DNA of 64,000 nucleotides from assembly GCA_965221125.1 (NCBI GenBank), contig CBDCRW010000007.1, positions 64,001 through 128,000 on the forward strand, in the 5' to 3' direction. The DNA comes from Alphaproteobacteria bacterium (GTDB lineage: Bacteria > Pseudomonadota > Alphaproteobacteria > UBA828). The stretch's first letter is position 1, and each line of letters opens with the position of its first letter. This document shows positions 1 through 64,000 of the stretch, piece after piece. The translations under genes were made by a program, and so were the position numbers. Below the pieces are notes generated by a model, which was not told where the DNA came from, searched no databases, and saw nothing but the letters and a program-made list of their open reading frames with translations.

Positions 1-13
1 TCAGTCGCGGCAT
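1..13 (-). CDS. 5' start of a gene running off the window (MPRL...), possibly another tyrosine recombinase
   Basis: ATG at 13 preceded by GGAGG, just downstream of the integrase stop at 32; the neighbouring integrases start MPKR/MPRR. Only 4 codons are visible. Confidence 0.35.
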
Positions 14-31
14 GTTCCAGTCCTCCGTCCT

Positions 32-1258
32 TTACGCCGCCTCCGCCGACGACATGCAGCCGGCTACGTCCTGGGTGGCACCCTCCGTGCGCAGGATGTC
101 GTCCTCGATGCTGCCGCCCACGCGGGCCACGGCAACTTTCTCCGCCTCCTGCGACAGGTGCGCGTACCGCGCCGTGCTGCTCACGTCCGTGTGGCCGAGA
201 AGACGGCCGATCATCGGCAGCTGAAGACCCAGAGCCAGGGCGCGCGAGGCAAAGCTGTGACGCAGGTCATGAATGCGCACGTCCTCGACCTCTGCCTTCT
301 CCCGCACCCGGTGCCAGTGGCTGGTCAGCGTCGCCAGATGGCGGTTGGGCTTGCCCCCTGTGATCACCCAGGGGCTGCGCCTCACCCGCTTGATCCCCGC
401 CAGGACCTCCAGCACGGCAGGCGTCAGCGGCACCATCCGCGCACCGGTCTTCGCATCGCGCAGGCGAATCTCGCCGGCCTTGCGGTCGATGTCGCTCCAC
501 CTGAGCGTCTGTATCTCCCCGAGCCGGCACCCCGTCAGCATCAGAAGCCGCAGCGCCGCCGCAGCCCTCGCCGACACCGGGCCCTCGGCCTCAAGCTCGC
601 ATAGCGCCTCGCCCACCCTGCGGTACTCGTCCTCGGTGAGGAAGCGCTCGCGGCGACCCTCCTTGTAGCGCAGAACGAACCGGCACGGGTTGCCGCCGGG
701 GGACGCCAGACCCCACGCCTCCGCCAACGAGAACATCTTCGACAGCACCATCAGCGCCCGGTTCGCAGCGCGCGGCGTCTCCCGCAGGCCATAGTGCAGT
801 GCTTCGACCTCGGCACGCCCCACCTTGTCCAGGGACATCGCGCCCAGCGCCGGCAGGATGTGGTTCCTGAGCGAGCCCTTGTAGATGCCCTGCGTGTGGG
901 CGTTGCAGTGCACCGCGACATGGGCCTCGAGGTAGCGCTCGGCCAGTTGGGCGACGGTGAGCACAGGCTCGGACTCCGCCTTCGCCGGGTCCTCGCCCTT
1001 CTTGATGCGGGCGATGGCCGCAGCAGCCTTCTTGCGCGCCTGATCGGGGGTAAGATCGCCGTGGCGTCCGAGCGAGACGCGCCTGATGCCCACCGGCCCG
1101 CGGCACTGCGCGACATAGATCTTGGCGCCTGAGGGGTAGACCCTGACGCCGAAGCCGGGCAGCTCCTTGTCCCAGAAGGTGGCGTCCTTCTTCTCGACGG
1201 CGAGCGCGTCGACGGTGCGCTTCGAGATCGAGAGTTCGCTTCGTTTAGGCATCGTCAA
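32..1258 (-). CDS. Tyrosine recombinase/integrase with N-terminal arm-DNA-binding domain (int1)
   Basis: N-terminal WDKELPGFGVRV; catalytic motifs TGCR, HDLRH, LLGH, TARY. Confidence 0.95.
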   Translation of the reverse strand: MTMPKRSELSISKRTVDALAVEKKDATFWDKELPGFGVRVYPSGAKIYVAQCRGPVGIRRVSLGRHGDLTPDQARKKAAAAIARIKKGEDPAKAESEPVLTVAQLAERYLEAHVAVHCNAHTQGIYKGSLRNHILPALGAMSLDKVGRAEVEALHYGLRETPRAANRALMVLSKMFSLAEAWGLASPGGNPCRFVLRYKEGRRERFLTEDEYRRVGEALCELEAEGPVSARAAAALRLLMLTGCRLGEIQTLRWSDIDRKAGEIRLRDAKTGARMVPLTPAVLEVLAGIKRVRRSPWVITGGKPNRHLATLTSHWHRVREKAEVEDVRIHDLRHSFASRALALGLQLPMIGRLLGHTDVSSTARYAHLSQEAEKVAVARVGGSIEDDILRTEGATQDVAGCMSSAEAA

Positions 1259-1560
1259 GCTCCGCGTTCATCATACCTTCGTTCGCCGGGTGGCGCAGTC
1301 ACCGGGGGCCTGAGCAGCCGTGCGCCGCCTCGCCAAGAACAGCCCGTCCAGGTCCTGTCCTCACGGCCATCACCCCCCTGTCACCCGAGGACCGAATCCC
1401 GGCCTCCGGCGGCAAATTCGGGGTGGGCGAAATCGGCCGAATTTACCGTCATCACTTCGGTAATCCCCGACATCAAACCCCAGCGTATTGGATCGTACAT
1501 CTGACATATCGTAGAGGCATGTGCGCGGATCGTCAACCCACTGTGACAACAACAGTTATC

Positions 1561-1600
1561 GTACTCCTACGTAGCTCTGCGTAGGTCTGCGTAGGTCTGA
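1561..1600 (+). repeat. 10-bp tandem repeat (GTAGGTCTGC-like, 4 degenerate units) upstream of lipoprotein 1
   Basis: gtactcctac gtagctctgc gtaggtctgc gtaggtctga. Confidence 0.6.
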
Positions 1601-1639
1601 CGGCGAAAGTGGGGAAAACGCTACACCGTACTTTTACAA

Positions 1640-1750
1640 GAGGAGAGCCTCGAAGCCATGAAGAAGACGAAGCTGACTCGCAGCTTGCTGGCGGCGTTCT
1701 CGATCGTCGCCCTCACGGCCGTCATGTACGGCTGCACCCACAGCAGTGAC
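1640..1750 (+). repeat. Inverted repeat copy A (RBS plus signal peptide/lipobox of lipoprotein 1)
   Basis: Matches the reverse complement of 6611-6721 with 11 mismatches in 111 bp; 30-bp identical core at 1654-1683. Confidence 0.9.
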
Positions 1751-3172
1751 AATCCGCCGGCGACGGAGATGGAACAGACGCCGGCCGAGCAGATTGCCGC
1801 GCTTCAGGCGCAGATCAATACCCTGCGGGCGGAACTTGGGCTGGATCCGATCGACATCGACGACCTGACCGGCAGCGTGGCTACCCTCACGCAGCAGGTG
1901 GCCGATCTTCAGAAGCAGATCGACGACGCGCAGGACGCCGAGGACAAGGCTGCCGCTGCGGCTGCCGCCAAGGACGCTGTGGCGTTGTTCGACGGTATCA
2001 CCGAAACCACCAGTGACCTGAGTGTTGCAGTCAGCGCTGTTACCGACAAACACGGCGGTGGCATGGCTTCGCTCACGGCCACGGCCTTGGTTCCCGGTAT
2101 CGCTGGTGACGACACGGTGAAATCCGCTGAGCCCATGCTGGGCATGTGGCAGGGCACGATGCTCACCGATTCCGTTCCCGCCATTCCTAGCACCGCCACC
2201 AATGCGGGCACCAGCAGCACCGTGGTCGTCTACACGGACATCGCGGCACCGAAAGCGGTCCCCTTTGGCGACGTGCACACGCTCGACGCGAACGGGAACT
2301 TTGCAATTGTCGCTGCTGCCGACGCAAACCCTCACGTAGGGCTGATTTCTGCGTCCGCGTTCGAGCACACCGGCCGAATGACTCATGATCCCGATGAGGG
2401 CGACGCCAATGAGACTATCCGCGTCAGGGGCATGTTCAACGGGGCGGCGGGTGAATACCGTTGCGCTGAGGGCGGCACGACGGGCACGTGCGCGTCCATA
2501 GAGTCGTCAGCTGGTGTCAGGCTCGTGGGCACGTGGGTCTTCGATCCCGATTCCGGCGCCATGGCCATGATGGTCGACCCATCCTTCGCCTATTTCGGCT
2601 GGTGGCTGAACAAGGGCGGCACTGCAGGTGTCGAGGCTGGCGTGTTCCACGGCGTAACGGACGGTACCGGAGACGACGAGTTGCTCGGTACGGTCACTGA
2701 GGCCGACTTTACCGCGTTGGGTGGCACGGCCACTTATAGTGGTTCAGCGGCTGGCAAGTACGCTCTGAAGCCGAGCCTCTCCGCCGCCTCCGGTGGCCAC
2801 TGGACGGCCGATGCGACCCTGACCGCCGACTTCGGGAGCGAGACTGCTAACGGAATGATCTCCGGCATGGTCGAAAACTTCATGGCCGGCGGCGAGATGA
2901 TGGACTGGAGCGTCTCCCTTGGCGAGACGTCCTTTACTGACGCGACGGGTGCGTTCGACAGCACTGTTGACACTGCTGGCTCCGAGGTTGCCGATGACGA
3001 TGTGGTCTGGACCATCGGCGGGGTTGCCGGAGCGGAATCCGGGTCATGGTCGGGCGGTCTCCGCGCGGGAGGCGACAACAATGTGCCGACACTGGCCACG
3101 GGCGTGTTCTCCGCAACCCACGGCACAGTCGGCCACATCATGGGCGCGTTCGGCGCACACCTCGACGAGTAG
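1658..3172 (+). CDS. Surface lipoprotein 1, TbpB/HpuA-like C-terminal beta-barrel (putative Slam cargo)
   Basis: Lipoprotein signal MKKTKLTRSLL...MYGC, coiled-coil N-terminus, acidic and Gly-rich, TATYSGSAAGKY, C-terminal GAFGA. Confidence 0.8.
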   Translation: MKKTKLTRSLLAAFSIVALTAVMYGCTHSSDNPPATEMEQTPAEQIAALQAQINTLRAELGLDPIDIDDLTGSVATLTQQVADLQKQIDDAQDAEDKAAAAAAAKDAVALFDGITETTSDLSVAVSAVTDKHGGGMASLTATALVPGIAGDDTVKSAEPMLGMWQGTMLTDSVPAIPSTATNAGTSSTVVVYTDIAAPKAVPFGDVHTLDANGNFAIVAAADANPHVGLISASAFEHTGRMTHDPDEGDANETIRVRGMFNGAAGEYRCAEGGTTGTCASIESSAGVRLVGTWVFDPDSGAMAMMVDPSFAYFGWWLNKGGTAGVEAGVFHGVTDGTGDDELLGTVTEADFTALGGTATYSGSAAGKYALKPSLSAASGGHWTADATLTADFGSETANGMISGMVENFMAGGEMMDWSVSLGETSFTDATGAFDSTVDTAGSEVADDDVVWTIGGVAGAESGSWSGGLRAGGDNNVPTLATGVFSATHGTVGHIMGAFGAHLDE

Positions 3173-3193
3173 CCACACTTCGAACTTGTTGCT

Positions 3194-3223
3194 GGGCGGC
3201 GGCCTTCGGTCGCCGCCCTTTTT
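3194..3223 (+). terminator. Rho-independent terminator of lipoprotein 1
   Basis: gggcggcggcc-ttcg-gtcgccgccc hairpin followed by a T tract. Confidence 0.85.
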
Positions 3224-3313
3224 CTTGCTCTGTCCGCCGGGCCACAGTCCCCCCGTCCGTCCTCGTTTCCCTTTCCCGTCCCGCTCCACGCTTAAGGCCC
3301 GGCGAGCGCACCC

Positions 3314-3949
3314 CTACCGATGTCGCGGCTGCGGCAGGCCCGCCAGCGACTCCAACGACCGCACCAGCCGCACCAGCTCGAACTGCCGGCCGATGCCCTG
3401 CTTGGCAAAAATGTTCTTCATGTGCCAGCGGATCGTGTTCTCCGTGCGCCCGCTCGCCCGCGCGATGTCGCGCACGGTTTTGCCCTCGGCCAGCCACACC
3501 GCCACGCGGCTCTCCATCGGCGTGAGACCGAAGCTCGCCGCCACGAGCGCCGGATCGATCCGCGTCCGGCTTGTCGGGTCGATCACCAGCACGAGCGCGG
3601 CGACGCGGTGCGCGCGCATGTCCGTGCCCCCTTCGTCCACTGGGCTCACGTGCAGTACGAGCCCCGGCAGGTCGAGCGTGCGCCTCACCATCATCGAGCC
3701 GCCGGCGCCCTGGCCGCCGCAGCACGGCAGCGCACGCGCCAGCAGCGCCTGAAGCGCGACGTCGTCCGCCGGCGCGCGGGCGTGGAGGGAGCCGCCTCGG
3801 TCGGACAGGCCGTCGCCCCGTCGCAGCAGGTCGCTGGCGTGGTCGCTCGCCGCGACGACGCGGCCGCGCCGGTCCAGCTGGATCACGCCGGACCGGGTGC
3901 CGCCGAGCAGCACGGCCGGGATGCGCTCGAGCGCGTCCCGTCGGCTCAC
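3314..3949 (-). CDS. LuxR-family HTH regulator (PAS-like plus HTH) with internal deletion of the N-terminal sensor region
   Basis: C-terminal GLTPMESRVAVWLAEGKTVRDIA...TIRWHMKNIFAK; GTG start MSRRDALERI matches the paralog at 17380. Confidence 0.85.
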   Translation of the reverse strand: MSRRDALERIPAVLLGGTRSGVIQLDRRGRVVAASDHASDLLRRGDGLSDRGGSLHARAPADDVALQALLARALPCCGGQGAGGSMMVRRTLDLPGLVLHVSPVDEGGTDMRAHRVAALVLVIDPTSRTRIDPALVAASFGLTPMESRVAVWLAEGKTVRDIARASGRTENTIRWHMKNIFAKQGIGRQFELVRLVRSLESLAGLPQPRHR

Positions 3950-4321
3950 GACGGCGTTCCCGTTCCCGCTGGCTGCAAGAGCCCACCTCGTCGCTCCTGA
4001 GCGGAATGCCTCCCTCATTCCGCTCGCCGTGTTGCAGCGGACGCATCGCCGGCACCCGTCACTCCATGCAGACGTCCATGCCCGAATTGAAACGCTCCTC
4101 CTGGATGAAGCAGGCGGACGAGGGCCTGGGCAGGCCGGTGGGCGAATGCCGCCAACCCGTTGCGGACCGGCGGTTGACGCGCGATGCGCTTGCCCAAACC
4201 CGTTTCGGCAATCGTTAGGCCGAACGCGTACCCCACCGGGATTGGGGGCTTCACCGGGCGCGTGCCTCCCTAGACTTCATCCGCTGCGCGCGAGAGACGG
4301 CTCCGGCGCCCGCACCGGGGG

Positions 4322-4643
4322 ACCGTAACGGCGGTAGCCTGCCCGCTCTCCCTCCCGCGCCCCGCGCTCGCCCGGCCCGAGGGCGGCGAAGTGAGATGCG
4401 GCAGCGTGTATTTTTTGCGGGTTTTGCCGAGACAAGCCGAGATAAGCCGAGACAAGCCGAGACAAGGTGAGACGGCACATCACGGTCCAGGCGCGCCCGC
4501 CAGCGCTACCGGGGGCGTCGCCGGGCGCGCCTGCGGCGGCGTCCCGCATACCCGTCGTGACACGCGCGCTCGCACCTCTCATGGCGCCATCCTGCCGCGG
4601 AATCCGCGCACCGTTCACCGCACCATGGTCCGGGCGCCGGGAG
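4322..4643 (+). repeat. Dispersed ~330-bp non-coding element copy 1, with a GCCGAGACAA 10-bp tandem array at 4426-4475
   Basis: Shares a 29-bp identical start, the array and the end motif ccgttcaccgcaccatggtccggg with 20984-21328. Confidence 0.85.
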
Positions 4644-4853
4644 CAGGCGCCGCGCGGCAGCAAACGAGTTGTTAGCCGACTAGCGCCGGGCCGCCAGGCC
4701 CGGACGGCGCGCTAGCGCCGCGCGCCGAAGGCGCGGAGCCAAGCGAACGGAGTGAGCGCCCGGCGACTGAGGGAAACAAAAAAAACCAGCGCCCGCCGTC
4801 GAGGGAAACAAAAAAAGTCTCCCGCCTGCCCTCAGGGCCGGCGGGAACACGAC

Positions 4854-4887
4854 AAAAAAAGAGGGTGGCGCGGTGTGCGCCACCCTC
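4854..4887 (-). terminator. Rho-independent terminator of lipoprotein 2
   Basis: Minus strand gagggtggcgc-acacc-gcgccaccctc followed by T7; further A-tract repeats (gagggaaacaaaaaaa x2) at ~4769-4816. Confidence 0.8.
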
Positions 4888-4951
4888 GTAACGAAGCTTA
4901 CTCTTGCAACGTCAGGTTCCCATGGGCGGGAGCCGGACCTGCTGCCTTGCT

Positions 4952-6703
4952 CTAGTCGTCCTGTATCCGGGCACCGAAGGCGCCAAGCGCGTGCCCGTTG
5001 ACGAAGTGGGCATCGAAAGTACCGCTCACGGAGGTCGGCGCATCGGTCTCCGTGGTAGCCGCGTCCTCAATACCGTGGAGCTGACCGGCCCAGGTTCCTG
5101 CAGCGCCGTCGCCGCCGGCGCTCGTCCCCATCGTCACACCGGTTATGGCACCGGTGCCTTCGGTGATGTTCTGGAGGTCATCCATGTCGTCATCGGTGGT
5201 GTCGCTATCCGGACCTCTGTTCAGCATGACCACCCAGCTCGAATCGATCGGGTCGCCGTTCATGTCCATGAAGTTGGAGATCGTCCCGCTGATCGAGTTT
5301 GTATTTCTTGCAGCTACGTTCTCACCGCCGAAGCTCGCCGTCAGTTTGGCTTGGGCGGTGAACTGCCCGCCGCGCAACGGTATCTGCGTGCCGTCCGAAC
5401 CGAAGCTCTTGATCATGTAGAGACCCGTTGCCGGGCCGGCGTAGTCGGCCGTGCCGACAACACCGGTGGTGGGACGATTCGCGACGCTGCTTTCGGCAAA
5501 GGCGAGGACGGAGTACGTCAGTTCGCCGTCATCGTTGTTCTCTTCGTGCAGCCAGTAACCGAAGGTGAGGTAGTCGTCGTCGATTTCCACGCCGGCGACC
5601 ATGTAGGGGTCGGCACCCGTCGCCTGCGCGGTCGGCGTGAAGGTCCACGTGCCACCGAGGGATGATAGGTTGCCGTCCTTATCGGAGCCGACCGAGCACG
5701 TGCCCGTGCACGCATATGTGCCGGGAACGCCGTGGAACATGCCCATGATCGAGGGTTCGGCCTCGTTGACGTCAGTAGTAGCCGCGTTGTCGGTGTACTC
5801 GATCATTTGATGCGCTGCCGTCAACCCATGAGCGAAATCGATCAGAGAGCGGGCGCCGGCATTCACCGTACCGGCCAGCGTAAGCACTCCGCTGGCAGCG
5901 CTAGCTACACCGCGCCACGCGGCGTGGCCAGTGGGAACGCCAGCGTCTGCGTAGTACGTGCTGTATTCGACGGAATCGTTGGCAGCCCGGTCCGTGTAGG
6001 CGACGGCCGTGTCCATCGAGAACTCGTCCGTGTTCTCGGTGTCGGCGTCGTCTTCCTTCATCCGCGTGTAAGCAGAACCGGCCCACCCGTCGATTGAGGC
6101 AATCGCCATGTCCGACTCGGCGAACATGTCGTCCTCCGCCACCACGCCGGCAGTAGCGGGCAGCGTGGTCGTGAGCTTCCCGTGATTAACGTCGAAGTTG
6201 AAGGGCAATTGATCGCCAGTGGTGCCGCTGTCGGCATCCGCCCTGGTGCTGTCAGGGCCGATCGCCATGGCGATGCGCATGGCCTCCGCCGCGATCTCCT
6301 CGTCCGTGGGACCCGGAGGAGGAGGCGTGTAGTCGGCCGTGTGGATGGTGCCCGTCACCGTTACTGTATCGTCGTCATTGATGGTGACGCGGCAGGGCCC
6401 CATGGCGCAGGTCAGGTTCACACCCCCGACACTGACCGTCGCCCCCATTTCGTGGTCCACCCCCGCGAGACCTTCGGCATCTGCGAAAGCGGCCGCCAGG
6501 GCAGCGTCGACCGAATACGTGCCGGGCGTGACGGCCTGACCGCCGGTCACACCCGCCAGGGTCAGGTTGCCGTCGACGGTGGGCGTTTCCGTCGTCGGCG
6601 TCGTGGCGTCGTCGCTGCTGTGCAGGCAGCCGGACAGGACGACCGAGAGGGCGACGATCGAGCACGCCGCCAGCAAACTGCGAGTCAGCTTCGTCTTCTT
6701 CAT
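4952..6703 (-). CDS. Surface lipoprotein 2, TbpB/HpuA-like C-terminal beta-barrel (putative Slam cargo)
   Basis: Signal MKKTKLTRSLL...LSGC, GTADYAGPATGLY, C-terminal GAFGA; paralog of lipoprotein 1. Confidence 0.8.
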   Translation of the reverse strand: MKKTKLTRSLLAACSIVALSVVLSGCLHSSDDATTPTTETPTVDGNLTLAGVTGGQAVTPGTYSVDAALAAAFADAEGLAGVDHEMGATVSVGGVNLTCAMGPCRVTINDDDTVTVTGTIHTADYTPPPPGPTDEEIAAEAMRIAMAIGPDSTRADADSGTTGDQLPFNFDVNHGKLTTTLPATAGVVAEDDMFAESDMAIASIDGWAGSAYTRMKEDDADTENTDEFSMDTAVAYTDRAANDSVEYSTYYADAGVPTGHAAWRGVASAASGVLTLAGTVNAGARSLIDFAHGLTAAHQMIEYTDNAATTDVNEAEPSIMGMFHGVPGTYACTGTCSVGSDKDGNLSSLGGTWTFTPTAQATGADPYMVAGVEIDDDYLTFGYWLHEENNDDGELTYSVLAFAESSVANRPTTGVVGTADYAGPATGLYMIKSFGSDGTQIPLRGGQFTAQAKLTASFGGENVAARNTNSISGTISNFMDMNGDPIDSSWVVMLNRGPDSDTTDDDMDDLQNITEGTGAITGVTMGTSAGGDGAAGTWAGQLHGIEDAATTETDAPTSVSGTFDAHFVNGHALGAFGARIQDD

Positions 6704-6721
6704 GGCTCCGAGGCTCTCCTC
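6611..6721 (-). repeat. Inverted repeat copy B (RBS plus signal peptide of lipoprotein 2)
   Basis: Reverse complement aligns to 1640-1750. Confidence 0.9.
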
Positions 6722-7003
6722 ATTCTGAAGAGGCCTCGTGGGCGGCCTTGAGTCGCCGCGAGCACGGGACTTGTTCCGCAGATCGGCCTAGAATTGGCCG
6801 CGCAACACCACGGTAAACCTCTCCAACACCATCGAAATCAGAGGCGCCGGACATGCGCTGGGGTTCAGGGGCCCGAATGCCGGGTGCTTACGGGCGCGGA
6901 CGGGTGATTCCGCCCGCTTGCGCATTGAAGCCGAGTCGACTCGCCGTGTTGACGAGATTCGCGCGCAGGTTCGGCCCTGCCGCGCTCGTTGGACGAGACG
7001 ATC

Positions 7004-8257
7004 ATGCCACGCCGTAGCACGCTGACGCTGAGCAGCCAGGCGGTGGACAGCCTCCCGGCCGAAGGCAGGGACCGGATCTTCTGGGACCGCGAGCTGCCGG
7101 GGTTCGGGGTGCGCGTCTACCGCTCGGGCCAGAAGGTCTACGTCGTCCAGAGCCGGGCCCGGGGCGGACCAAGGCGCGTCACCCTCGGCAGCCACGGGGA
7201 ACTCACCACCGCGCAAGCCAGGCTCCGCGCCGGCCAGGTCATCGACCGTATCAAGGGGGGCAGAGAGCCCATACCGCCCCCGGCCCAGGACGGCGCCACC
7301 GTCGCCGACCTCGCGGCCCGCTACCTGAGCGCCCACGTGGCGCAGAACTGCAACGCCCACACCGCCGGCATCTATCGCGGATCGCTCGAGAACCACATCC
7401 TGCCTGCGCTGGGCATGATGCCGCTCGCCATGGTCGAGACGGCGCATGTGGCGGCGCTGCACTACCGGCTCCGTGAGACACCGCGCGCCGCCAACCGCGC
7501 GCTCTCCGTCCTCTCCAAGATGTTCTCCCTCGCTGCCGCCTGGGGCCTGGTGGCGGACGGCACCAACCCCTGCCGGGGCGTGCGCAAGTACAAGGAGAAG
7601 AAGCGCGAGCGCTTCCTCACCCGGGACGAGTACCGCAGGCTCGGTATGGCGCTGGCTGAGGCGGAAGCCGAGGCAGAGGCCGGCGCAGACGGCGCGGTCT
7701 CCCTCTACGCCATCGCGGCGTTGCGCCTGCTCATGCTCACCGGCTGCCGCCGCAACGAGATACTCACCCTCCGCTGGGACGATATCGACCGCACCGCAGG
7801 CGAGTTTCGCCTGCGCGACGGCAAGACCGGGGCCCGCATGGTCCCGCTCACACCCACCGCAGAGACGGTGCTGGCAGGCATCGTCCGTGTGCCGAACAAC
7901 CCCTGGGTCATCGTCGGCAAGCAACCCGGCACCCACCTCTCCACCATCACCGCAGACTGGTATCGGCTCCGCGCCCACGCCGGCCTCGACGACGTGCGCA
8001 TTCACGACCTCCGCCACTCCTACGCCAGCCGCGCGCTCGCGGCCGGCGAGAGCCTGAGCATGATCGGCAGGCTGCTGGGCCATGCCGACATTCAGAGCAC
8101 CGCCCGCTACGCGCATCTCGCGCGCGAGACCGAGCGCCTCTCCGCCGCCCGCGTCGGCGGCAGCATCGGCGCAGACATCGGTGCCGACATCGGTGCCGAA
8201 GGTCGTGCCGAGGGCACTGCCGACATCGGCGCGGGAAAGGACGGCCCGTCCTCATGA
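7004..8257 (+). CDS. Tyrosine recombinase/integrase (int2)
   Basis: WDRELPGFGVRV, TGCRRNE, HDLRH, LLGH, TARY; close paralog of int1. Confidence 0.95.
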   Translation: MPRRSTLTLSSQAVDSLPAEGRDRIFWDRELPGFGVRVYRSGQKVYVVQSRARGGPRRVTLGSHGELTTAQARLRAGQVIDRIKGGREPIPPPAQDGATVADLAARYLSAHVAQNCNAHTAGIYRGSLENHILPALGMMPLAMVETAHVAALHYRLRETPRAANRALSVLSKMFSLAAAWGLVADGTNPCRGVRKYKEKKRERFLTRDEYRRLGMALAEAEAEAEAGADGAVSLYAIAALRLLMLTGCRRNEILTLRWDDIDRTAGEFRLRDGKTGARMVPLTPTAETVLAGIVRVPNNPWVIVGKQPGTHLSTITADWYRLRAHAGLDDVRIHDLRHSYASRALAAGESLSMIGRLLGHADIQSTARYAHLARETERLSAARVGGSIGADIGADIGAEGRAEGTADIGAGKDGPSS

Positions 8258-9323
8258 ACATGGCAGTGCCTTCGGCACTTCCCGCGCAGGGCACGATCAC
8301 GGACCGCACCGTGGCGGCGCTGTCAGCGGGCAGGGACACCGTGATCTGGGACCGGGCGCTCGCCGGGTTCGGGGTCCGGGTCTACCCCTCGGGCGCCAAG
8401 GTCTACGTCGTGCAGGCGCGGGGGCCGGACGGGTCCAGGCGCATCACCGTGGGCCGTCACGGGGTGATTGGGGCGAGCGAGGCGCGCAGGCGCGCCACCC
8501 TCATCCTCGCCCGCATCAGGGCGGGCGAAGACGCTGCTGCGGAGGCTCGCCGGCCCGAGAGCGTCACCGTCGCAGCCCTCGCCGACCGCTACCTGCGGGA
8601 GCACGTGGCGGTGCGCTGCAAGCCCACGACCGCAGCCCAGTACCGGCTTGCCATCGAGCGCTACATCGTGCCCGCCCTCGGCACCCTCCCCGTCTCCTCC
8701 CTCGGCCGTTCCCAGGTCGCCGACCTGCAGCACGCGCTCCGCGACAGGCCGGCCATGGCCAACCTGGTGGTCGCGATGCTTTCGCGCATGATCGACCATG
8801 CGATGGCCTGGGGCGTGGCGGGGGAGATCAGCAACCCCTGCCGGTCCGTCCCAAGATATCGGACGCGCCAGCGCGAGCGCTTCCTCACCGACGCGGAGTT
8901 CCAGCGGCTCGGCCGCGTTGTTGTTTCGCACGTTATTTGACGCCGAATCTCCCAGATTATTTGACGTGATCGCTGCCCTGATTTCCCAGATTGCTCGGTC
9001 TTTTCCGGATCGAAGCGTAGGAGCTCATGGTCTCTGCGGGCGGTCCGGGGTCGCTGTCTGATTGAGGTTTGGACTGGTGCTTGAGGAGAGCTGACGAGGT
9101 GTCGCGCGGCCGTCGGCGCGTCAAGCGGCTGCGCCGCTCCTGCGCTTCGCTTCGGCCCTTCGGGTGACTCGCCACCGTCCACACGACGAAGTGCTGCCAT
9201 GGCCTGAAGCAAGCTTCCGGCCACGGACTGGCCGCTCACCTGACGTAGTATCCCGGTGGAGGCGCAGCGCCTTCCGGACCGTTGGGGAAGGGTGGTTCCC
9301 GACGGCGGTTCCGGCTCGAACCC

Positions 9324-10364
9324 CTAGGCGTTGGCGGAACCGGGCTCCGGGAACCGCGGGGCCTGCGGCCGACTGCTGCCGTTGGCGGCGGCGGCCGCCG
9401 CCCGCTTGTCCGCTGCGCCTGCGACGACGCTGTAGCCGCCCTCGGCGTTGCGCGCGACGCGACCCTCCTGGACGAGCTTTTGCAAGATTACGCCGACGGT
9501 CTTGTGCCGGGTCGCGGCGCGTTCCCGGATCTGGCGTTGCGAGAGCGGCGCCCCGGCGTCGGCGAGCGCCTTGAGAACGCGGCATTCGGGTGTTTCGGGC
9601 TGAGGCGCCCCGCCGCCGGCCGTGGGCGGCTGGCGCAGCCGGAAGGAGGGCTCCTCTCCGTCTTCCTTGAGCTCGATCTCGATGTCGTCGAGACCGCGTG
9701 CGGCGCGATGCTCGACGGTCATGAGGGTCTGCCGGTCCCGGCGGCGCAGGTAGAGGTTCGAGTCCCCCCAGGCGTGCAGCTCACTGCTGCCCCGCAGGGC
9801 CTGCCCCGGCCTCGTGGCCCCGCTCTTGCGGGCGTGGTGGACGAGGAGGACGGCGGTCTCGAAGCGGCGTTGCAGGTCGCGCAGGAAGCCGAGGATCGGG
9901 GCGACGTCCGCAACCGTGTTCTCGTCCACGCCGTGCAGGCGGACCAGGGGGTCGAGGACCACGAGGCGCGGTGCGATGCGCTCCACGGTCTGCTGCAGGC
10001 GGCGGCGGTCGTCGAGATGGTCGAGGCGCAGTGTGGGCACGTCGATGACGGCGATGTCGAGGGTCTCGAAGCGGGCGCCTGCGGCGCGGGCGATCCCCTG
10101 CAGGCGCTTGCGCACGAGGTGGCCGGCGTCTTCTGCGGCGAACAGCAGGACCGGGCCAGGCCGGGCCGGGGCGAAGTGCCGCAGGCATGGGACGCCGGCG
10201 GCGACTGCGACCGCGAGGTCCAGCGCCAGGATGGACTTGCCGCACTTCGGCTCGCCGCCGACGATGCCGACGGCCTGCTCGCCCCATAGCGTGTCCACCA
10301 GCCATTGCTGCTCGCGCGGCCGCTCCTCCAGCTCGATCGGGGCGCGGGTCGGGAAGCCGGTCAT
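9324..10364 (-). CDS. AAA/RecA-like ATPase (AAA_25/RepA-helicase-like) with C-terminal winged HTH
   Basis: Walker A GEPKCGKS, LVVLDPL, VLLVHHARK, LRGSS; ATGA overlap with the upstream ATPase. Confidence 0.8.
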   Translation of the reverse strand: MTGFPTRAPIELEERPREQQWLVDTLWGEQAVGIVGGEPKCGKSILALDLAVAVAAGVPCLRHFAPARPGPVLLFAAEDAGHLVRKRLQGIARAAGARFETLDIAVIDVPTLRLDHLDDRRRLQQTVERIAPRLVVLDPLVRLHGVDENTVADVAPILGFLRDLQRRFETAVLLVHHARKSGATRPGQALRGSSELHAWGDSNLYLRRRDRQTLMTVEHRAARGLDDIEIELKEDGEEPSFRLRQPPTAGGGAPQPETPECRVLKALADAGAPLSQRQIRERAATRHKTVGVILQKLVQEGRVARNAEGGYSVVAGAADKRAAAAAANGSSRPQAPRFPEPGSANA

Positions 10365-11164
10365 GGCCGCAGTTCCTCGAGCGCGTGCTGCAGGTGGTCG
10401 GCACTGACGGTCCTCGCCTCGTCGAGAGCGGCGGCGGAGAGCGCGTAGTGGGCGATGCGGTTGATCTGGCGCGGCAGGCCGCGCGCGCCCTGGAACAGGG
10501 CCTCGACGGCGGGCTCTTCGAACAGCGGCAGTTCGCATCCCGCGAGCCTGAGGCGGTGCTTGATGTAAGCGTCGACCTCGTCGCGGTCGAGACCGCTCAG
10601 GTGGTGGCGGACGACGAGGCGCTGGCTGAGGGATTCGTGCATGGCCATGGCCAGGCGGCGCCTGAGCTCGGTCAGACCGACGAGGACGAGGCACAGGCGC
10701 TGCTCTGCATCCATGGCGAAGTTGGTGAGCAGGCGCAGGTCCTCAAGGACGTCGTTGCGCAGATGATGGGCCTCGTCGATGACGAGGACCGGCAGCTGCT
10801 TGGCCTCGGTGACGAGGCGGGAGATCTCGTTTCGGATGGCCTGATAGGCCGAGGCGCGGGAGCGCTCGATGGGCAGGCCGATCTCCCACGCGATCGCCTT
10901 GTACATGTCGAGCACGTTGCCCGTGGTCAGCGAGACGTAGTGGACCCGGTAGAGGCCTGGATGAAGCTGCGCGGTCAGATGCCGGCACACGGTGGTCTTG
11001 CCGGAGCCCACCTCGCCGGTGAGCAGGCCGATGCCGCGCAGGTCGATGAGGTGGCCGAGCCTGGCCTCGGCCTCGCGGCGCGCGTTGGACTCGAACAGCT
11101 CGTCGGTCTCTGCCGGGGTCTCGAAGGGCAGGCGGGTGAAGGCGAAGTGGCGCAGGTACATCAC
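10361..11164 (-). CDS. ExeA-like AAA+ ATPase (transposition helper, TnsC/IstB/MuB role inferred)
   Basis: GEVGSGKT, LVIDEAH, SLSQRL, GLPRQIN. Confidence 0.85.
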   Translation of the reverse strand: MMYLRHFAFTRLPFETPAETDELFESNARREAEARLGHLIDLRGIGLLTGEVGSGKTTVCRHLTAQLHPGLYRVHYVSLTTGNVLDMYKAIAWEIGLPIERSRASAYQAIRNEISRLVTEAKQLPVLVIDEAHHLRNDVLEDLRLLTNFAMDAEQRLCLVLVGLTELRRRLAMAMHESLSQRLVVRHHLSGLDRDEVDAYIKHRLRLAGCELPLFEEPAVEALFQGARGLPRQINRIAHYALSAAALDEARTVSADHLQHALEELRP

Positions 11165-12489
11165 TCGTCCTCCTTCTTGTCCTTGAGGTTGCGCATGGCC
11201 AGCGGCGAGGGCGGAGGCTCGGGCGCCGGATCTTCGGCCTCGATCTCCCTGGCCGGGTAGGTGCGCCTGACGGCGGTATTGGCGTAGGCGTCGAGAGGGC
11301 TGGCCTTGCCGGCCGGCTTGCCGTCATGGACCACGTCGAGAGGGCGCGAGGGCGGCGCGGCCGGGTCGTAGCGCAGGATGACGTTCTGACCCACCAGGAG
11401 GGCGTCGACCTCGTAGACGCGGCCGTTCAGACTAACGGTGCGGTCCTTGTAGACACGGCGCCTGGCCTCGAAGAGGAACAGATCGTCGAGGTCCATGGTG
11501 GCGTCGGGATAGCGCACGCCGGCCGAGGCCAGCGCCCACTGCTCAAGCGGGGTGCGCCCCTCGTCGAGGCCACGATGCGGGCTGTTGTGATACTCCCCCT
11601 CGATCCAGGCCCAGAGGCTGCGGTTGAGCGCCTCCAGGCTGTCGACGTCATCGCCGAGGTGGCGGAGCCAGCCGGCCCGGAGGGTGCGGAAGAAGCGCTC
11701 GATCTTACCCTTTCCCGCTGGCTGGAACGCCCTTGCGTGAATCAACGCAACGCCGAGCCTGGCGCAGACCAGGGAGAGATGACGGGAGCGGTAGGCGCTT
11801 CCGTTGTCGACGTACAAGCGGGCCGGGAGGCCGCGCCGGATCAGCGCGTCCTTGAACACCGGCAGGAACGCCGCAGTGTTCTCCGCCATGGCGAAGGCGG
11901 CGAACGGGATGACGCGGGTGGCGTCGTCGATGAAGGCGATCAGGTAGGTCTTGCGCCGGGTTCGGCCGTGCCGGACCTTGGGTCCGTGCATGACGTCGCT
12001 CATCCACATCTCGCCGGCATGCCGGAAGGCGAAGCGGCGGCGATCCGCCCCGTCGGGCGGCTTCTTGTCGAACAGGCCCTCGCGGCTGAAGAGGCGGTGC
12101 ACGGTGGACGAGGCGAGCGGGTGGTCGATACCCTCCTCCTTGACCTTCTGGATGATGGCGCGAACCGACAATGCGTCGTTCTCGGTCTTCAGCGCGATGA
12201 GGCGCTCGGCGACCTCGGGCGGCAGCCGCCGGGGCTTCCCCCGGTCGGTGCGGGGCTTGGGGTAGAGCGCGTCGAAGCCGCCGTAGCGGTAGTCCTTGAT
12301 CCAGCGCCGCATGGTCTCGGCGGCGACCCGGGTCCTGGTGGTTCCGGGGATCGTGTAGGTCTTCTCGGCTTTGGCGCGCATCATCGCGCCGGCACCCGGT
12401 GCACCCACGGGCAGATGCACCAGATCGGCGATGACGTCGTATCGGAAGAGCGCGATCTGTTGGCGAAGGTCGTCGTCTGAGCTGTTCAT
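11161..12489 (-). CDS. DDE transposase (rve integrase core with Mu-like C-terminal domain)
   Basis: WMSD...FIDDATR...YVDNGSAY...GKIERFFRT; N-terminal HTH. Confidence 0.92.
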   Translation of the reverse strand: MNSSDDDLRQQIALFRYDVIADLVHLPVGAPGAGAMMRAKAEKTYTIPGTTRTRVAAETMRRWIKDYRYGGFDALYPKPRTDRGKPRRLPPEVAERLIALKTENDALSVRAIIQKVKEEGIDHPLASSTVHRLFSREGLFDKKPPDGADRRRFAFRHAGEMWMSDVMHGPKVRHGRTRRKTYLIAFIDDATRVIPFAAFAMAENTAAFLPVFKDALIRRGLPARLYVDNGSAYRSRHLSLVCARLGVALIHARAFQPAGKGKIERFFRTLRAGWLRHLGDDVDSLEALNRSLWAWIEGEYHNSPHRGLDEGRTPLEQWALASAGVRYPDATMDLDDLFLFEARRRVYKDRTVSLNGRVYEVDALLVGQNVILRYDPAAPPSRPLDVVHDGKPAGKASPLDAYANTAVRRTYPAREIEAEDPAPEPPPSPLAMRNLKDKKEDE

Positions 12490-12534
12490 GGTGCGATCCT
12501 CGTTCAGGGACTCCCTGGCCCCGGGATCGTCACG

Positions 12535-13170
12535 CTACGAACTCTCCGGCGGCGGGTCCGGCCCCGCCCGTTGTTGGAACTGCGGTTTGCGATTCCCCAC
12601 GTCGATGCCGTGGGGTTGGAAGCCCAGAGGCGCGGGTAGCGTCCGGAGCTGCCCGGCGACCAGGCCGCGCAGTTCCATCAACGCGCTGTCGCTCTTCAGA
12701 CGCTCGCGCACCGCGCTCATGGTGGGCGCGCAGCCCGCGAGCAGGTCGGGGATCAGGCCGATGACGCGCACAAGCGCGTCGTGCACAAGCTTCAGCCTGC
12801 GGCGGATCCAACGCACGGCGCCGGGAAGCTCGATGGCGTCCTCGTCCTCGGGGCAGCGCACCTCGTCCGCTGCCTCCTCCAGGCTGCCGGCCTCCTCCGC
12901 CACGACAACAACCGCTTCCAGCGCATCGAGCGTGCCCGGCAGCCGCGCCGCCAGACAGTCGGCCAGCAGGCCGATGGTCGTATGGCTCTCACGGCAATAC
13001 CAGCGAGGAACCCTTGCGCCGGGCGGGGTCTTCCGCTCGTAGGTGCCGTGGCTTGCCACAGAACATCCGCCGTGCGGGTGATTCGGGCAGCGCTCAAGCC
13101 TTGCGTCGCGCCACGCCTCGGTCTTAACGTATTCCTCGCTGGTGAGCCCCGTTTCGTAGCGAAGCTGCAC
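12535..13170 (-). CDS. Cys/His-rich transposon accessory protein (DUF6431-like)
   Basis: CPNHPHGGC...HGTYER...RWYC...TIGLLADCL; first gene of the transposon operon. Confidence 0.65.
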   Translation of the reverse strand: MQLRYETGLTSEEYVKTEAWRDARLERCPNHPHGGCSVASHGTYERKTPPGARVPRWYCRESHTTIGLLADCLAARLPGTLDALEAVVVVAEEAGSLEEAADEVRCPEDEDAIELPGAVRWIRRRLKLVHDALVRVIGLIPDLLAGCAPTMSAVRERLKSDSALMELRGLVAGQLRTLPAPLGFQPHGIDVGNRKPQFQQRAGPDPPPESS

Positions 13171-13260
13171 CGGCCCTGGCCCGGCGGGAGTTCCGTCCCC
13201 CGGGCCTCTCTTTGTCGTTCAGTGAGAGGCCAAGATTACGGACGCTCCCCGCCGCCGCCA

Positions 13261-13392
13261 AGCTGTGGAGCCGTGGACGCGTCCTGCGGACCGATCGGCG
13301 TCCTGCGGACCGTGTGGACAGCCCGTGGACAAGCTGGCGCTTGCCCACCGCCTGACCACACTCGCCGATCTCGCGCCCACCGCTCCACAGCT
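13261..13392. other. Long hairpin/structured segment inside the transposon end
   Basis: agctgtggagc (13261-13271) pairs with gctccacagct (13382-13392); internal gtggacaag/cttgcccac pair and a gcgtcctgcggaccg direct repeat. Confidence 0.6.
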
Positions 13393-14302
13393 TCAACAGC
13401 AATGAGGATTCTGCTGAGGATCAAAAAAATGCCGCAGGCAGCGTCCTTCCCGCACTCGGCCACCATCCCGGGAAATCCACCAACCAATCAAAGTGAGAAA
13501 AAAACCCGTGCTTCTATCCGGCTAGACCGGAAAACAACACGCGTGCTGGACGAGATGGAGGCGGAGGGGCGCATCTCTCCCCATGCGGCGGCGGCGCTGC
13601 GCCTGCTCATGCTCACCGGCTGCCGGCGCAACGAGATACTGACGCTCCGCTGGGAGGATGTGCGACTGGAGGCGCAGGAGCTGCATCTCAGCGACTCCAA
13701 GACCGGCCCGCGCACGGTCTCGCTCTCGCCCGGAGCGGCGGCGGTGCTGGCCGCGATGCCGCGCCTTCCCGGCAACCCCTGGGTGATCCCCGGCACGAAG
13801 CCGGGCGCCCGGCTCTCCAGCCTGTTCGGGCCCTGGCGGCGCGTGCGCGCCCGCGCCGGCCTCGACGACGTGCGCATCCACGACCTGCGCCACTCCTACG
13901 CCTCCCGCGCGCTGGCGCTGGGCGAGAGCCTGCCGGTGATCGCCAAGCTCCTCGGCCACGCCCGGATCCAGACCACCGCACGCTACACCCACCTCACGCG
14001 GGACGCCGTCAGGGATGCAGCCATTCGAGTCGCCGAGGGGATTGCGGAGGATATCCTTCGGGACAGAAGCCCCCAGCCTCCGCGGGCAGCCTTGCGCCGG
14101 AATGGCAGTGCGATCCCGCCTGGCGGGCGCATCGCGCCAGGCATCGATCGAGGTCTCGACGTTCGCGACCTGCGCTCCAACGATGTCAAAGCGTCGGTGA
14201 AGGCATCGGCTGCACGAGTCGCCGCCGAAATCGGGGATGACATTCTCCCGCCATGGACAGGTGGCGGCGGCTGCTTCGCGAGGTTGAGCGCGTCCGAGGG
14301 GC

Positions 14303-15325
14303 CTACCGCTCGGGCGGCTCGATCGTCTCGGGTGTCAGCGCATCGAAGATGCCCGTAAAGCGCCCATGCGAGCCGTCGTCTTCGGCAAACAGCACATCGG
14401 TCGAGCCGACCACGCGCCGGGGATTGCCATCCGCATCCGGCACGTTCGAGAACTGTCCTTGCCACGTCCCGGCGCTGCTCACGATGGTGCGGTCGGGATG
14501 GGCAACGCTAACGGTTGTATCCTCGAAGGCCCCGGTGGCGTCAAAGGATGCGGCAAAGTGGAGGTCGTAGTCGGCCGGCAACGCCGCGGGATCGGGGTCC
14601 CGCCAGGAGAGGATGGGATAGAGGTGCTGACCGGGCACGATCTCGATCGGCCCCAGGCACCCGAGGCACCCGATGAGGCGGTTCTGGTCGAAGTCGGCGA
14701 TTAGCGAGACTAGCCCGGTAAACTCCGTGATCTCGGTGGATCCGGCCAACTCGTCCCACGCCCGTCCGTAGCTGTACGTGTACAGGCCGCCCATCCCGCC
14801 GACATAGCTGGCCGTGCCCGTCAGCGGCAGGTCGGGCGGTTCGGCGGGGTTGAGCTCCGGACCGTCGAGAAAGACCCCGCGAGTGGCGGCCTCGAACTCC
14901 CGATGGGATACGTCCGGTGGATAGATCAGCCACCATCCCGCCGCAAGATAGTCGGCGGGGTCGGCATCGTTCCACGAGACGACGGCGTAGAGCAGAATCT
15001 TGCCGTCGTAGTGGTTTTCCGCGAGCAACCATTCGCGGCTGGAATGGCCGGGTTGGACGGGTCGGGGAAGGAAAAGCCCCCACGACCCTTCCCGGTGCCG
15101 GACGGAATCGAGAGTGCGGGTCCCACGGTCCGGGGTCGGCACGTCGATACTGAACACGCCATCGGCGAAGGTCGTCCCGGTCCGAAACGGTTGGGGCTCG
15201 GGCGTGAGCGTGGGTATCTCGACCGCTGGAAGCGGCTCGGCCTCATCTCCACCTCCGCCGATACACCCGCCGAGGGTCAGCACCGCTCCTGCAATGGCGA
15301 CGACGAGCACTCGCTGGAATTTCAT
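14303..15325 (-). CDS. Surface lipoprotein 3, TbpB-like (putative Slam cargo)
   Basis: Lipobox LGGC followed by a Gly linker; LPLTGTASYVG and GTWQGQF motifs; directly downstream of slam. Confidence 0.75.
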   Translation of the reverse strand: MKFQRVLVVAIAGAVLTLGGCIGGGGDEAEPLPAVEIPTLTPEPQPFRTGTTFADGVFSIDVPTPDRGTRTLDSVRHREGSWGLFLPRPVQPGHSSREWLLAENHYDGKILLYAVVSWNDADPADYLAAGWWLIYPPDVSHREFEAATRGVFLDGPELNPAEPPDLPLTGTASYVGGMGGLYTYSYGRAWDELAGSTEITEFTGLVSLIADFDQNRLIGCLGCLGPIEIVPGQHLYPILSWRDPDPAALPADYDLHFAASFDATGAFEDTTVSVAHPDRTIVSSAGTWQGQFSNVPDADGNPRRVVGSTDVLFAEDDGSHGRFTGIFDALTPETIEPPER

Positions 15326-15402
15326 CGGGTTCGCTCCCTGAAGACAATTCGACACTGGGGATCGCCATTATGCGGCTGTCCCGAAAGGGCGGGGGACGCG
15401 GG

Positions 15403-16848
15403 TCAGAACTGCTGCACGAAGCGAAGCTCGCCGCGGGTGCGCTGGAAGTCGTGGGCCTGGGCGTTGGTCTCGCGCTCCTCGTTCACCACCACCAGCTCCG
15501 GGCTGAAGCCGAAGACGGTAAAGCCCCGGTTGTGGACGGAGGCGCGGAGGCTCCTGGTGCGGTCCTGCCGCGCGCCGTTATCGGGCACGAACGGGAACCA
15601 GCCGGGCTCGTAGTCCGCCCAGCGCACCTCGGCGCCGGCGCCCACGGTGAAGCCCAGAGGCAGGATCACCGAGACGTCGGTGCCGAGCCAGCGGGTGCGA
15701 TGGCGCCTGGAGTCCCACTTCGGGCGCTGGCGGCCGTAGCCGCCGGAGAAGTCCAACCGCACGGTCGGATCCACCACCCAGGAGGCACGCAGCGCCACGT
15801 CCATGACCGGCCCGTCGAGGGCCGTCCGCGTGCGGTAGCGCCGCCCGTGCCAGGAGGCCTGGCCCGAGACCGTGACGAGCCGGTTGACGCGGTGGCCGAC
15901 CTCCAGGCGGACGCCGAGCTCGCGGTCGTCCGGCGCGGTGCCGACCCAACGCTGGCGGGCGCTGCCGAGGACGCTCAGATCGGTGTCCCTGTCGACGAGC
16001 CAGCGGGGCCCGAGATGGGTGCCGACGAAGAGCTGGTCGAAGACCGAGCGCTCGTACTCGCGGCGCGCGAACTCGGCGCCCGCGCGGATGCGGAGGTCGT
16101 CGAACACCGGGTAGTGGTACTCCGCGCCGCCCCAGAGCGAGACGCCGATGCCTGACGAGGTCAGCTCCTGCACGTTGCGCCGAAAGGGCAGGTCGAAGAT
16201 GTAGATGATGCGCTCCTCCGACGAGCCGCCGATGTTGCTGTCCGGCGCAAGGGCAGCGCCGGCGTTGAAGCGCCAGCGCCGGCGGGACTCGATGCTCGCG
16301 AGGAAGGTGCGGACGTTGGCGACGACCGCGTCCGGCGGGTCGGTCGCCAGCACGATCTCGAAGTGGCGCCGCGCGAGGTCGTCCTCGCCCATCAGGTAGA
16401 AGGCGCGGGCGAGCTCGAGGCGCACGCGGAGCAGCCGCGGGTCCTCGATCAGCATGGCGCGGAAGGCGGCGACCGCCTGGCTCAGCAGCGCCTCGCGGGT
16501 CTCAGGCGCCAGGTCGGGCTGCTGCTGCGCCGTCCCCACCGCAGCCAGGCCGTAGAGGAAGGCGACGTTGGCGTCGACCGCATCGCCCTGGAGCATCGGG
16601 GCCAGGATCACCAGCGCCTCGCCGAAGCGGCCCGCGTCGATCAGCGCGCGTGCGTCGCCCACGGTGCCCGCGGGGGGCGCATCGGGCGCTGCGGCTTCGT
16701 CGGCCGCTGCGGGCGCGGGCTGCGGCTCGCTCTCGTGCTGGTCGGCAAGCGCGGGCAGGGCAAGCGTGAGGCAGGCCGCGAGCAGGGCGGCGCGGCAGAT
16801 CGTCGTTGGGAGCATCGTGGGCCTGTACCAGTTGCGGGCGGTCGCCAT
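15403..16848 (-). CDS. Slam (surface lipoprotein assembly modulator; TPR plus DUF560 beta-barrel), type XI secretion
   Basis: Signal peptide, TPR RVRLELARAFY...ARRHFE, RWRFNAGAALAPDSNI, C-terminal Phe (FVQQF); start uncertain (16848 or 16815). Confidence 0.85.
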   Translation of the reverse strand: MATARNWYRPTMLPTTICRAALLAACLTLALPALADQHESEPQPAPAAADEAAAPDAPPAGTVGDARALIDAGRFGEALVILAPMLQGDAVDANVAFLYGLAAVGTAQQQPDLAPETREALLSQAVAAFRAMLIEDPRLLRVRLELARAFYLMGEDDLARRHFEIVLATDPPDAVVANVRTFLASIESRRRWRFNAGAALAPDSNIGGSSEERIIYIFDLPFRRNVQELTSSGIGVSLWGGAEYHYPVFDDLRIRAGAEFARREYERSVFDQLFVGTHLGPRWLVDRDTDLSVLGSARQRWVGTAPDDRELGVRLEVGHRVNRLVTVSGQASWHGRRYRTRTALDGPVMDVALRASWVVDPTVRLDFSGGYGRQRPKWDSRRHRTRWLGTDVSVILPLGFTVGAGAEVRWADYEPGWFPFVPDNGARQDRTRSLRASVHNRGFTVFGFSPELVVVNEERETNAQAHDFQRTRGELRFVQQF

Positions 16849-17379
16849 CGTGAGAGCCGCCCAATGTAATTGAGTTGCCCCGATAAGGCCATGCCCGGGC
16901 GGGGATGCGGGCAGGCTGCCGCCGTTGCGGTGCGCCGGCGGCGACACCCCGCTTCCCCCGAAGGGGCAGAGAGCGCATGGGCGCGCGGGCGCTGCGCAGC
17001 TCCCAAAGCGGGGGAATGCGAGAACGGCCTAACGATTTCGCAACGCGGCATTGGGGCGCAGGTGGGAGCGTTCTTCGTTCTCGGGGCAACCGAGGGATGA
17101 AAATTCCGCACATTCGGAACGTCCAGGCGCGAAATTGCGCGATGAAATTGCAGATGCAATGCGAATAGCCAGCACAACTGTCACTTCCTGACTCTCCGGC
17201 CTCGACGGGCGGCGCGACATCGCCCCCCTCAATATTGGGGTTTCATGGGCCGGGCGGCGGCCTAGATTCAAGGGCATGCACCGGAGACGCACCTGGTGCG
17301 AGGAAACAGGCCGTTCGCGCACGCCGCAGCCTGTCCGCACCGACCGCTGCTCGGCGAGCGAAGGCGCGCGGGCGTCCCG

Positions 17380-18531
17380 ATGAGTCGGCAGGACGCATTC
17401 GATCGGATCGTGGCGGCGCTGCACGACGCCGCGTTCGACGATGCCCGGTGGCTCGCGGCATCCGCCCTGATCGACGACGCCTGCCGAATGAAGGGCAACG
17501 GGCTGGTGCACGGTGAGGGCCACACCCACGACGACATCGAAGTCTTCCTTGCGCGGCTCTGCCACCGCGGGGAACGGCGCGACGACCTGGAACGCGAATA
17601 CTTCGACATGTACCACCATGTGGATGAACGGCTGCCGCGCCTCAGGCAGCTCCCCGACCGCCGGCTCGTCCACGTGCGCTCCCTCTACACGGAGCAGGAG
17701 CTGAAGACATCGCCCACGTACAACGAGTGCCTGCTCCACGCCGAAGCGCAGAACGGCCTCAACCTGCGCATGGACGGACCGCACGGCTCGCGCATCGTCT
17801 GGCTGACCGCGGACCCTGTCGGCGCGGACGAATGGTCGTCCGATCAGACCGAGATGCTCGACCGTCTGATGCCGCATGTTCGCCAGTACGCGAGCGTGCG
17901 GCAGGTGTTGTCGGATGCAGGCGCGCTCGGCTCGTCGCTGGCCTCGCTGCTCGACAACACCGGGGCGGGGATCATCCACCTCGACCGGCGCGGCCGGATC
18001 GTCGCGGCGAACGACCGGGCCGGCGCGCTGCTGCGGCGGGGCTGCGGGCTGTCGGACACGGGCGGCTACCTGCAGGCCCGCCTGCCGCCGGACAATGCGC
18101 GCCTTCAGACGCTGCTGGCGCGCGCGCTGCCGCCGTTCGGCGCCCAGGGCGCCAGCGGGTCGATGACGCTGAGGCAGACGCCCGGCCAGCAGCGGCTCGT
18201 GCTGCACGTGAGCCCGGTGGCCGACCGGGACCTGGATTTCCGCACCCGCCGCGTCGCCGCGCTCGCGCTGGTCGTCGAGCCGGGGCGCCGGATGCGCATC
18301 GACCGGGGCCTGGTGGCGGCGATCCTGGGCCTCACGCCGTCGGAGACCGAGGTGGCGGTGCTGCTGGCCGAGGGCCACACCGTCAGCGATATCGCGCGGG
18401 CGACGGAGCGCAGGGAGAGCACGGTCCGCTGGCACATCAAGCACATCTTCAACAAGCACGGCTTCAATCGGCAATTGGAGCTGGTGCAACTGGTGCTGTC
18501 CCTGGCCACCATTCCGGAGTCGGGGCGCTGA
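17380..18531 (+). CDS. LuxR-family transcriptional regulator (sensor plus PAS-like plus HTH)
   Basis: GLTPSETEVAVLLAEGHTVSDIA...TVRWHIKHIFNK; divergent from slam. Confidence 0.88.
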   Translation: MSRQDAFDRIVAALHDAAFDDARWLAASALIDDACRMKGNGLVHGEGHTHDDIEVFLARLCHRGERRDDLEREYFDMYHHVDERLPRLRQLPDRRLVHVRSLYTEQELKTSPTYNECLLHAEAQNGLNLRMDGPHGSRIVWLTADPVGADEWSSDQTEMLDRLMPHVRQYASVRQVLSDAGALGSSLASLLDNTGAGIIHLDRRGRIVAANDRAGALLRRGCGLSDTGGYLQARLPPDNARLQTLLARALPPFGAQGASGSMTLRQTPGQQRLVLHVSPVADRDLDFRTRRVAALALVVEPGRRMRIDRGLVAAILGLTPSETEVAVLLAEGHTVSDIARATERRESTVRWHIKHIFNKHGFNRQLELVQLVLSLATIPESGR

Positions 18532-19035
18532 AGCCGTCGAGGAAATGCCGGCAGGTGCCGGGCACTTCAGCCGTCAATTTTCGCTCGGCAGCGGCGGCGG
18601 CATCCGCAGTTATTGATGGCCGCCGGCGGCAGAGTTTTCGGCCTTGTTCCGGACGCGGAATCGCGTTCGCGACCGCACAGTTTCCGCGCCGCATCGCCGC
18701 GGCCAGGCGCGCCACGTGCTCACGACCGGGCCGCTTGTCTCCCGCGCACGTGCGGACCCCGCCTATGGGGGCTTTACGCGCTCGGCACCACGACCTATGG
18801 TGGGAGACACAGGGCGAACACGCCAGGAAATCGATGGCAGCGGCCGGCCGTCGCCCTGATTGTTGCGCCTGTATCGAGAGCCAGGAGCCTGCCCGGTGGG
18901 CCGACGATCCGCAGCGCGTCTACGCCTTCGGCACGCCGCCGTGAGCCGCGCAGTTTGCGACCGCCGGGCGGCGCGGCCGCGCAATCGCCCGGATACGGAC
19001 GGCCCGCGCGGCGTCATCGGGCAAGGCCCCGGCGC

Positions 19036-20670
19036 ATGAACAGGCTTTACTACGGCGACTGCCTGGCGGTGATGGAGGAAATGCCGCCCGGCAGCGTCGA
19101 CCTGATCTACCTCGATCCGCCCTTCAACTCGAGCCGCGACTACAACGCGATCTACACGGACGAGACCGGCCGCCCCCTGCCGACGCAGATCGAGGCGTTC
19201 TGCGACACCTGGATCCTCGACGAGGACCGCGAACGCGCGATCCGCCAGATGCCGATCCTCATGCGCGAAGCCGGCATCGACGACGAGGTCGCGGAGTTCT
19301 GGCGCCTCTGGGTCAAGGCGCTGCGCAAGACGAACCCGCGCATGCTGGCCTATCTCTCCTACATGGTGCAGCGGCTGCTCCCCATGCGCGGGCTGCTGAA
19401 GGCGACCGGCTCCATCTACCTGCACTGCGACCCGACCGCCAGCCATTACATAAAGATCATGATGGACGCCATATTCGGGCACGAAAACTTCAGAAACGAG
19501 ATTACGTGGCAGCGCACGGAAAGTCACAACACGGCCGATCGCTACGGAAATATTGCCGACATACTGTTGTATTACGCAAAGTCCAGCCAAGCCATATGGA
19601 ACCCGCAGTATCAGGACTACGGCGACGCGCAGTTGAGCCGCTTCCGCCACATGGACGGCGACGGCCGCCGCTACAAGCTGGAGAACCTCACGGCCCCGCG
19701 GCCGAACTCGAATTCCGGCAAGTTCAGCTGGCGGGGCACGCTGCCGGGGCCCACGCGCGGGTGGGGCTACAACGTCGAGCAACTGGAGGCATGGTGGCAC
19801 GAGGGGCGCATCAGGACGAAAGCCGACGGCACGCCCCGGACCGACGGACTGAAGGTCTACCTGGACGAGACGCAGGGCAAACCGCTGCAGAACATATGGA
19901 CCGACATTTCCCGAATCCCCAATACGTCGTCGGAGCGGATGGGCTACGCAACGCAAAAGCCCTTGGCGCTGCTGGAGCGCGTCATCATGGCGAGTTCGGA
20001 ACCCGGAGATCTGGTCTTCGACCCGTTCTGCGGCTGCGCCACGACCATCGAAGCCGCGCACAGGCTGGGGCGGCGATGGATCGGCATCGACATCGCGATC
20101 CACGCAATAAAGCGCGTCGCAAAGGTGCGCCTGCAGGAGCGACTTAGGCTGGTCGAAGGCAGCGATTTCGAGATCAAGGGCATGCCGCGCGACATGGAAG
20201 GCGCGCGCGATCTTTGGAAGCACGACAAGTACCACTTTCAGAAGTGGGCCGTCGAACAGGTGGACGGATTTGTCACCGCGCGAAAGAGCGGCGACGGCGG
20301 CATAGACGGCCGCCTGTACTTCGCCATGCCGCAGGAAGATGCGTGGGAACGCGACCCGCTCCGTTCCATGGTGATCGAGGTGAAGGGCGGCACTAATGTC
20401 GGCATCGATGTCGTCCGCAATTTGCGCGGCATTCTGGAGCGCGAGGACGCGGAAATGGCGGGGCTGATCGTGCTGGAAGAACCTGGTCACAAGAAGCGCG
20501 CGAGCTTCGGCCGCGAGCTGGCATTCGCCGGCGACTTGACGGTGCACGGGACGACATACCCCCGCATGCAGCTTCTCACGGTCTCGGAGATTCTGGCCGG
20601 CAAGCGCTTCACGACGCCGAGCGCGGTGGGGCGCGGCTCCCGGCAGCAACCGCTCGCCCTGGAGCGCTAA
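19036..20670 (+). CDS. N6A/N4C DNA methyltransferase (beta order) fused to a C-terminal Mrr-like PD-(D/E)xK endonuclease
   Basis: DLIYLDPPFN, YATQKPLALLER, FDPFCGCATT; C-terminal DGGIDG...IEVKGG. Confidence 0.88.
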   Translation: MNRLYYGDCLAVMEEMPPGSVDLIYLDPPFNSSRDYNAIYTDETGRPLPTQIEAFCDTWILDEDRERAIRQMPILMREAGIDDEVAEFWRLWVKALRKTNPRMLAYLSYMVQRLLPMRGLLKATGSIYLHCDPTASHYIKIMMDAIFGHENFRNEITWQRTESHNTADRYGNIADILLYYAKSSQAIWNPQYQDYGDAQLSRFRHMDGDGRRYKLENLTAPRPNSNSGKFSWRGTLPGPTRGWGYNVEQLEAWWHEGRIRTKADGTPRTDGLKVYLDETQGKPLQNIWTDISRIPNTSSERMGYATQKPLALLERVIMASSEPGDLVFDPFCGCATTIEAAHRLGRRWIGIDIAIHAIKRVAKVRLQERLRLVEGSDFEIKGMPRDMEGARDLWKHDKYHFQKWAVEQVDGFVTARKSGDGGIDGRLYFAMPQEDAWERDPLRSMVIEVKGGTNVGIDVVRNLRGILEREDAEMAGLIVLEEPGHKKRASFGRELAFAGDLTVHGTTYPRMQLLTVSEILAGKRFTTPSAVGRGSRQQPLALER

Positions 20671-20983
20671 CCCGCAGGCTGAGCGCGCGGCGCAAACGAT
20701 CTGCCGCGCGCCGGACCCCGATGCACGATGCGTCGCGTGGGCCGGAGGCGTCCCCATCCGCGAATCCCCCGGTCGCGTGGCGGATTCAAGCCTGAAAGCC
20801 GGCGTGTCACGGGAATATTTCCCCGTCGTCGTCGTTTGGCGGGGCATTTCTCCTTGACGGCCGGGCCTGTGAGCGATAGGGAACGAACCGTTTGGTCCAT
20901 TCATGGGCGAGACGCAAGGCATCTGCATTGCGCGCACCGGCACCGCCCACCGTGCCCTGCGTGAGAGACGGACCCGCTTGGGC

Positions 20984-21328
20984 ACCGTAACGGCGGTAGC
21001 CTGCCCGCTCTCTCGCCCGCGCCCCGCGCTCGCACCCCGGATCGAGGACGGCAAAGTGAGATACGGCAACGAACTTTTTTTGGGGTTTTTGCCGAGATAA
21101 GCCGAGACAAGCCGAGACAAGCCGAGACAAGGTGAGACAAGGTGAGACGGCACATCGCGGTCCACAGGCGCCCGGCCGCGCCACCGCGCTGCGCGCCTCT
21201 CCGTGCCTGTCGGCCGGACAGCGCCGCGCAGACCATGACCGTGGCGAGAAATGCGGGCCGGTCTCATGCCGCCATCCTGCCGCGAACTCCCCGCCCCGTT
21301 CACCGCACCATGGTCCGGGTGCCGGGAG
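20984..21328 (+). repeat. Dispersed ~330-bp non-coding element copy 2, with a 10-bp array at 21091-21150
   Basis: gccgagataa (gccgagacaa)x3 ggtgagacaa ggtgagacgg; flanks shared with copy 1. Confidence 0.85.
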
Positions 21329-21355
21329 GGAGGCACCGCCCTTTCCACTGGCGTC

Positions 21356-21400
21356 CCCCCTCCGCCCTTCAAGGGGGGAGGGGGCCAGGGGGAGGTGGGT
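21356..21400. repeat. REP-like GC palindrome upstream of the DUF559 gene
   Basis: ccccctccgcccttcaaggggggagggggccagggggaggtgggt; near-identical inverted copy at ~53809-53851. Confidence 0.7.
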
Positions 21401-21415
21401 GGTAAAATCCAGCGC

Positions 21416-21853
21416 ATGGTCAAACCGAGGACGCACCGCGCCCGAGGCTTGCGCAAGGACGCCACGGCGGCCGAGCGTCTCCTGTGGCGGGCCTTGCGGG
21501 ATGCGGCGCTCCCGGTGAGGATTCGCCGCCAGCACCCCATCGGGCGCTACATCGCGGACTTCGCCATTCCCGCGCGCAAGCTCGTCATCGAGATCGACGG
21601 CGGCCAGCACGTCACCGCCGCGCGCCGGGATGCCGCCCGGACGGGCAACCTGGAGGCGCGGGGCTGGCGCGTTATCCGTTTCTGGAACAACGACGTGACG
21701 GGCAACCTGGCCGGTGTGCTCGAGACCATCGTTGCTGAAATAGAAAGGAGATTATATACGAAGGTCACAATTCATCTCGTCTCGGACGAACGGCAATCGA
21801 AGATATCCTCGGGATTGACGCCCGGCCCCCTTTTGGTACACTCCCGGGCGTGA
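21416..21853 (+). CDS. DUF559 (Vsr-like) endonuclease; C-terminus replaced by IS1595 sequence after 21746
   Basis: RARGLRKDATAAERLLW...RRQHPIGRYIADF...IEIDGGQH...GWRVIRFWNNDV. Confidence 0.85.
   Translation: MVKPRTHRARGLRKDATAAERLLWRALRDAALPVRIRRQHPIGRYIADFAIPARKLVIEIDGGQHVTAARRDAARTGNLEARGWRVIRFWNNDVTGNLAGVLETIVAEIERRLYTKVTIHLVSDERQSKISSGLTPGPLLVHSRA
21815..21842 (+). promoter_or_regulatory. Sigma70-like promoter (TTGACG-N16-TACACT) inside the IS left end
   Basis: Consensus-like boxes; resembles the promoter at 22111. Confidence 0.5.
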
Positions 21854-21973
21854 TCATTGGAGTGGGTGGCGACGTGCTCGTTGACCGGTCGACGGGTTCC
21901 CTCGCCTTCGGAGGATCTCCCGTCCAACGCTGGTCCTCACCCTCCCCATCCCGTTCGTAACCTAAGTAGATAA

Positions 21974-22049
21974 TGGAGACCCGAGCCGGATTCGAACCGG
22001 CGTAAACGCCATTTCCAGGGACGCGCCTAACCACTCGAGCCATCGGGTC
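21974..22049 (-). tRNA. Atypical tRNA or tRNA-like RNA: GGA anticodon on a tRNA-Cys-like short-variable-loop body with encoded CCA
   Basis: GACCCGA-TG-GCTCGAGTGGTTAGGC-G-CGTCC-CTGGAAA-TGGCG-TTTAC-GCCGG-TTCGAAT-CCGGC-TCGGGTC-T-CCA (76 nt). Confidence 0.75.
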
Positions 22050-22110
22050 TCCATCTATTTATCGGCGTTGGCACCCTCCCCTAAGTATTTGTTTTAGAAG
22101 AAAGTTCGTC

Positions 22111-22139
22111 TTGACGCCCGTCTCCAGACGTGTTACACT
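22111..22139 (+). promoter_or_regulatory. Sigma70 promoter of the IS1595 transposase (TTGACG-N17-TACACT)
   Basis: Canonical spacing; followed by an internal IR copy ggtcacaattca (22142-22153) and an AGGAGG RBS. Confidence 0.7.
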
Positions 22140-22165
22140 TCGGTCACAATTCAGGAGGATCGGGG

Positions 22166-23146
22166 ATGGGCAAGAGTTCACCGGGCAAGGGCGACCGCGA
22201 GGGCATCGGCCTCGTCACCCTGCTGCGGATGTTCCCCGACGACGAGGCAGCGCGGCGGTGGTTCGAGGAGCGGGTGTGGCCGGACGGCCCCCACTGCCCC
22301 CACTGCGGCAGCCTCAACGTCCAGGCCGGCATCAAGCACAAGACGATGACGCACCGGTGCCGCGACTGCTCCAACCGCCCGATGTTCAGCCTGCGGACCG
22401 GCACCGTCATGCAGGGCTCGAAGCTCGGCTACCAGACCTGGGCCATCGCGGTCTACCTGCTGACGACGAGCCTCAAGGGCACCAGCAGCATGAAGCTGCA
22501 TCGGGATCTTGAGATCACCCAAAAATCTGCTTGGCATCTGATGCATAGGCTCCGGAAATCGTTCGAGAACGACCCCGAGCCGTTCAAGGGTCCGGTGGAG
22601 GCGGACGAGACGTACATCGGCGGCAAGCGTAAGAATATGCACGCCAAGAAACGGCGGGAATTGAAGGGCCGGGGTGCCGTGGGTAAGACCGCCGTGGTCG
22701 GTGTTCGGGACCGTGACACCAAGCGCGTGAGCGCCGGGGTGGTGGAGGCGACCGATGGTCCCACGTTGCAGGGATTCGTGGCCGAGCGGGCCGCCGAGGG
22801 GACCACGGTCTATACCGACGAGGCGCGGGCGTACCAGGGCATGTCGTTCGCCCACGAGGCAGTTGCCCACAGCGTCGGGGAGTACGTCCGGGACCAGGCT
22901 CACACCAACGGGATGGAGAGCTTCTGGTCGATGCTCAAGCGCGGGTACGTCGGCACCTACCACAAGCTCAGCCCGAAGCACCTCGACCGGTACGTGACCG
23001 AGTTCGCGGGACGGCACAACGCCCGCGCCGCCGACACCCTCGATCAGATGACCGGCATCGTGACGGGAATGGTGGGGAAGCGGCTCCGGTACGCGGACCT
23101 GATCGCGGACAACGGACTGGAGTCGGGGGCGAAGCCGACTAAGTAG
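22166..23146 (+). CDS. IS1595-family transposase
   Basis: Zn finger CPHC...CRDC, QKSAWHLMHRLR, VEADETYIGG, VYTDE, HTNGMESFW. Confidence 0.95.
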   Translation: MGKSSPGKGDREGIGLVTLLRMFPDDEAARRWFEERVWPDGPHCPHCGSLNVQAGIKHKTMTHRCRDCSNRPMFSLRTGTVMQGSKLGYQTWAIAVYLLTTSLKGTSSMKLHRDLEITQKSAWHLMHRLRKSFENDPEPFKGPVEADETYIGGKRKNMHAKKRRELKGRGAVGKTAVVGVRDRDTKRVSAGVVEATDGPTLQGFVAERAAEGTTVYTDEARAYQGMSFAHEAVAHSVGEYVRDQAHTNGMESFWSMLKRGYVGTYHKLSPKHLDRYVTEFAGRHNARAADTLDQMTGIVTGMVGKRLRYADLIADNGLESGAKPTK

Positions 23147-23151
23147 GATTC

Positions 23152-23367
23152 ATGGAAGAGAACGCCTTTTATCCCAAGACCGTGGACAAGCCTAGTCCTG
23201 CTAATTATCCGACCGAACAAGATTTCGCGCTTGCTCACAGAGAGTGGTTTGAATGTACCGTGCTTCCTGAGCAACCTGATTGGTGTAATTGGTGTCAGTC
23301 TGTGACGATGGATATTTCAACCGGGAAATTTCATCACAAAGATGGGTGTCCAAACTCAAGAGATTAG
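23152..23367 (+). CDS. Hypothetical small AT-rich passenger protein (CxxC...HxxxC)
   Basis: 71-aa ORF immediately after the transposase. Confidence 0.4.
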   Translation: MEENAFYPKTVDKPSPANYPTEQDFALAHREWFECTVLPEQPDWCNWCQSVTMDISTGKFHHKDGCPNSRD

Positions 23368-23506
23368 TCTTGACGTCGTCCTTGTGACTACCCCACTGGA
23401 TCAGTAGGCGCGCCACAGCTTTGGTGAATACCTCGACCGACTTTACGTCATACGACTCCCGTTCACCCATGCCATCTCCTCCTGTTTTGATGGGTTGATC
23501 TGATAC

Positions 23507-24052
23507 TCACCGCAGCATCTGCTGCATCAGCCGCTGCAGGTTTACATGAGAGCGGTTGGTGCTGCCAGCGGGGCTCTCCCGCTGGTTCTTGTACGCGACC
23601 CACCGTCCCGAGCGATTTTGGCAGGCGAAGGCGTAGTTGAGGCGGTAGTTCTTCGCCCCCGCGGGCCACGAGCGGTAGCGGTAGTTCCAGCAGTACCCTC
23701 CCCGGGGCGTTCGGTAGAATCCCCCCACGATGCCGTCGACCTCCCAGCGGTACGGACCGTCATGCACCACGACGGGGAAGGGGACCACGACCTTGCGCGG
23801 GTCGGTGCCGGGGCCTCCCCAGCCGACGAGGTGCTCCTTGAAGCCGGTCTCGCCATCCCGGCTGTACCCCAGGAATCGCATCTGGCGGGACCGGTGACTC
23901 TCGCCCTGCCGCTCGTGGACCGTCCGAGCGGACGCGCCGGAAACGGGGGCGGGGGTGAACTGTGCCCCGCCGGCGACCACCCGAAGGTCCGGGGTGCAGG
24001 CGGCAACGGAGACGACCCCTGCCAGTAGGGTTATCGCGACGAGCCCTCTCAT
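23507..24052 (-). CDS. Putative lipoprotein passenger; C-terminus resembles the 17-kDa surface antigen-type domain
   Basis: Lipobox VAAC; GGYCWNY...ACQNRSGRW. Confidence 0.55.
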   Translation of the reverse strand: MRGLVAITLLAGVVSVAACTPDLRVVAGGAQFTPAPVSGASARTVHERQGESHRSRQMRFLGYSRDGETGFKEHLVGWGGPGTDPRKVVVPFPVVVHDGPYRWEVDGIVGGFYRTPRGGYCWNYRYRSWPAGAKNYRLNYAFACQNRSGRWVAYKNQRESPAGSTNRSHVNLQRLMQQMLR

Positions 24053-24054
24053 GG

Positions 24055-24546
24055 CTAAAACGCGATCGTGCTCTTGGTCCCGGTGCAGTGCCGGGTGTAG
24101 AGAATCTCCAGCGCGCGGCGCAAACGGTCCGGGTCCAAGTTGTACATCGGCAGGGTGACCCGCTTGTGGCTCCCCATCGAGACCCCGGATATGACGAGGC
24201 TGAGGTAGAGCAGATCGTTCTGCGGCTCGATGTCCGCCACGACATCGTCCCCGGCGAGAGTCATGACGAGGACCTGCCCGTTGTCGGGGAAGTAGCGGTA
24301 CTCGATCTCGATGAACTCGGGGTCGACGTTATTCCAGTAGATTCGGACGTAGCCGCCCTTGCTGTCGTCCATGCCGGAGACGCACGCGCTCCGGTCGTAG
24401 ATGCGGGCGGTGGCGACCCCGTTGGCCTCCCGGAGGGGGTCCCCCGTCGTCAGGTAGTTGGTAAGCTGCTGGAAGGCGTCTCCCTGCCCCGCCTCGGCCC
24501 CGGTTGCCACCATGACTGCGGCGAGCAGTATCATCGACCATCTCAT
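24055..24546 (-). CDS. Secreted hypothetical passenger protein
   Basis: Signal peptide MRWSMILLAAVMVATGAEA; closely spaced with the downstream lipoprotein gene. Confidence 0.6.
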   Translation of the reverse strand: MRWSMILLAAVMVATGAEAGQGDAFQQLTNYLTTGDPLREANGVATARIYDRSACVSGMDDSKGGYVRIYWNNVDPEFIEIEYRYFPDNGQVLVMTLAGDDVVADIEPQNDLLYLSLVISGVSMGSHKRVTLPMYNLDPDRLRRALEILYTRHCTGTKSTIAF

Positions 24547-24802
24547 CCCACACCCCACTCCGTCGCCCCGGTCCCGGCGGGCGCCGGGCCGTTGCAAGCA
24601 ACACACGGGTTAGCGTGGGAAGCCCCGCCTATTCGTCCGGGACGAGGGAGCTACCCCCGACCCTGCACGGACTCTTGTATTCGAGCGGGCGACCCGACTC
24701 AGCGGGTACCCGTGTCTTGCTTGCGGAAACGAGCGTAGGGGAGAGGACGCCGGACGGTCAACCCGACTTGACTACCGGGCGGACGGCGACCATCAAGAGA
24801 AC

Positions 24803-24997
24803 GTGGATCAGGAACCCCGCGAGGACCCGAAACCCCCCTCCTGCCTCACGTGCCAGCACTGGTGGCCGCGGGCGGAGGGCGGGGGAACGTGCGGCAAGGT
24901 GATCGGGACCCAGAACGTCACCGAGGCGTACGACTGGTGCCGTGAGCACCAACCCCGGGGCCTGCGCGGGGTGGCCCACAAACAAACGACGTGGTAG
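24803..24997 (+). CDS. Small Cys-rich hypothetical protein
   Basis: CLTCQHW...C...WC pattern, 64 aa. Confidence 0.4.
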   Translation: MDQEPREDPKPPSCLTCQHWWPRAEGGGTCGKVIGTQNVTEAYDWCREHQPRGLRGVAHKQTTW

Positions 24998-25010
24998 GAG
25001 CGAAACCGCC

Positions 25011-25172
25011 GTGAAGGACGAGTCGAAGCCTCCCGTCGTCCGAATCAAACCCTCCAGCTATCAGCCGCCCAAGGCCGAACTGGAAGAGGACGTACGCATC
25101 GACGCCACCCCGGAGGAACTGGCGCGTGCGGTGCTGCGTCAGGTGAGAGTGGTCAAGGACCCGGAGGCGTGA
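25011..25172 (+). CDS. Small hypothetical protein at the IS right end
   Basis: AGGAG RBS, GTG start, MKDESKPPVVRIKPSSYQP...ATPEELARAVL. Confidence 0.5.
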   Translation: MKDESKPPVVRIKPSSYQPPKAELEEDVRIDATPEELARAVLRQVRVVKDPEA

Positions 25173-25204
25173 CCGGGCAATTGTGATCTAGGTATATAAT
25201 CTCC

Positions 25205-25479
25205 TTCCCGAAACAGGCGGCGACTGGACGGTCCATCCGGACGAGCACCGCACGCTGAGGGGCGTGCTGGAGAGCTGGGCAGCGCGGGCCGGCTGGACAC
25301 TGGTGTGGAAGGCGCGCGAGGACTACGGCCTGGGCGCGGCGGCGGTGTTCGAGGGCGGCTTCCTGGAGGCCGCCGACGTGCTGCTGAGCGGCCCGGCGAC
25401 GAGGCGGACCCTGGACGTCCGCGCCTATGCGGCAAACCGCCACCTGGTGGTGGACGACGCCGATGGAGCGGGCTGGTGA
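25205..25479 (+). pseudogene. 3' fragment of a TcpQ/PilL-like domain gene, truncated by IS1595
   Basis: LESWAARAGWTLVW...DY...FEGGFLEA; no start codon before the IS end; paralog of 28326-28838. Confidence 0.65.
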
Positions 25480-26015
25480 GTGCGGCGCGCATCATGGCTC
25501 TGCTGTGTTCGGTCGTTTTCGCGAGCCTGGCCTCGGCCCCACTCGCGGGGTGCATGTCGTGGGTGCCTGCGTCGGTGTCGGCGATCTCGCTCTTGGGCGA
25601 CGAACCCGATCCTGCGGAGACGCGTCTTGTCGAGGCGGTCGAGCGCGCCGAGCGGGCGCTGGCCTTGCTCGCCTGCGCGGTGCCGGCGCTGGATCCGGAG
25701 TCGGGGCTGCCGGACGCGCGTTCCGTGCCCGCCGCGTTGCGCACCCCTGTGACGCTGGACTGGACGGGGCCGGTGGAGGCGCTGGCGGACGAGCTGGCGC
25801 GGCGCGCGGGCTACCGTTTCGCGGAAGCCGGCCGTCCGCCGGCGCGGCCGCTGATCGTCTCCGTCGAGGCGGACGCGCAACCGCTGATCGCAGTGCTCCG
25901 CGACGCGGGCCTGCGTGCGGGCGCTGCCGCCACGCTCACCGTCGATGCGGAACGGCGGACGGTTCTTCTCGACTGGACCGAACAGCCGGCACTCACGCCG
26001 GAGAGGGCCTGGTGA
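25476..26015 (+). CDS. dotD: DotD/TraH-family lipoprotein
   Basis: Lipobox LAGC; VTLDWTGPVEAL...AGYRF...VLRDAG. Confidence 0.8.
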   Translation: MSAARIMALLCSVVFASLASAPLAGCMSWVPASVSAISLLGDEPDPAETRLVEAVERAERALALLACAVPALDPESGLPDARSVPAALRTPVTLDWTGPVEALADELARRAGYRFAEAGRPPARPLIVSVEADAQPLIAVLRDAGLRAGAAATLTVDAERRTVLLDWTEQPALTPERAW

Positions 26016-26842
26016 TGCGGGGCCTGCGCGTCCTGGCCGTCGCGGCGCTCGGCATCGCGCTGGCACCCCTCCCCGTTCCGGCAACGGAACCGCCGCCGAG
26101 CCTGGCGGCGCTGCAGGCGTTGTCACCGGAGAGCGGACCGGATGTGCCCTTCGCGGCGGAGAAACGCGCGTCGGCCGTCCGCCTGGCCGCGCTGGGGTTC
26201 GGCGCGCGCGCGGGCCTCGCGCGGCGCACGTGGGAGATCGCCGCCATGCTGGACCGGCACGGCCCGAAACTCTCCGCGATCTACCGCTTCGGCGATCTCG
26301 TGCTGCGCGACGACGGGTTCACGGTGCTGCCGCCGGTCGTCGCCGAGACCCGCAGGGCCTTCCGGTTGGAACCCGCCGGCACGCGCGCGGCGAGCGCCCG
26401 GCGGGTGCTCAGGATTCTGGAGCCGGAGCGGCTGGTGAGCGCGGCGCCGGACTGGCGCGACTGGCTGGAGCGTTCCTGGCGCCCGGCCCAGCCGCCCGCG
26501 TCAGTGCTGTTTCCGCGCGACGACCGGGAGGAGGCCCGCTGGCGGCGTCTGCTGACCGAAGGCTGGGCCAAGGGCGTGGCCCTGGCCGACGACATCTTTG
26601 CCGCCGACCTCGACCGCCTCAGCCGCACCTTCGAAGGCGTGGTGCTCTGGCACCGGCTCAGCCGCACCGGGATGCTGACCACGCCCGGCATCGAGGTGGA
26701 ACGGGCCGGCGTTTCCGGCCACGAGAGGCTGATGCGGATCGGCGCGGCCTCGGCCCACATCGCCCGCGTCGCCCGCTTCGAACTGGACGCCGGGCGCTGG
26801 GCGCCGCCGCCGAGACCCTCGGGCCGCAGGGGCAGCCGATGA
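26015..26842 (+). CDS. dotC: DotC/TraI-family protein
   Basis: AALGFGARAGL...YRF...VLPPVV...PDWRDWL...W..GV..A; dotDCB gene order. Confidence 0.8.
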   Translation: MRGLRVLAVAALGIALAPLPVPATEPPPSLAALQALSPESGPDVPFAAEKRASAVRLAALGFGARAGLARRTWEIAAMLDRHGPKLSAIYRFGDLVLRDDGFTVLPPVVAETRRAFRLEPAGTRAASARRVLRILEPERLVSAAPDWRDWLERSWRPAQPPASVLFPRDDREEARWRRLLTEGWAKGVALADDIFAADLDRLSRTFEGVVLWHRLSRTGMLTTPGIEVERAGVSGHERLMRIGAASAHIARVARFELDAGRWAPPPRPSGRRGSR

Positions 26843-27978
26843 GCGCGCATCCCCATGAGCGGTGGCCCGAAGCCGCGCACGGCTTCCCGGCGGACAGGCT
26901 CGACGAGTTCCTGCTGTGGGCGGCCGACCGCGGCGCTTCCGACATCGCCTTCCAGACCGGCTCCCCGGCCTTCGTCGAGATCGACGGCGGTTTACAGCGC
27001 GCCACGGCCGCCGCGCTGGACGGCGTGGTCATGGGCAGGCTTTGCGAGCGCCTCTACGACGCAACCGGCGAAGGCATCCTGCGCTCGGGCCGCGCCATCG
27101 ACTGCTCGCACTCGATCACGCTGGCACGTGGGCTCTCGCAACGCTTCCGCTGCAATCTCGCACCGGTCCAGGGCGCTGCAGGCTTCGCGGTCAACATCAC
27201 GCTCCGCGTGCTGCCCGGCAAGCCCCCCACGTTCGCGGAACTGGGGGTCGAGGACGGGATCGTGCGCTCGTGGGAGCTGTGCAAGGGGCTCGTGCTGGTC
27301 ACGGGCGTGCCGGGCTCGGGCAAGTCCACCCTGCTCGCAGCCGGCACGCGCCACCTGCTGGAGCGGGGCGCGGGCCGCATACAGTCCTACGAGGCGCCGA
27401 TCGAGTACGTCTTCGACGGGATTGCCGCTGACGCGGCGCTGATGTCGTCCGCCGAGATACCCCGCCACTTCCCGAGCTTCGCGGACGGCCTGCGCTCCAG
27501 CCTCAGGCGGCGGCCTTCGGCCGTGATCGTGGGCGAGGCGCGCGACCGGGAGACCGTCGAGGCGGTGGTGAAGGCGGCGGACTACGGCATCGCCGTGTTC
27601 TCGACCGCCCACACCATCGGGGTGGCGGCGACGGTGCGCCGCATGCTGGCCGAGTTCCCCGCGCACGAGCGGGCGGAACGGGGCGCCGCGCTGATCGACG
27701 CCATGACGCTGGTGGTGACCCAGGTGCTGCTGCCCAACCCCAAGGGAGGAAGGACAGCGCTCCGCGAATGGCTCGCCTTCGACGCCGGCCTGAAGGCGGA
27801 GCTGCTGGAGAGCCCGCAGGCCAGCTGGCCCGCGAGGATCGCAGCGGCCCTGGCCGCCACCGGCAACGAGCTCGCGGCCGCCGCCCGCAAGGCGCACGCC
27901 CGGGGCCTGATCGTCGACGAAGGACTGCAACGGATCCTCGCCGGCGGCGGTGTACCGAAGCCGAACGAAGGAGATTGA
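26839..27978 (+). CDS. dotB: DotB/TraJ PilT-like ATPase
   Basis: ASDIAFQTG, GVPGSGKST, YEAPIEY, LRRRP..IVGEARD, STAH. Confidence 0.88.
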   Translation: MSAHPHERWPEAAHGFPADRLDEFLLWAADRGASDIAFQTGSPAFVEIDGGLQRATAAALDGVVMGRLCERLYDATGEGILRSGRAIDCSHSITLARGLSQRFRCNLAPVQGAAGFAVNITLRVLPGKPPTFAELGVEDGIVRSWELCKGLVLVTGVPGSGKSTLLAAGTRHLLERGAGRIQSYEAPIEYVFDGIAADAALMSSAEIPRHFPSFADGLRSSLRRRPSAVIVGEARDRETVEAVVKAADYGIAVFSTAHTIGVAATVRRMLAEFPAHERAERGAALIDAMTLVVTQVLLPNPKGGRTALREWLAFDAGLKAELLESPQASWPARIAAALAATGNELAAAARKAHARGLIVDEGLQRILAGGGVPKPNEGD

Positions 27979-28002
27979 GGCGCATGAAGGGGAGATACCG
28001 CG

Positions 28003-28326
28003 ATGGAACCTTCGGAGGGACCGGGGTGTTCTTCGGCCCGAGGGTCCCCTGTGCCAGGGAGTTCCCCTGTGGCGTGGCGGGATTCGATGCGCCCGGTGAG
28101 GGCGTGGGTGTTCGACGCGCGCCTGCTGATCCTGGCGCTGCCGTGGCTGTTCCTGCCGACCTGGTGGACGACGGCAATAGTCGTTGCCGCGATGCTGGCC
28201 TGCCGCGCGGCGGAGGCGCGGGGCTACCGGCTGGCTGCGGCCGTGCGCGCGCTCAGGGCGCTGAGCGCCGGTCGCCGCCGGGCGCTCCATGCCGCCCGCC
28301 TGCGCCGCTTCACGGACTTCGCGTAA
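28003..28326 (+). CDS. icmT: IcmT/TraK-family membrane protein
   Basis: WRDSMRPVRAWVFDAR followed by TM helices. Confidence 0.75.
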   Translation: MEPSEGPGCSSARGSPVPGSSPVAWRDSMRPVRAWVFDARLLILALPWLFLPTWWTTAIVVAAMLACRAAEARGYRLAAAVRALRALSAGRRRALHAARLRRFTDFA

Positions 28327-28838
28327 TGGGCGCATTGCTGGCGATCGCGCTGCTGGCGCTCCCGGCGGCGTCGGCCGGGGCCGGGTTCCGCTACGTGCCC
28401 CCGGCGGAAACCGGCGCCGTGCCGGCGGAGGCAATCGCGAAGTCGCCGCGCGCTGGGGATATCGGGCCTCCGCCCGGTCCCGGCCCGGCTGACCTGGACC
28501 CGAGGGTCACTGGCACGAGTGTCTCCGGCGCGAGCGTCTTGGACCCAAGGGTCTCTGGCGCGAGCGTCTGGCGGGTGCGTGAGGGCGAGATGCTGCGCGC
28601 CGTGCTGGCGCGCTGGGCAGAGCGGGCCGGCACGGACGTCTTGTTCCTGACGGACCGCGGCTACCGGCTGGACGGCGACGCGGCTTTCGAGGGCGGGCTC
28701 GCGGATGCGGTGCAGGCGCTGTTCCGAAGCCTGTCGCATCTCCCGCGCGCCCCGGTGGCCGCACGATCCGAGGGCGGCACGACGCTCGTCGTGAGGCACC
28801 GGATGCCCGCATCGCCGATAGGCGGAGGCAAACCATGA
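28326..28838 (+). CDS. TcpQ-domain protein
   Basis: Signal peptide; W.V..GEMLRAVLARWAERAG...Y.LDG.AAFEG. Confidence 0.65.
   Translation: MGALLAIALLALPAASAGAGFRYVPPAETGAVPAEAIAKSPRAGDIGPPPGPGPADLDPRVTGTSVSGASVLDPRVSGASVWRVREGEMLRAVLARWAERAGTDVLFLTDRGYRLDGDAAFEGGLADAVQALFRSLSHLPRAPVAARSEGGTTLVVRHRMPASPIGGGKP
28497..28571 (+). repeat. Five tandem 15-bp mini-hairpin units, in frame (DPRVT GTSVS GASVL DPRVS GASVW)
   Basis: gacccgagggtcact ggcacgagtgtctcc ggcgcgagcgtcttg gacccaagggtctct ggcgcgagcgtctgg. Confidence 0.9.
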
Positions 28839-29848
28839 AGGTGGCAACGAACGGCGCGCGCCGCGCGGCGACGCGACTGCGGCTGCTTGCGGCAGCGTTG
28901 GCGGTCGGGGCCGCGATTGCGGCGGCATCAAGTGGAGCCGGGGCTGGGAGCGGGGCGGACCTGCAGTCCCAGGGTCTCCGGCCCGAGGGTCTCCGGGCCG
29001 AGGCTCTGGTGTCGGCGTTGCGCGCCAACGGGGCGGAGATCGTCCCCCTGGGCGCGCGCGGCGGGATGAACGGCTACTTCGTCACGCCGGCGAAGAGTAC
29101 GGGCTACAGCCTGTACGTCACGGAAGACGGCCATGCGGTCGCAGGTCTGCTCTACGGGCCGGACGGAATGGAGATCACCGGCGCTCAGCTCGCCGCGGTG
29201 CGGGCGGGGGACGCCGGTGCGGGCTCGGGCGGCGCCGCCGCGCATAATGAATCGGCGACCCCGGCGGCAGTTGTCGTCGCCCATGCCGAACATGGGAGCT
29301 TCGTCCGTCCGGTCTCTTCGCCTTCCCTCGCGGAACTGTTCGAGCGCAGCACCGCCGCCTTCGGGTTCACCCTCGGCAAGCGCGGCCCCTTGGTGGTGCT
29401 GCTCGGAGACCCGACCTGTTCGTTCTCGCGCTCGGCCGCCGCCAGGCTGGGGCGTGCGGCACTCGACGGACACCTTCAACTGCGGGTAGTGCCGGTGGCG
29501 GTCCTCGGCGCGGACGCCGCACGCCGGGCTGTCGCGATCGCCGCGCACCCCGAGCCGGCTCGGGCCTGGTTCGAGGGCGGCGGAGCGGCCGACGCCACCG
29601 GTGCAGAACGCATTGCCCGCAACAACGCCATCTTCGATGCGTGGGGTGCCACGGCCGTGCCGCTTATCGCCTGGCGAACGCTGGGCGGCGCGGTCGGGCA
29701 CCGGATCGGCGACATCGACGACGTGGACGTCTGGCTCCGGGAGACCCTCGGGCCGAGGACTCTCGGGCCGGAGACACTCGTGCCGGACACCCTCAGGGCG
29801 GGAGAGCCTCGGCCCCGAGACCCTCGGGCCGGTGACGGTCATGAGTAG
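28835..29848 (+). CDS. DsbC/DsbG-like thioredoxin-fold protein (TrbB-like)
   Basis: N-terminal GMNGYFV...LYVTEDGHAVAG; active site DPTCSFS; ATAVP cis-Pro loop. Confidence 0.65.
   Translation: MKVATNGARRAATRLRLLAAALAVGAAIAAASSGAGAGSGADLQSQGLRPEGLRAEALVSALRANGAEIVPLGARGGMNGYFVTPAKSTGYSLYVTEDGHAVAGLLYGPDGMEITGAQLAAVRAGDAGAGSGGAAAHNESATPAAVVVAHAEHGSFVRPVSSPSLAELFERSTAAFGFTLGKRGPLVVLLGDPTCSFSRSAAARLGRAALDGHLQLRVVPVAVLGADAARRAVAIAAHPEPARAWFEGGGAADATGAERIARNNAIFDAWGATAVPLIAWRTLGGAVGHRIGDIDDVDVWLRETLGPRTLGPETLVPDTLRAGEPRPRDPRAGDGHE
28965..29009 (+). repeat. Three tandem 15-bp mini-hairpin units
   Basis: agtcccagggtctcc ggcccgagggtctcc gggccgaggctctgg. Confidence 0.85.
29740..29830 (-). repeat. Six tandem 15-bp mini-hairpin units in reverse orientation (one extra base at 29800)
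   Basis: ggagaccctcgggcc gaggactctcgggcc ggagacactcgtgcc ggacaccctcagggc g ggagagcctcggccc cgagaccctcgggcc. Confidence 0.9.
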
Positions 29849-30482
29849 CCGCCTGCAGGCCGTGCGCGCGGCGACCCAAAGGTTTGCGTTCCACCGCGAC
29901 CAGCACCACGGCTGGCGCATGGCGGCGGCTTGGCTGCTGGTCTGCAACGTGCTCACCGCCTGCGCATTCGCAGGCTACGTCTGGATGCACTCCACCGTCT
30001 ACATCGCTGTCGCCGCGACGCCCGACGGACGGCTTGTGCGCCTCACGCCGCTCGACGAGCCGATCATGTCCGACGCGGCGCTCAGGAACTGGACCGTCTC
30101 GGCCGTGACCGAGGCCTTCACCCTGGGTCACCACGACTGGCGGCTCCGGCTCGCCGGCATCCGTGAGTACTTTTCCGACGACGGCTACGAGTCCTTCCTG
30201 AAAGGTCTCGAGGAAAGCCTGTTTCTCGACCGCCTCCGCGACAACCTCCAGGTGGCCTCGGCGGTGGCGCAGGGCGCGCCGGTGATCGTGGACACGCGCT
30301 TCTATGGCGCGCGCGTCGGCTGGGCCGTCGAGTTTCCCATCCTGGTCACCTTCTCTGCCGGCACGCGGCGGGTGAGCCAGGAGCTGGTGGCCCAGGTGCT
30401 GGTGATGCGGGTGCCGCTCGACGAGCGCCCCGCCGGCATCGCCATCGAGCAGCTCATCGCCGGAAAGGGGGGCGCGTCATGA
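29841..30482 (+). CDS. icmL: DotI/IcmL/TraM-family protein
   Basis: TM helix then ATPDGRLVRLTPLDEP..SDAALRNW...F.DDGYESF. Confidence 0.85.
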   Translation: MSSRLQAVRAATQRFAFHRDQHHGWRMAAAWLLVCNVLTACAFAGYVWMHSTVYIAVAATPDGRLVRLTPLDEPIMSDAALRNWTVSAVTEAFTLGHHDWRLRLAGIREYFSDDGYESFLKGLEESLFLDRLRDNLQVASAVAQGAPVIVDTRFYGARVGWAVEFPILVTFSAGTRRVSQELVAQVLVMRVPLDERPAGIAIEQLIAGKGGAS

Positions 30483-31501
30483 GGATGACGGGAGTGCTGT
30501 CGGTTGCGTTGGCGGTGGTCGCGTCGAGCGCCGCGGGATTGTCGGTCGCGGCACAGGACGGCCCGAAGGCCGGCGGCGCACCGGCCGCCCCACTGGAGCG
30601 AGCGACGGACGTGTGGTCCGCCTATGCGCTCACCGAGGACGAGGCGGCGCGGCAGGGCCGGGCGGCACTCCCCTTCACGCCGGAGCAAATCGAGGCGCTG
30701 GGTCGCATCCTGCGCGAGACCCAGGCAGCCACCGCACGCGGCCACGGCGAGCCGCCCCAGGGGCGGGTGCGGCGCATCCGCCTCGATAACGGCGCGATCG
30801 CCGGCACGAGTGTCTCCGGCACAAGTGTCTCCGGCACGAGTGTCCCGGAGATCGCGCTCCGGCGCGGCTACGTCACCGCGGTGTCCTTCACGGACTCGAC
30901 CGGGGCGCCCTGGCCCATCGAGGAGGCGCTGGTGGACCGCCGCTTCCTGCCCCCTGGGGCGGACAGCGACGTCGAGGACGAAGGGTCCCAAAGCAGCCAT
31001 CTGCTCTATCTCGCACCGCAGGCCGCGTATCTCGCCGGCAACGCGGTGGTGAAGCTCCGGGGCCTCGCAGAGCCCGTGGTCGCCAGCCTGCGCGGCACCG
31101 GCGCCGACGCCGACTTCCGGGTCGAGATCCGACTGGGTGTTCCCGGACCGAATACCGATCCGGGCGCGCTGGCGCAGCCTGCCGGGTTCCATGCCGGCGA
31201 TGCGGTGCTGCTCGCGCTGCTCGGCGGCACGGTGCCGCCGGACGCTGAGCGCCTCGCCGTCGAAGGCGGCGCGAGCGGCGACCGGGCGTGGCGCAGGGGC
31301 GGTGAGGTGCTGCTGCTGACCCGCACCCACCTGCTCTCGCCCGGCCCCCTCGCGGCCGAGCGAGGACCGGGCGGGCGCTGGGCCTACCGCCTCGCAGCCA
31401 CCCCCCTAGTGCTGGTGAGCGACGGAGGCATGGAGAAGCGGCTCGCTTTCGCAGATGGCGGAACGGCTGTGCGGTGGCGGGAGGCAGGCGATGAGAACTG
31501 A
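30479..31501 (+). CDS. icmK: DotH/IcmK/TraN-family protein
   Basis: LPFTPEQI, GYVTAVSFTDSTGAPWPI, GNAVVKLRGL, GPN. Confidence 0.85.
   Translation: MRMTGVLSVALAVVASSAAGLSVAAQDGPKAGGAPAAPLERATDVWSAYALTEDEAARQGRAALPFTPEQIEALGRILRETQAATARGHGEPPQGRVRRIRLDNGAIAGTSVSGTSVSGTSVPEIALRRGYVTAVSFTDSTGAPWPIEEALVDRRFLPPGADSDVEDEGSQSSHLLYLAPQAAYLAGNAVVKLRGLAEPVVASLRGTGADADFRVEIRLGVPGPNTDPGALAQPAGFHAGDAVLLALLGGTVPPDAERLAVEGGASGDRAWRRGGEVLLLTRTHLLSPGPLAAERGPGGRWAYRLAATPLVLVSDGGMEKRLAFADGGTAVRWREAGDEN
30803..30847 (+). repeat. Three tandem 15-bp mini-hairpin units (GTSVS GTSVS GTSVP)
   Basis: ggcacgagtgtctcc ggcacaagtgtctcc ggcacgagtgtcccg. Confidence 0.9.
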
Positions 31502-32621
31502 AGCAAATTACACGGCGTGGCCGCTCCGCGCGCTGCCCGCCATATATATAAGTGTCGCGGTTGCGGTCCTCTCGGCGGGGGGCTTCCCGTGTGCGGCCCT
31601 GGCTCAAGTCCCGGATAACCGGGACCTCAAGCTCGATCCCGAGGACAGCGTGCCGCCGTTCTACCGGGAGACGCTGGACGAGCGCGACCGCCAGCGCCTC
31701 GACGCGGCGCGCGAGGCAGGCGAGACCTACCTGCCCACGTTCCAGGGTGCGTCGACGGCGGGCGACGGGGAGACGGTGCAGGCCGCCGAGGCGCCGACCA
31801 GGCCGCAGCTCGCATACGAGGGTTACCGCCGTCCGGCAACCGCCGCGCCTCGCGCCTCCGGCCGTGAAGGGCAGGCCGCAGGCGATCCCCGGTCCGATGG
31901 TCGCGGACCCGAGGGTCTGGTCGGCGTGCTGATCGAGGCCTGGACGCGGCAGCCCGAGATCGCGCGCCTGCGCTATCCGGCAGCGGCCCGCGATTCCGGC
32001 TCGGCTTCACGAGGAGGCATTTCCGGAGAACCCTCGGGCCAGGACGCGCGGGCCATCACACCGCCCTTACCGCACGTCCCTGCCGGGACCGGGCTCTACG
32101 CCCGTGCCATGTACGCCGTCGACTCCGACTACCCCGGCCCGGTGCTGCTGGAGATCCTGGAGCCGCCGCTCGCGGGTGCCGTCGCTTCCGGCGCGTTCAC
32201 CCTCATCGGCGAGCGGTTGACGCTGCGGCTGAGCCGCCTGGAGTACCGGGGCCGGAGCTTCGGTGTCGACGCCTGGGCGGCCGGGCTCGACTGCGCCTGC
32301 TACGGCGTGGACGGCGAGGTCGACAGCCACTGGTTCGAACGCGTGCTGCTGCCGGCCTCCGTGCGCTTCGCCGAGGGCTTGCTGACCGCCCTGTCACGGC
32401 CGCGCGAGACCGTCATCGTCGGCGACGGGCTACGCTACGAGCGCCTGGAGGCCTCGACCCGGGAAGCGGTCCATGCGGGACTCGCCACGGCGGCGCGCAC
32501 CGCCGGCGACGTGCTGCTCGAGAACGCGCCCGACGGGCCCAGCGTGCGCATCCCCCGCGACACCGAGCTGGTCGTGGTGTTCGCCGCGCAGCCGGACCGG
32601 GGGGATCGGCCCGATGGCTGA
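31491..32621 (+). CDS. icmE: DotG/IcmE/TraO (VirB10/TrbI-like), short form
   Basis: AVDSDYPGPVL...GEVDSHWFERVLLPA..RFAEG. Confidence 0.78.
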   Translation: MRTEANYTAWPLRALPAIYISVAVAVLSAGGFPCAALAQVPDNRDLKLDPEDSVPPFYRETLDERDRQRLDAAREAGETYLPTFQGASTAGDGETVQAAEAPTRPQLAYEGYRRPATAAPRASGREGQAAGDPRSDGRGPEGLVGVLIEAWTRQPEIARLRYPAAARDSGSASRGGISGEPSGQDARAITPPLPHVPAGTGLYARAMYAVDSDYPGPVLLEILEPPLAGAVASGAFTLIGERLTLRLSRLEYRGRSFGVDAWAAGLDCACYGVDGEVDSHWFERVLLPASVRFAEGLLTALSRPRETVIVGDGLRYERLEASTREAVHAGLATAARTAGDVLLENAPDGPSVRIPRDTELVVVFAAQPDRGDRPDG

Positions 32622-33171
32622 ATCGAACGACCTCGGCCAGGCCATGATCTCGCTGGTGCGCGACCTCGAGCCCGCGATGCTGATCCTGGTCACGGTCGTC
32701 TGCTACCTGCTCGCGCTGATGGCGCTGGCCCAGGGGCTGCTGCGCCTGCTCAAGACCTCCGAGGACAAGTTCCACGCGCCGTCCGCCGGCGGCACGGCGC
32801 TCTGCTTCCTGATCTGCATCGTCCTCGCGGCCCTTCCCTCCTGGCTCGACGCCACGACCGAGAGCCTGTTCGGCACGGCGAGCCCGCCCGGCACCGCGAG
32901 CCTGGGCTACAGGGGATCACCCTGGTCCGGCGGCCGCGGCGCGGACTACGAGGCGCTGCTGGCCGCCGTCTTCGCCCTGGTCGCGCTGGTCGGGCTGTTC
33001 GCCTTCATCCGGGGCGCCTTCGTGCTCCGCGCCGCCGCCGACGCGCGTCCCGGCGCGAGCGGCGCCCGCGCCTTCGCCCACATGGTCGGCGGCATCGCTG
33101 CCTGGCACCTCGGCGCCGTCATCGACGCGCTTCAGACCAGCCTCGGCATCGAGGTGCTGAGCATCGGTTGA
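32614..33171 (+). CDS. IcmC/DotE/TraQ-like membrane protein
   Basis: Four TM helices; VGLFAFIRG...HMVGG; position in the cluster. Confidence 0.55.
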   Translation: MAESNDLGQAMISLVRDLEPAMLILVTVVCYLLALMALAQGLLRLLKTSEDKFHAPSAGGTALCFLICIVLAALPSWLDATTESLFGTASPPGTASLGYRGSPWSGGRGADYEALLAAVFALVALVGLFAFIRGAFVLRAAADARPGASGARAFAHMVGGIAAWHLGAVIDALQTSLGIEVLSIG

Positions 33172-33199
33172 TGCCGGGCATCCGTCGAAAGGACGTCAC

Positions 33200-33649
33200 A
33201 TGAACATCACAACCATCGCAGGAACGGTTCGGCGCATTCTGCTGGAGTTGAAGAGTCCGCACGCATGGCATCCACGCGCGGTGCCGGCGGGTCCCGCCAC
33301 TGCCGCTTTGGTGGGTGCGGCCTGGGTCTGCGGCACGAGTGTCTGGGCGTGCGGCCCGGCGCTGGCCGTCTCGCTCGGCGACATGGCCGACGAGGCGGCG
33401 GACGACCTGGAGACGGTGCCGGGGCTGATCGCAATCGCCTTCTACATCATCGGCGCCGCCATCGTCGGCTTCGGCCTGCTGAAGCTCAAGCGTCACGTCG
33501 ACCATCCCCAGCAGACCACCATCGGTAGCGGGCTGATCGCCATCCTGATCGGCGTCGCGCTGATCGCCGCGCCCGCCGTCATCAACGCCCTCGGCGCGAC
33601 CTTCGGGGTCGACGCCGGGAACCAGACAGTCCTCAAGCCGAGGCTGTAG
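33200..33649 (+). CDS. Pilin-like membrane protein (IcmD/TraR-like)
   Basis: YIIGAAIVGFGLLKLKRHVDHPQQ...ILIGVALIAAP. Confidence 0.55.
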   Translation: MNITTIAGTVRRILLELKSPHAWHPRAVPAGPATAALVGAAWVCGTSVWACGPALAVSLGDMADEAADDLETVPGLIAIAFYIIGAAIVGFGLLKLKRHVDHPQQTTIGSGLIAILIGVALIAAPAVINALGATFGVDAGNQTVLKPRL

Positions 33650-33669
33650 GACAGGCGGAGCCTCAAGCC

Positions 33670-36600
33670 ATGCCGCTCTCGCTCGCCGCAGCCGCCGACG
33701 ACCTCCAGCGCCTCAGCTGGACGCTGCGCCGCAAGCCGCTTGAGAGTTTCCTGGCGCCGCAGGCGGCCGTGCCGCTGGAGGGCGGCGGCGGCGTCCTGAT
33801 CTGCCACGACGGCTCCCTGGTCTCGCTGCTGGCGCTCGACGGGTCGCGCTCGATGATGGGCGCGGAAGAGCTCGACCGCTTCGTGGACCTCGCCGCGCTC
33901 CGGCTCAACACCGCCTTCGCCCATCCCGGCCATGCGCTCCACGTCGTCTTCGAGCGCGCCCCCGACGAGGCGCACACGCTTGCGGCCGGACACGGACAGG
34001 CTGTGGGCAGGCAAGCCGCCCGGCTCGGACTGGACCTCGATGACCTGCTGGCCGAGCGGGCACGGCGCCTGACCCCGCTCATCGCCGCCGAAACCCTCGT
34101 CATCGCCTGCTGGACGCGGCCCTCCGTGCTGCCGCGCGACCGCCTGGAGCGCGACCGCAAGGGGCTGCGCAGGAAGCTCCGGGACTGGCTGCCCGCCGCC
34201 GGCGAGGCGCAATGCCCCCACCTCGCGCTCGAAGGGCTGTGGGCGCGCCACGAGGCGCTGCTCGACGCGCTAGCGTCCGTGCTGACCGAGACCGGGATCG
34301 AAGGCCGCAGACTGCGCGAAGATCAGGCGCTACGGCTCATGCGGCGCATGGTGAACGGCACGGCGTCCACGGCGCCGGACTGGCGCCCGGTCACCGTGGC
34401 CAACGACGCGCCAGCGCGCCTGACCGAGCCTCCGGAGACCGGCGCCTTCCCGCCGCCGCTCAGCACCCAGCTCCTGGTCCGCGAGCCCGAGCGGAGCGGC
34501 GGCGGCGTCCGCATCGGCGCACGCCTCTACGGCGCTCTCGACATGAGCCTCGGACCCAGGCGCTCGCGCCCCTTCGCCGAGCTGATGGCGGGGCTCGCCG
34601 CCGCCGGTCTTCCCTGCCGCTTCTCGCTGCTGATCGAGGGCGGCGGCCTGCATCGCCTCGACGCCACCATGGCGCGCGTCGCCTCCTCCTTCCTAGCCTT
34701 CTCGTCCTCCGACAGCCTGCTCGCGCGGAACGCGCTGCGCGACCTCGCGGCGCTCGGCGGCGACGCGCATGCCATCGTGCGCCTCCGCCTCGGCCTCTTG
34801 ACCTGGGTCGGAGGGGAAGACGGCGAGGCGGCACTGGCCGCCCGTCTCGGACGCCTGCAGCAGGTGGCCGAGGGCTGGGGCGAGGCGGTGTTCACCCCGC
34901 TCACGGGCGACTCGCTGGAAAGCCTCGCCGCCTCCGTCCCCGGCTTCTGTTGCGGGGCAACCGCGCAACCCGCCCTCGCGCCGCTCTCCGAGGCCCTGCG
35001 GCTCTTTCCGGTCGGCCGCCCGGCGCCCCTCTCGCGTCTCTCGACCGAGGCGGGCGGCGCGCACCTGTTCCGCTCGCCCGACGGCAAGCCGCTGCCGCTG
35101 GCGGCCGACGAAGGCGGCGACTACGGCTTCGAGCTGATCTACGGCCTGCCCGGACAGGGCAAGTCGGTGCTGATGAACGCCCTCGGCCTCGCGTTCTGCC
35201 TGCAAAGCGGGCAGACACGCCTGCCGCTGGCCGCCGTGATCGACATCGGCCCCTCCTCTTCCGGGCTGGTCTCCCTGGTGCGGGAGGCGCTGCCGGCCGA
35301 GCGCCGGCACGAGGCCGGCTGGTTCCCGCTCCGGATGACCTCCGAACACGCCATCAACCCCTGCGACACCCAGCTCGGCTGCCGCGGCCCGCTCCCGGCC
35401 GAGCGCGCCTTCCTGACCAACCTGCTGGGCCTCATGGTGACGCCCGCCGGGGACGCGGGCGTGCCCGACGGCATGCGCGAGCTGCTCGGGCCGGCGCTCA
35501 CCGGCGCCTACGCCATGCGCTCGGACAAGGTGGCGGGCGCCGAACCCCACGACTACACGGAAGGCCGCGACGAAGACGTGGATGCCGCGATCGCGGAGGC
35601 CGGACTCCGCCTGCCCGAGTCTCCGCTCTGGTGGGACGTGGTCGACCTGCTGTTCGAAGCGGGCGAGATCGAGGCGGCGGCCAGGGCGCAGCGCTACGCG
35701 GTGCCCACCCTCGTGGATCTGCTGGCCTCGGTGCGTGAGCCCGCCGTGCAGGGGCTGGTGGGGGACGCGCGGTACGGCTCGGGCGGCGAGACCGTCACCC
35801 AGGCCTTCATCCGCATCCTCACGGCGCTCTCGGGCGACTGGCCGGTGATGTTCTCTCCCACCGCCTTCGATGTCGGCGGCGCGCGCCTCGCCGCCATCGA
35901 CCTCTCCGAGGTGGCGCCGCAGGGCTCGGCCGAGGCGGACCGCCAGTCGGCCGCCTTCTACCTGCTCGCGCGCCACGCGCTGACACGCCACTGGTGGATC
36001 GGCGAGGACGCACTGGCGTCCATTCCCGAACCCTACCGGGACTGGCACGCATCCCGGCTCCGCGACATTCGCGAATCGCCCAAGCGGCTCTGCTACGACG
36101 AGTTCCACCGCACCGCCGGCGCGCCCGCCGTCCGCGTTCAGGTGGAACGCGACGTGCGCGAGGCCAGGAAGCTGCGGGTGCGGCTCGCACTGGCCTCGCA
36201 GCGCCTGGAGGATTTCGGCGGCACGCTCGCCGAGCTCGCCAACCGCTACTGGATCCTGGGAAGCGGCGGCAAGGCGAAGGAAGCGCAAGCGCTCGCCGCC
36301 ACGTTCTCCCTCACGGACACGCTCTCGGACGCGATCCGCTACCGCCTCACCGGACCTGGCCGCGACGGGGCGCCGGCGCTGCTGATCGCGAGCGGCCAGG
36401 GCGGGCGCTTCGAGCAGCTGGTCGTCAACACGCCGGGGCCGATCGAGCTCTGGGCGCTCACCACCAGCCCGGCGGACGTCGCGCTCAGGCGGCGGCTCTA
36501 CGCGCTGCTGCCGCCGGACCGTGCAAGGGCGGCGCTCGCCAGGGCGTTCCCGGAGGGCACGGCGCGAAGCCGTATCGAGCGCGAGCTCGCTCGCATGGAT

Positions 36601-36714
36601 TCGCCGGAGGCCGGGCGCGCCGCGTCCGAGGAGGCGGTGCTCGACCGCCTCGCCGACGAGGTCGCGCGGGCCGCCGGCAACGAGCCATCCCAATCAGCCG
36701 ATAACGCAACCTGA
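33670..36714 (+). CDS. icmB: IcmB/DotO/TraU VirB4-like ATPase
   Basis: LFRSPDGK, GLPGQGKS, IDIGPSSSG, INPCDTQLGCR, CYDEFHR, GPIELWALTT. Confidence 0.9.
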   Translation: MPLSLAAAADDLQRLSWTLRRKPLESFLAPQAAVPLEGGGGVLICHDGSLVSLLALDGSRSMMGAEELDRFVDLAALRLNTAFAHPGHALHVVFERAPDEAHTLAAGHGQAVGRQAARLGLDLDDLLAERARRLTPLIAAETLVIACWTRPSVLPRDRLERDRKGLRRKLRDWLPAAGEAQCPHLALEGLWARHEALLDALASVLTETGIEGRRLREDQALRLMRRMVNGTASTAPDWRPVTVANDAPARLTEPPETGAFPPPLSTQLLVREPERSGGGVRIGARLYGALDMSLGPRRSRPFAELMAGLAAAGLPCRFSLLIEGGGLHRLDATMARVASSFLAFSSSDSLLARNALRDLAALGGDAHAIVRLRLGLLTWVGGEDGEAALAARLGRLQQVAEGWGEAVFTPLTGDSLESLAASVPGFCCGATAQPALAPLSEALRLFPVGRPAPLSRLSTEAGGAHLFRSPDGKPLPLAADEGGDYGFELIYGLPGQGKSVLMNALGLAFCLQSGQTRLPLAAVIDIGPSSSGLVSLVREALPAERRHEAGWFPLRMTSEHAINPCDTQLGCRGPLPAERAFLTNLLGLMVTPAGDAGVPDGMRELLGPALTGAYAMRSDKVAGAEPHDYTEGRDEDVDAAIAEAGLRLPESPLWWDVVDLLFEAGEIEAAARAQRYAVPTLVDLLASVREPAVQGLVGDARYGSGGETVTQAFIRILTALSGDWPVMFSPTAFDVGGARLAAIDLSEVAPQGSAEADRQSAAFYLLARHALTRHWWIGEDALASIPEPYRDWHASRLRDIRESPKRLCYDEFHRTAGAPAVRVQVERDVREARKLRVRLALASQRLEDFGGTLAELANRYWILGSGGKAKEAQALAATFSLTDTLSDAIRYRLTGPGRDGAPALLIASGQGGRFEQLVVNTPGPIELWALTTSPADVALRRRLYALLPPDRARAALARAFPEGTARSRIERELARMDSPEAGRAASEEAVLDRLADEVARAAGNEPSQSADNAT

Positions 36715-36727
36715 GAGGAGGAAGCAC

Positions 36728-37135
36728 ATGCTGCACGTCAACAGGGCGACGGTGCTGGGCTACGCGGGAGGCGACGCCAAGCGCCGCACCATGCAGAGCG
36801 GCGAGGACACGGTCTCGTTCAGCGTCGCCACCACGCGGCGCTGGAAGGGCGATGACGGGAACCCGCAGGAGGCCACGGAGTGGCACCGGGTCGCGGTCTT
36901 CGGCGGCTCGGTCGAGCCCGTGTCGGAGATGGTCCGCAAGGGCGTGCTGGTCTTGGTCGAGGGCCGGCTCAGAACCCGCGAATACCAGGACAGGGAGTGC
37001 AAGGACCGCACGGTCACCGAGATCGTGGTCGCCGGGCCGCAGAGCATGATCAACGTACTGTCGCCAAAGCCGGCGACGGACAGGCCGGCCGAAGCCGGGG
37101 ATTCCGGGGCGGAAGGCGGCGATGCGGCGGCGTAG
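36728..37135 (+). CDS. ssb: Single-stranded DNA-binding protein (no acidic DDIPF tail)
   Basis: VNRATVLG...FSVAT...TEWHRV..F...VEGRLRTR. Confidence 0.9.
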   Translation: MLHVNRATVLGYAGGDAKRRTMQSGEDTVSFSVATTRRWKGDDGNPQEATEWHRVAVFGGSVEPVSEMVRKGVLVLVEGRLRTREYQDRECKDRTVTEIVVAGPQSMINVLSPKPATDRPAEAGDSGAEGGDAAA

Positions 37136-37697
37136 CGCCTGGGCGTTCGCCGCGGCGCTGACGCTCGCGGTGTGGGCGGCGCCGGCCGGGGCGGAGGCGC
37201 AGCCTCCCGCTCCCGCCGCGTCCGGAGGTGTGCCGGGCGATGCGGTCGCGCCCGATCCCGCGGGCCACGCTGACGCGTGCGATCCGGCGGTGGCGGAGGC
37301 GCTGGCGAGGAGCGCGGAGGCCGGCGTCGAGGCCGACCTCTCGATCATCCGCCATCCCGACCAGGGCATACGCAACCCGGACTCGATCCTCGACTTCTCC
37401 TGCATCACCGACCTGTTCGACTACCGCTCCTTCGACATCCACTTCGATCCGGCGGGCGCGCTCGAGTACATCCTGGATCTCGCCCGCCGCCGCATCTGCG
37501 CCGCCGCCCGCGACGCCTACCGGCGCTATGTCGGCCGCGCCCTCGACCCTTCGGTCTACGTCTCGGAATACACCCGGCCTCTCGACCGCCTTCCCGGCCT
37601 CGATATCGACTGGCCGAGGCGCAACGTCTTCGATGACCTCGGGGCGGGCGACGCGGGCAGCGAGCTGTTCCGGGGCGTCGTCGGGGGCGGCCAATGA
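37122..37697 (+). CDS. Secreted hypothetical conjugation-associated protein
   Basis: Signal peptide, Cys residues, overlaps both neighbouring genes. Confidence 0.6.
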   Translation: MRRRSAWAFAAALTLAVWAAPAGAEAQPPAPAASGGVPGDAVAPDPAGHADACDPAVAEALARSAEAGVEADLSIIRHPDQGIRNPDSILDFSCITDLFDYRSFDIHFDPAGALEYILDLARRRICAAARDAYRRYVGRALDPSVYVSEYTRPLDRLPGLDIDWPRRNVFDDLGAGDAGSELFRGVVGGGQ

Positions 37698-38914
37698 GTA
37701 TCCGAAGGATGCCCCTCCGTGTTGTGGTCTTCGGGAAGACAGGGGACCTGCTGCCGGCCGCCGCGCTGCTTGCCGCAGTGCTTTCGGCCGGGGCGATGCT
37801 GATGCCGACCGCGGCGCACGCCCACAAGTGCGACCGCACCGACAACGACCGGCGCGAGGCGAGTCGCGTCATCGCGGACCTCACCGGCGAGATCGACGCC
37901 ATGGAGCGGGCCATCATCGAGGCGCTGCGTCTGCAGACCGGCCAGCTCTCGGGCTACATCGCCCAGAGCGCCAAGGCCGTGACCGGAGCCCTCGACTCGC
38001 AGACGAAGCTGCAGGCGCAGACTGCGCGCGAGGTGGCCGAGACCGGGACCATGATGGCGCACCGGCCCAGCCGGAGCGCCTGCGAGGCGGTCACGGGGCT
38101 GAGGGGCCTCGCGGCCACCGGCGCCGCGGCAAAGGACGCGCACGGGCGTGCGGCCGCGACCGAGACGGGCCGCATCACGGGCGACCGCGCGGTGGTGGAC
38201 CGGCCGGGGGCCGCCGCCGGCGATGCGGCGCGCTTCGAGAGCGTCACGCGGGAATACTGCAACGCAGGCCGCGCCGGCGAGGGCACTCGTGCCGGAGACC
38301 CGGAGCTCTCCGGCACGAGTGTCTGCCGGGGCGGGCACGCCATGCACGGCGCGGACCTGCACGCCGGCACCCTGTTCGAGCGCCGCACCTTCGCAAGCGA
38401 GGACGAGCTGCGGGCTGCCGTAGAGCTCTCGCGCAACCTCGCAGCGCCCGTGGTGCACGACCCGCCGCCGCTCGGCTCGGCCGATACCGACCGGGAGCGC
38501 CGCCGCGCGCTGCTGGCTCGGGCGGCGGACGCGCGGATGGCGCTCGCCGCCGACTACATGGCGCAGGCCCGGGCGCTCAGGGCGCCGGGCGCCGCGCTCG
38601 GCGAATGGGCCGCGGCGGTCGCACCCGGCGCGGGCCGCGATCCCGCGACCCCCGTCAGCCGCTATGAGCTTCTTGAGCTGCTGGCGAGCGGCCGTTTCGA
38701 GGACCCGCACTGGTTCGTGCGCCTGCAGGCGATATCGGCAGAGAACCTGCTGCGCGAGCTGGTGACGCTGCAGGCGGTCTCGCTCATGCTCGACTGGCAG
38801 CGCTACCGCACCGACGAGCGGCGCGGCGCGATCGACGCGGCATCGCTCGCGTTGGCCACGGAGGAGATGCGCCGCCTCCCCGGCCTCGCCAACCCGGCCG
38901 CCGGGGCCAACTGA
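37694..38914 (+). CDS. Secreted conjugation protein (IcmX/TraW-like position and character)
   Basis: Signal peptide, helical, RF.DP.W...L..LLREL; lies upstream of dotA. Confidence 0.55.
   Translation: MSIRRMPLRVVVFGKTGDLLPAAALLAAVLSAGAMLMPTAAHAHKCDRTDNDRREASRVIADLTGEIDAMERAIIEALRLQTGQLSGYIAQSAKAVTGALDSQTKLQAQTAREVAETGTMMAHRPSRSACEAVTGLRGLAATGAAAKDAHGRAAATETGRITGDRAVVDRPGAAAGDAARFESVTREYCNAGRAGEGTRAGDPELSGTSVCRGGHAMHGADLHAGTLFERRTFASEDELRAAVELSRNLAAPVVHDPPPLGSADTDRERRRALLARAADARMALAADYMAQARALRAPGAALGEWAAAVAPGAGRDPATPVSRYELLELLASGRFEDPHWFVRLQAISAENLLRELVTLQAVSLMLDWQRYRTDERRGAIDAASLALATEEMRRLPGLANPAAGAN
38279..38326. repeat. Inverted pair of 15-bp units forming a long in-frame hairpin
   Basis: ggcactcgtgccggaga-cccggagc-tctccggcacgagtgtc. 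Confidence 0.85.
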
Positions 38915-38918
38915 GGCG

Positions 38919-41219
38919 ATGCGCCTGCTCCGTTTCCTGTTCGCGCCCGAGCTCGGTCGCCCGCTTGCCGAAGCCCTGCGATCGGCGGCTGTGCTGCGGA
39001 CGCTGATCGAGGCGGTGCGCCGGCCACCGCCGCCTGCCGGGTCGTGCATCGGGGACGGCGGCAAGGCCGAGGGCGGCGGCAAGGCCAGCGATCCCGGTGA
39101 CGCGGTTGCGAGTCGTCGTGTGGCGGCCAAAACGGGGAGCCGAGGCTCGCCCTCTCCGGCCTCAGGCTTCCGTCCCGGCCTCCTCTGGCTGGTCCTGCTG
39201 CTCGCGCTCACCGGTCTCGTCCTGGCCGCCGTGCCCCCGCCCGATCCGGCCGCCGCGCAGTTCATCGAGCGCGGCCTCTTCGCCGACACTGACGGTGCGA
39301 CGCGCGAGGTCCTGGCTTTCCTCGGCGGGCTGGGCGCTAACGGGCCGTCCGCCGTGGGCGACATGCTGTTCGCCTTCAACGCCGGCGTCCTGGTGCTTGC
39401 CGGGTTCCTGCTCATCTGGCACGCCGCCGCCGGCACCGTGGATACCGCGCGGGAAGGCCGCTTCGGCTTCGGCGCCTGGGCGATCGTGCGCATCGTCACC
39501 GCCGTTGCCCTGATGGCGCCGCTGCCGGGCGGGCTGAACGGGGCGCAGCACGCGGTGGTGGGCCTCGCCCATCTTGGCGGCGACTTCGCCAACGCCGTCT
39601 GGAAGCCGTTCTCCGAGGAAGCCTTTTCGGAGAGCCGCCCCATCGTGCCGCGCCCCCGCGAGGCGCTCTGGCGGGCGGCGATCGCGCGCACGCTGCTCGC
39701 CGAGACCTGCGCCAGGACGGCCAACCAGAGCGCGGCGCAGGCGGGCGACGACGCCTATGTGGAGATCGACGACCACGAGGACGACGGCACGCTGACCTTC
39801 AGCTATGACGGTGAGGACCGGGGCATGCCGGACAGGATGTGCGGCAGCATCCGGTTCTCCGGCCTCGACGCCGATGGCGCTCCCGGCATGGCGGCCGAGG
39901 GGCACCGCCAGGCGCTCACCGCGCTCATGCCGCCAATCCGCAGTATCGCCGGCCGCCTCGCAGCCCACTACGTCGCCGGCACTCCGGTCTACGGCCGGCC
40001 GCTCCCGGACATCGACGGACTGCTGGCGGCGGAGGATCTGGCGGGCGCCTACGCGCGCGTGCTCGACGGCGCGCTCACGCAGGCCGCCTCGGAGGAGCGC
40101 GAGACGCTGGCGCGGGTGGTGGCAGAGGACGCGCGCGAGGCCTCCTGGCTGGCGGCGGCCTCCTTCTTCAACACCATCGCCCACCGCGTCGGCCTCTTCC
40201 AGGCCGCCGCCCACAACGTGCCCTCGGTGGCGCTGCCCACGCCGAGCCTCGACGAGTGGGTCCCTGCGGCGGACGCAGCCGTGAAGGGGGTGGCGGCCCA
40301 GCTCGCCCGCTCGCCCCGCTACCACCCGATGCTGCTGTCCGCCGCCGACGCCGGCGCGGGCGCGCTGCCCGCGTCGGGGGACGGTGACGGCGGCATGGTC
40401 TCCGGCCTGCTGGAGTTCATCGACCTGGACTCCGTCATCGTCGCCGACAGCGGCAATCCCATCGCCGACCTCGCCGCACTCGGCCACGGGCTGCTCAACG
40501 CCGCGCTCACCGCCGTTGCCGCGCTGATGGGTGCCGCCACCGGCTCCGGGCTGCTGGAATCCATTCCCTTCATCGGCAAGGGACTCGACGTCTTCGAGTC
40601 CGCCTGGCAGGTCTCCGACGCCCTAGTCTCGACCCTGCTCGGGCTGCTCGTCATCGCGGGCGCGGTGCTGGCCTACGTGCTGCCCGCGCTTCCCTTCATC
40701 CGCTTCCTGTTCGGCATCCTCGGCTGGATTCTGAACGTGGCGATCGCGGTGCTGGCCGTCACCGTGTTCGCCGCCGCCCACGTCACCCGCGAGGACGGGG
40801 ACCGGCTCACCGTCCAGGCCACCCGCCAGGGCTGGCTGTTCCTGCCCGCGCTGGTGCTGCGGCCCGCGCTGATGCTTCTGGGGCTCATCCTCGGCTACTT
40901 CGTGTTCCTCGCGAGTATCGGGCTGTTCAACCAGGTGTGGCTGCCGCAGATGCGCGACGCCGGGGTCTCCGGCGGGCTCGGGCCGGTGGGCTTCCTCGCC
41001 ATGCTCGCGCTCTACGTGATCGTCGCCTACGGGCTGATGAACGCCGCCTTCAAGCTGATCGACCTGCTTCCCTCCGCCGTCCTCGACTGGATTGGCGGGC
41101 GCGCAGGCGCGGGCGACGACGGGGGCGAGCGGGCCGGGGGAACGGCGGTGGCGGGGTTCTCGCGCCTGAGCGCGGTCCGCGTCGGCGCCCGCACCCGGCG
41201 CGGCGGGACCGGGAGCTGA
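38919..41219 (+). CDS. dotA: DotA/TraY-family membrane protein
   Basis: FNAGVL...VDTAREG...IVRIV...GLNGAQ; LAYVLPALPFI...LRPALM...LPSAVLDWIG. Confidence 0.88.
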   Translation: MRLLRFLFAPELGRPLAEALRSAAVLRTLIEAVRRPPPPAGSCIGDGGKAEGGGKASDPGDAVASRRVAAKTGSRGSPSPASGFRPGLLWLVLLLALTGLVLAAVPPPDPAAAQFIERGLFADTDGATREVLAFLGGLGANGPSAVGDMLFAFNAGVLVLAGFLLIWHAAAGTVDTAREGRFGFGAWAIVRIVTAVALMAPLPGGLNGAQHAVVGLAHLGGDFANAVWKPFSEEAFSESRPIVPRPREALWRAAIARTLLAETCARTANQSAAQAGDDAYVEIDDHEDDGTLTFSYDGEDRGMPDRMCGSIRFSGLDADGAPGMAAEGHRQALTALMPPIRSIAGRLAAHYVAGTPVYGRPLPDIDGLLAAEDLAGAYARVLDGALTQAASEERETLARVVAEDAREASWLAAASFFNTIAHRVGLFQAAAHNVPSVALPTPSLDEWVPAADAAVKGVAAQLARSPRYHPMLLSAADAGAGALPASGDGDGGMVSGLLEFIDLDSVIVADSGNPIADLAALGHGLLNAALTAVAALMGAATGSGLLESIPFIGKGLDVFESAWQVSDALVSTLLGLLVIAGAVLAYVLPALPFIRFLFGILGWILNVAIAVLAVTVFAAAHVTREDGDRLTVQATRQGWLFLPALVLRPALMLLGLILGYFVFLASIGLFNQVWLPQMRDAGVSGGLGPVGFLAMLALYVIVAYGLMNAAFKLIDLLPSAVLDWIGGRAGAGDDGGERAGGTAVAGFSRLSAVRVGARTRRGGTGS

Positions 41220-41262
41220 CCGTGCCCGCACCGCGTGCCCATGAACTCGGAGGAGCGTGGAC

Positions 41263-43242
41263 ATGAGAGTCATCCAGCCGGGTCTCTGCGTCCTCCTGCT
41301 TGCTGCCGGCGGCGGCTGGGCGGTGTGGCTCGCGAGGGGGCTCCGGGCGGAAGAAACGACCGCCGCCGGCCTCGGCACGGCCGTCGGAGCATCGTTGCTC
41401 GCCTACTTCGCCGGCGACCGGAAGGACGCCTTCCTGTGGCTCCGTTTCGGGCTCTACAGCGGCGCGCTGGCGGTGGCCGGCGCCTCGCTCTGGACCGGGG
41501 TGGTACGGCCGCTCCAGTATGCGCCCTCCCTCGGGGCCGTCACGGGCTGGCTCGGGACGCTGGACGGGCTCGCACTGGCGATGGCGGTCGTGCCGCCGCC
41601 GGCCGTCGCGCTGCTGTGCATTCTCTGGTTCGAGGTGGCCGTCGCCACCTTCCGGCATCTGGGTAGCAGCGACCGCCGCCGCCGCGCCGAGTCCGACCTG
41701 CACGGACATGCGAGCCTGCTCGGGCGCCGGTTCCTGCGCCGGCTGGCGAAGCGGAAAGGCATCCTGCTGGGCCAGTGGGGCACCGGCCGAAAGGCGCCCC
41801 TGATCGGATGGTCCCTCGAAGGCTCCGCCATCACCGTCGCGCCGCCGCGTACCGGCAAGGGCGCGCTGATCGCGCTCAACCTGCTCTCGCCCGACGGCCG
41901 GGGATTCGAGGGCTCGACCGTCACTATCGACCCGCGCGGCGAGCTCTGGTGCGTCGCCGCGCGCCGCCGCCGCGAGCTCGGTCGCGATGCCGTGCTCCTC
42001 GATCCCTTCGGCGTGACGAAGGCCCACCGGGATGCGTTCGGGGAATGCCACCTGCCGGACGTGAGGTCCGCGACCTACAACCCGCTGGAGTTCATACGGG
42101 AGGACGACAGCCTCGCCGTGCGCGACATCAACGTCCTGCTCGACGCCCTGCTCACCCCGCCCCGTCCCGGCGCCCACGACAACACCCGGCACTTCTACGA
42201 GTCCGCGCGCGCCATCGTCGCCGGCTACGTCGCCTGGGTGCGCTTCAGGGAGCCGGCGTACAGGCGGACCCTCAAGACGGTCCACGAGATGCTGTCGGCC
42301 TCGCCCGAAGCGCGCGAGGGCTTCGCGGAAGCCTTCAGAAAGGAGGAGCCCTTCGCGGGCGGTCTCGCCCGTATCGCGGTCGAGCGCCAGGCCCAGGTGG
42401 GCAGGGAGGAAGGCGGCTCCAACTTCACCACGGTCGCCAACCAACTGGCCTTCCTCAACTACCCCGAGCTGCTCGCAAACACCAGGCGGTCCAGCTTCGA
42501 TCCGACGAGGCTCGCGGAGGGGAACACCGACCTGTTCGTGGTCGCGCCCGAGGAGACCGTCGAGCACGTCAAGGGCTGGCTCCGCCTCTGGGTTGCCATC
42601 CCCAACGCCGTCGCCGGCAGGACGCCGCTCGAGCGCGACATGCTCATCGTCATCGACGAGATGCCGCGCATCGGCTTCCTCAAGCCGGTGATGGACGGCT
42701 ACACCATGGCCGCCGGCAAGGGCGTCCACTTCTGGTGCTTCGCGCAGTCCATCTCGGCGCTCGATTCGAGCTGGGGTAGGGAGCACCGCAGGACGCTGCT
42801 GCACCTCGCCGAGCTGGTGCAGGTGCTGGGCTTCCCGCGCACCGACGCGGAGGGTGCTGAGGAGCTGTCGAAGGCGATCGGCACCGCCACCTTCGAGGGC
42901 CGTACCGAGAGCCGGTCGGGCACCATCGCCGAGAGCCGCATCGTGACGGCCAACACGCAGTGGCAGGCGGGCGAGTCGCGCACGCTGGTGCGCGAGCGAG
43001 TGGTGACGCCCGACGAACTGATGACGCTGGGACCCGACCGCCAATACGTGATCGCCTCCCCGAAGGATCTGCCCCGCGACGCGCTGCACCTGCACCACGC
43101 GGCCTACTGGCGCCGTCCCGATTCCGCCTGGCTGGCCGATCCCAACCCGTTCGTGCTGCGCAAGCGGGAGGCCGAACGGCGAGGCGGCGGGGCGGCGCGG
43201 AGGGCGTGGCCCCTGACCCTCATGAGAGGAGTACAGACATGA
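41263..43242 (+). CDS. virD4: Type IV coupling protein, VirD4/TraG family
   Basis: N-terminal TMs, LHGHA, APPRTGKG, IDPRGE, YNPL, IVIDEM, QSISAL, VTPDELM. Confidence 0.85.
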   Translation: MRVIQPGLCVLLLAAGGGWAVWLARGLRAEETTAAGLGTAVGASLLAYFAGDRKDAFLWLRFGLYSGALAVAGASLWTGVVRPLQYAPSLGAVTGWLGTLDGLALAMAVVPPPAVALLCILWFEVAVATFRHLGSSDRRRRAESDLHGHASLLGRRFLRRLAKRKGILLGQWGTGRKAPLIGWSLEGSAITVAPPRTGKGALIALNLLSPDGRGFEGSTVTIDPRGELWCVAARRRRELGRDAVLLDPFGVTKAHRDAFGECHLPDVRSATYNPLEFIREDDSLAVRDINVLLDALLTPPRPGAHDNTRHFYESARAIVAGYVAWVRFREPAYRRTLKTVHEMLSASPEAREGFAEAFRKEEPFAGGLARIAVERQAQVGREEGGSNFTTVANQLAFLNYPELLANTRRSSFDPTRLAEGNTDLFVVAPEETVEHVKGWLRLWVAIPNAVAGRTPLERDMLIVIDEMPRIGFLKPVMDGYTMAAGKGVHFWCFAQSISALDSSWGREHRRTLLHLAELVQVLGFPRTDAEGAEELSKAIGTATFEGRTESRSGTIAESRIVTANTQWQAGESRTLVRERVVTPDELMTLGPDRQYVIASPKDLPRDALHLHHAAYWRRPDSAWLADPNPFVLRKREAERRGGGAARRAWPLTLMRGVQT

Positions 43243-43841
43243 GTGCTGACAACCCGACCATGAACGAGCGGAGCCGGCCTGACGAGGAAGCCGGAAACGG
43301 TGGACAGGAACGCGAAGCGGACGAGTCGCGGCCGTCGGTGCAGGGAGAGATCCTGGCACGCCTGGAAGTCATCGATAGGCGGCTGGAAGAAAGGAAATGT
43401 CCCGCTCCGGGACCGACGAAGGCAGCTTTCGACAAGCTCGCCAAGGCGACCGGAGCGATCGGCGAGGACGTGGGTGAGACGAAGAATCTTGTCGGCCGGC
43501 TGCTGGAGACCGACCCGGACTACAAGGCGGCGGTGGACGCGGCAGTGGGGCTCTCGGGGGAATTGGGCAGCTGCAGGGCGGATTTGGGGCGGTGGGTGGA
43601 AGAGGACCGGCGCTGGCAGCGGCGCTGGAAGTCGGCGGCGCTGGCCGCCGCCGTCCCGGCCGCCCTGCTGCTCGGCGTGCTCGTGGAACAGCAGTTCCAG
43701 CCGATCCCGCTGCACGATCCGAGCGGGGGCTGGAGCGGATGGATATGGGAGACCCACGGCCGCGCCATCGTGGACTGCGCCGTGGAAGCGAGGCGGACGG
43801 AGGCCGAGGTGGATTGTGCGCTGGTCGTGCGCAGGCCGTAG
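43239..43841 (+). CDS. Hypothetical protein with a C-terminal TM segment
   Basis: AGGAG RBS; ATGA overlap with virD4. Confidence 0.6.
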   Translation: MSADNPTMNERSRPDEEAGNGGQEREADESRPSVQGEILARLEVIDRRLEERKCPAPGPTKAAFDKLAKATGAIGEDVGETKNLVGRLLETDPDYKAAVDAAVGLSGELGSCRADLGRWVEEDRRWQRRWKSAALAAAVPAALLLGVLVEQQFQPIPLHDPSGGWSGWIWETHGRAIVDCAVEARRTEAEVDCALVVRRP

Positions 43842-43891
43842 CGCTGACGGATGCAAGAACGCGGAGAATCTACGAAACGGAAGGAATTGGA

Positions 43892-44125
43892 ATGGCCAAA
43901 TCGGAACCGAAGATCCTGCGACTGCCGGAGGTCGCGCGGCTGACGGGAATGAGCAAGGGCACGATCCATCGCCGGTATCGCGAGGGCACGTTCCCTCGGC
44001 CGCTCAAGCTGGGCGTGCAATCGATCGGGTGGCGGCGCAAGGATATCGATGATTGGCTCGAGTCGCTGCCGCGTGCCGGTGGGGCGCCCAACGATGCCGG
44101 ACAGGCGGATCGGAAAGGCCCATGA
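43892..44125 (+). CDS. alpA: AlpA-family regulator/excisionase
   Basis: ILRLPEVARLTGMSKGTIHR...FPRPLKLG..SIGW. Confidence 0.9.
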   Translation: MAKSEPKILRLPEVARLTGMSKGTIHRRYREGTFPRPLKLGVQSIGWRRKDIDDWLESLPRAGGAPNDAGQADRKGP

Positions 44126-44338
44126 GGCCTGGCGGTACCGGGAGGGGTTCCGCCCGGACGTGCTACGACCGCGCGATCGGACAAGGACGGGCCGGGAACG
44201 TCCGGTCGCGCCATGAGGGTCGAACCGGCGTTATTCCCTGTCCAGCAAGGAGTTGCCGGAGATCGGCGGACCGTCGATCGGGGGAGAGCGGTTGCTGTGG
44301 GAGGAGAACGGCGAGCGGGCCGGCGCTATACCGAGCGC

Positions 44339-44416
44339 AGTGAGGGTGTGAGTGAGGGACACACTATTTCAAATTTAAGGAAAATACTTATAAATCAATA
44401 TGTTATAAAGGAAAAG
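44339..44416. promoter_or_regulatory. att-like region: arm-type repeats (agtgaggg x2), AT-rich tract and IHF-consensus site (44393-44405)
   Basis: AATCAA-TATG-TTA fits WATCAANNNNTTR; adjacent to the tRNA 3' end. Confidence 0.6.
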
Positions 44417-44506
44417 TGGCGGAGGGGGTGGGATTCGAACCCACGGTACGCTCACGCGTACAACGGTTTTCGAGACCGCCCCGTTCGACCACTCCGGCAC
44501 CCCTCC
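44417..44506 (-). tRNA. tRNA-Ser(CGA), likely island integration site
   Basis: GGAGGGG...GCGGT-CTCGAAA-ACCGT, long variable arm, TTCGAATC, GCCA; 90 nt. Confidence 0.97.
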
Positions 44507-44536
44507 GCGGCCTGGTGCGTCTCGCGCGGCACTTAT

Positions 44537-45409
44537 CTACGCCTGCCCGGCCCCCTCGGCAACCGCGGCGGCGGCGATGCTCCGCTCGTACGCCGCGAAA
44601 TCCTCGGTGCCGAGCACGTGGCGCTCCATCCAGGCGCTGAAGCGCTCGCGGTCGCGGGCGATGGCGTCCCACGCCTCGTAGAAGGAATTGTCGCGCCGGT
44701 AGTAGCCGAGCGCGTAGGAAGGCCGGGCGCCGCCGGGCGCGGGCGAGACCGCGCTCACCACCCAGTGCGGCAGGTGTATCGAGCCCGCGCGGGGCTCCAG
44801 CGCGTCCACGATCTCTTCGACCGTGACGAGGACGCGCCGCGACGCGAGCGCCACCTCCTTCTGCACGCCGGAGATGCCCCACAGCATGACGTTGCCTTTG
44901 CGGTCCGCCTGCTGGGCGTGGAGCACCGCCACGTCGGGGCGCACCGAGGGCGAGGCCGCGAGCTTCTCGCCGGTGAACGGGCATTCGATGAACCTGATGA
45001 CGGGGTTGTGCGCCGGCAGGTCCGAGCCGGCGTAGCCCCGGATCACCGAGAAGGGCAGCCCGCTCGCGCCCGCGACATAGGCGTTGGCGAGGTCGGCGTG
45101 GCTCCGCTCCTCGATCTCGAGCGGCCGGGGCCAGCCCTTCTCCACGGCATCGCGGAAGCGGTGCAGCGAGCCCACGCCCGGGTTGCCGCCCCAGGAGAAG
45201 ACGAGGCGGCCGACGCAGCCCATGCCGATGATCTGGTCGTAGATCAGATCCGGCGTCATGCGGACGGCGGTGAGGTCGCGGAGGCCGGCGCGGATCACCG
45301 CGTGGCCGGCGGCATGCGGGATCAGGTGCGTGAAGCCCTCCATGGCGACCGTGTCGCCGTCATGGATAAGGGCGGCGACCGCGTCTGCGAGCGGAAGAAC
45401 CTCGGCCAT
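44537..45409 (-). CDS. CoA-transferase subunit A (3-oxoadipate/glutaconate type, CatI-like)
   Basis: DGDTVAMEGFTHLIP...RMTPDLIYDQ...FSWGGNPGVGSLHR. Confidence 0.85.
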   Translation of the reverse strand: MAEVLPLADAVAALIHDGDTVAMEGFTHLIPHAAGHAVIRAGLRDLTAVRMTPDLIYDQIIGMGCVGRLVFSWGGNPGVGSLHRFRDAVEKGWPRPLEIEERSHADLANAYVAGASGLPFSVIRGYAGSDLPAHNPVIRFIECPFTGEKLAASPSVRPDVAVLHAQQADRKGNVMLWGISGVQKEVALASRRVLVTVEEIVDALEPRAGSIHLPHWVVSAVSPAPGGARPSYALGYYRRDNSFYEAWDAIARDRERFSAWMERHVLGTEDFAAYERSIAAAAVAEGAGQA

Positions 45410-45462
45410 GCGCCGGGTCCGGCCTGACGGGAACGCGCGGGTGAGGGAGGGGCGCCGGGCGG

Positions 45463-46446
45463 CTAGAAGCGCACGGGCACGATCGGCGCCTCGCCCTTCG
45501 CGATCATCTCGGGGATCGCAGGCGAGGCGTTCTCCCACACCAGCAGCATCGAGCGCTTGGGCGAAAAGCCCTGGTGGCGGATGTCGGCCGGCATGCAGGC
45601 GACGTCGCCCGAGCGCATGGTCACCACCGCGCGGGGGTCGCCCGAATGCTTGTCCTTCACGTTCCAGACGATCTCGTCGGAGAGCTGGATGAACCACTCG
45701 ACGCGGTCGTTGCCGTGCTCCACCGGCAGGATGAACTCCTCCGACGTGGGGCAGAACAGGCTGTCCTTGAGCACGGAGCAGACGGAGGGGTTCCAGGTCA
45801 CGTCCGAGCGCGAGAGGTAGGCGAAGAGGTTGAAGGACTGCACCTCGCCCTCGAAGCCGGGCTCGGCCTCGATCTCGGGCTCGTCCTGCTCCACGTCGGC
45901 GAACATGCGGTTGACCGGGTAGCCGCTCTCGTCGGTCCTGAGCGGCGCGTCGTCCGGCAGGCCCACCATGCGCTTCGCCGTCACCCGCACGCGGCCCAGC
46001 GCGTCCGGGTTGCGCCCGTTCTTGCGGCCGAAGGGCTGCGCCGTCTCCTGCGGCGCCGTGAAGGGGTCGTAGCCCGCGTTGGTCCAGTCCTCCAGCATCG
46101 CCTGGAAGGTCTCCCGCAGGTCGTCGCTGTCGATGGTCTCCTGATAGTCGCGGCCGTTGTCGCGGTAGGCGTCGTTGAAGCGCCCGATGTAGAGCTCCAC
46201 CTGGCCGTAGAGGTTGGTGGTGCCGAACACGTCGTCGAAGTTCAGCGTGCCGTAGAAGAAGTTCCACGCCACCTCGCGCACCAGCGCGCGCAGGAAGGCG
46301 TCCACCGGCATGAGGTGCGAGCCTTCGGGCCAGGTGATGTGAGCGAAATACTCGTCGCGGCGGAAGCCGAAGCCGCCGATCTGGAAGGTGCGGTAGCCGG
46401 TGTAGTTGTCGGGATCGGAGGCCGAGTAGGCCAGCTGTGTCGCCAT
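45463..46446 (-). CDS. hapD: Hydroquinone 1,2-dioxygenase large subunit
   Basis: RDEYFAHI.WP...FLRAL..VAW.FFYG...SRSDVTWNPSV...VEHGNDRVEWF...PADIRHQG. Confidence 0.85.
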   Translation of the reverse strand: MATQLAYSASDPDNYTGYRTFQIGGFGFRRDEYFAHITWPEGSHLMPVDAFLRALVREVAWNFFYGTLNFDDVFGTTNLYGQVELYIGRFNDAYRDNGRDYQETIDSDDLRETFQAMLEDWTNAGYDPFTAPQETAQPFGRKNGRNPDALGRVRVTAKRMVGLPDDAPLRTDESGYPVNRMFADVEQDEPEIEAEPGFEGEVQSFNLFAYLSRSDVTWNPSVCSVLKDSLFCPTSEEFILPVEHGNDRVEWFIQLSDEIVWNVKDKHSGDPRAVVTMRSGDVACMPADIRHQGFSPKRSMLLVWENASPAIPEMIAKGEAPIVPVRF

Positions 46447-46451
46447 CGCGC

Positions 46452-46949
46452 TCACTCCTCGCCGGTCTGGCAGATGTCGGCCCAGCGCTCGATGGTGAGC
46501 GGGCCGCCCATGGTCTGGAACAGGACAACGCTCGGCGCCTCGGCCGAGATGCGGTAGGCCGCGCCTGCCGGCAGCAGCGTGAGATGGCCGCGGCCGGCGC
46601 GGATGCGCCCCATGCGGGGGCCGTCGGGCTCGGCGTCCAGCGCGTGCGCGCCGTCGCCCTCCGGCGCTGCGCCGCCATGCTTTACCAACTCGACCTCGAT
46701 CTGCCCGTCGAGGCAGAGCGCGAACTCGTCGTGGGCCGCCGTGAACCAGGCGGAAGCGCCTTCCGCGCGCATGATCTCGATCGCGTATTCCAGGTTCTTC
46801 GCCACGCAGATGCGCTCGAACGGCGCGGACTTGCCGGCGACCTCGAAGGCGTTGGAGAACACGTAGTTGCGCGGATCGTCGTTGATGATGTGGACCCCGC
46901 CCTTGCGGTAGTCCTCGAGCGATCCGAGCTCGGTCGTGTAGTCGGCCAT
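46452..46949 (-). CDS. hapC: Hydroquinone 1,2-dioxygenase small subunit
   Basis: GSLEDYRKGGV.II.DDPRNYVFSN.FEVA...VAKNLEY...HDEF. Confidence 0.85.
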   Translation of the reverse strand: MADYTTELGSLEDYRKGGVHIINDDPRNYVFSNAFEVAGKSAPFERICVAKNLEYAIEIMRAEGASAWFTAAHDEFALCLDGQIEVELVKHGGAAPEGDGAHALDAEPDGPRMGRIRAGRGHLTLLPAGAAYRISAEAPSVVLFQTMGGPLTIERWADICQTGEE

Positions 46950-47156
46950 GGGCTTCGTCACGCTGCCCCTCCCTCGCGGTGCGGCGGCCATTCTAGCCGA
47001 AAGCGCCGAGGCGCGAAGCGCGGCGGAGAGCGTCCCCGTTCCCGCGCTCCCGCGCTTCGCCATCCGGCCCGCCTACAATCGAACGATACGGCCACGAAGA
47101 TCAAGGGGAACGGGCGATGGCAACGGTGACGCGCGCCCGTCAAAGCCGGTCGCGCT

Positions 47157-48515
47157 CTATCCGATCGCGCGCAGCCGTATGACGTTGTCAGCTTCCCGCG
47201 ACGGCGCGGCCGGCGGCCGGCCGACGCTCACGTAGCGAAAGCCGGCGGCGGCCGCCTGCGCCGGCTCGTAGATGTTGCGGAGGTCGACGATCAGAGGCGT
47301 CCGCATCAGGCGCTTCGCGCGGGCGAGGTCGAGCGCCCTGAACGCGCTCCACTCGGTGAGGATGACCAGCGCGTCCGCGCCCGCCATCGCGTCGTAGGGA
47401 TCGCGGCACCAGCGCACGCCGTCGAGGACGCGACGCGCCTGCTCCATGCCGGCGGGGTCGAAGGCGCGCGCCGTCGCCCCACGTTCCACGAGGCCCGGCA
47501 GGATCGCCAGGCTCGGGCTTTCGCGCACGTCGTCGGTGTCGGGCTTGAAGGTGACGCCGAGCACGGCGACGGTCTTGCCCGCGACGTTGCCGCCGCAGGC
47601 GTGGACGATCTTGTCCGTCATCTTCGCCTTGCGCAGGGTGTTGCTTCGCAGCACCGCCTCCACGATGCCGCTGGGCGCGCCGGCCTCCCTGGCGATGGGG
47701 ACGAATGCGGCGGTGTCCTTGGGGAAGCACGAGCCGCCGAAGCCGGGGCCCGCGCGCAGGAAGTCGCGCCCGATGCGGCCGTCGAGGCCGACCCCCCTGG
47801 CGACGTCCTGAACGTCGGCGCCGGTGCGCTCGCACAGGTCCGCGATCTCGTTGATGAAGGCGACCTTGGTCGCGAGGAAGCAGTTGGCCGCGTACTTGAT
47901 GAGCTCGGCGGTCTCCAACGAGGTGAACAGCAGCGGCGTGTCGCTGAGAGAGAGGGGGCTGTAGAGCGCCCGCATGACCTCTTGCGCCGCCGCCGATCCG
48001 CCGCCCACGACGACCCGGTCGGGGCGCATGAAGTCGTCGATCGCCGTGCCCTCGCGCATGAACTCCGGGTTCGAGACGACGTCGAAGGCTGTATCCGGCC
48101 GTCGCTCCCGGACGATCCGCGCGATCGCGCGCCCGGTGCCGACGGGCACCGTGGACTTGGTCGCGATCACCGTGTCGCCGTCGAGCACGTCGGCGACCTG
48201 GCGGGCGGCCTCGTGGACGAAGGAGAGGTCGGCGCGGCCGTCTTCGCGCCGGCCCGGCGTGCCGACGGCCAGCATCACCACGTCGGCCAACGGCACGGCG
48301 TCAGCGATGTCGCTGGTGAAGGCGAGGCGCCCGGCCGCGACGTTGGCGGCGACCAGCCGCTCCAGCCCCGGCTCGTGGATCGGCAGGCGGCCGGCGCGGA
48401 GCGCCGCGATCCGCTCCGGCGCGGCATCGACGCAGGTGACGCTGAGCCCGAACTCCGAGAAGCACGCGGCCGATACCAGCCCGACGTAGCCGGCGCCGAT
48501 GGTGGCCACGCGCAT
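47157..48515 (-). CDS. ugd: UDP-glucose 6-dehydrogenase
   Basis: GAGYVG, KSTVPVGT, SNPEF, GFGGSCFPKD, FKPDTDDVRES. Confidence 0.92.
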   Translation of the reverse strand: MRVATIGAGYVGLVSAACFSEFGLSVTCVDAAPERIAALRAGRLPIHEPGLERLVAANVAAGRLAFTSDIADAVPLADVVMLAVGTPGRREDGRADLSFVHEAARQVADVLDGDTVIATKSTVPVGTGRAIARIVRERRPDTAFDVVSNPEFMREGTAIDDFMRPDRVVVGGGSAAAQEVMRALYSPLSLSDTPLLFTSLETAELIKYAANCFLATKVAFINEIADLCERTGADVQDVARGVGLDGRIGRDFLRAGPGFGGSCFPKDTAAFVPIAREAGAPSGIVEAVLRSNTLRKAKMTDKIVHACGGNVAGKTVAVLGVTFKPDTDDVRESPSLAILPGLVERGATARAFDPAGMEQARRVLDGVRWCRDPYDAMAGADALVILTEWSAFRALDLARAKRLMRTPLIVDLRNIYEPAQAAAAGFRYVSVGRPPAAPSREADNVIRLRAIG

Positions 48516-48905
48516 GGCGGGCCGCAGCGGCCGGCGGCCTGCAGGGCGGGCCGTCTGCGTGACGAGGGTGAGGTGGCCTTGAGATCGTGCTCGCATCGAT
48601 TTCGTCATGCCCTGGCCGGACTCGTAATTTTTTCGTTTCTCTGGACTTATATCCGATACCATTTCAGCATATCATGGGTTACGCAATCACGAAACGTCAG
48701 CGCATTAGAATTAATTTTCTTCGCATTACGCCTGTCCATGGGAGAACGTTGCAATGTCGGACAATTTCGTATTTTGGACCCTATTCGTTCCATAATATAG
48801 AGATTATGAAAGTGACAAATGACGTATTTCTAGAGATCATTTATCTGGAAGCGTGCAGGTGGATAACTTCCGATATCGGCCTCCGGCAGCGGTGCTGAGG
48901 CAGGC

Positions 48906-49859
48906 ATGCCAACCGGGGCTGCCAAGCCATCGATAAGCGTTATCGTGCCGGTCTACAATGCGGCCGGCTGCCTTCATCGGTCGCTGCGGTCGGTGCTGAG
49001 GCAGACGCTGCCTGACTTCGAGCTCATCGCGGTGGACGACTGCTCCACGGACGAGAGCGCCGAGATTCTGCGGGGTTACAGGGCGCTCGACGACCGGGTC
49101 AGGGTCTTCTCGACGGTGAGGAACGGTGGCCCAGGGGCGGCGCGCAACGTCGGCCTCGGCCATGCGAGAGGTCGCTACATCGCCTTCCTGGATTCGGACG
49201 ACTTCTGGATGAGAAACAAGCTGGAGCGGCAGGTCCGAAGTTTCGACGACGACGATGTCATCGTGTCCTGCACATCGACCGTCGTGCTGAGTTGCGAAGG
49301 CAGCATACTGGGACTGATAAAGGCGCGACCGAAGGTGACGCTGAAGGACATGATGGTCGCCAACAGGGTCTCCTTGAGCAGCACCATGTTCCGAAGAGAG
49401 CTGAATGGTGCGGAAAGGATGCCGGAGTTACGGAGCCGGCAGGACTACGCGTACTGGATCGCGCTTCTGAAGAATAACCGGGGTCATGTCGCGGGAATAC
49501 CGGACGCACTGGTCGGGTATGTGAGGACGCCGGGCTCGGTCTCCTCGAATGCGTGGCGGAACGTCGCAGACACCTTCCGGATGTTCGTGTCGGAAGCCGG
49601 CATGAGCCCGCCCCGGGCCGCCGCGGCGCTCGCCATGCTCTCGTGCCTCAAGATGCGGAAGGAGGCATGGGCGCGGCTCGCGTGGGCCTGCCTGCCCGAG
49701 GGCGAGAGGCGGCGGCTGCGGGCGGACGTCGAAGCCTGCTGGAACGACGGCGGGGACGCCCGGCCGCCTGGATCGGACGGCCCTCTCCCCGCGCCGGAGC
49801 CGTTTTCGGCCGCCCTTGCGCCCGCTGCCCGCCGGTTGCGAGGATACGCGCGGCCTTGA
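48906..49859 (+). CDS. Glycosyltransferase family 2
   Basis: SVIVPVYN, VDDCSTD, ARNVG, FLDSDD. Confidence 0.9.
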   Translation: MPTGAAKPSISVIVPVYNAAGCLHRSLRSVLRQTLPDFELIAVDDCSTDESAEILRGYRALDDRVRVFSTVRNGGPGAARNVGLGHARGRYIAFLDSDDFWMRNKLERQVRSFDDDDVIVSCTSTVVLSCEGSILGLIKARPKVTLKDMMVANRVSLSSTMFRRELNGAERMPELRSRQDYAYWIALLKNNRGHVAGIPDALVGYVRTPGSVSSNAWRNVADTFRMFVSEAGMSPPRAAAALAMLSCLKMRKEAWARLAWACLPEGERRRLRADVEACWNDGGDARPPGSDGPLPAPEPFSAALAPAARRLRGYARP

Positions 49860-49880
49860 GGCGACGGCGGCGGGGGGCGG

Positions 49881-51947
49881 GTGAGCCAGTACCAGGTCTC
49901 GATCGACATCGGCGGGACCTTCACCGACTGCGTGGTCTCGGACGGGGCGAGGCTCGCGGTGGTCAAGGCGCCGTCGACGCCGCCCGCGTTCGAACGGGGT
50001 TTCCTGGACGCGCTCGAACTCGCCGCCCGCGCCTTCGGTTGCGATCTCGCGGACTTCCTCGCCCGCGCGCAGCGCATCGTGCACGGCACCACGGTCGCCA
50101 CCAACGCGCTGGTCGAGGGGCGGACCGGCGCGGTCGGGCTGATCTGCACCGCCGGCCACCCGGACGTGCTGACGCTGCGCGAGGCGCCCCGCAAGCGCGC
50201 CTTCGACTGGCGCCTGGACTATCCCCGGCCCTTCGTGCCGCGCGACCGCACTTACGAGGTGCGGGGCCGCATCGACGCGCGGGGCAACGAGATCGCGCCG
50301 CTCGCCGAAGAGGACGTGCGGGCGGCCGTGGATCACTTCAGGCGCTGCCCGGTGGACGCCATCGCCGTCAGCCTGCTCTGGTCGGTGGCCAATCCTGCGC
50401 ACGAGCGCCGCGTGGGCGAGATCGTGCGCGCGCTCTGGCCGGCGGTGCCGGTCACGCTCAGCCACGCGCTCAACCCGATCCCCCGAGAATACCGCCGCAC
50501 CATCGCCACCGCCATCGACGCCTCGCTGCACGGCATCGTGCCCGCCTACCTCGGCCGGCTGGAGAGTGCCGTCCGCGACGCGGGATTCTCGGGCACCCTC
50601 CTCGTCGCCAACTGCCAGGGCGGCATGATGACCGTGGGCGAGATCGCCGCGCAGCCGATCCACGCGGTGATGAGCGGGCCGACGCTCGCCCCCATCGCCG
50701 CGCTCGCGCTCTCGGACGAGCCCGACATCGTCGTCATCGACATGGGGGGCACCACCTTCGACGTCTCGGCGATCCGCGCGCGCAGCCTGATCCGCACCAC
50801 CGAGGCGCCGATCGCGGGCGACCTGCTGGGCCTGCCGAAGATCGACGTGCGCTCGGTGGGCGCCGGCGGCGGCAGCATCGCCTGGGTCGATTCGGGCGGC
50901 CTGCTGCGGGTGGGCCCGGTGAGCGCCGGCGCCGATCCGGGGCCCGCGGCCTACGGGCGGGGCGGCACGCGGCCCACGGTGACCGACGCCAACCTGGTGC
51001 TCGGGCTGCTCGACCCCGACTACTTCCTGGGCGGCCGGCTCACGCTTGACAGGGAGGCCGCAGAGCGCGCGGTGGGCACGGTGGCGGACGCGCTCGGGCT
51101 GGCGCTGGCGGAGGCGGCCTACGCGATCCACGTCACCAGCAACGAGAACATGATCGCGGCGATCGAGGACATCACCGTCAACGAGGGCATCGACCCGCGC
51201 GAGAGTTTTCTGGTCGCCGGCGGAGGCGCCACCGCCTGCCATATCGGCGAGATGGCGCGCGCGCTCGGCATCGAGCGCTTCATGGTGCCGGGCGTGGCGG
51301 CGGGGCTCAGCGCCTTCGGCGGGCTGGTGACGGACATCCGGGGCGAGGAGACGGCGACGCTCCACACCAGCGACCGCCACTTCGCGCTGGCTGCCGTCAA
51401 CGAGACCCTGGCGGCGCTGCAGGCGCGGGCACGGCGCTTCCTCGAGCGCGCGGGCGTGCCGGAGGCGGAGCGCCGCTACGAATACGCCTTCCAGGCCCGC
51501 TACAAGTACCAGTCCTGGGAGATCGAGGCGCCCTTCCAGCCGGCTGCGGGCGGGCTCGGCGCGGGCGACGTGCCGGCGCTCGCGGCCGCGTTCCACGACA
51601 TGCACGAGCGCATCCACACCATCCGCGAGGACCACGGCGAGGTCGAGTTCACAACGTGGACCGTGCGCGCCATCGGCACGGGCAAAGGCGCTGCCGGGGC
51701 GGCCCCGGCCGGCGCGGGTGACGGCGGGGCTCTGCCCGAGCGGGGCCGGCGCAAGGTCTATCTCGGCGAGGAACGGGCCTTCCGCACGTTGCCCGCTTAC
51801 GACGGCAACGCGCCGGGCGCGGGCGCGGAGGTCGCGGGCCCGGCGCTGATCGACAGCGCCACGACGACGATCCTGCTGCTCGCCGGCCAGCGGGCGCGCG
51901 CGGACGCGCACGGCAACTTCCACATCGCGCCTGCGGGCAGTCGCTGA
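49881..51947 (+). CDS. Hydantoinase/oxoprolinase subunit A
   Basis: DIGGTFTD, HGTTVATN, DMGGTTFD, GAGGGSI, TVTDANL. Confidence 0.92.
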   Translation: MSQYQVSIDIGGTFTDCVVSDGARLAVVKAPSTPPAFERGFLDALELAARAFGCDLADFLARAQRIVHGTTVATNALVEGRTGAVGLICTAGHPDVLTLREAPRKRAFDWRLDYPRPFVPRDRTYEVRGRIDARGNEIAPLAEEDVRAAVDHFRRCPVDAIAVSLLWSVANPAHERRVGEIVRALWPAVPVTLSHALNPIPREYRRTIATAIDASLHGIVPAYLGRLESAVRDAGFSGTLLVANCQGGMMTVGEIAAQPIHAVMSGPTLAPIAALALSDEPDIVVIDMGGTTFDVSAIRARSLIRTTEAPIAGDLLGLPKIDVRSVGAGGGSIAWVDSGGLLRVGPVSAGADPGPAAYGRGGTRPTVTDANLVLGLLDPDYFLGGRLTLDREAAERAVGTVADALGLALAEAAYAIHVTSNENMIAAIEDITVNEGIDPRESFLVAGGGATACHIGEMARALGIERFMVPGVAAGLSAFGGLVTDIRGEETATLHTSDRHFALAAVNETLAALQARARRFLERAGVPEAERRYEYAFQARYKYQSWEIEAPFQPAAGGLGAGDVPALAAAFHDMHERIHTIREDHGEVEFTTWTVRAIGTGKGAAGAAPAGAGDGGALPERGRRKVYLGEERAFRTLPAYDGNAPGAGAEVAGPALIDSATTTILLLAGQRARADAHGNFHIAPAGSR

Positions 51948-51957
51948 GGGCGGTGGC

Positions 51958-53742
51958 ATGGCAGAGACGGACACGCGCTTCGACCCGCTGCTGATGGCGG
52001 TGCTCTCCCGCCGGCTGGAGGCGATCATCCGCGAGATGAGCAACACGGTGATGCGGGCCTCGCGCTCGGCCGTCATCACCAACGCGCGCGACATGTCCTG
52101 CGGCATCCTCACCTACGACCACCGGCTCATCTGCGTCGAGGAGGCGATGCCGATCCACGTGAGCGCGCTGGAACTCACGACCCGGCCGATCACGGAGCTC
52201 TTCGACGACGTGAAGGAGGGCGACGCCTTCTTCAACAACAGCCCGTATCACGGGGTCACGCACCACGCGGACATGACGCTCTGCGTGCCGGTGTTCGCGG
52301 ACGGCGAGCCGCTGTTCTGGGTGCTGTCGCGCTCGCACCACGCCGACGTGGGCGCGCCGGAGCCCACCACCTACCTGCCCTACGCCGCGACGCTCTACCA
52401 GGAGGGCGTGCACTTCCCCTGCGTGCGCATCCAGGAGGGGCGCGAGGACAAGGCGGACATCGTGCGCATCGGCCTGCAGAAGATCCGCGCGCCCCACGTC
52501 TGGTACGGCGACTACCGCGCGCAAGTCGGCGCCTGCCGCATCGGCGAGCGCAGGCTGAAGGCGCTGGTGGCGCACTACGGCATCGAGACCGTGCGCGCCT
52601 TCGTCGAGGCCTGGATGGACTATGGCGCGAGGCGGGCGGCGGCGGCGATCCGCGAACTCCCCGCCGGCACCTGGCGCTACACCTGCAGCCACGACCCGAT
52701 CCCCGGCGTCGCGGAAGACGGCATCCCGATCACGGCCGCCGTCACCATCGAGCCGGAGGAGGGCGTCATCACCGTGGACCTCCGCGACAACCCGGACTGC
52801 GTGCCGGGCGGGGTGAATCTCTCCGAAGCCTGCGCCGCGGGCTCGTGCCGCATCGGCGTCTTCTACAACCTCGACCCCACGATCCCGCACAACGAGGGCA
52901 GCGCGAGCCGCATCAGGGTGAAGCTCCGGGACGGCTGCGTGGTGGGCCGGCCGACCTTCCCCGCCGGCACCTCGGTCGCCACCACCAACGTCAACGACCG
53001 CCTCATCAACGCCGTGCAGTGCTGCTTCGCGCAGATCGGCGCGCCGCACGGGCTCGCGGAAGGCGGCGGCAACTTCTCCGCCGGGCTCGGCGTGGTCTCC
53101 GGCATCGACGACCGCGACGGCGAGCCGGTGCCTTACGTGAACCAGTTCTGCGTCGGCCTCTCCGGCGGCCCCGGCACTCACGGTCACGACGGCTGGCTCA
53201 CCTACGAGGCGCCGGACGGCGGCGGCGTGCTGGTGATCGATTCGATCGAGATCGACGAGGCGCAGTACCCGATCCTGATGGAGGAGCGCCGCATCGCCTG
53301 CGACACCATGGGCGCAGGGCGCTGGAACGGCGCGCCGGCGACGCAGGGCGCCTACCGCTCGCTGTCCGGCCCGGTCTCGGTCTTCTACTGCAGTGACGGC
53401 GACCTCAACCCGGCGCAGGGCGTGCTGGGCGGCAGCGCGGGCGCGCCCTCGCTCAACCGCAAGCGGGCGGCGGATGGCGCGTTCGCGACGCTCCCCTCCT
53501 TCCACGAGGAGCGGCTCGGGCCCGGCGAGGCGATCCACTACCGCACGGTGGCGGGCGGCGGCTACGGCGACCCTTACGCGAGGGAGCCGGCCCTGGTGGC
53601 GGACGACGTGGCGCGCGGCTGGCTCAGCGCGGAGCGCGCGCTCAGCCTCTACAAGGTGGCGCTGGTGCGCGCCGCCAACGGCATCGACGTGCGCGTGGAC
53701 GGGGAGCGCACCCGCCTGCTCCGCGCCTGGGCCGGGGCGTAG
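51958..53742 (+). CDS. Hydantoinase B/oxoprolinase subunit B
   Basis: EMSNTVMRASRS, PYHGVTHHAD, HHADVG, GGGYGDP. Confidence 0.92.
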   Translation: MAETDTRFDPLLMAVLSRRLEAIIREMSNTVMRASRSAVITNARDMSCGILTYDHRLICVEEAMPIHVSALELTTRPITELFDDVKEGDAFFNNSPYHGVTHHADMTLCVPVFADGEPLFWVLSRSHHADVGAPEPTTYLPYAATLYQEGVHFPCVRIQEGREDKADIVRIGLQKIRAPHVWYGDYRAQVGACRIGERRLKALVAHYGIETVRAFVEAWMDYGARRAAAAIRELPAGTWRYTCSHDPIPGVAEDGIPITAAVTIEPEEGVITVDLRDNPDCVPGGVNLSEACAAGSCRIGVFYNLDPTIPHNEGSASRIRVKLRDGCVVGRPTFPAGTSVATTNVNDRLINAVQCCFAQIGAPHGLAEGGGNFSAGLGVVSGIDDRDGEPVPYVNQFCVGLSGGPGTHGHDGWLTYEAPDGGGVLVIDSIEIDEAQYPILMEERRIACDTMGAGRWNGAPATQGAYRSLSGPVSVFYCSDGDLNPAQGVLGGSAGAPSLNRKRAADGAFATLPSFHEERLGPGEAIHYRTVAGGGYGDPYAREPALVADDVARGWLSAERALSLYKVALVRAANGIDVRVDGERTRLLRAWAGA

Positions 53743-53808
53743 CCGGGGGCTTGGCCGGGATCGCTTGCCTGGCGCCCGCAACGCCGCCACCATTGGTCGG
53801 ATGACGGT

Positions 53809-53920
53809 CCCCACCTCCCCCTGGCCCCCTCCCCCCGGAGGGCGGAGGGGGAACGCAGCCGCGCCGGTCAGCGCCCCCTCTCCTCCCTGGGGAGGAGAGG
53901 GACGGGGTGAGGAGGGGGCT
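53809..53920. repeat. Pair of REP-like GC palindromes
   Basis: cccacctccccctggccccctcccccggagggcggaggggg and ccccctctcctccctggggaggagaggg; related to 21356-21400. Confidence 0.7.
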
Positions 53921-53955
53921 GGCGACGTACCGGCGCGCGGGAAGAGGAGAGAGCG

Positions 53956-54729
53956 ATGAGCACGTCGACGGCAAGGGCAGACACCATCCAGCTCGTGCCG
54001 AGCGAGGCCGAGCTTCGCGTGCAGCTCGCCGCCGCCTACCGGCTGGTCGAGCACTTCGGCTGGAACGAGTCGATCTACGGCCACCTCACCGTGCGCGTGC
54101 CGGGGCCGGAGCGGCACTTCCTCATCAACCCCTACGGGCTCCGCTACGGCGAGGTGACGGCGTCTAACCTGGTGAAGATCACGCTGGCGGGCGAGATCGT
54201 GGGCGAGAGCGCGTGGCCGGTGAACGCCGCCGGCTACGCCATCCACGGCGCGATCCACGCGGCAGCGCCAGAGGCGCACTGCGTCATGCACACGCACTCG
54301 CCGGCGGGCATGGCGGTGGCGGCGCTGGAATGCGGGCTGCTGCCGATCAGCCTGGATGCGACGCTTTTCCACGGCACCGTCGGCTATCACGAGTACGAAG
54401 GCGCGATCGTGAGCGAGGACGAGAAGGCGCGGCTGGTGCGCGACCTCGGCCGCAACCGCGCGCTCATCCTGCGCAACCACGGGCTGGTGACCGTGGGGCG
54501 CACGATCGCGGAAGCCTTCCTCTACCTGCACCGGCTGGAGACCGCGTGCAGGACGCAGGTGGACGCGCTCGCGATGAACAGCGCGCTGAGCTACGTGGCC
54601 GACGAGATCAGCGCACAATCCGCCCGCCAGATCGACGATTTCTCCACCCACGTGAGCGACATCGGCGCGCTGGAGTTCGCGGCCTTCATGCGGATGCTGG
54701 ATGAAAGGGGGGCGGGGTATAGGGGGTAG
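53956..54729 (+). CDS. Class II aldolase/adducin-family protein
   Basis: LAAAYRL, HFLINP, HTHS, LRNHG. Confidence 0.9.
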   Translation: MSTSTARADTIQLVPSEAELRVQLAAAYRLVEHFGWNESIYGHLTVRVPGPERHFLINPYGLRYGEVTASNLVKITLAGEIVGESAWPVNAAGYAIHGAIHAAAPEAHCVMHTHSPAGMAVAALECGLLPISLDATLFHGTVGYHEYEGAIVSEDEKARLVRDLGRNRALILRNHGLVTVGRTIAEAFLYLHRLETACRTQVDALAMNSALSYVADEISAQSARQIDDFSTHVSDIGALEFAAFMRMLDERGAGYRG

Positions 54730-54762
54730 GGCACTCGCCAATGTTTACATTTATCGTGTACC

Positions 54763-56337
54763 CTAACGTGTGGCGTTCTTGGCCCACTTACAAAGTGATG
54801 CCTCCAATGGTCGACGAAAGTTTCTTCTCTGCAAAAAGTATTTTCTTTCGTCTGCTGGGAACTGTGAACAACACAGCAAGAACGCGCGCTGCTGCCAAAT
54901 ATCCATGGCATCGAACGCCTCTTTATGCTCTCGGACCCAATCGACTACGTTATTCCTATAAGCAGCGAGAAGTATTTCGCGGCGTGCGTTCGGATCACTT
55001 GAGTTGTAGCGCGAAGCCAGTGATGGAAAGTGGTTTAGATACGAATTTCTACCAAACAGACTTAGAATTGAAAGCCTGAAGAATTCATTTTCCTTCACCG
55101 CCGAGCTTTCTAACAGGCGCAAGAGATCACTTCCTATGTCCTTCCAATCTTGTGGTTCAATATTTTGCACCGATGCCAGATACGAACAAATGTTCGCGAA
55201 GCATGGACCGAGTCTATCTATCATCTTTAGGGAGACACGCACCGCTCCGGGATGACCAATTTGTGCAAGCCTGCGATAAAACCACCGAAGCCTGATGTAA
55301 TCCGGACTAGACTTTCCAACATATTCCCTGATTATTGAGGAGATCTTATGTTCAGTTAATGCCTCCCAGTCATCCGAGTCCACTTGCTCATAGGAAATAA
55401 ATGCATATGGATTTCCCTTCGAGTACTTTCGCACAATACTAAGCATTTCCTTTTCATCGTCGTTGATTGGCCTATCCTCAACCATTTGACTGCAGAGACT
55501 GCGAAATTTAGCGGGTGTTAGGAACTGTGTCTTGTGTCGTTGCAGTGTCAGTCGCTGCTGTTTGTCCAATATCGAGGCGATTCTTCCTAAAGCCGAGTGT
55601 GCCTTCTTTTTGTTACGGCAAAATATAAGAATATCGTCCGCAAATCGTAGAAAATTCAGTCCTTCGGCTGCAAGTGCGTTGTCAAGAGGTATGAGTGTTG
55701 CCTCCGCAATAAGGTGAATGGAATGAGGGCCAATAGGTACCCCTCTGGAAACTCCTTCGGTAGTAGATTCAAGTAAACCAATGATCCACTTAGTTGCTTG
55801 GTTTGGAAAAGAAGAGTGGATCAATTGATTCTCGACGGTATGGTGATATATTTGGTTGTAGAAGTCAGCAATATCGCAGTAGAGAATGGTCCCTGATTTG
55901 AAGGAAAGATTGTGTGCCTTTTCCCAAAACTCATTCCAAGCAGATTGACTTGAATATAAGCCGTGTTCGTCGCTAGGACGAAATCTGTAACTGAATACAA
56001 TGTCGGTGGATTGCCTACGATCTTCGATACCTTGACCAAACTGGTGCAATAGTGCGGTCAGAATGATAGAGTCTTGGGGATCTAACTGTGTTGCTAAGCG
56101 ATAGGAAATTTCATCCTTGGGGACAATGAAGCGCCTGGACGCACCAGGGGTAAGAGTGTCTAGAGGTACTCTTGACAGCGACTTGATTAAAAGTTCTCTT
56201 TCATCCTGGAATGGTTGCAGTTCTAAAAGTTTGGGGAATATGTCACCGTCAGAGTGTCTAGTAATGGATTTGATGGCCCACTCGAGTGAAGTAGAATGCA
56301 AGGTTAAGTGGGAGGCGGGTTGTCGCTTCTTTGACAT
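54763..56337 (-). CDS. Stand-alone reverse transcriptase (UG/Abi/DRT-like) with helical C-terminal domain
   Basis: DIADFYNQIYHH, GVPIGP..HLIAE, RFADD; markedly AT-rich compared with its flanks. Confidence 0.88.
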   Translation of the reverse strand: MSKKRQPASHLTLHSTSLEWAIKSITRHSDGDIFPKLLELQPFQDERELLIKSLSRVPLDTLTPGASRRFIVPKDEISYRLATQLDPQDSIILTALLHQFGQGIEDRRQSTDIVFSYRFRPSDEHGLYSSQSAWNEFWEKAHNLSFKSGTILYCDIADFYNQIYHHTVENQLIHSSFPNQATKWIIGLLESTTEGVSRGVPIGPHSIHLIAEATLIPLDNALAAEGLNFLRFADDILIFCRNKKKAHSALGRIASILDKQQRLTLQRHKTQFLTPAKFRSLCSQMVEDRPINDDEKEMLSIVRKYSKGNPYAFISYEQVDSDDWEALTEHKISSIIREYVGKSSPDYIRLRWFYRRLAQIGHPGAVRVSLKMIDRLGPCFANICSYLASVQNIEPQDWKDIGSDLLRLLESSAVKENEFFRLSILSLFGRNSYLNHFPSLASRYNSSDPNARREILLAAYRNNVVDWVREHKEAFDAMDIWQQRAFLLCCSQFPADERKYFLQRRNFRRPLEASLCKWAKNATR

Positions 56338-56444
56338 GTTTGGTTACGCTAGCCGTTGGGAGGCAACTTGGCTCAGTATGGCAGAAGCATGTGGATAGGG
56401 TAAACGGGCTGGGGTGGTGTGTCGTTTGCCTGGCGCACGTGTAT

Positions 56445-56860
56445 CCGCACCATGGTGCGGTGCAAGGCGGGGGCGGGGCGGGGCAGTCTCGGCGGATGCG
56501 GTGTGTGGACGATTGCCCCGGAGAGATCGGCGGGCGGGAGCATTCGCGGCGGGCCGGCTGCTGGCGGGCCGCTCGCCGGTCGAGCGCGTGGCGGCGAAGG
56601 CGGGGCATGCGGAGGACGAGTGAGGCCGGCGGCACCCTCGGCACGGGGGGGCCCTCGGCGCGATGGCGGCCCTGGGCGCCGCGCCGCCGGCTCGTCGCCG
56701 GGCGCTCGTCCATCGGGCTCCCGCCGCCGCCGGGACGGGCCGGCTTGGGCCACCATGAGCCGCCTTGGACCACTTTGGGCCACTTTGGGCCGCTCGTTTC
56801 GGACCACCTCGGGCCACTTTGGACCACTTTGGACCGGAATAGACCGGAATGGACCGCTTT
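56445..56860 (-). repeat. Diverged third member of the dispersed element: palindrome CCGCACCATGGTGCGG plus a GGACCACTTT 10-bp array (56767-56860)
   Basis: End motif similar to copies 1 and 2 in reverse orientation; different 10-bp unit. Confidence 0.65.
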
Positions 56861-56986
56861 AAGGCCAATTCGTGCAAAACGGCAACGCTTCAGCCATTTC
56901 TCGCTCGCGGCGGGCCGCTGTCGCGGCCTGTCGCGCGCTTTCGATTCCGCGCACCCGTGGGCGCGACCGTGCATGCCGGACGCGCT

Positions 56987-57460
56987 CTACCCGGTCTGCT
57001 CGGCCCAGCCGTCTGCGTGGGCGGCCAGGAACTTGCCGTCCACCTTGATGTGGGTGAAGAGCCACTTGCCGTCGCGCTTCACCAGGTCGTCGTCGTACTC
57101 GGCGGCGAACCAGCGGGCCTGCTTCTCGCCGTCGACCATCATGGTGCACCACATGATGAGCCACCACCTCGCGTTGGCCGTGTCGCCGTCGATGGTGATG
57201 ATCGGGTTCATCACCGGGTGGATGGCGAAGACGATCTCGTCCTTGATGCCGACGAAGAACTCCCTGATTTCGTCTACGCCCTCGTAGCGGCCGAAGTCGC
57301 CGCCGTCCCAGATGGCGTCCTCGACGAACAGGCTCACCATGCCGTCGGGGTCGTAGCCGTGATCGGCGTAGTAGCAGTACTGCGACTTCATCTGCTTGAT
57401 GGCTTCGATATCGGTGAGCCGCTGCACCTGCTGCTCCAGCGTCAGTTCGGTCATCGTCAT
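56987..57460 (-). CDS. SnoaL/NTF2-like family protein
   Basis: DIEAIKQMKSQYC..AD...F.EDA.W...H...NP.I.IDGD.A...W. Confidence 0.85.
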   Translation of the reverse strand: MTMTELTLEQQVQRLTDIEAIKQMKSQYCYYADHGYDPDGMVSLFVEDAIWDGGDFGRYEGVDEIREFFVGIKDEIVFAIHPVMNPIITIDGDTANARWWLIMWCTMMVDGEKQARWFAAEYDDDLVKRDGKWLFTHIKVDGKFLAAHADGWAEQTG

Positions 57461-57466
57461 CTCCCT

Positions 57467-57910
57467 CTAGGACGCCGGCTCTTCGCCGCCGCCGAACGCC
57501 CGCAGCTTCGCCACCAGCTCCGCCGGAAGCGGCGCCGGGCGATGCGTCGTCTGGTTGGTGTTTACCCACACCACCTCGCCCGAGGCGAGGCGATCGTCCC
57601 GCCCCTTCGGATGGATCTCCAGGCCGAAGGTGAGGCTCGTCCGCCCGATCCGCCGGGTGCGCACGCCGACCTCGATCTCGTCGTCGAAGCGGATCGGCGC
57701 GTAATACTCCACCAGCGTCCTGACCGTGTGGTAGTCCTCGCCGGTGCGCTTTACCTGCCCCTGGTAGTCGTAGGGGAGCACGCGAAAGAACTCGGTGATC
57801 GCGGTGTCGAAGTAGGTGAGGTAGTGGGCGTTGAAGACGATCATCTGCCCGTCGACCTCCGCATACCTGACCCGGAAGGGAAAGAAGAAGGAAAAGTCGG
57901 ATCGTGCCAT
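57467..57910 (-). CDS. Acyl-CoA thioesterase (4HBT/YbgC family)
   Basis: RVRYAEVDGQMIVFNAHYLTYFD. Confidence 0.88.
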   Translation of the reverse strand: MARSDFSFFFPFRVRYAEVDGQMIVFNAHYLTYFDTAITEFFRVLPYDYQGQVKRTGEDYHTVRTLVEYYAPIRFDDEIEVGVRTRRIGRTSLTFGLEIHPKGRDDRLASGEVVWVNTNQTTHRPAPLPAELVAKLRAFGGGEEPAS

Positions 57911-58135
57911 GCGCGCTTCCCCGTTCGATCGCCGTGCGCCGGTGCCGCCGCCGGCGCCCTGGACTGGTCCGGGCGGAGCGGTCATCCTCCCGGCCCTGCA
58001 GCGCCCCAAAAGACCGAGGCCGGGAGGATATGCCAACACCGCCCCGTTCACATAGGCCGCAGCCGCCGGAAGGCGCGGCGCGCCATGCGGGCCGCCGCGT
58101 GATCCGGTCGCCGGAACGGCGCGCCTGAGGCTGCC

Positions 58136-58903
58136 GTGTCCCCCCTCTTCGACCTCGCCGGCAAGACGGCCGTCGTCACCGGCTCGACCAAGGGCATCGG
58201 CAAGGCCATCGCACGCGCGCTCGCCCAACACGGCGCGCGGGTGGTCGTCTCCAGCCGGGACGCGGGCCGGGTCGAGGCGGCCGCGCGGGAGCTCACCGAC
58301 GAGGGGCTCACGGCCCTCGGCCTCACCTGCAACGTGGGGCGCAAGGAGGAGCTGGAACGCCTGATCGAGGAAAGCCGCCGGGCCTTGGGGCGCATCGACA
58401 TCGTCGTCGGCAACGCCGCCATCAACCCGCACTATGGCTCGTTCGCGGACATCTCCGACGACGTCTTCGCCAAGGTCATGGCGACCAACGTGCAGTCCAA
58501 CCTGTGGCTCGCGCAGATGGTGGCCGGCGAGATGCGGGAGCGGAAGGACGGCGCGATCATCTACGTGTCGTCGATCGGCGGGCAGATCGGCTCCGACGTG
58601 ATCGGCGCCTACTGCATCTCCAAGGCGGCCGACTTCCAGCTCGTGCGCAACCTCGCCGTGGAGCTGGGGCCGCACAACGTCCGGGTCAACGCCATCACGC
58701 CGGGCCTGGTGCGGACGGATTTCGCGCGCGCGCTGTGGGAGGACGAGGAGAGCGCCGCGGCCCGGATCGCCCAGACGCCACTGAGGCGGCTGGGCGAGCC
58801 GGAAGACATCGCGGGCATCGCGGTCTATCTGGCCTCCGACGCCGGCCGCTGGACCACGGGCCAGAGCTTCGTCGTGGACGGCGGCACGTCGATTGCGCCG
58901 TGA
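58136..58903 (+). CDS. Short-chain dehydrogenase/reductase
   Basis: TGSTKGIG, NAA, YCISK, PG. Confidence 0.92.
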   Translation: MSPLFDLAGKTAVVTGSTKGIGKAIARALAQHGARVVVSSRDAGRVEAAARELTDEGLTALGLTCNVGRKEELERLIEESRRALGRIDIVVGNAAINPHYGSFADISDDVFAKVMATNVQSNLWLAQMVAGEMRERKDGAIIYVSSIGGQIGSDVIGAYCISKAADFQLVRNLAVELGPHNVRVNAITPGLVRTDFARALWEDEESAAARIAQTPLRRLGEPEDIAGIAVYLASDAGRWTTGQSFVVDGGTSIAP

Positions 58904-58922
58904 CCCGCGCTCCTCGCCACGG

Positions 58923-59855
58923 TCAGTGATGCAGCGCGGCCACGATCCCGTGGCCGTTGGCGACGAGGCGCTCCCTGAGCGTGGCGATATGGCCGGGCCC
59001 GATCTCGCAGCAACCGCCGACGATGGACGCGCCCGCGGAGACCCAGCCGAGGGCGTGGCCCGCGTACGCCACCGGGCCGAGATCGTCGCGCGCCTCCAGC
59101 GCCTCCACCGTGCCGCCCGGCTTCATGGCGGCGATGGAGACGAAGCCGTTGGCGTAGGCCCCGAACGGGACCCCAATTTCCGCCAGCAGCGGCATGGCGG
59201 CGCTCACCGCCTCGGGGCTGGAGCAGTTGACGAGCACGGCGTCCGCGCCCGCGTCCACGGCGGCCTGCGCGCCGGCGGCGACCCCCTCGCCGGAGCGCAG
59301 CAGGGTGCCGTCGGCATCGTCCACCGAGAGCGCGGTCCAGACCGGCCTGCCGCTCTCGGCCGCGGCAGAGGTCGCGGCGCGCGCCTCGGCTGCCGACAGC
59401 ATGGTCTCGCACAGGAAGAGGTCCACGCGCTCCGCCTGCACGGCGACGATCTGGCGGTAGTTCGCGAGGCACTCGTCCTCGGGCGGCGTCAGGTCCGCGC
59501 GGTAGCTGCCGACCAGCGGCGGCAGGCAGCCTGCGATCCTGACGGGCTCGCCGCACTTCTCGCGCGCGGATTCGGCTGCGGCGAGGGCCGCGTCGTGCAG
59601 GGCCTCGAATTTCTCGGCCACGCCCTCGCGGATGAGCCTGTGCGGCGTCGCGGTGTAGGTGTTGACCGTGACGATCCGCGCGCCCGCCTCGATGAAGTCG
59701 AGGTGCACGGCCTCGACCAGATGCGGCTCGTCCATCATGACCTGGACGGACCAGAGCGGCGCCGCGGGTATCGTGCTGCGGCGATAGAGTTCCTGCCCCA
59801 CGCCGCCGTCGAGGAGAACGATTTCCGCATTCGTGATCGACGTCGTCTCGGTCAT
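58923..59855 (-). CDS. Homocysteine S-methyltransferase family protein
   Basis: LLDGGVGQEL, VNC, GAYAN, GGCCEIGP. Confidence 0.9.
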   Translation of the reverse strand: MTETTSITNAEIVLLDGGVGQELYRRSTIPAAPLWSVQVMMDEPHLVEAVHLDFIEAGARIVTVNTYTATPHRLIREGVAEKFEALHDAALAAAESAREKCGEPVRIAGCLPPLVGSYRADLTPPEDECLANYRQIVAVQAERVDLFLCETMLSAAEARAATSAAAESGRPVWTALSVDDADGTLLRSGEGVAAGAQAAVDAGADAVLVNCSSPEAVSAAMPLLAEIGVPFGAYANGFVSIAAMKPGGTVEALEARDDLGPVAYAGHALGWVSAGASIVGGCCEIGPGHIATLRERLVANGHGIVAALHH

Positions 59856-60049
59856 GCTTGCGCTCCACCTGCGGGCCGGGGGACAACGCCGCGCCGCCCG
59901 CACCCCGAATTTTCTCTCCGCACGATGATAGCCACCGGCGATCCGCGCAAACAGGCCCGAGCGAGCCTGCGACCGTTGGCCGGGACCCGCGCCGCGTGCG
60001 AGAGTCCGCGCATTGACGCCCCGCCCCTCCACATCGGCAGATCACGACC

Positions 60050-61024
60050 ATGGACTCACTGAACGACCTCTTCACCGTCCACAGGGAAGACTTCGACCGG
60101 CCGGTGCTCGTCACCGGCTCGAGCGGGTGTATCGGGAGCTGGGCGCTCGCGATCCTCGTGCGCGCGGGCGTGCCGGCCGTCTCCTTCGACCTCGACACCA
60201 GCCGCCGCCGGCCGGGGCTCCTGATGTCGGAGGAGGAACTCGCGCAGGTGACCTGGGTGGAAGGCGACATCGCCGACGCCGAGGCCGTGGACCGGGCGGT
60301 GGCGGAGAACGGGGTCGGCGCGATCCTCCATCTCGCCGCCCTGCAGGTGCCCTTCTGCCGCGCGGACCCCGTCCTGGGCGCCCGCGTCAACGTGGTGGGG
60401 ACGGTGGCGGTGTTCGAGGCGGCGCGGCGCCACGGCGTGCGCCGCATCGCCTACGCAAGCTCCATCGCGGCCCACGGCGCGCCTGAGGACAGCCCCTACG
60501 CGCCGACCCTCTACGGCGCCTACAAGGCCTGCGACGAGGCCATCGCGCGGACCTACTGGCAGGACTGGCAGATGCCGAGCATCGCGCTGCGGCCGGGGAT
60601 CGTCTACGGCGTCGGCCGCGACCAGGGCATGACCTCCAAGACCACCGTCGCGATCCTGGCCGCGGCGGCCGGGCGCGACTACGAGGTGCCGTTCACCGGC
60701 GCGGTCTCGTACCTCTACGCGGGCGAGGTCGCGGCGGCGTTCCTCCAGGCCGTGTCGCGGGACGGCGACGGCGCGCCCGCCTTCGACTGCAACGGAACCG
60801 TGGTCCCGGTCGAGGATGCGCTCGCGGTGCTGCGCCGCCTCGCGCCGGGCGCGCGCGTGGCCGCGGTCGGCGAGCCGATACCCTTCCCCATGGAGGACAC
60901 GGACACGCTGCTCCGCGCGCACATCGGCGACTACGGCGCGATCTCGCTGGAAGACGGCACCGCCGAGACCTACCGGGCGTTCCAGATCCTGCTGCAGGAC
61001 GGGCGCGTCTCGGCCGACTTCTGA
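60050..61024 (+). CDS. NAD-dependent epimerase/dehydratase
   Basis: VTGSSGCIG, HLAA, YASS, YGAYK. Confidence 0.88.
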   Translation: MDSLNDLFTVHREDFDRPVLVTGSSGCIGSWALAILVRAGVPAVSFDLDTSRRRPGLLMSEEELAQVTWVEGDIADAEAVDRAVAENGVGAILHLAALQVPFCRADPVLGARVNVVGTVAVFEAARRHGVRRIAYASSIAAHGAPEDSPYAPTLYGAYKACDEAIARTYWQDWQMPSIALRPGIVYGVGRDQGMTSKTTVAILAAAAGRDYEVPFTGAVSYLYAGEVAAAFLQAVSRDGDGAPAFDCNGTVVPVEDALAVLRRLAPGARVAAVGEPIPFPMEDTDTLLRAHIGDYGAISLEDGTAETYRAFQILLQDGRVSADF

Positions 61025-61716
61025 TCCCGCCGCCTGCCCAACCCCCGTCAGCCCGCATTCCTCACCAAGGATTCCCTGAAAGAGAGAACGGAAACATACG
61101 TGCTTTATCAATGGATTATGAACAGATTTCGCGGTTCACGGGAACGCGATTCAGGAAAATGTTCACCAAATAAGCACCGCGAAAAGATTTCAGTCCACTC
61201 CACCAGACTTTCATGTTCCGCCGAGATTCTCGGTCAACCGGGCGCCTGAATTCTTCCTTATCTGCGAGCGGACATCGGCGAAACGACACGGAACTGACCC
61301 CGTTCGTCACCGCCGAGCACGTCCCGATGCTGACCGAAGTGATTGGCGGCTTGTCCCCAGGCGAAGACGACGCGGAGCGCAACCGACCACGGCTCCGAAC
61401 CGAACGCATAGTTCCCGATTCTGCCCTGTTCGGCCCGACTCTGCGCTTCAGAAACTGGCACTTCTCCAGGTCGCGTCAGATCCGCTTCAGCCGCCGTGTC
61501 TGGCGGGTCGGTACTCGCAAACGCCTGGGTGCCGAGCCCTGAATCAACTATTTCGAATCGCCAGTAATCGTCGACAACGACGCAGGCGTGGTCTCCACAG
61601 CGGCCTGATAACGCCTCTCCTGCCCTTGATACCACGCCGTGATCGAGGCAATTCTGGATACGAGCCGGCGCGCGCCGGGGCAGATCGCAGGGGCCGGCGT
61701 CGCCAGGTGCCGTGCC

Positions 61717-62121
61717 TCACGACCCGCATTCTATGGCGCCGTCCTCGTGAATACAGAGCGCCGCGCCGGTCCGGAATGGCGGGTTCGTCATGGCCAGGAC
61801 CGGGATCGCCTCCCAGCCCATCTGACGGGCGACGAGGACCCCGATCGGCAGGATCGCTTCGCGCAGGCCGAGGATCAGCGCGCGCGGGGCCGACCCCTTG
61901 CGCAGCAGCTCCAGGATGACCGAGGCCGACGAGCTGGAGCCGATCGGGCGTGGCAGCACGAGGATCCGCCCGGCGATCCGCTCGCCCCGTTGCGGGTGGC
62001 CGGCGAGGACGACCTCGGAGGTCTCCGGGCTGATCCCGCCCCAGAAACTCACGGGCTCATCCAGGCGCAGGACCGTGCCACGCGCCTGTCCGCCGATCAG
62101 GACATCCGCCCGCCAGCTCAT
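61717..62121 (-). CDS. Aconitase X small (swivel) subunit, DUF126
   Basis: EPVSFWGG...HPQ.G...GSSSAS. Confidence 0.85.
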   Translation of the reverse strand: MSWRADVLIGGQARGTVLRLDEPVSFWGGISPETSEVVLAGHPQRGERIAGRILVLPRPIGSSSSASVILELLRKGSAPRALILGLREAILPIGVLVARQMGWEAIPVLAMTNPPFRTGAALCIHEDGAIECGS

Positions 62122-63371
62122 CCCCAGATCTCCCGGTCGCGCACGACTTGACCGGCTTGGGCGCTGCGAATGCAGTCGGAGAGCGTGCCGAACACCGGCC
62201 TGTACCCGGTGTTGCCGAAGGAATAGTAGGCGAACTTCGCGGAGTTGGTCATCATCACGCCGGGGCGCGCGGGTAGGATTGCTGTCACCACGACGCAGGT
62301 GTCGACGACGAACTCGACCCCCAGGTCCTGCAGCGCCTCATAGGCGCCATCCGCCTGCAAACCGTCGAGGATGTGCCGCCCGAGGCAGATGTAGACCGGA
62401 ACCCGGAACTTGCGGCCCCCGGCCAGCGCCAGCACCGCGCGGCATTCCTCGCCGGAGAAGTGCGGGCTGCCGAGAGCGACGCAATCGATCGGACCGGACC
62501 CGGCGAGGCTGAGACGGTCGCGCGCGTCGATGACCATGTTGCGCGTGACCCGGACGGTTTCCTCCGGCGGCCTTCCGCCAAGCGCGGTCGCGGCGTCCGG
62601 CGCCTCGGGCGTGACGCCCACGATGTGAGTCAGCGCCACAGCGCCGGTCGCGGCCGCAGCGGCGCAGAACGCCTTGAGCTGATCCTCGCGCACCGGCCCC
62701 GGTATGCCGTCGACGACGGAGACGGCGTCCCCGGCCAGCCGCCCCACCAGGGCGCCGAGCACGGCGAAGAACGCGTCCTCCCGCAGCAGCGGCTCCGGCA
62801 GCCCCGCAACCTCGAACAGCAGCCGCGCCGCGCGCCTCTCCGGGCAGTGCAGGCCGTAGTAGGGCGCCCGCCCCGCGATCGCGCAGGCGAGGTCCAGGAA
62901 GTCGCCGTAGCGGTTGGTCCGCGCACCGAGCGCCGTGTTGGCGAAGGCGACCGCGTTCGACTCGCCCCAGGCGATCTGCTGGCCCAGCGCCGGGCGCGCC
63001 TGCGTCTGGTAGGGCGCGCAGGTCCAGCTCGGGATGCAGCCCATGCGCTGGTGCGCCATCATCAGGCGGTACGCCATCCCGCGCCGCTCGTTCGGCAGCG
63101 TGACCTGGTCCGCCTTCAGGAGGTTGAGCGAGCCGACGTTGGTGGTCGCGGGCACCGCCACGCGCGCGCCTTCCTCCGCCAGCTTCTCGCAGTACAGGAC
63201 CCCGGCATCGCCGTGATAGAGGCACCCGTCGATATGGCTGGAGACGATGGGGATCAGGCGGTCCGCCCCCATCATCCGGCCCGCCTCGACGACGATCTCC
63301 ATCGCCATGCGCGCGCCCTCGGGTCCGTCCGCGCCGGAGAGCACGCCCCGTTCGTGATCGCTGAGCTTCAT
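62118..63371 (-). CDS. Aconitase X catalytic subunit, DUF521
   Basis: HIDG, TCAPY, AWGESNAV.FAN, GARTNR, LGSPH, DTC, TNSAK. Confidence 0.88.
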   Translation of the reverse strand: MKLSDHERGVLSGADGPEGARMAMEIVVEAGRMMGADRLIPIVSSHIDGCLYHGDAGVLYCEKLAEEGARVAVPATTNVGSLNLLKADQVTLPNERRGMAYRLMMAHQRMGCIPSWTCAPYQTQARPALGQQIAWGESNAVAFANTALGARTNRYGDFLDLACAIAGRAPYYGLHCPERRAARLLFEVAGLPEPLLREDAFFAVLGALVGRLAGDAVSVVDGIPGPVREDQLKAFCAAAAATGAVALTHIVGVTPEAPDAATALGGRPPEETVRVTRNMVIDARDRLSLAGSGPIDCVALGSPHFSGEECRAVLALAGGRKFRVPVYICLGRHILDGLQADGAYEALQDLGVEFVVDTCVVVTAILPARPGVMMTNSAKFAYYSFGNTGYRPVFGTLSDCIRSAQAGQVVRDREIWG

Positions 63372-64000
63372 GCGCGTTCGGCCATGGCGTCGAGCGCTTC
63401 GACCATCGCCGCGGCCATGCCGGGCTCGTCGGTCATGTGCCCGCCGTGCTCGACGATCTTCAACTCGGCGCGCGGCCATGCCTGCTTCAGGCGCCAGGCC
63501 TCGCGCACCGGCGTGCACATGTCGTAGCGGCCCTGGACGATGGTGCCGGGAATGTCGCGGATGGCGGCGCAGCGCGAGAGCACGTGGTCGTCGCCCTCGA
63601 GGAAGCAGCGGTTCTCGAAATAGTGGCTGAGGATGCGGCCGTAGTTTTCCGCGTGGTCAACACCGCTGATCTCGGCGAGACCGCCCTGGCGGGAATGGAA
63701 ATAGACCATGGAGGTCTCCCATTCGCCGAGCGCGCGCGCCGCAGCCGCAGCGGCAGCGGGATCGGTGCCGCCGATCCTGCGATAGACCGCAGCTTCCAGG
63801 TCCTCCCGCTCCTCGGACGTGAAGTGGCCGACGAATTCCTCCCAGGCCTCCGGCTGGACCATGTTGGCGCCGAACTCGAAGAACCAGCGCCGGGTCATCG
63901 CGTCGGCGAGCCACACGCTCCAGACCACGATGCCCGTCACGCTCCCTGGATACGTCTGGGCATAGAGCAGGGAGAGTGTGGAGCCCCAGGAGCCACCCAC
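63368..64000 (-). CDS. pip: Proline iminopeptidase (partial; starts beyond the window)
   Basis: GGSWGSTL, IVQGRYDMCTP, GH. Confidence 0.85.
   Translation of the reverse strand: MGGSWGSTLSLLYAQTYPGSVTGIVVWSVWLADAMTRRWFFEFGANMVQPEAWEEFVGHFTSEEREDLEAAVYRRIGGTDPAAAAAAARALGEWETSMVYFHSRQGGLAEISGVDHAENYGRILSHYFENRCFLEGDDHVLSRCAAIRDIPGTIVQGRYDMCTPVREAWRLKQAWPRAELKIVEHGGHMTDEPGMAAAMVEALDAMAERA

Follow-up and report, generated by a model that had tools for sequence, protein, structure and literature searches.

A cysteine-type tRNA gene with a serine anticodon in the RNA slot of an IS1595-family transposon from an alphaproteobacterial-type genome

In the stretch of DNA analysed here (64,000 nucleotides, hereafter the window), an insertion sequence carries a gene for a small cloverleaf RNA whose body resembles one tRNA and whose anticodon belongs to another. 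The question raised by this locus is whether such a gene is a captured tRNA in decay, a tRNA that decodes with a mixed identity, or an RNA kept for its fold. The explanation that we favour, to which as a whole statement we assign a probability of roughly 45%, is a selected accessory tRNA derived from tRNA-Cys by an anticodon change from GCA to GGA, carried as slot cargo of an IS1595-family element and engaged in hybrid-identity decoding. The parts of this statement differ in strength. Judging from sequence comparison, it is very probable that the window gene is tRNA-shaped, borne by a transposon and under selection; its proposed part in decoding is tentative and, on the same kind of evidence, somewhat short of an even chance.

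The 76-nt cloverleaf at 21974-22049 on the minus strand was called Ser(GGA) by ARAGORN. The Rfam tRNA model RF00005 matched 21977-22049 on the same strand over its full length with 38.9 bits, above the gathering score of 29 (E 5.2e-06 in the 3 kb searched) and well below the 60.9 bits that the canonical tRNA-Cys of the host obtained with this model; the gene was also recovered with the covariance model R1 described below. All the features that the initial annotation had listed for this RNA could be read in the sequence. The acceptor stem (7 bp) and the T stem (5 bp) were perfect, the T loop read TTCGAAT, and the anticodon loop was a canonical 7-nt loop (CUGGAAA) with U33 and A37; a C31/U39 mismatch, a variable loop of 5 nt, U73 and an encoded CCA completed the picture. 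The D stem was irregular: the Infernal alignment placed in it a single bulged base and a mismatch of G13 with A22, the 13/22 mismatch being present in the host tRNA-Cys as well. Among the universally conserved features, U8, the GG of the D loop, U33 and the T loop TTCGAAT were all intact. With respect to tRNA-Cys, the gene displayed U73 and the corresponding type of body, but an anticodon other than GCA; with respect to tRNA-Ser, it displayed a serine anticodon but neither the long variable arm nor G73, the canonical tRNA-Ser(GGA) of the host having 88 nt and G73. The short variable arm and U73 thus bear out the earlier proposal of a Cys-like body that is no substrate for SerRS by known rules. 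The geometry of the molecule was 7/5, and not the 12-bp branch split 8/4 or 9/3 of allo-tRNAs.

The gene lies inside an IS1595-family transposon of the type named transporter IS, of 3458 bp (21747-25204, plus orientation), whose ends were located by pattern search and direct reading; the element starting at 21747 and ending at 25204 is a correction to the initial annotation. The left terminal inverted repeat, of 26 nt (21747-21772, plus strand), begins with GGAGATTATATAC, and its right counterpart, also of 26 nt, occupies 25179-25204 on the minus strand. The transposase (326 aa; 22166-23146, plus strand) has an N-terminal zinc ribbon and matched the Pfam families DDE_Tnp_IS1595 (1.9e-40) and Zn_ribbon_IS1595 (1.3e-09), as well as NCBIfam transpos_IS1595 with 183.4 bits for a cut-off of 75. 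Catalytic domain, zinc ribbon, inverted ends and an 8-bp target duplication are those of the IS1595 family, and the bounded ends together with the transposase domains substantiated the claim that the tRNA is carried within such an element. Besides the transposase and the tRNA gene on the minus strand, the element contains about 2 kb of passenger DNA. Recoding of the transposase was considered and rejected, all four zinc-ribbon cysteines being encoded by ordinary TGC codons.

A second copy of the element, with 100% identity, was found at C5:3354-6811 on another contig of the assembly, and the tRNA gene in it (C5:3581-3656) was identical to that of the window. A 13-nt end motif occurred at both ends of both assembly copies, whereas a reversed control pattern gave 0 matches. 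In contig C5 the element has the target site AATAGAAA on both sides, as an 8-bp target duplication; in the window, reading of the flanks showed this site on the left only (21739-21746), the right flank reading ttcccgaa. Contig C5 starts within the left flank of the window (C5:1 corresponds to window position 18394), and Logan contigs break exactly at both element ends. Per-contig depth in Logan run X4, which is a rough guide only, was 78-103 inside the element vs. 51 and 43 in the flanks. Depth and breaks fit two copies of the element and a single-copy left flank, so that one of the two element joins in the assembly is probably wrong. Independent Logan contigs from two runs of the source sample presented 0 differences across 21745-23605. 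The identical second copy, these contigs and a homologue with the same loop in another species (genome G019) showed that GGA did not arise as an error of the assembly; sequencing error and decay of a single copy, which had been named beforehand as outcomes that would overturn the interpretation, are excluded. Metagenome pattern scans for the conserved core and for the end motif yielded 0 matches each.

The host genome (4.58 Mb in 7 contigs, 69% G+C, bacterial-type tRNAs) possesses, along with its normal 88-nt tRNA-Ser(GGA), a normal 74-nt tRNA-Cys(GCA), and the latter is the host tRNA nearest to the window tRNA (59/76 positions identical; alignment score 34 vs. 23 for the next one). Across the T arm plus the last part of the variable loop, 19 of 20 positions match, and one change at position 35 (C35G) converts GCA into GGA. 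We built the covariance model R1 on seven Cys-type sequences, of which four were canonical and three odd, and ran it on 21 genomes of the genus. Canonical tRNA-Cys obtained 98-101 bits in 20 of the 21 genomes, the exception being an assembly in 460 contigs, and all other tRNAs remained at or below 60.4 bits. Between both groups appeared the odd Cys-type paralogues, present in three other species of the genus besides the host (84.1 bits in G004, 83 for each of the window and C5 copies, 80.4 in G019, and 75.4 in G008). No odd Cys-type paralogue was detected at E ≤ 1e-12 in 23 genomes from other genera of the family. U73 was present in all four odd paralogues and in the canonical tRNA-Cys genes, and none of the four kept C35 or the GCA anticodon: the loop was CUGGAAA in the window and in G019 (GGA in both), CCGGCAA in G004 (GGC), and a 6-nt CUGAAA without C35 in G008. 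The G019 homologue shares with the window tRNA a pyrimidine/U mismatch at 31/39, with a DNA identity of only 71%. As far as these sequence relationships go, the body of the window tRNA derives from the tRNA-Cys of the genus itself.

Conservation of the fold was evaluated in an alignment of seven Cys-type sequences (three odd, four canonical), a small set of related sequences for which the structure was supplied by the analyst: 95.7% of the cells paired, and 11 of the 20 pairs had changed on both sides. Neither value was reached in any of 500 column shuffles, and pairing fell to 27-47% when the partners were slid by 1-3 columns as a control. The acceptor stems varied freely among the odd paralogues. 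Their D and T stems paired in all cells, whereas the anticodon stem was the least regular helix (11/15 cells), each odd paralogue in this alignment having one mismatch in it.

Elements with the same ends as that of the window, each with its own 8-bp duplication, were found in three other species of the genus, one in each (G014, 3982 bp; G004, 4995 bp; G003, 4271 bp). When the left arms of the four elements were aligned, conserved blocks appeared on both sides of a variable RNA, the block on the far side being weaker. This slot comes after the left end and ahead of the transposase gene, and its RNA is encoded on the strand opposite to the latter. In the window it holds the Cys-type GGA tRNA. 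In G004 it holds two tRNAs, first one of Cys type with GGC and then one of Val type with GAC; in G003, a class-II RNA of 88 nt with the anticodon GCG, whose D stem has 6 bp and whose T stem has 4 bp; and in G014, a non-tRNA sequence with two hairpins. Irregular tRNAs thus occupy the slot in three of the four elements (the window and two of the three sisters). The second copy in the assembly has the same RNA and anticodon, and the sister slots have others (GGC and GAC, GCG, non-tRNA). By inspection, the G003 RNA is of the 8/4 allo type; in these genomes the Rfam tRNA-Sec model is unable to tell RNAs of Sec or allo type from ordinary tRNA-Ser, since canonical Ser tRNAs score 47-54 bits with it. 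The G004 element also includes a nested IS5-type transposase gene and a candidate defence protein, PDC-S57 (242 bits).

On the promoter side of the slot, the conserved block extends from GATAAATAG through to the transposase start. This word (RNA strand; 22055-22063, minus strand) is invariant in all four elements, ends 6 nt ahead of the first base of the tRNA, and has a counterpart, GATAAATGG, preceding the G019 homologue. We infer from the four-element alignment that it is the -10 element of a slot promoter; a consensus scan detected neither a promoter nor a terminator for the tRNA strand. The G019 homologue, which lies outside any IS, retains about 40 nt of the promoter-side block together with the 3' motif. 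It is situated at the junction of two gene neighbourhoods that are apart in the other 20 genomes of the genus; as the two flanks are at different places in these 20 genomes, an empty-site comparison with them could not define an insertion boundary.

Next to GATAAATAG lies a conserved divergent control region (22078-22165, plus strand), common to the four elements, which is made up of a cctaagta word (22080-22087), a promoter-like site (TTGACG-17-TACACT, 22111-22139), an IR-like word, GGTCACAATTCA (22142-22153), and a ribosome-binding site. GGTCACAATTCA occurs at 21763 and 22142, both on the plus strand (2 matches vs. 0.06 expected; 0 of 100 shuffles reached 2). The internal inverted-repeat copy reported in the initial annotation is therefore real as a word at 22142, but it forms part of the transposase control block in all four elements. 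Something similar happened with the cctaagta repeats flanking the tRNA gene, which had been noted as direct repeats. Both are present, at 21961 and 22080; as the target duplication of a mini-element, however, the pair is poor evidence, because the right copy belongs to the conserved core even in the sister that lacks a tRNA. The left copy (21961-21968; ACUUAG on the RNA strand, 5-12 nt past the CCA) marks the 3'-side boundary of the slot; in the sister elements, as in G019, a semi-conserved A(C/T)TTAG follows each slot RNA. Another promoter-like site, TTGACG-16-TACACT at 21815-21842 on the plus strand, antisense to the tRNA, was located by the consensus scan and as part of direct repeat D15; it nearly duplicates the site ahead of the transposase and is not conserved in the sister elements.

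The region immediately upstream of the tRNA deserves separate attention. The 5' leader (22050-22055, minus strand) is complementary to U73-CCA plus the first trailer bases (21972-21977). Pairing of the leader ATGGA with TCCAT over the CCA, which the initial annotation had pointed out, was found both by reading and by a pairing script, which counted 6 consecutive pairs past the acceptor stem, extending the helix to 13 pairs. For the remaining 54 ARAGORN calls of this genome the script counted 0-4 extra leader pairs (0-3 among those with a full 7-bp acceptor stem), and for an odd AGG tRNA elsewhere in the host genome only 2. In the G019 homologue, both G004 tRNAs, the G003 RNA and the G008 paralogue the partners differ in sequence and yet pair, with 4-8 extra pairs, so that the leader-CCA pairing covaries among the homologues compared. 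Altogether, the CCA end was sealed by leader pairing in 6 of the 7 odd RNAs examined. The CCA itself was unencoded in G019, G008 and the G003 RNA. Such a pairing would hinder normal 5' and 3' maturation.

A protein search extended the comparison to 80 related loci in other bacteria, mostly from uncultured marine and sponge-associated genomes. An end-finding script was applied to 63 of them, leaving out 17 further copies from the same records, and inverted ends of the window type were recognised in 34 of the 63. The left arm measured 53-101 nt in 25 of these 34 and was long in the remaining 9, one of which had a weak end match. Three of the nine long left arms (L098, L111 and L113) contained tRNA or tRNA-like genes: a Leu-type body with the anticodon AGA in L098, a Val CAC tRNA in L113, and two tRNA-like genes antisense to the transposase in L111 (25.8 and 26.7 bits with R1, one of them reaching 48.3 bits on the Rfam tRNA model). 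The layout of L111 was that of the window, with outer end, tRNAs, IR-like word and transposase in this order. In one element type, represented by four copies (L055, L056, L058, and L059), two tRNA-like genes were located in the right arm. The non-tRNA slot RNA of G014 and the low-scoring tRNA-like genes of L111 indicated that the element needs no tRNA.

Among the passenger genes we looked for a partner of the tRNA. An orphan protein of 159 aa with a signal-peptide-like N terminus (24055-24534, minus strand) had 7 relatives, none of them named, and the G014 element also has its gene, with a DNA identity of 74%. A conserved protein of 53 aa encoded just within the right end (25011-25172, plus strand) is kept in all four elements; it retrieved 71 protein clusters at E ≤ 0.01, to none of which a function is assigned, and was encoded in 29 of the 80 related loci, always on the transposase strand. 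The passenger ORFs of the window gave no match in Pfam, NCBIfam or PADLOC, and no toxin, nuclease or RNA-binding partner was recognisable among passenger genes with these three resources. A search for matches or complements of the anticodon arm across 18000-28000 returned chance matches of 8-10 nt only, and no relation was apparent by eye between the anticodon loops and the four target duplications.

A second CysRS gene, which initially seemed to accompany the GGA tRNA, offered a candidate outside the element. It was full-length in G000, G019 and G018 and partial in G006 (4 of the 21 genomes of the genus). The second enzymes are 93-96% identical among carriers, whose ordinary CysRS are 86-91% identical to that of G000. 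The second CysRS aligned end to end with the E. coli enzyme (451 bits); the C-terminal residues that we take to contact the anticodon are unchanged in it apart from W432, which is replaced in both paralogues. The gene sits amid those for ZnuA, two CobW/COG0523-type GTPases and a Fur-family regulator. Two of the four genomes with the second CysRS had no odd Cys-type tRNA, and G004 and G008 have an odd tRNA without the enzyme. Location in a zinc-uptake cluster and failure to track the odd tRNAs led us to reject it as a dedicated synthetase, and we read it as a zinc-starvation paralogue. The co-occurring specialised synthetase of hybrid-identity systems was accordingly not found for the window tRNA.

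In the mechanism that we propose, the window tRNA would be transcribed from the conserved GATAAAT-type element and would act as a hybrid-identity tRNA. Following published identity rules, SerRS would ignore it, as it has no long arm and carries U73, and CysRS would charge it through U73, weakly because C35 is changed. At serine UCC/UCU codons it would consequently act either as a tRNA carrying cysteine at a low rate or as an uncharged one. Leader pairing over the acceptor end, together with a weak anticodon stem, would keep its output low, and these two features suggest a low or conditional activity. CysRS reads the anticodon, so that charging of the window tRNA may even be negligible.

This last point leads to the main rival of the decoding reading, a tRNA-shaped RNA that never decodes and whose fold itself is used by the element or by the host, which we consider rather unlikely. 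Such an RNA could possibly serve as a decoy for a tRNA-binding enzyme or toxin, as an uncharged A-site ligand triggering a stress response, or as a processing or insulating module shielding the transposase gene from transcription that enters through the left end. The distribution of conservation along the molecule speaks in its favour: acceptor, D and T helices are fully kept and each odd paralogue has an anticodon-stem mismatch or an abnormal loop, the low regularity of the anticodon stem fitting selection on the upper half rather than decoding. Sealing of the CCA end in six of the seven odd RNAs, absence of an encoded CCA in three of them (G019, G008, and the G003 RNA), and a slot filled with structured RNAs of unrelated kinds, the one of G014 being no tRNA, agree with this as well, and transcripts started at the promoter-like site (21815-21842) would cross the tRNA gene in antisense. 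However, the canonical 7-nt loop with U33 and A37, and a GGA anticodon that is identical in two lineages 29% diverged, speak against it; moreover, the passenger genes disclosed no recognisable toxin, nuclease or RNA-binding partner, and nothing in or near the element matched the anticodon arm beyond chance 8-10-mers.

Two further explanations start from the same resemblance to tRNA-Cys. A host tRNA-Cys captured by an IS that lands near tRNAs could be drifting as a pseudogene, the anticodon change being neutral. The elements L048 and L102, located about 105-120 nt downstream of ordinary host tRNAs, would suit such an origin, as would the low scores of the L111 tRNA-like genes on the Cys-type model and the D-stem bulge and low Rfam score of the window tRNA. 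Decay of a tRNA-Cys, one of the possibilities raised in the initial annotation, is nevertheless disfavoured: four diverged paralogues keep their stems by compensatory changes (both sides changed in 11 of 20 pairs, with 95.7% of the cells still pairing) and retain the universal tertiary bases, the conserved positions named above being intact, which argues against a decaying pseudogene. The same GGA recurs in the 71%-identical homologue of G019, leader and trailer covary, and the promoter-like block of the slot is conserved; we therefore regard a drifting pseudogene as highly unlikely. The remaining possibility, also raised at the outset, is that a tRNA-Cys-like 3' half serves as a decoy attachment site drawing integrases that target tRNA-Cys. 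The T arm, 19/20 identical to that of the host tRNA-Cys, would be appropriate for this purpose, but neither an integrase nor an integrated element abutted any of the copies examined, and the freely differing acceptor stems would destroy a site spanning the 3' end; we consider it extremely improbable.

A wider reading of the preferred explanation, of a selected accessory tRNA, would regard IS1595 transporter ISs as dedicated vehicles of exchangeable tRNA cassettes that spread hybrid-identity tRNAs across genomes and phyla (in the window, a tRNA of Cys type reading serine UCC/UCU), under a conserved element-borne promoter and with the leader-CCA lock in place until processing, the cargo acting as regulated mistranslators or as uncharged A-site ligands that put the host in a stress state. 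Taken jointly, this is speculative and in our opinion distinctly unlikely to hold in full. The interest of the locus lies in that mismatched tRNAs are one of the few natural routes to altered decoding. To our knowledge, the mismatched tRNAs known in bacteria are either chromosomal and accompanied by a dedicated synthetase or loosely associated with mobile genes. The carrier here is small and precisely bounded, and the tRNA is swapped among sister elements in a conserved slot. Should these RNAs prove active, a cell could acquire another decoding rule, or a trigger of translational stress, simply by transposition. The Cys-type body is instructive because CysRS reads the anticodon, and the charging status of such a cargo would tell selection to decode from selection for looking like a tRNA. 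The covarying leader-CCA pairing, in turn, is a processing feature open to experiment.

Several known systems can be compared with this locus. The tRNAProX of Streptomyces is reportedly a hybrid-identity mistranslating tRNA that works with a dedicated synthetase, ProRSx. The window tRNA resembles it in combining, in bacteria, the body for one amino acid with the anticodon of another, but has no dedicated synthetase. Phages, plasmids and integrative elements carry tRNA genes, mostly canonical isoacceptors on large elements; the window tRNA is likewise an accessory tRNA on mobile DNA, but a mismatched one that travels in a transposon of 3.5 kb. The transporter ISs of the IS1595 family are said to have been treated by Siguier, Gagnevin and Chandler in 2009. 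The window element shares with the IS1595 transporter ISs, as portrayed in PMC3129680, a zinc-ribbon DDE transposase, inverted ends, 8-bp duplication and passengers. In our search of the freely accessible literature, no tRNA cargo in IS1595 elements was described, and no description of a covarying leader-CCA pairing was found.

The closest parallel is given by the irregular and allo-tRNAs. According to Mukai et al. (2017, Nucleic Acids Res; PMC5389517), these have missense or nonsense anticodons and a sporadic distribution, and include an allo-tRNA pseudogene overlapping a transposon-related ORF as well as polycistrons of irregular tRNAs; the same paper hints at links of irregular tRNAs with transposable elements and toxin-antitoxin systems. 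As in those tRNAs, body and anticodon of the window tRNA disagree and the context is mobile, and the G003 slot RNA, by inspection 8/4 with a 6-bp D stem, looks like an allo-tRNA as set out there (PMC5389517). In contrast with those cases, the window tRNA has 7/5 geometry and a Cys-type rather than a Ser- or Sec-type body, for which reason it would depend on a synthetase that reads the anticodon, and the genome is of alphaproteobacterial type, the tRNA occupying a delimited slot within an IS1595 transposon whose ends are defined. Irregular and allo-tRNAs near mobile genes and passenger-carrying IS1595 transporter ISs are thus already known; what is new is that the body is of Cys type, that the slot is a defined one and that the leader-CCA lock covaries.

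The assembly contained two copies of the element together with 3.35 kb of left flank: positions 18394-25204 of the window were identical (100%) to C5:1-6811, on another contig of the same genome, and contig C5 begins within that flank. An 8-bp duplication accompanied the C5 copy of the element only. Contig depths in Logan fitted two copies of the element and one of the left flank; one of the two joins looks like an assembly artefact, probably that of the window. In the window, an ORF with a DUF559 domain (Vsr-like endonuclease fold; 21251-21853, plus strand) continues past the left boundary of the element, and the last codons of the ORF were replaced through the insertion. The same flank contains two kinds of repeat at 21072-21400 and 21081-21148, just left of the DUF559 gene: a short sequence of some 75-80 nt, with dozens of copies genome-wide at 80-94% identity, and beside it a 10-bp unit repeated in tandem about five times.

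Just within the right end of the element, a gene at 25011-25172 (plus strand) encodes a protein of 53 amino acids. All four of the sister elements conserved it, as did 29 of the 80 related loci retrieved by a protein search, and 71 protein clusters, all unnamed, matched it; the gene seems to belong to the core of this IS lineage. In the orphan passenger protein of 159 amino acids (24055-24534, minus strand), the N terminus resembled a signal peptide and two cysteines were invariant; the protein had seven relatives, none of them named, and was common to the elements of the window and of genome G014. The sister element of genome G004 (locus L034) carries a gene for a candidate anti-phage protein with a T5orf172 domain (1297-1911, plus strand; PADLOC PDC-S57, 242 bits) and a nested IS5-type transposase gene (2534-3703, plus strand).

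Other unusual tRNA genes were found in the same genome and in its genus. Two mismatched ones in locus L003, a Ser-type body with the anticodon AGG, for a Pro codon (C7:563753-563843, minus strand), and a Sec/allo-type RNA with the loop GAC, for Val (about C7:564632-564722, minus strand; 52.9 bits with the tRNA-Sec model), adjoin the remnant of another IS1595-type transposase. An IS1595-type transposase gene also adjoins an 88-nt tRNA of genome G020 (L029, 1165-1252, minus strand), which has a Ser-like class-II body with G73 and the Asn anticodon GUU. In addition, a tRNA-Ser(CGA)-like gene at C3:534997-535084 presented a 6-nt anticodon loop, with a 2-base anticodon according to ARAGORN. In genome G008 (L174, on its contig C7), a fourth Cys-type paralogue (1501-1573, plus strand) has 6 nt in its anticodon loop and lacks CCA, and about 620 nt from it lies another odd tRNA-like gene of 82 nt (2194-2275, plus strand; 38.9 bits), whose loop reads GUC; no IS1595 transposase was seen in the 3 kb of sequence covered there. 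In loci L048 and L102, related IS1595-type elements had landed downstream of ordinary tRNA genes of the host, for Val (CAC) and Sec (UCA), at a distance of about 105-120 nt, which hints that such elements favour sites beside tRNA genes.

A second CysRS, encoded at C5:240982-242361 (minus strand; locus L146), shared 62-63% identity with the housekeeping CysRS. It was found in 4 of the 21 genomes of the genus, and among its carriers it was more conserved than the housekeeping enzyme. Its neighbours encode ZnuA, two COG0523-type GTPases, a Fur-family regulator and a hexapeptide transferase, and this second CysRS is probably a zinc-starvation paralogue.

Follow-up and report, generated by a model that had tools for sequence, protein, structure and literature searches.

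The genome of an uncultured alphaproteobacterium carries, inside its conjugation genes, a 15-base, nearly palindromic unit that consists of GGCNCGAGNGTC followed by TCC. Twenty-five units lie in nine Dot/Icm-type conjugation genes between positions 26811 and 39151 of the window, the 64,000-nucleotide stretch of DNA that was analysed. These 15-bp quasi-palindromic in-frame repeats quite plausibly form a family specific to a single lineage of integrated Dot/Icm-type conjugative elements. With a probability of about one half, we interpret them as a quasi-palindromic coding minisatellite that slippage and template switching at microhomologies spread locally and that selection then filtered to stop-free units, multiples of three in length, at permissive sites. 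The unit looks like a tiny self-spreading repeat that is tolerated within proteins, and resembles neither a peptide motif nor the usual kind of binding site. No published description of such repeats was found in literature searches.

Units in the conjugation cluster

The window encodes a truncated MPF-I (Dot/Icm, IncI-like) conjugation cluster on the plus strand (24800..45400). The gene for DotB is followed by those for IcmT/TraK, a TcpQ-like protein, a DsbG-like protein, DotI, DotH, DotG/TraO, a TraQ-like protein and a DUF6750 protein; TraW-like and DotA/TraY genes come after the gene for a 1014-aa ATPase. Neither pil genes nor a relaxase gene were found in the window. The features are as follows.

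22130-23146, IS1595 transposase
25264-25479, TcpQ fragment
26811..26825, minus strand, single unit with core GGCCCGAGGGTC, read RPSGR, in the C-terminal tail of an unnamed ORF ending at 26842
26839-27978, DotB
28035-28049, plus strand, one 15-bp unit, read ARGSP, at the N-terminus of the IcmT/TraK gene (28003-28326)
28047-28070, plus strand, one copy of a different palindromic 18-mer, CCAGGGAGTTCCCCTGT, at the same N-terminus, adjoining unit 28035
28497..28571, plus strand, array of five units, read DPRVT GTSVS GASVL DPRVS GASVW, in the linker between signal peptide and TcpQ domain (gene 28329-28838)
28965..29009, plus strand, array of three units, the first degenerate, read (Q)GLR PEGLR AEAL, just past the signal peptide of the DsbG-like protein (28835-29848)
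29740..29830, minus strand, array of six units in the C-terminal tail of the DsbG-like protein
30803..30847, plus strand, array of three units, read GTSVS GTSVS GTSVP, in a loop of DotH/IcmK (30479-31501)
31906..31920, plus strand, single unit GACCCGAGGGTC, read PEGL, in a linker of TraO/DotG (31455-32621)
32025..32040, minus strand, single 16-nt unit GGCCCGAGGGTTCTCC, again in the linker of TraO/DotG and ahead of its conserved C-terminal domain
33332..33346, plus strand, single unit, read GTSV, in the DUF6750 protein gene (33200-33649)
33670-36714, 1014-aa ATPase, corresponding to IcmB/DotO in related plasmids
38279-38293 on the minus strand and 38312-38326 on the plus strand, inverted unit pair in the TraW-like gene (37694-38914)
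39137..39151, plus strand, single variant unit GAGCCGAGGCTC near the N-terminus of DotA/TraY (38919-41219)
41257-43242, T4CP
43592-44125, AlpA-like ORF

All of the approximately 25 units of the original prediction were found where it had placed them, 16 on the plus strand and nine on the minus strand. Its description of the unit as a 12-bp quasi-palindrome with a 3-nt spacer is accurate for most copies, which measure 15 nt, but not for the minus-strand units at 29785-29800 and 32025-32040, which measure 16 nt. Since the first of these is 16 nt long, the array at 29740..29830 consists of four ETLGP-type units followed by two of DPRAG type; it stops just ahead of the DotI start (near 29841). Some gene assignments had to be changed. 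The unit at 26811..26825, formerly placed in DotB, belongs to the tail of the upstream ORF, which overlaps DotB through ATGA; the DotB start codon (ATG, 26839) lies 14 nt beyond the unit. Unit 28035 falls in the small IcmT/TraK gene, and the start of the TcpQ-like gene was moved to 28329.

A single unit is read as GTSVS, PEGLR, ARGSP, ETLGP, DTRAG or RPSGR, in at least five frames and both orientations, in agreement with the earlier claim that conservation is at the level of DNA and not of peptide. As had also been claimed, the ATPase cores contain no units; nor does the rest of the genome. The pattern GGCNCGAGNGTC has 14 matches in the window, all between 26814 and 38323, against 0.77 +/- 0.93 expected from 100 dinucleotide shuffles, none of which reached 14, and the N/N pair is Watson-Crick in 13 of the 14. 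The exact consensus 15-mer occurs five times in the 4.58-Mb genome, each time inside the conjugation cluster. A looser pattern that demands three pairs, G[AG]NNCGAGNN[TC]C, has 184 matches in the whole genome; 18 of them fall in a single 20-kb bin (window 16-36 kb), with at most four in any other bin listed. The arrays are not an artefact of this one assembly: contigs from three non-independent runs of one sample cover 28300-30092 with zero differences.

Variation within and between elements

The predicted covariation of paired positions holds in a larger sample: positions 4/9 are Watson-Crick in 262 of 314 units (83%), compared with 95 of 306 in the genome background (31%). The pairs seen are A-T, C-G, G-C and T-A at 4/9, C-G and G-C at 3/10, and G.T, G-C and A-T at 2/11. 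At 4/9, A-T accounts for 155 units and C-G for 95, and the mixed A.G combination for 16 (for example, GGCACGAGGGTC). Among 30 distinct variants, 89.3% of cells are paired as opposed to 81.1% in shuffles (0/500 as high), and G1, C5, G6, A7, G8 and C12 are invariant in every variant. Neighbours on the same strand are spaced by 15 nt in 72 pairs and by 30 nt in 13, and 52 of 69 tandem neighbours are of the same variant (48.5% expected). Solitary units keep an upstream TCTCC that is part of a second unit (C at -3, for instance, in 81 of 94), which indicates that the stretch copied exceeded one unit length.

Orthologous conjugative elements from this uncultured alphaproteobacterial genus are also full of the unit, at different sites and in different copy numbers. 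Across the genus, the 15-mer has 186 matches in 21 genomes, clustered at element loci, against eight for a reversed control. The orthologous site in DotH holds zero, one, two or three units (three being the array of the window), the TcpQ-like linker holds 0-6, and the DsbG-like protein carries units at no fewer than five different sites. From this variation we infer that the unit is an indel in loops, linkers and tails; the sites it occupies and its copy number change more quickly than the sequence around them. Clean insertion relative to orthologs, which had been proposed as a check, was found in the DsbG-like protein, with differences of +45 nt (L015 versus L014) and +15 nt (L014 versus L013), but not in DotH, where filled and empty sites differ by +12 nt rather than +15, so that a second event is needed. 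The DsbG-like insertion junctions lie within unit-like target sequence (GAC / CCGG); in the three or four junctions inspected, from elements 70-90% identical, the sequence is suggestive of microhomology.

A sister element clade, which includes a second element in this genome, has other palindromic in-frame repeats of 15 or 18 bp, and the 18-mer CCAGGGAGTTCCCCTGT is of a type common there. The second element (contig C4) carries its own 18-mers and zero exact 15-mers. Arm pairs of these other families include CAGGG/CCCTG, CAAGG/CCTTG, CAGCG/CGCTG, CACCC/GGGTG and CATCC/GGATG; their pairs are kept in the same way, with stems of 5-6 bp and loops of 4-5 nt. Such repeats are missing from a related element in another family, whose DotO is 73% identical, and present in more distant elements within the genus. 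This distribution hints at a host or lineage factor that the template-switch model does not name.

Within elements, units are restricted to the mating-pair-formation (pil and tra) block and extend over ~12 kb in this element and ~29 kb in a complete relative. Density per kb is 3.9 in the DsbG-like gene, 2.4 in the TcpQ-like gene, 1.8 in the PilQ ATPase extension, 0.9 in TraO and 0.8 in DotH; cytoplasmic ATPases also carry units in N-terminal extensions, and further ones lie in tails that run into the start of the next gene. No units were found in T4CP genes (ten tabulated spans and five further copies) or in one full TrwC relaxase, the primase and TopoIII, and the 37 kb flanking the transfer block of the complete relative G003 contain one A/C-type unit only.

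Alternative readings

One alternative, which we regard as unlikely, is that the units are double-stranded binding sites for a dimeric protein of the element or host, either a repressor or silencer of the transfer operon or a ParB/KorB-like protein; such sites would lie within coding DNA because the operons leave hardly any room between genes. The 12-bp palindromic core with its invariant outer and central positions, the clustering in the pil/tra block, the irrelevance of orientation, and a separate palindromic family in each element clade, as for cognate protein-site pairs, would all be expected of it. Yet half-sites for separate monomers should vary independently, and mixed units are a minority (A.G in 16/314); positions and copy numbers are unconserved among close relatives, with arrays of 0-6 units, and the 15-bp spacing sets neighbours on different helical faces. 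The dispersed binding sites suggested originally are further weakened by their location in coding linkers and by the lack of units in the intergenic region upstream of the relaxase in L072 (11.5-11.9 kb), the one oriT-side region examined. No candidate binding protein was found, and the element regions examined contain no NusG paralog. KorB operators, parS and iteron-type arrays occur mainly in promoters, in intergenic DNA or at conserved positions, and their cognate protein is known. The units resemble them as palindromes of ~12-16 bp, multicopy on one mobile element and lineage-specific, but have co-varying arms and occupy unstable positions in coding linkers.

It is likewise doubtful that the units are adaptive, fast-varying flexible linkers in envelope-spanning transfer parts, in the style of contingency loci, with the palindromic DNA serving only to raise the indel rate. 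The benefit might be the tuning of spacers to a new host envelope or escape from phages that use the pilus or T4SS. The proteins that carry units are mostly periplasmic or membrane components and do carry them in linkers, loops and tails; copy number varies among close relatives, and the peptides in the used frames are rich in G, P, S, T, E and R. Against this, there is no evidence of benefit, and the many frames yield unrelated peptides, including the Cys-containing RHECLR and RHSCR if the GC3-based frame calls are right; the copies in cytoplasmic ATPase extensions and gene-overlapping tails do not fit either. A structure model for disorder was poor (mean pLDDT 39.5).

Single-strand hairpins, acting in priming or protection of the transferred DNA or in stability, pausing or Rho evasion in operon mRNA, appear improbable. 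The covariation keeps pairing, G.T included, although that pair can form on just one of the strands, and the element goes through a single-stranded stage. However, what the original prediction called a hairpin is a symmetry of sequence: as ssDNA, a single unit has a folding energy of -1.6 to -2.9 kcal/mol, which does not improve on shuffles (z +0.4 to +0.8), the five-unit array (28494-28574) folds worse than shuffles (z = +1.4), and predicted array folds leave the unit stems unused. A 2-nt loop is sterically poor. The exception is the inverted pair 38279..38326, a near-perfect 42-nt palindrome, whose region (38270-38335) folds strongly at -31.3 kcal/mol (z = -6.4); the sister families are also more credible as hairpins. 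There is no strand bias (48 sense versus 63 antisense units at ten loci), although G.T turns into A.C on the opposite strand, which together with the marginal folding of single units weakens the proposed ssDNA signals on the transferred strand. The T4CP, the relaxase and other examined element DNA lack units, although they are also transferred.

TrwC-family relaxases act on a hairpin plus a short single-stranded stretch and catalyse oriT-specific recombination. A dedicated enzyme, either an HUH relaxase acting on nic-like mini-hairpins or a recombinase, that cuts and pastes units as the smallest non-autonomous mobile elements is scarcely credible: G003 encodes a TrwC-family relaxase, and the units are scattered in either orientation and share a conserved asymmetric flank, but the putative oriT upstream of the L072 relaxase (11520-11929) has GCACA-CC-TGTGC and GCAAGC-TAAC-GCTTGC hairpins and no unit, Y1/RAYT transposases were found in 0/3 genomes searched, the window cluster itself has no relaxase, and families remain separate where two elements share one genome, a point against any machine acting in trans.

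Proposed spread as a coding minisatellite

The third candidate of the original prediction, footprints of insertion and expansion by analogy with Rickettsia palindromic elements, fits best, as orthologs show indels at differing sites. Rickettsia palindromic elements are palindromic DNA inserted in-frame into protein genes at permissive positions and read in more than one frame; they occur genome-wide, including non-coding DNA, and are not known to form tandem arrays. The units share with them the permissive in-frame sites, the toleration of extra peptide and the use of several frames, and are set apart, going by description, by a length of 15 bp (about ten times shorter), direct tandem arrays, confinement to one ~12-kb element region and pair-keeping variants.

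PARCELs are also intragenic tandem repeats of coding DNA with dyad symmetry and variable copy number, tied to mobile elements and membrane-targeted proteins, and intragenomic shuffling has been proposed for them, as here. They encode a defined amphipathic motif of 25 residues, detectable by protein HMM, in ORFs of unknown function, whereas our units encode five residues with no conserved peptide inside conserved, named T4SS/pilus genes. REP/REPIN sequences with their RAYTs (PMC3733652, PMC3184786) are short GC-rich palindromes in many copies and both orientations, sometimes as inverted pairs comparable to 38279-38326. In contrast to our intragenic, element-restricted 12-bp cores, they are extragenic, 20-40 bp long, genome-wide and tagged by GTAG or CGTC.

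Under the minisatellite reading, arrays would expand and contract by replication slippage, and new sites would arise when a nascent strand jumps, by way of a few microhomologous bases, to another unit in the same region and then returns. Both orientations would follow because the self-complementary core allows switching onto either strand. Switching may be promoted while a conjugative element is single-stranded, during rolling-circle replication and transfer, and its short range would keep the family local to one element. Within a unit, switching would copy one arm from the other and produce apparent compensatory changes without structural selection. Template switching is a published mutational route (PMC8604942, PMC7202029), and a further report (PMC8794818) describes how it can symmetrise inverted-repeat arms, giving perfect stems and, in a single event, multibase 'compensatory' changes without selection; the claim that selection acts on DNA structure is thus not required. 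Arm homogenisation of this type, also within coding sequence, matches the covariation seen here; the cases described are single-locus, while ours is a dispersed, tandemly amplified family seeded at many sites of one mobile element, of a kind not met among the papers found.

Several observations count against the minisatellite reading. Neutral spread predicts copies in intergenic DNA and in other genes of the element, and the T4CP, relaxase, primase and flanks are nearly empty, so the model needs very short-range spread or strong intolerance of insertion there. Full homogenisation of the arms would erase the G.T at 2/11 and the GA centre, although both remain asymmetric, and fold-back switching should yield close inverted pairs, of which there are only four within 120 nt.

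In the proposed scheme selection would act only as a filter, retaining lengths divisible by three, no stop in any of six frames, and permissive, probably flexible segments. The units probably have no dedicated function, and the variation in linker length among the transfer proteins is probably a by-product.

A 15-bp palindromic unit in a conjugation gene cluster

The window carries a Dot/Icm-type (MPF-I, IncI-like) conjugation cluster that spans approximately 24.8–45.4 kb and is truncated on its left side. Neither relaxase nor pil genes were found within the window.

Features of the cluster and its left side (window coordinates)
22130–23146: IS1595 transposase, left of the cluster
25264–25479: TcpQ fragment, on the left side of the cluster at its truncation (~24.8 kb)
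26839–27978: DotB
28003–28326: IcmT/TraK
28329–28838: TcpQ-domain protein
28835–29848: DsbG-like protein
Cluster member: 1014-aa ATPase, whose counterpart in related plasmids is IcmB/DotO
Further cluster genes: DotI, DotH, DotG/TraO, TraQ-like, DUF6750, TraW-like, DotA/TraY, T4CP and an AlpA-like ORF

The original prediction placed 25 copies of a short palindromic unit in nine genes of this cluster. Reading of the sequence located all 25 at the predicted coordinates (16 on the plus and 9 on the minus strand), and re-examination of gene and frame assignments upheld the count of nine genes. The unit has the consensus GGCNC-GA-GNGTC, a 12-bp quasi-palindrome, followed by about 3 nt, mostly TCC. 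The pattern GGCNCGAGNGTC matches the window 14 times, as opposed to 0.77 ± 0.93 times in 100 dinucleotide-preserving shuffles; all these matches lie within 26814–38323, and the N/N pair is Watson-Crick in 13 of them. A looser three-pair pattern has 184 matches in the 4.58-Mb genome, 18 of them in one 20-kb bin and no more than 4 in each of the other bins listed, and all five genome-wide copies of the exact consensus 15-mer are inside the conjugation cluster. This confinement rules out a repeat dispersed throughout the genome, such as HIP1 or REP. All 25 window units are intragenic, and for seven of the nine carrier genes there are family matches or orthologs. Three of the predicted gene assignments were amended after inspection of frame plots and comparison with orthologs; by this evidence, the unit at 26811 is located in the tail of an ORF upstream of DotB, and the unit at 28035 is inside IcmT/TraK. 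The start of the TcpQ-like gene is at 28329, so its five units follow the signal peptide and precede the domain.

Three sequencing runs of a single sample yielded contigs that span 28300–30092 without difference, and the unit occurs in many independent genomes, which rules out an assembly artefact. Three runs of a single sample also show a joint that goes back 44 (30845>30802); it may represent a longer array or another locus. A megablast search of the conjugation cluster against plasmids gave no match.

To the left of the cluster (10361–12489 and 18613–23146), the window contains other mobile or defence-type genes, namely those for a Mu-type transposase (rve and Mu-transpos_C), an AAA_22/TniB-like ATPase, an N6_N4 DNA methylase, a DUF559 protein and the IS1595 transposase. 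The sequence GGTTCGAGTCCC at 9755–9766 resembles a tRNA T-arm; an integration site might therefore lie here, close to the Mu-type transposase module. Tandem arrays of 4–5 copies of a 10-bp unit, GCCGAGACAA, are found outside the cluster at 4426–4466 and 21091–21148 and elsewhere in the genome (contig positions C3:227698, C5:2698 and C7:172358).

Distribution among relatives and sites of insertion

Orthologs of DotH were detected in 14 of 41 related genomes. Nine 17-kb loci with DotH at least 72% identical to that of the window contain the same unit variants, with 6–25 loose matches per locus, whereas eleven loci of more distant elements have a chance-like 1–3. Across 21 genomes of the genus, GGCNCGAGNGTCTCC produced 186 matches, clustered in element loci, as compared to 8 for the reversed control. 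In the complete element of a relative, G003, the IncI-like thin-pilus genes PilN, PilQ, PilS and PilV also bear units; its TrwC relaxase, Toprim primase-like protein, helicase and topoisomerase III have none. Zero units were found in 10 tabulated spans of T4CP and in five further copies of it, and likewise in relaxase, primase and TopoIII, of which one each was examined.

Unit density by gene (units per kb)
DsbG-like: 3.9
TcpQ-like: 2.4
PilQ ATPase: 1.8
TraO: 0.9
DotH: 0.8

The units were not seen as a general property of MPF-I: two high-GC outgroups, the Methylorubrum extorquens AM1 megaplasmid and a Roseomonas mucosa plasmid (DotO ~35–37% identical), have none of them, and their period-15/18 arrays are weak and non-recurring. 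An element from another bacterial family has DotO 73% identical, as opposed to 64–68% for a sister clade of elements that carry other palindromic repeats, yet it lacks such arrays.

Alignments of DotH, TcpQ-like and DsbG-like proteins with their orthologs show the units to be in-frame indels in conserved genes. A DotH loop with three units in the window has two, one or none in orthologs, and the TcpQ-like linker has 0–6. In the DsbG-like protein, units occupy at least five different places across elements, including the N-terminal linker, the interdomain linker, two conserved-domain loops and the C-terminal tail. Two clean DNA-level insertions were identified in its gene, one of +45 nt (three units; locus L015 versus L014) and one of +15 nt (L014 versus L013), both in targets that already resembled part of the unit (GAC, CCGG); the net difference at the DotH site is +12 nt. 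Three or four junctions appear by inspection to fall in unit-like target sequence. The AlphaFold model of the DsbG-like protein, built from a 20-sequence alignment, has a mean pLDDT of 39.5, too low to place the units in disorder.

Reading frames, base pairing and related palindromic families

Identical DNA is translated in at least five reading frames, as GTSVS, PEGLR, ARGSP, ETLGP/ETLVP, DTRAG/DPRAG and RPSGR, which rules out a peptide-level motif, and the unit is free of stop codons in all six frames. In ten loci with known operon direction, 48 units are sense and 63 antisense; GC3-based calls (110 same-sense versus 131 opposite) are rough because this approximate gene and frame calling mis-assigned some units, for example that at 29743. 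Units within arrays are direct repeats, with 72 neighbouring pairs spaced at 15 nt and 13 at 30 nt, and only 4 inverted pairs lie within 120 nt. Adjacent tandem units share their variant in 52 of 69 cases, versus 48.5% expected, an excess as expected from local duplication. Solitary units (94, next to 149 in arrays) retain a conserved upstream TCTCC, which is part of a neighbouring unit. A 16-nt unit at 29785–29800 shifts the reading frame of the remaining units in the C-terminal tail of the DsbG-like protein; the resulting tail, GEPRPRDPRAGDGHE, is common to L015, so the frame shift is old and not a sequencing error.

The covariation of paired stem positions, originally seen in the window, persists in a larger sample of 314 GGNNCGAGNNTC matches from 337 kb of element loci. 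Positions 4/9 are Watson-Crick in 83% of these (A-T 155, C-G 95, G-C 9, T-A 3; the top mismatch is A.G with 16), as opposed to 31% of 306 background matches in the rest of the genome, and positions 3/10 in 87% versus 24%. When 30 distinct variants are counted once, 89.3% of cells are paired, compared with 81.1 ± 2.1% in shuffles, none of 500 of which reaches 89.3%; this set was in part selected by hand (27 from among 58 distinct 12-mers, plus three more, two of them window units and one from locus L036), which could favour the consensus. Sliding the partner columns lowers pairing in these variants to 13–51%. At least 4 or 5 pair-preserving types occur at the three stem positions (3–4 Watson-Crick types at 4/9 and 2 at 3/10), and much of the covariation signal is supplied by two amplified 'master' variants. 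The pattern is consistent with arm-to-arm homogenisation, and selection could yield an identical one.

Predicted folding makes the mini-hairpin of the original prediction unconvincing as a structure, since single units fold as ssDNA no better than shuffles, with z = +0.8 at −1.6 kcal/mol and z = +0.4 at −2.9 kcal/mol. Folding of the five-unit array is poorer than that of shuffles (z = +1.4), and array folds are predicted without the unit stems. Just two stretches stand out: at 38270–38335 the inverted pair folds at −31.3 kcal/mol (z = −6.4), and the DotH array together with flanking sequence gives z = −2.9 and −3.8.

The sister clade possesses different in-frame palindromic repeats. It includes a second MPF-I element of the same genome (contig C4, ~1,083,000–1,112,000, loci L081 and L082; DotH 59% identical to that of the window) with 18 arrays of other 15- or 18-bp palindromic in-frame units, such as CAGGGGAACGCCCCGGTC (×5.7) and GGTGCCTCCACCCGGAGG (×4.3); none of the window's 15-mers was found in it. 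The two co-resident elements lack each other's main family, with the sole exception of a single 18-mer copy at 28047–28070 of the window. Sister-clade units include 18-mers such as CAGGG-GAACT-CCCTG+GTA and CACCC-CTTC-GGGTG+..., 15-mers such as CTGTCTGAGACAGTT and CTGCC-CGA-GGCAG+TC, and pair-preserving variants (CAAGG/CCTTG, CAGCG/CGCTG, CATCC/GGATG). Genome-wide, 22 period-15/18 arrays occur in the two elements (55.6 kb together) versus 158 in the other 4.52 Mb; a stem of at least 5 bp is present in 19 of the 22 element arrays, as opposed to 62 of the other 158 and 35% of consensus units after shuffling. A few other arrays of hairpin type were identified: two more TrwC relaxase genes have them, as do one Tad-pilus ORF and the N-termini of two transporters.

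Several individual repeats may be recorded here. At L015 13961–14071, the ortholog of the IcmT/TraK N-terminus contains four copies of a composite 33-bp repeat, each a 15-bp unit fused to an 18-bp CCAGGGAGTTC-type unit, so both families can co-amplify. The TrwC-type relaxase genes at C5:91,541–94,852 and C7:279,001–283,356 (L077 and L078) have hairpin-type in-frame arrays, one of GGGGAACGCCCTGG-type 18-mers and the other of the 15-mer AGGTGGTACACCGCC; thus, such repeats can also reside in the relaxase genes of other elements. The 15-bp GCCTGTCCGGGCTGC is repeated 10.7 times with 99% match at C4:1,032,612–1,032,793 (L080), close to the N-terminal end of an ORF whose domains, RcpC/CpaB and T2SSF, are of the Tad pilus type. 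An identical short array of the 15-mer pair CGAAGGCGGAGACGA / CGTCGCCACCGCCTT is present at 14 or more sites in the genome (e.g. C4:212056, C5:69905, C6:23844 and C7:277213) and probably belongs to a multicopy element.

Origin of the units and comparison with known systems

To the reading that the units are a quasi-palindromic coding minisatellite we give a probability of about 0.5. Arrays would expand by slippage, and new sites would be seeded via short-range template switching guided by microhomology. We propose that both orientations occur because the self-complementary core can anneal to either strand, that arm-to-arm template switching would produce covariation without selection, and that each element keeps its own family because switching would be limited to cis. 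Selection would act as a filter, leaving stop-free units at permissive sites, with lengths divisible by 3. Template switching is a published route to making and repairing perfect stems (PMC8794818, PMC8604942, PMC7202029), and the multibase pair-preserving changes seen here resemble quasipalindrome template-switch products. Like coding minisatellites that arise by slippage (VNTR), the units form head-to-tail arrays whose period is a multiple of 3, and they differ in copy number among orthologs (0–3, 0–6); unlike those, which occupy a single locus in one orientation, they occur in nine genes, on both strands and in at least five frames. The slippage and template-switch reading has its weaknesses: units are absent from the T4CP, relaxase, intergenic DNA and flanks examined, and the asymmetry of the G.T pair and the GA centre persists. 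There is also a hint of a host-lineage factor, which this model leaves unnamed. The units are real and unusual, and their dedicated function may well be nil.

Among the rival explanations, double-stranded binding sites appear unlikely. KorB OB, parS and iteron arrays lie at promoter, intergenic or conserved positions, whereas the units are in coding linkers, at positions that turn over, and none was found in the intergenic region upstream of the relaxase. Such arrays also have a cognate protein that binds them, and no candidate for one emerged here. We consider an adaptive role as variable linkers equally unlikely. Also unlikely is the possibility that these are a new class of ultra-small mobile palindromes of 15/18 bp, actively written into coding sequence by a factor of the genus or element that, on recognising the palindrome, would insert it or raise its copy number in cis and so keep re-tailoring the linkers of the transfer machinery, which would amount to programmed element-specific diversification and not replication error. 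Hairpin signals in ssDNA or RNA are improbable: the ssi and Frpo-type ssDNA signals of conjugative plasmids are stable long hairpins of the leading region that are restricted to one defined strand, whereas the units fold marginally, show no strand bias (48 versus 63) and are located in mating-pair-formation genes. A dedicated cut-and-paste enzyme is highly improbable.

Other candidates were set aside on specific grounds. RAYT-driven REPs are ruled out, as the Y1 (RAYT) transposase PF01797 was found in none of three genomes (G000, G003 and G011) in a search whose control was positive in 6 of 14 reference genomes; moreover, REP/REPIN sequences are extragenic, whereas all 25 window units are inside ORFs. 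NusG/RfaH-type ops hairpins are likewise ruled out, the NusG-family matches in the same three genomes all being outside the element regions examined. Relaxase nic-like sites are unsupported: the region upstream of the TrwC gene at locus L072 has different hairpins and zero units. SbcD, of the hairpin nuclease SbcCD, scored above the cut-off in none of the 41 relatives, whether or not they belong to the genus, so SbcCD loss fails to separate the genus from its neighbours and is uninformative as a genus-specific cause.

Rickettsia palindromic elements (RPE) share with the units in-frame palindromic insertion in conserved protein genes, visible as an indel relative to orthologs. The RPE unit is about 100–150 bp with a long stable hairpin, whereas the unit described here is 15 bp, a single copy folds no better than shuffles, and genome-wide dispersal is lacking (5 of 5 exact 15-mers are in the cluster and 18 of 184 loose matches in one 20-kb bin). 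PARCEL resembles the units in intragenic tandem repeats, dyad symmetry in DNA and a link to mobile elements, but it is a 25-residue amphipathic protein-level motif, whereas the unit translations indicate a 5-residue period and an unconserved peptide. None of the nearest systems (RPE, PARCEL, REP/REPIN and coding minisatellites) is known to combine all traits seen here: a 15–18-bp unit, both tandem and dispersed, in both orientations and many frames, with pair-preserving variants, and confined to the transfer-machine genes of one element lineage. Full-text literature searches turned up no published account of such units in conjugation genes.

A 15-bp repeat that has spread into no fewer than nine genes of a single machine is an extreme case of intragenic repeats; sister elements have different unit sites, and sister clades different palindromic units with the same habits. 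The elements are a candidate natural system in which to study how template switching and slippage mutate DNA that repeatedly becomes single-stranded. They also call for caution with covariation methods, as pair-preserving changes here are not necessarily a sign of selected structure. If the units were protein-binding or structural signals, they would represent a new kind of cis-element hidden in coding sequence and a possible regulatory layer. The filled sites map the insertion tolerance of Dot/Icm and IncI-type pilus proteins.
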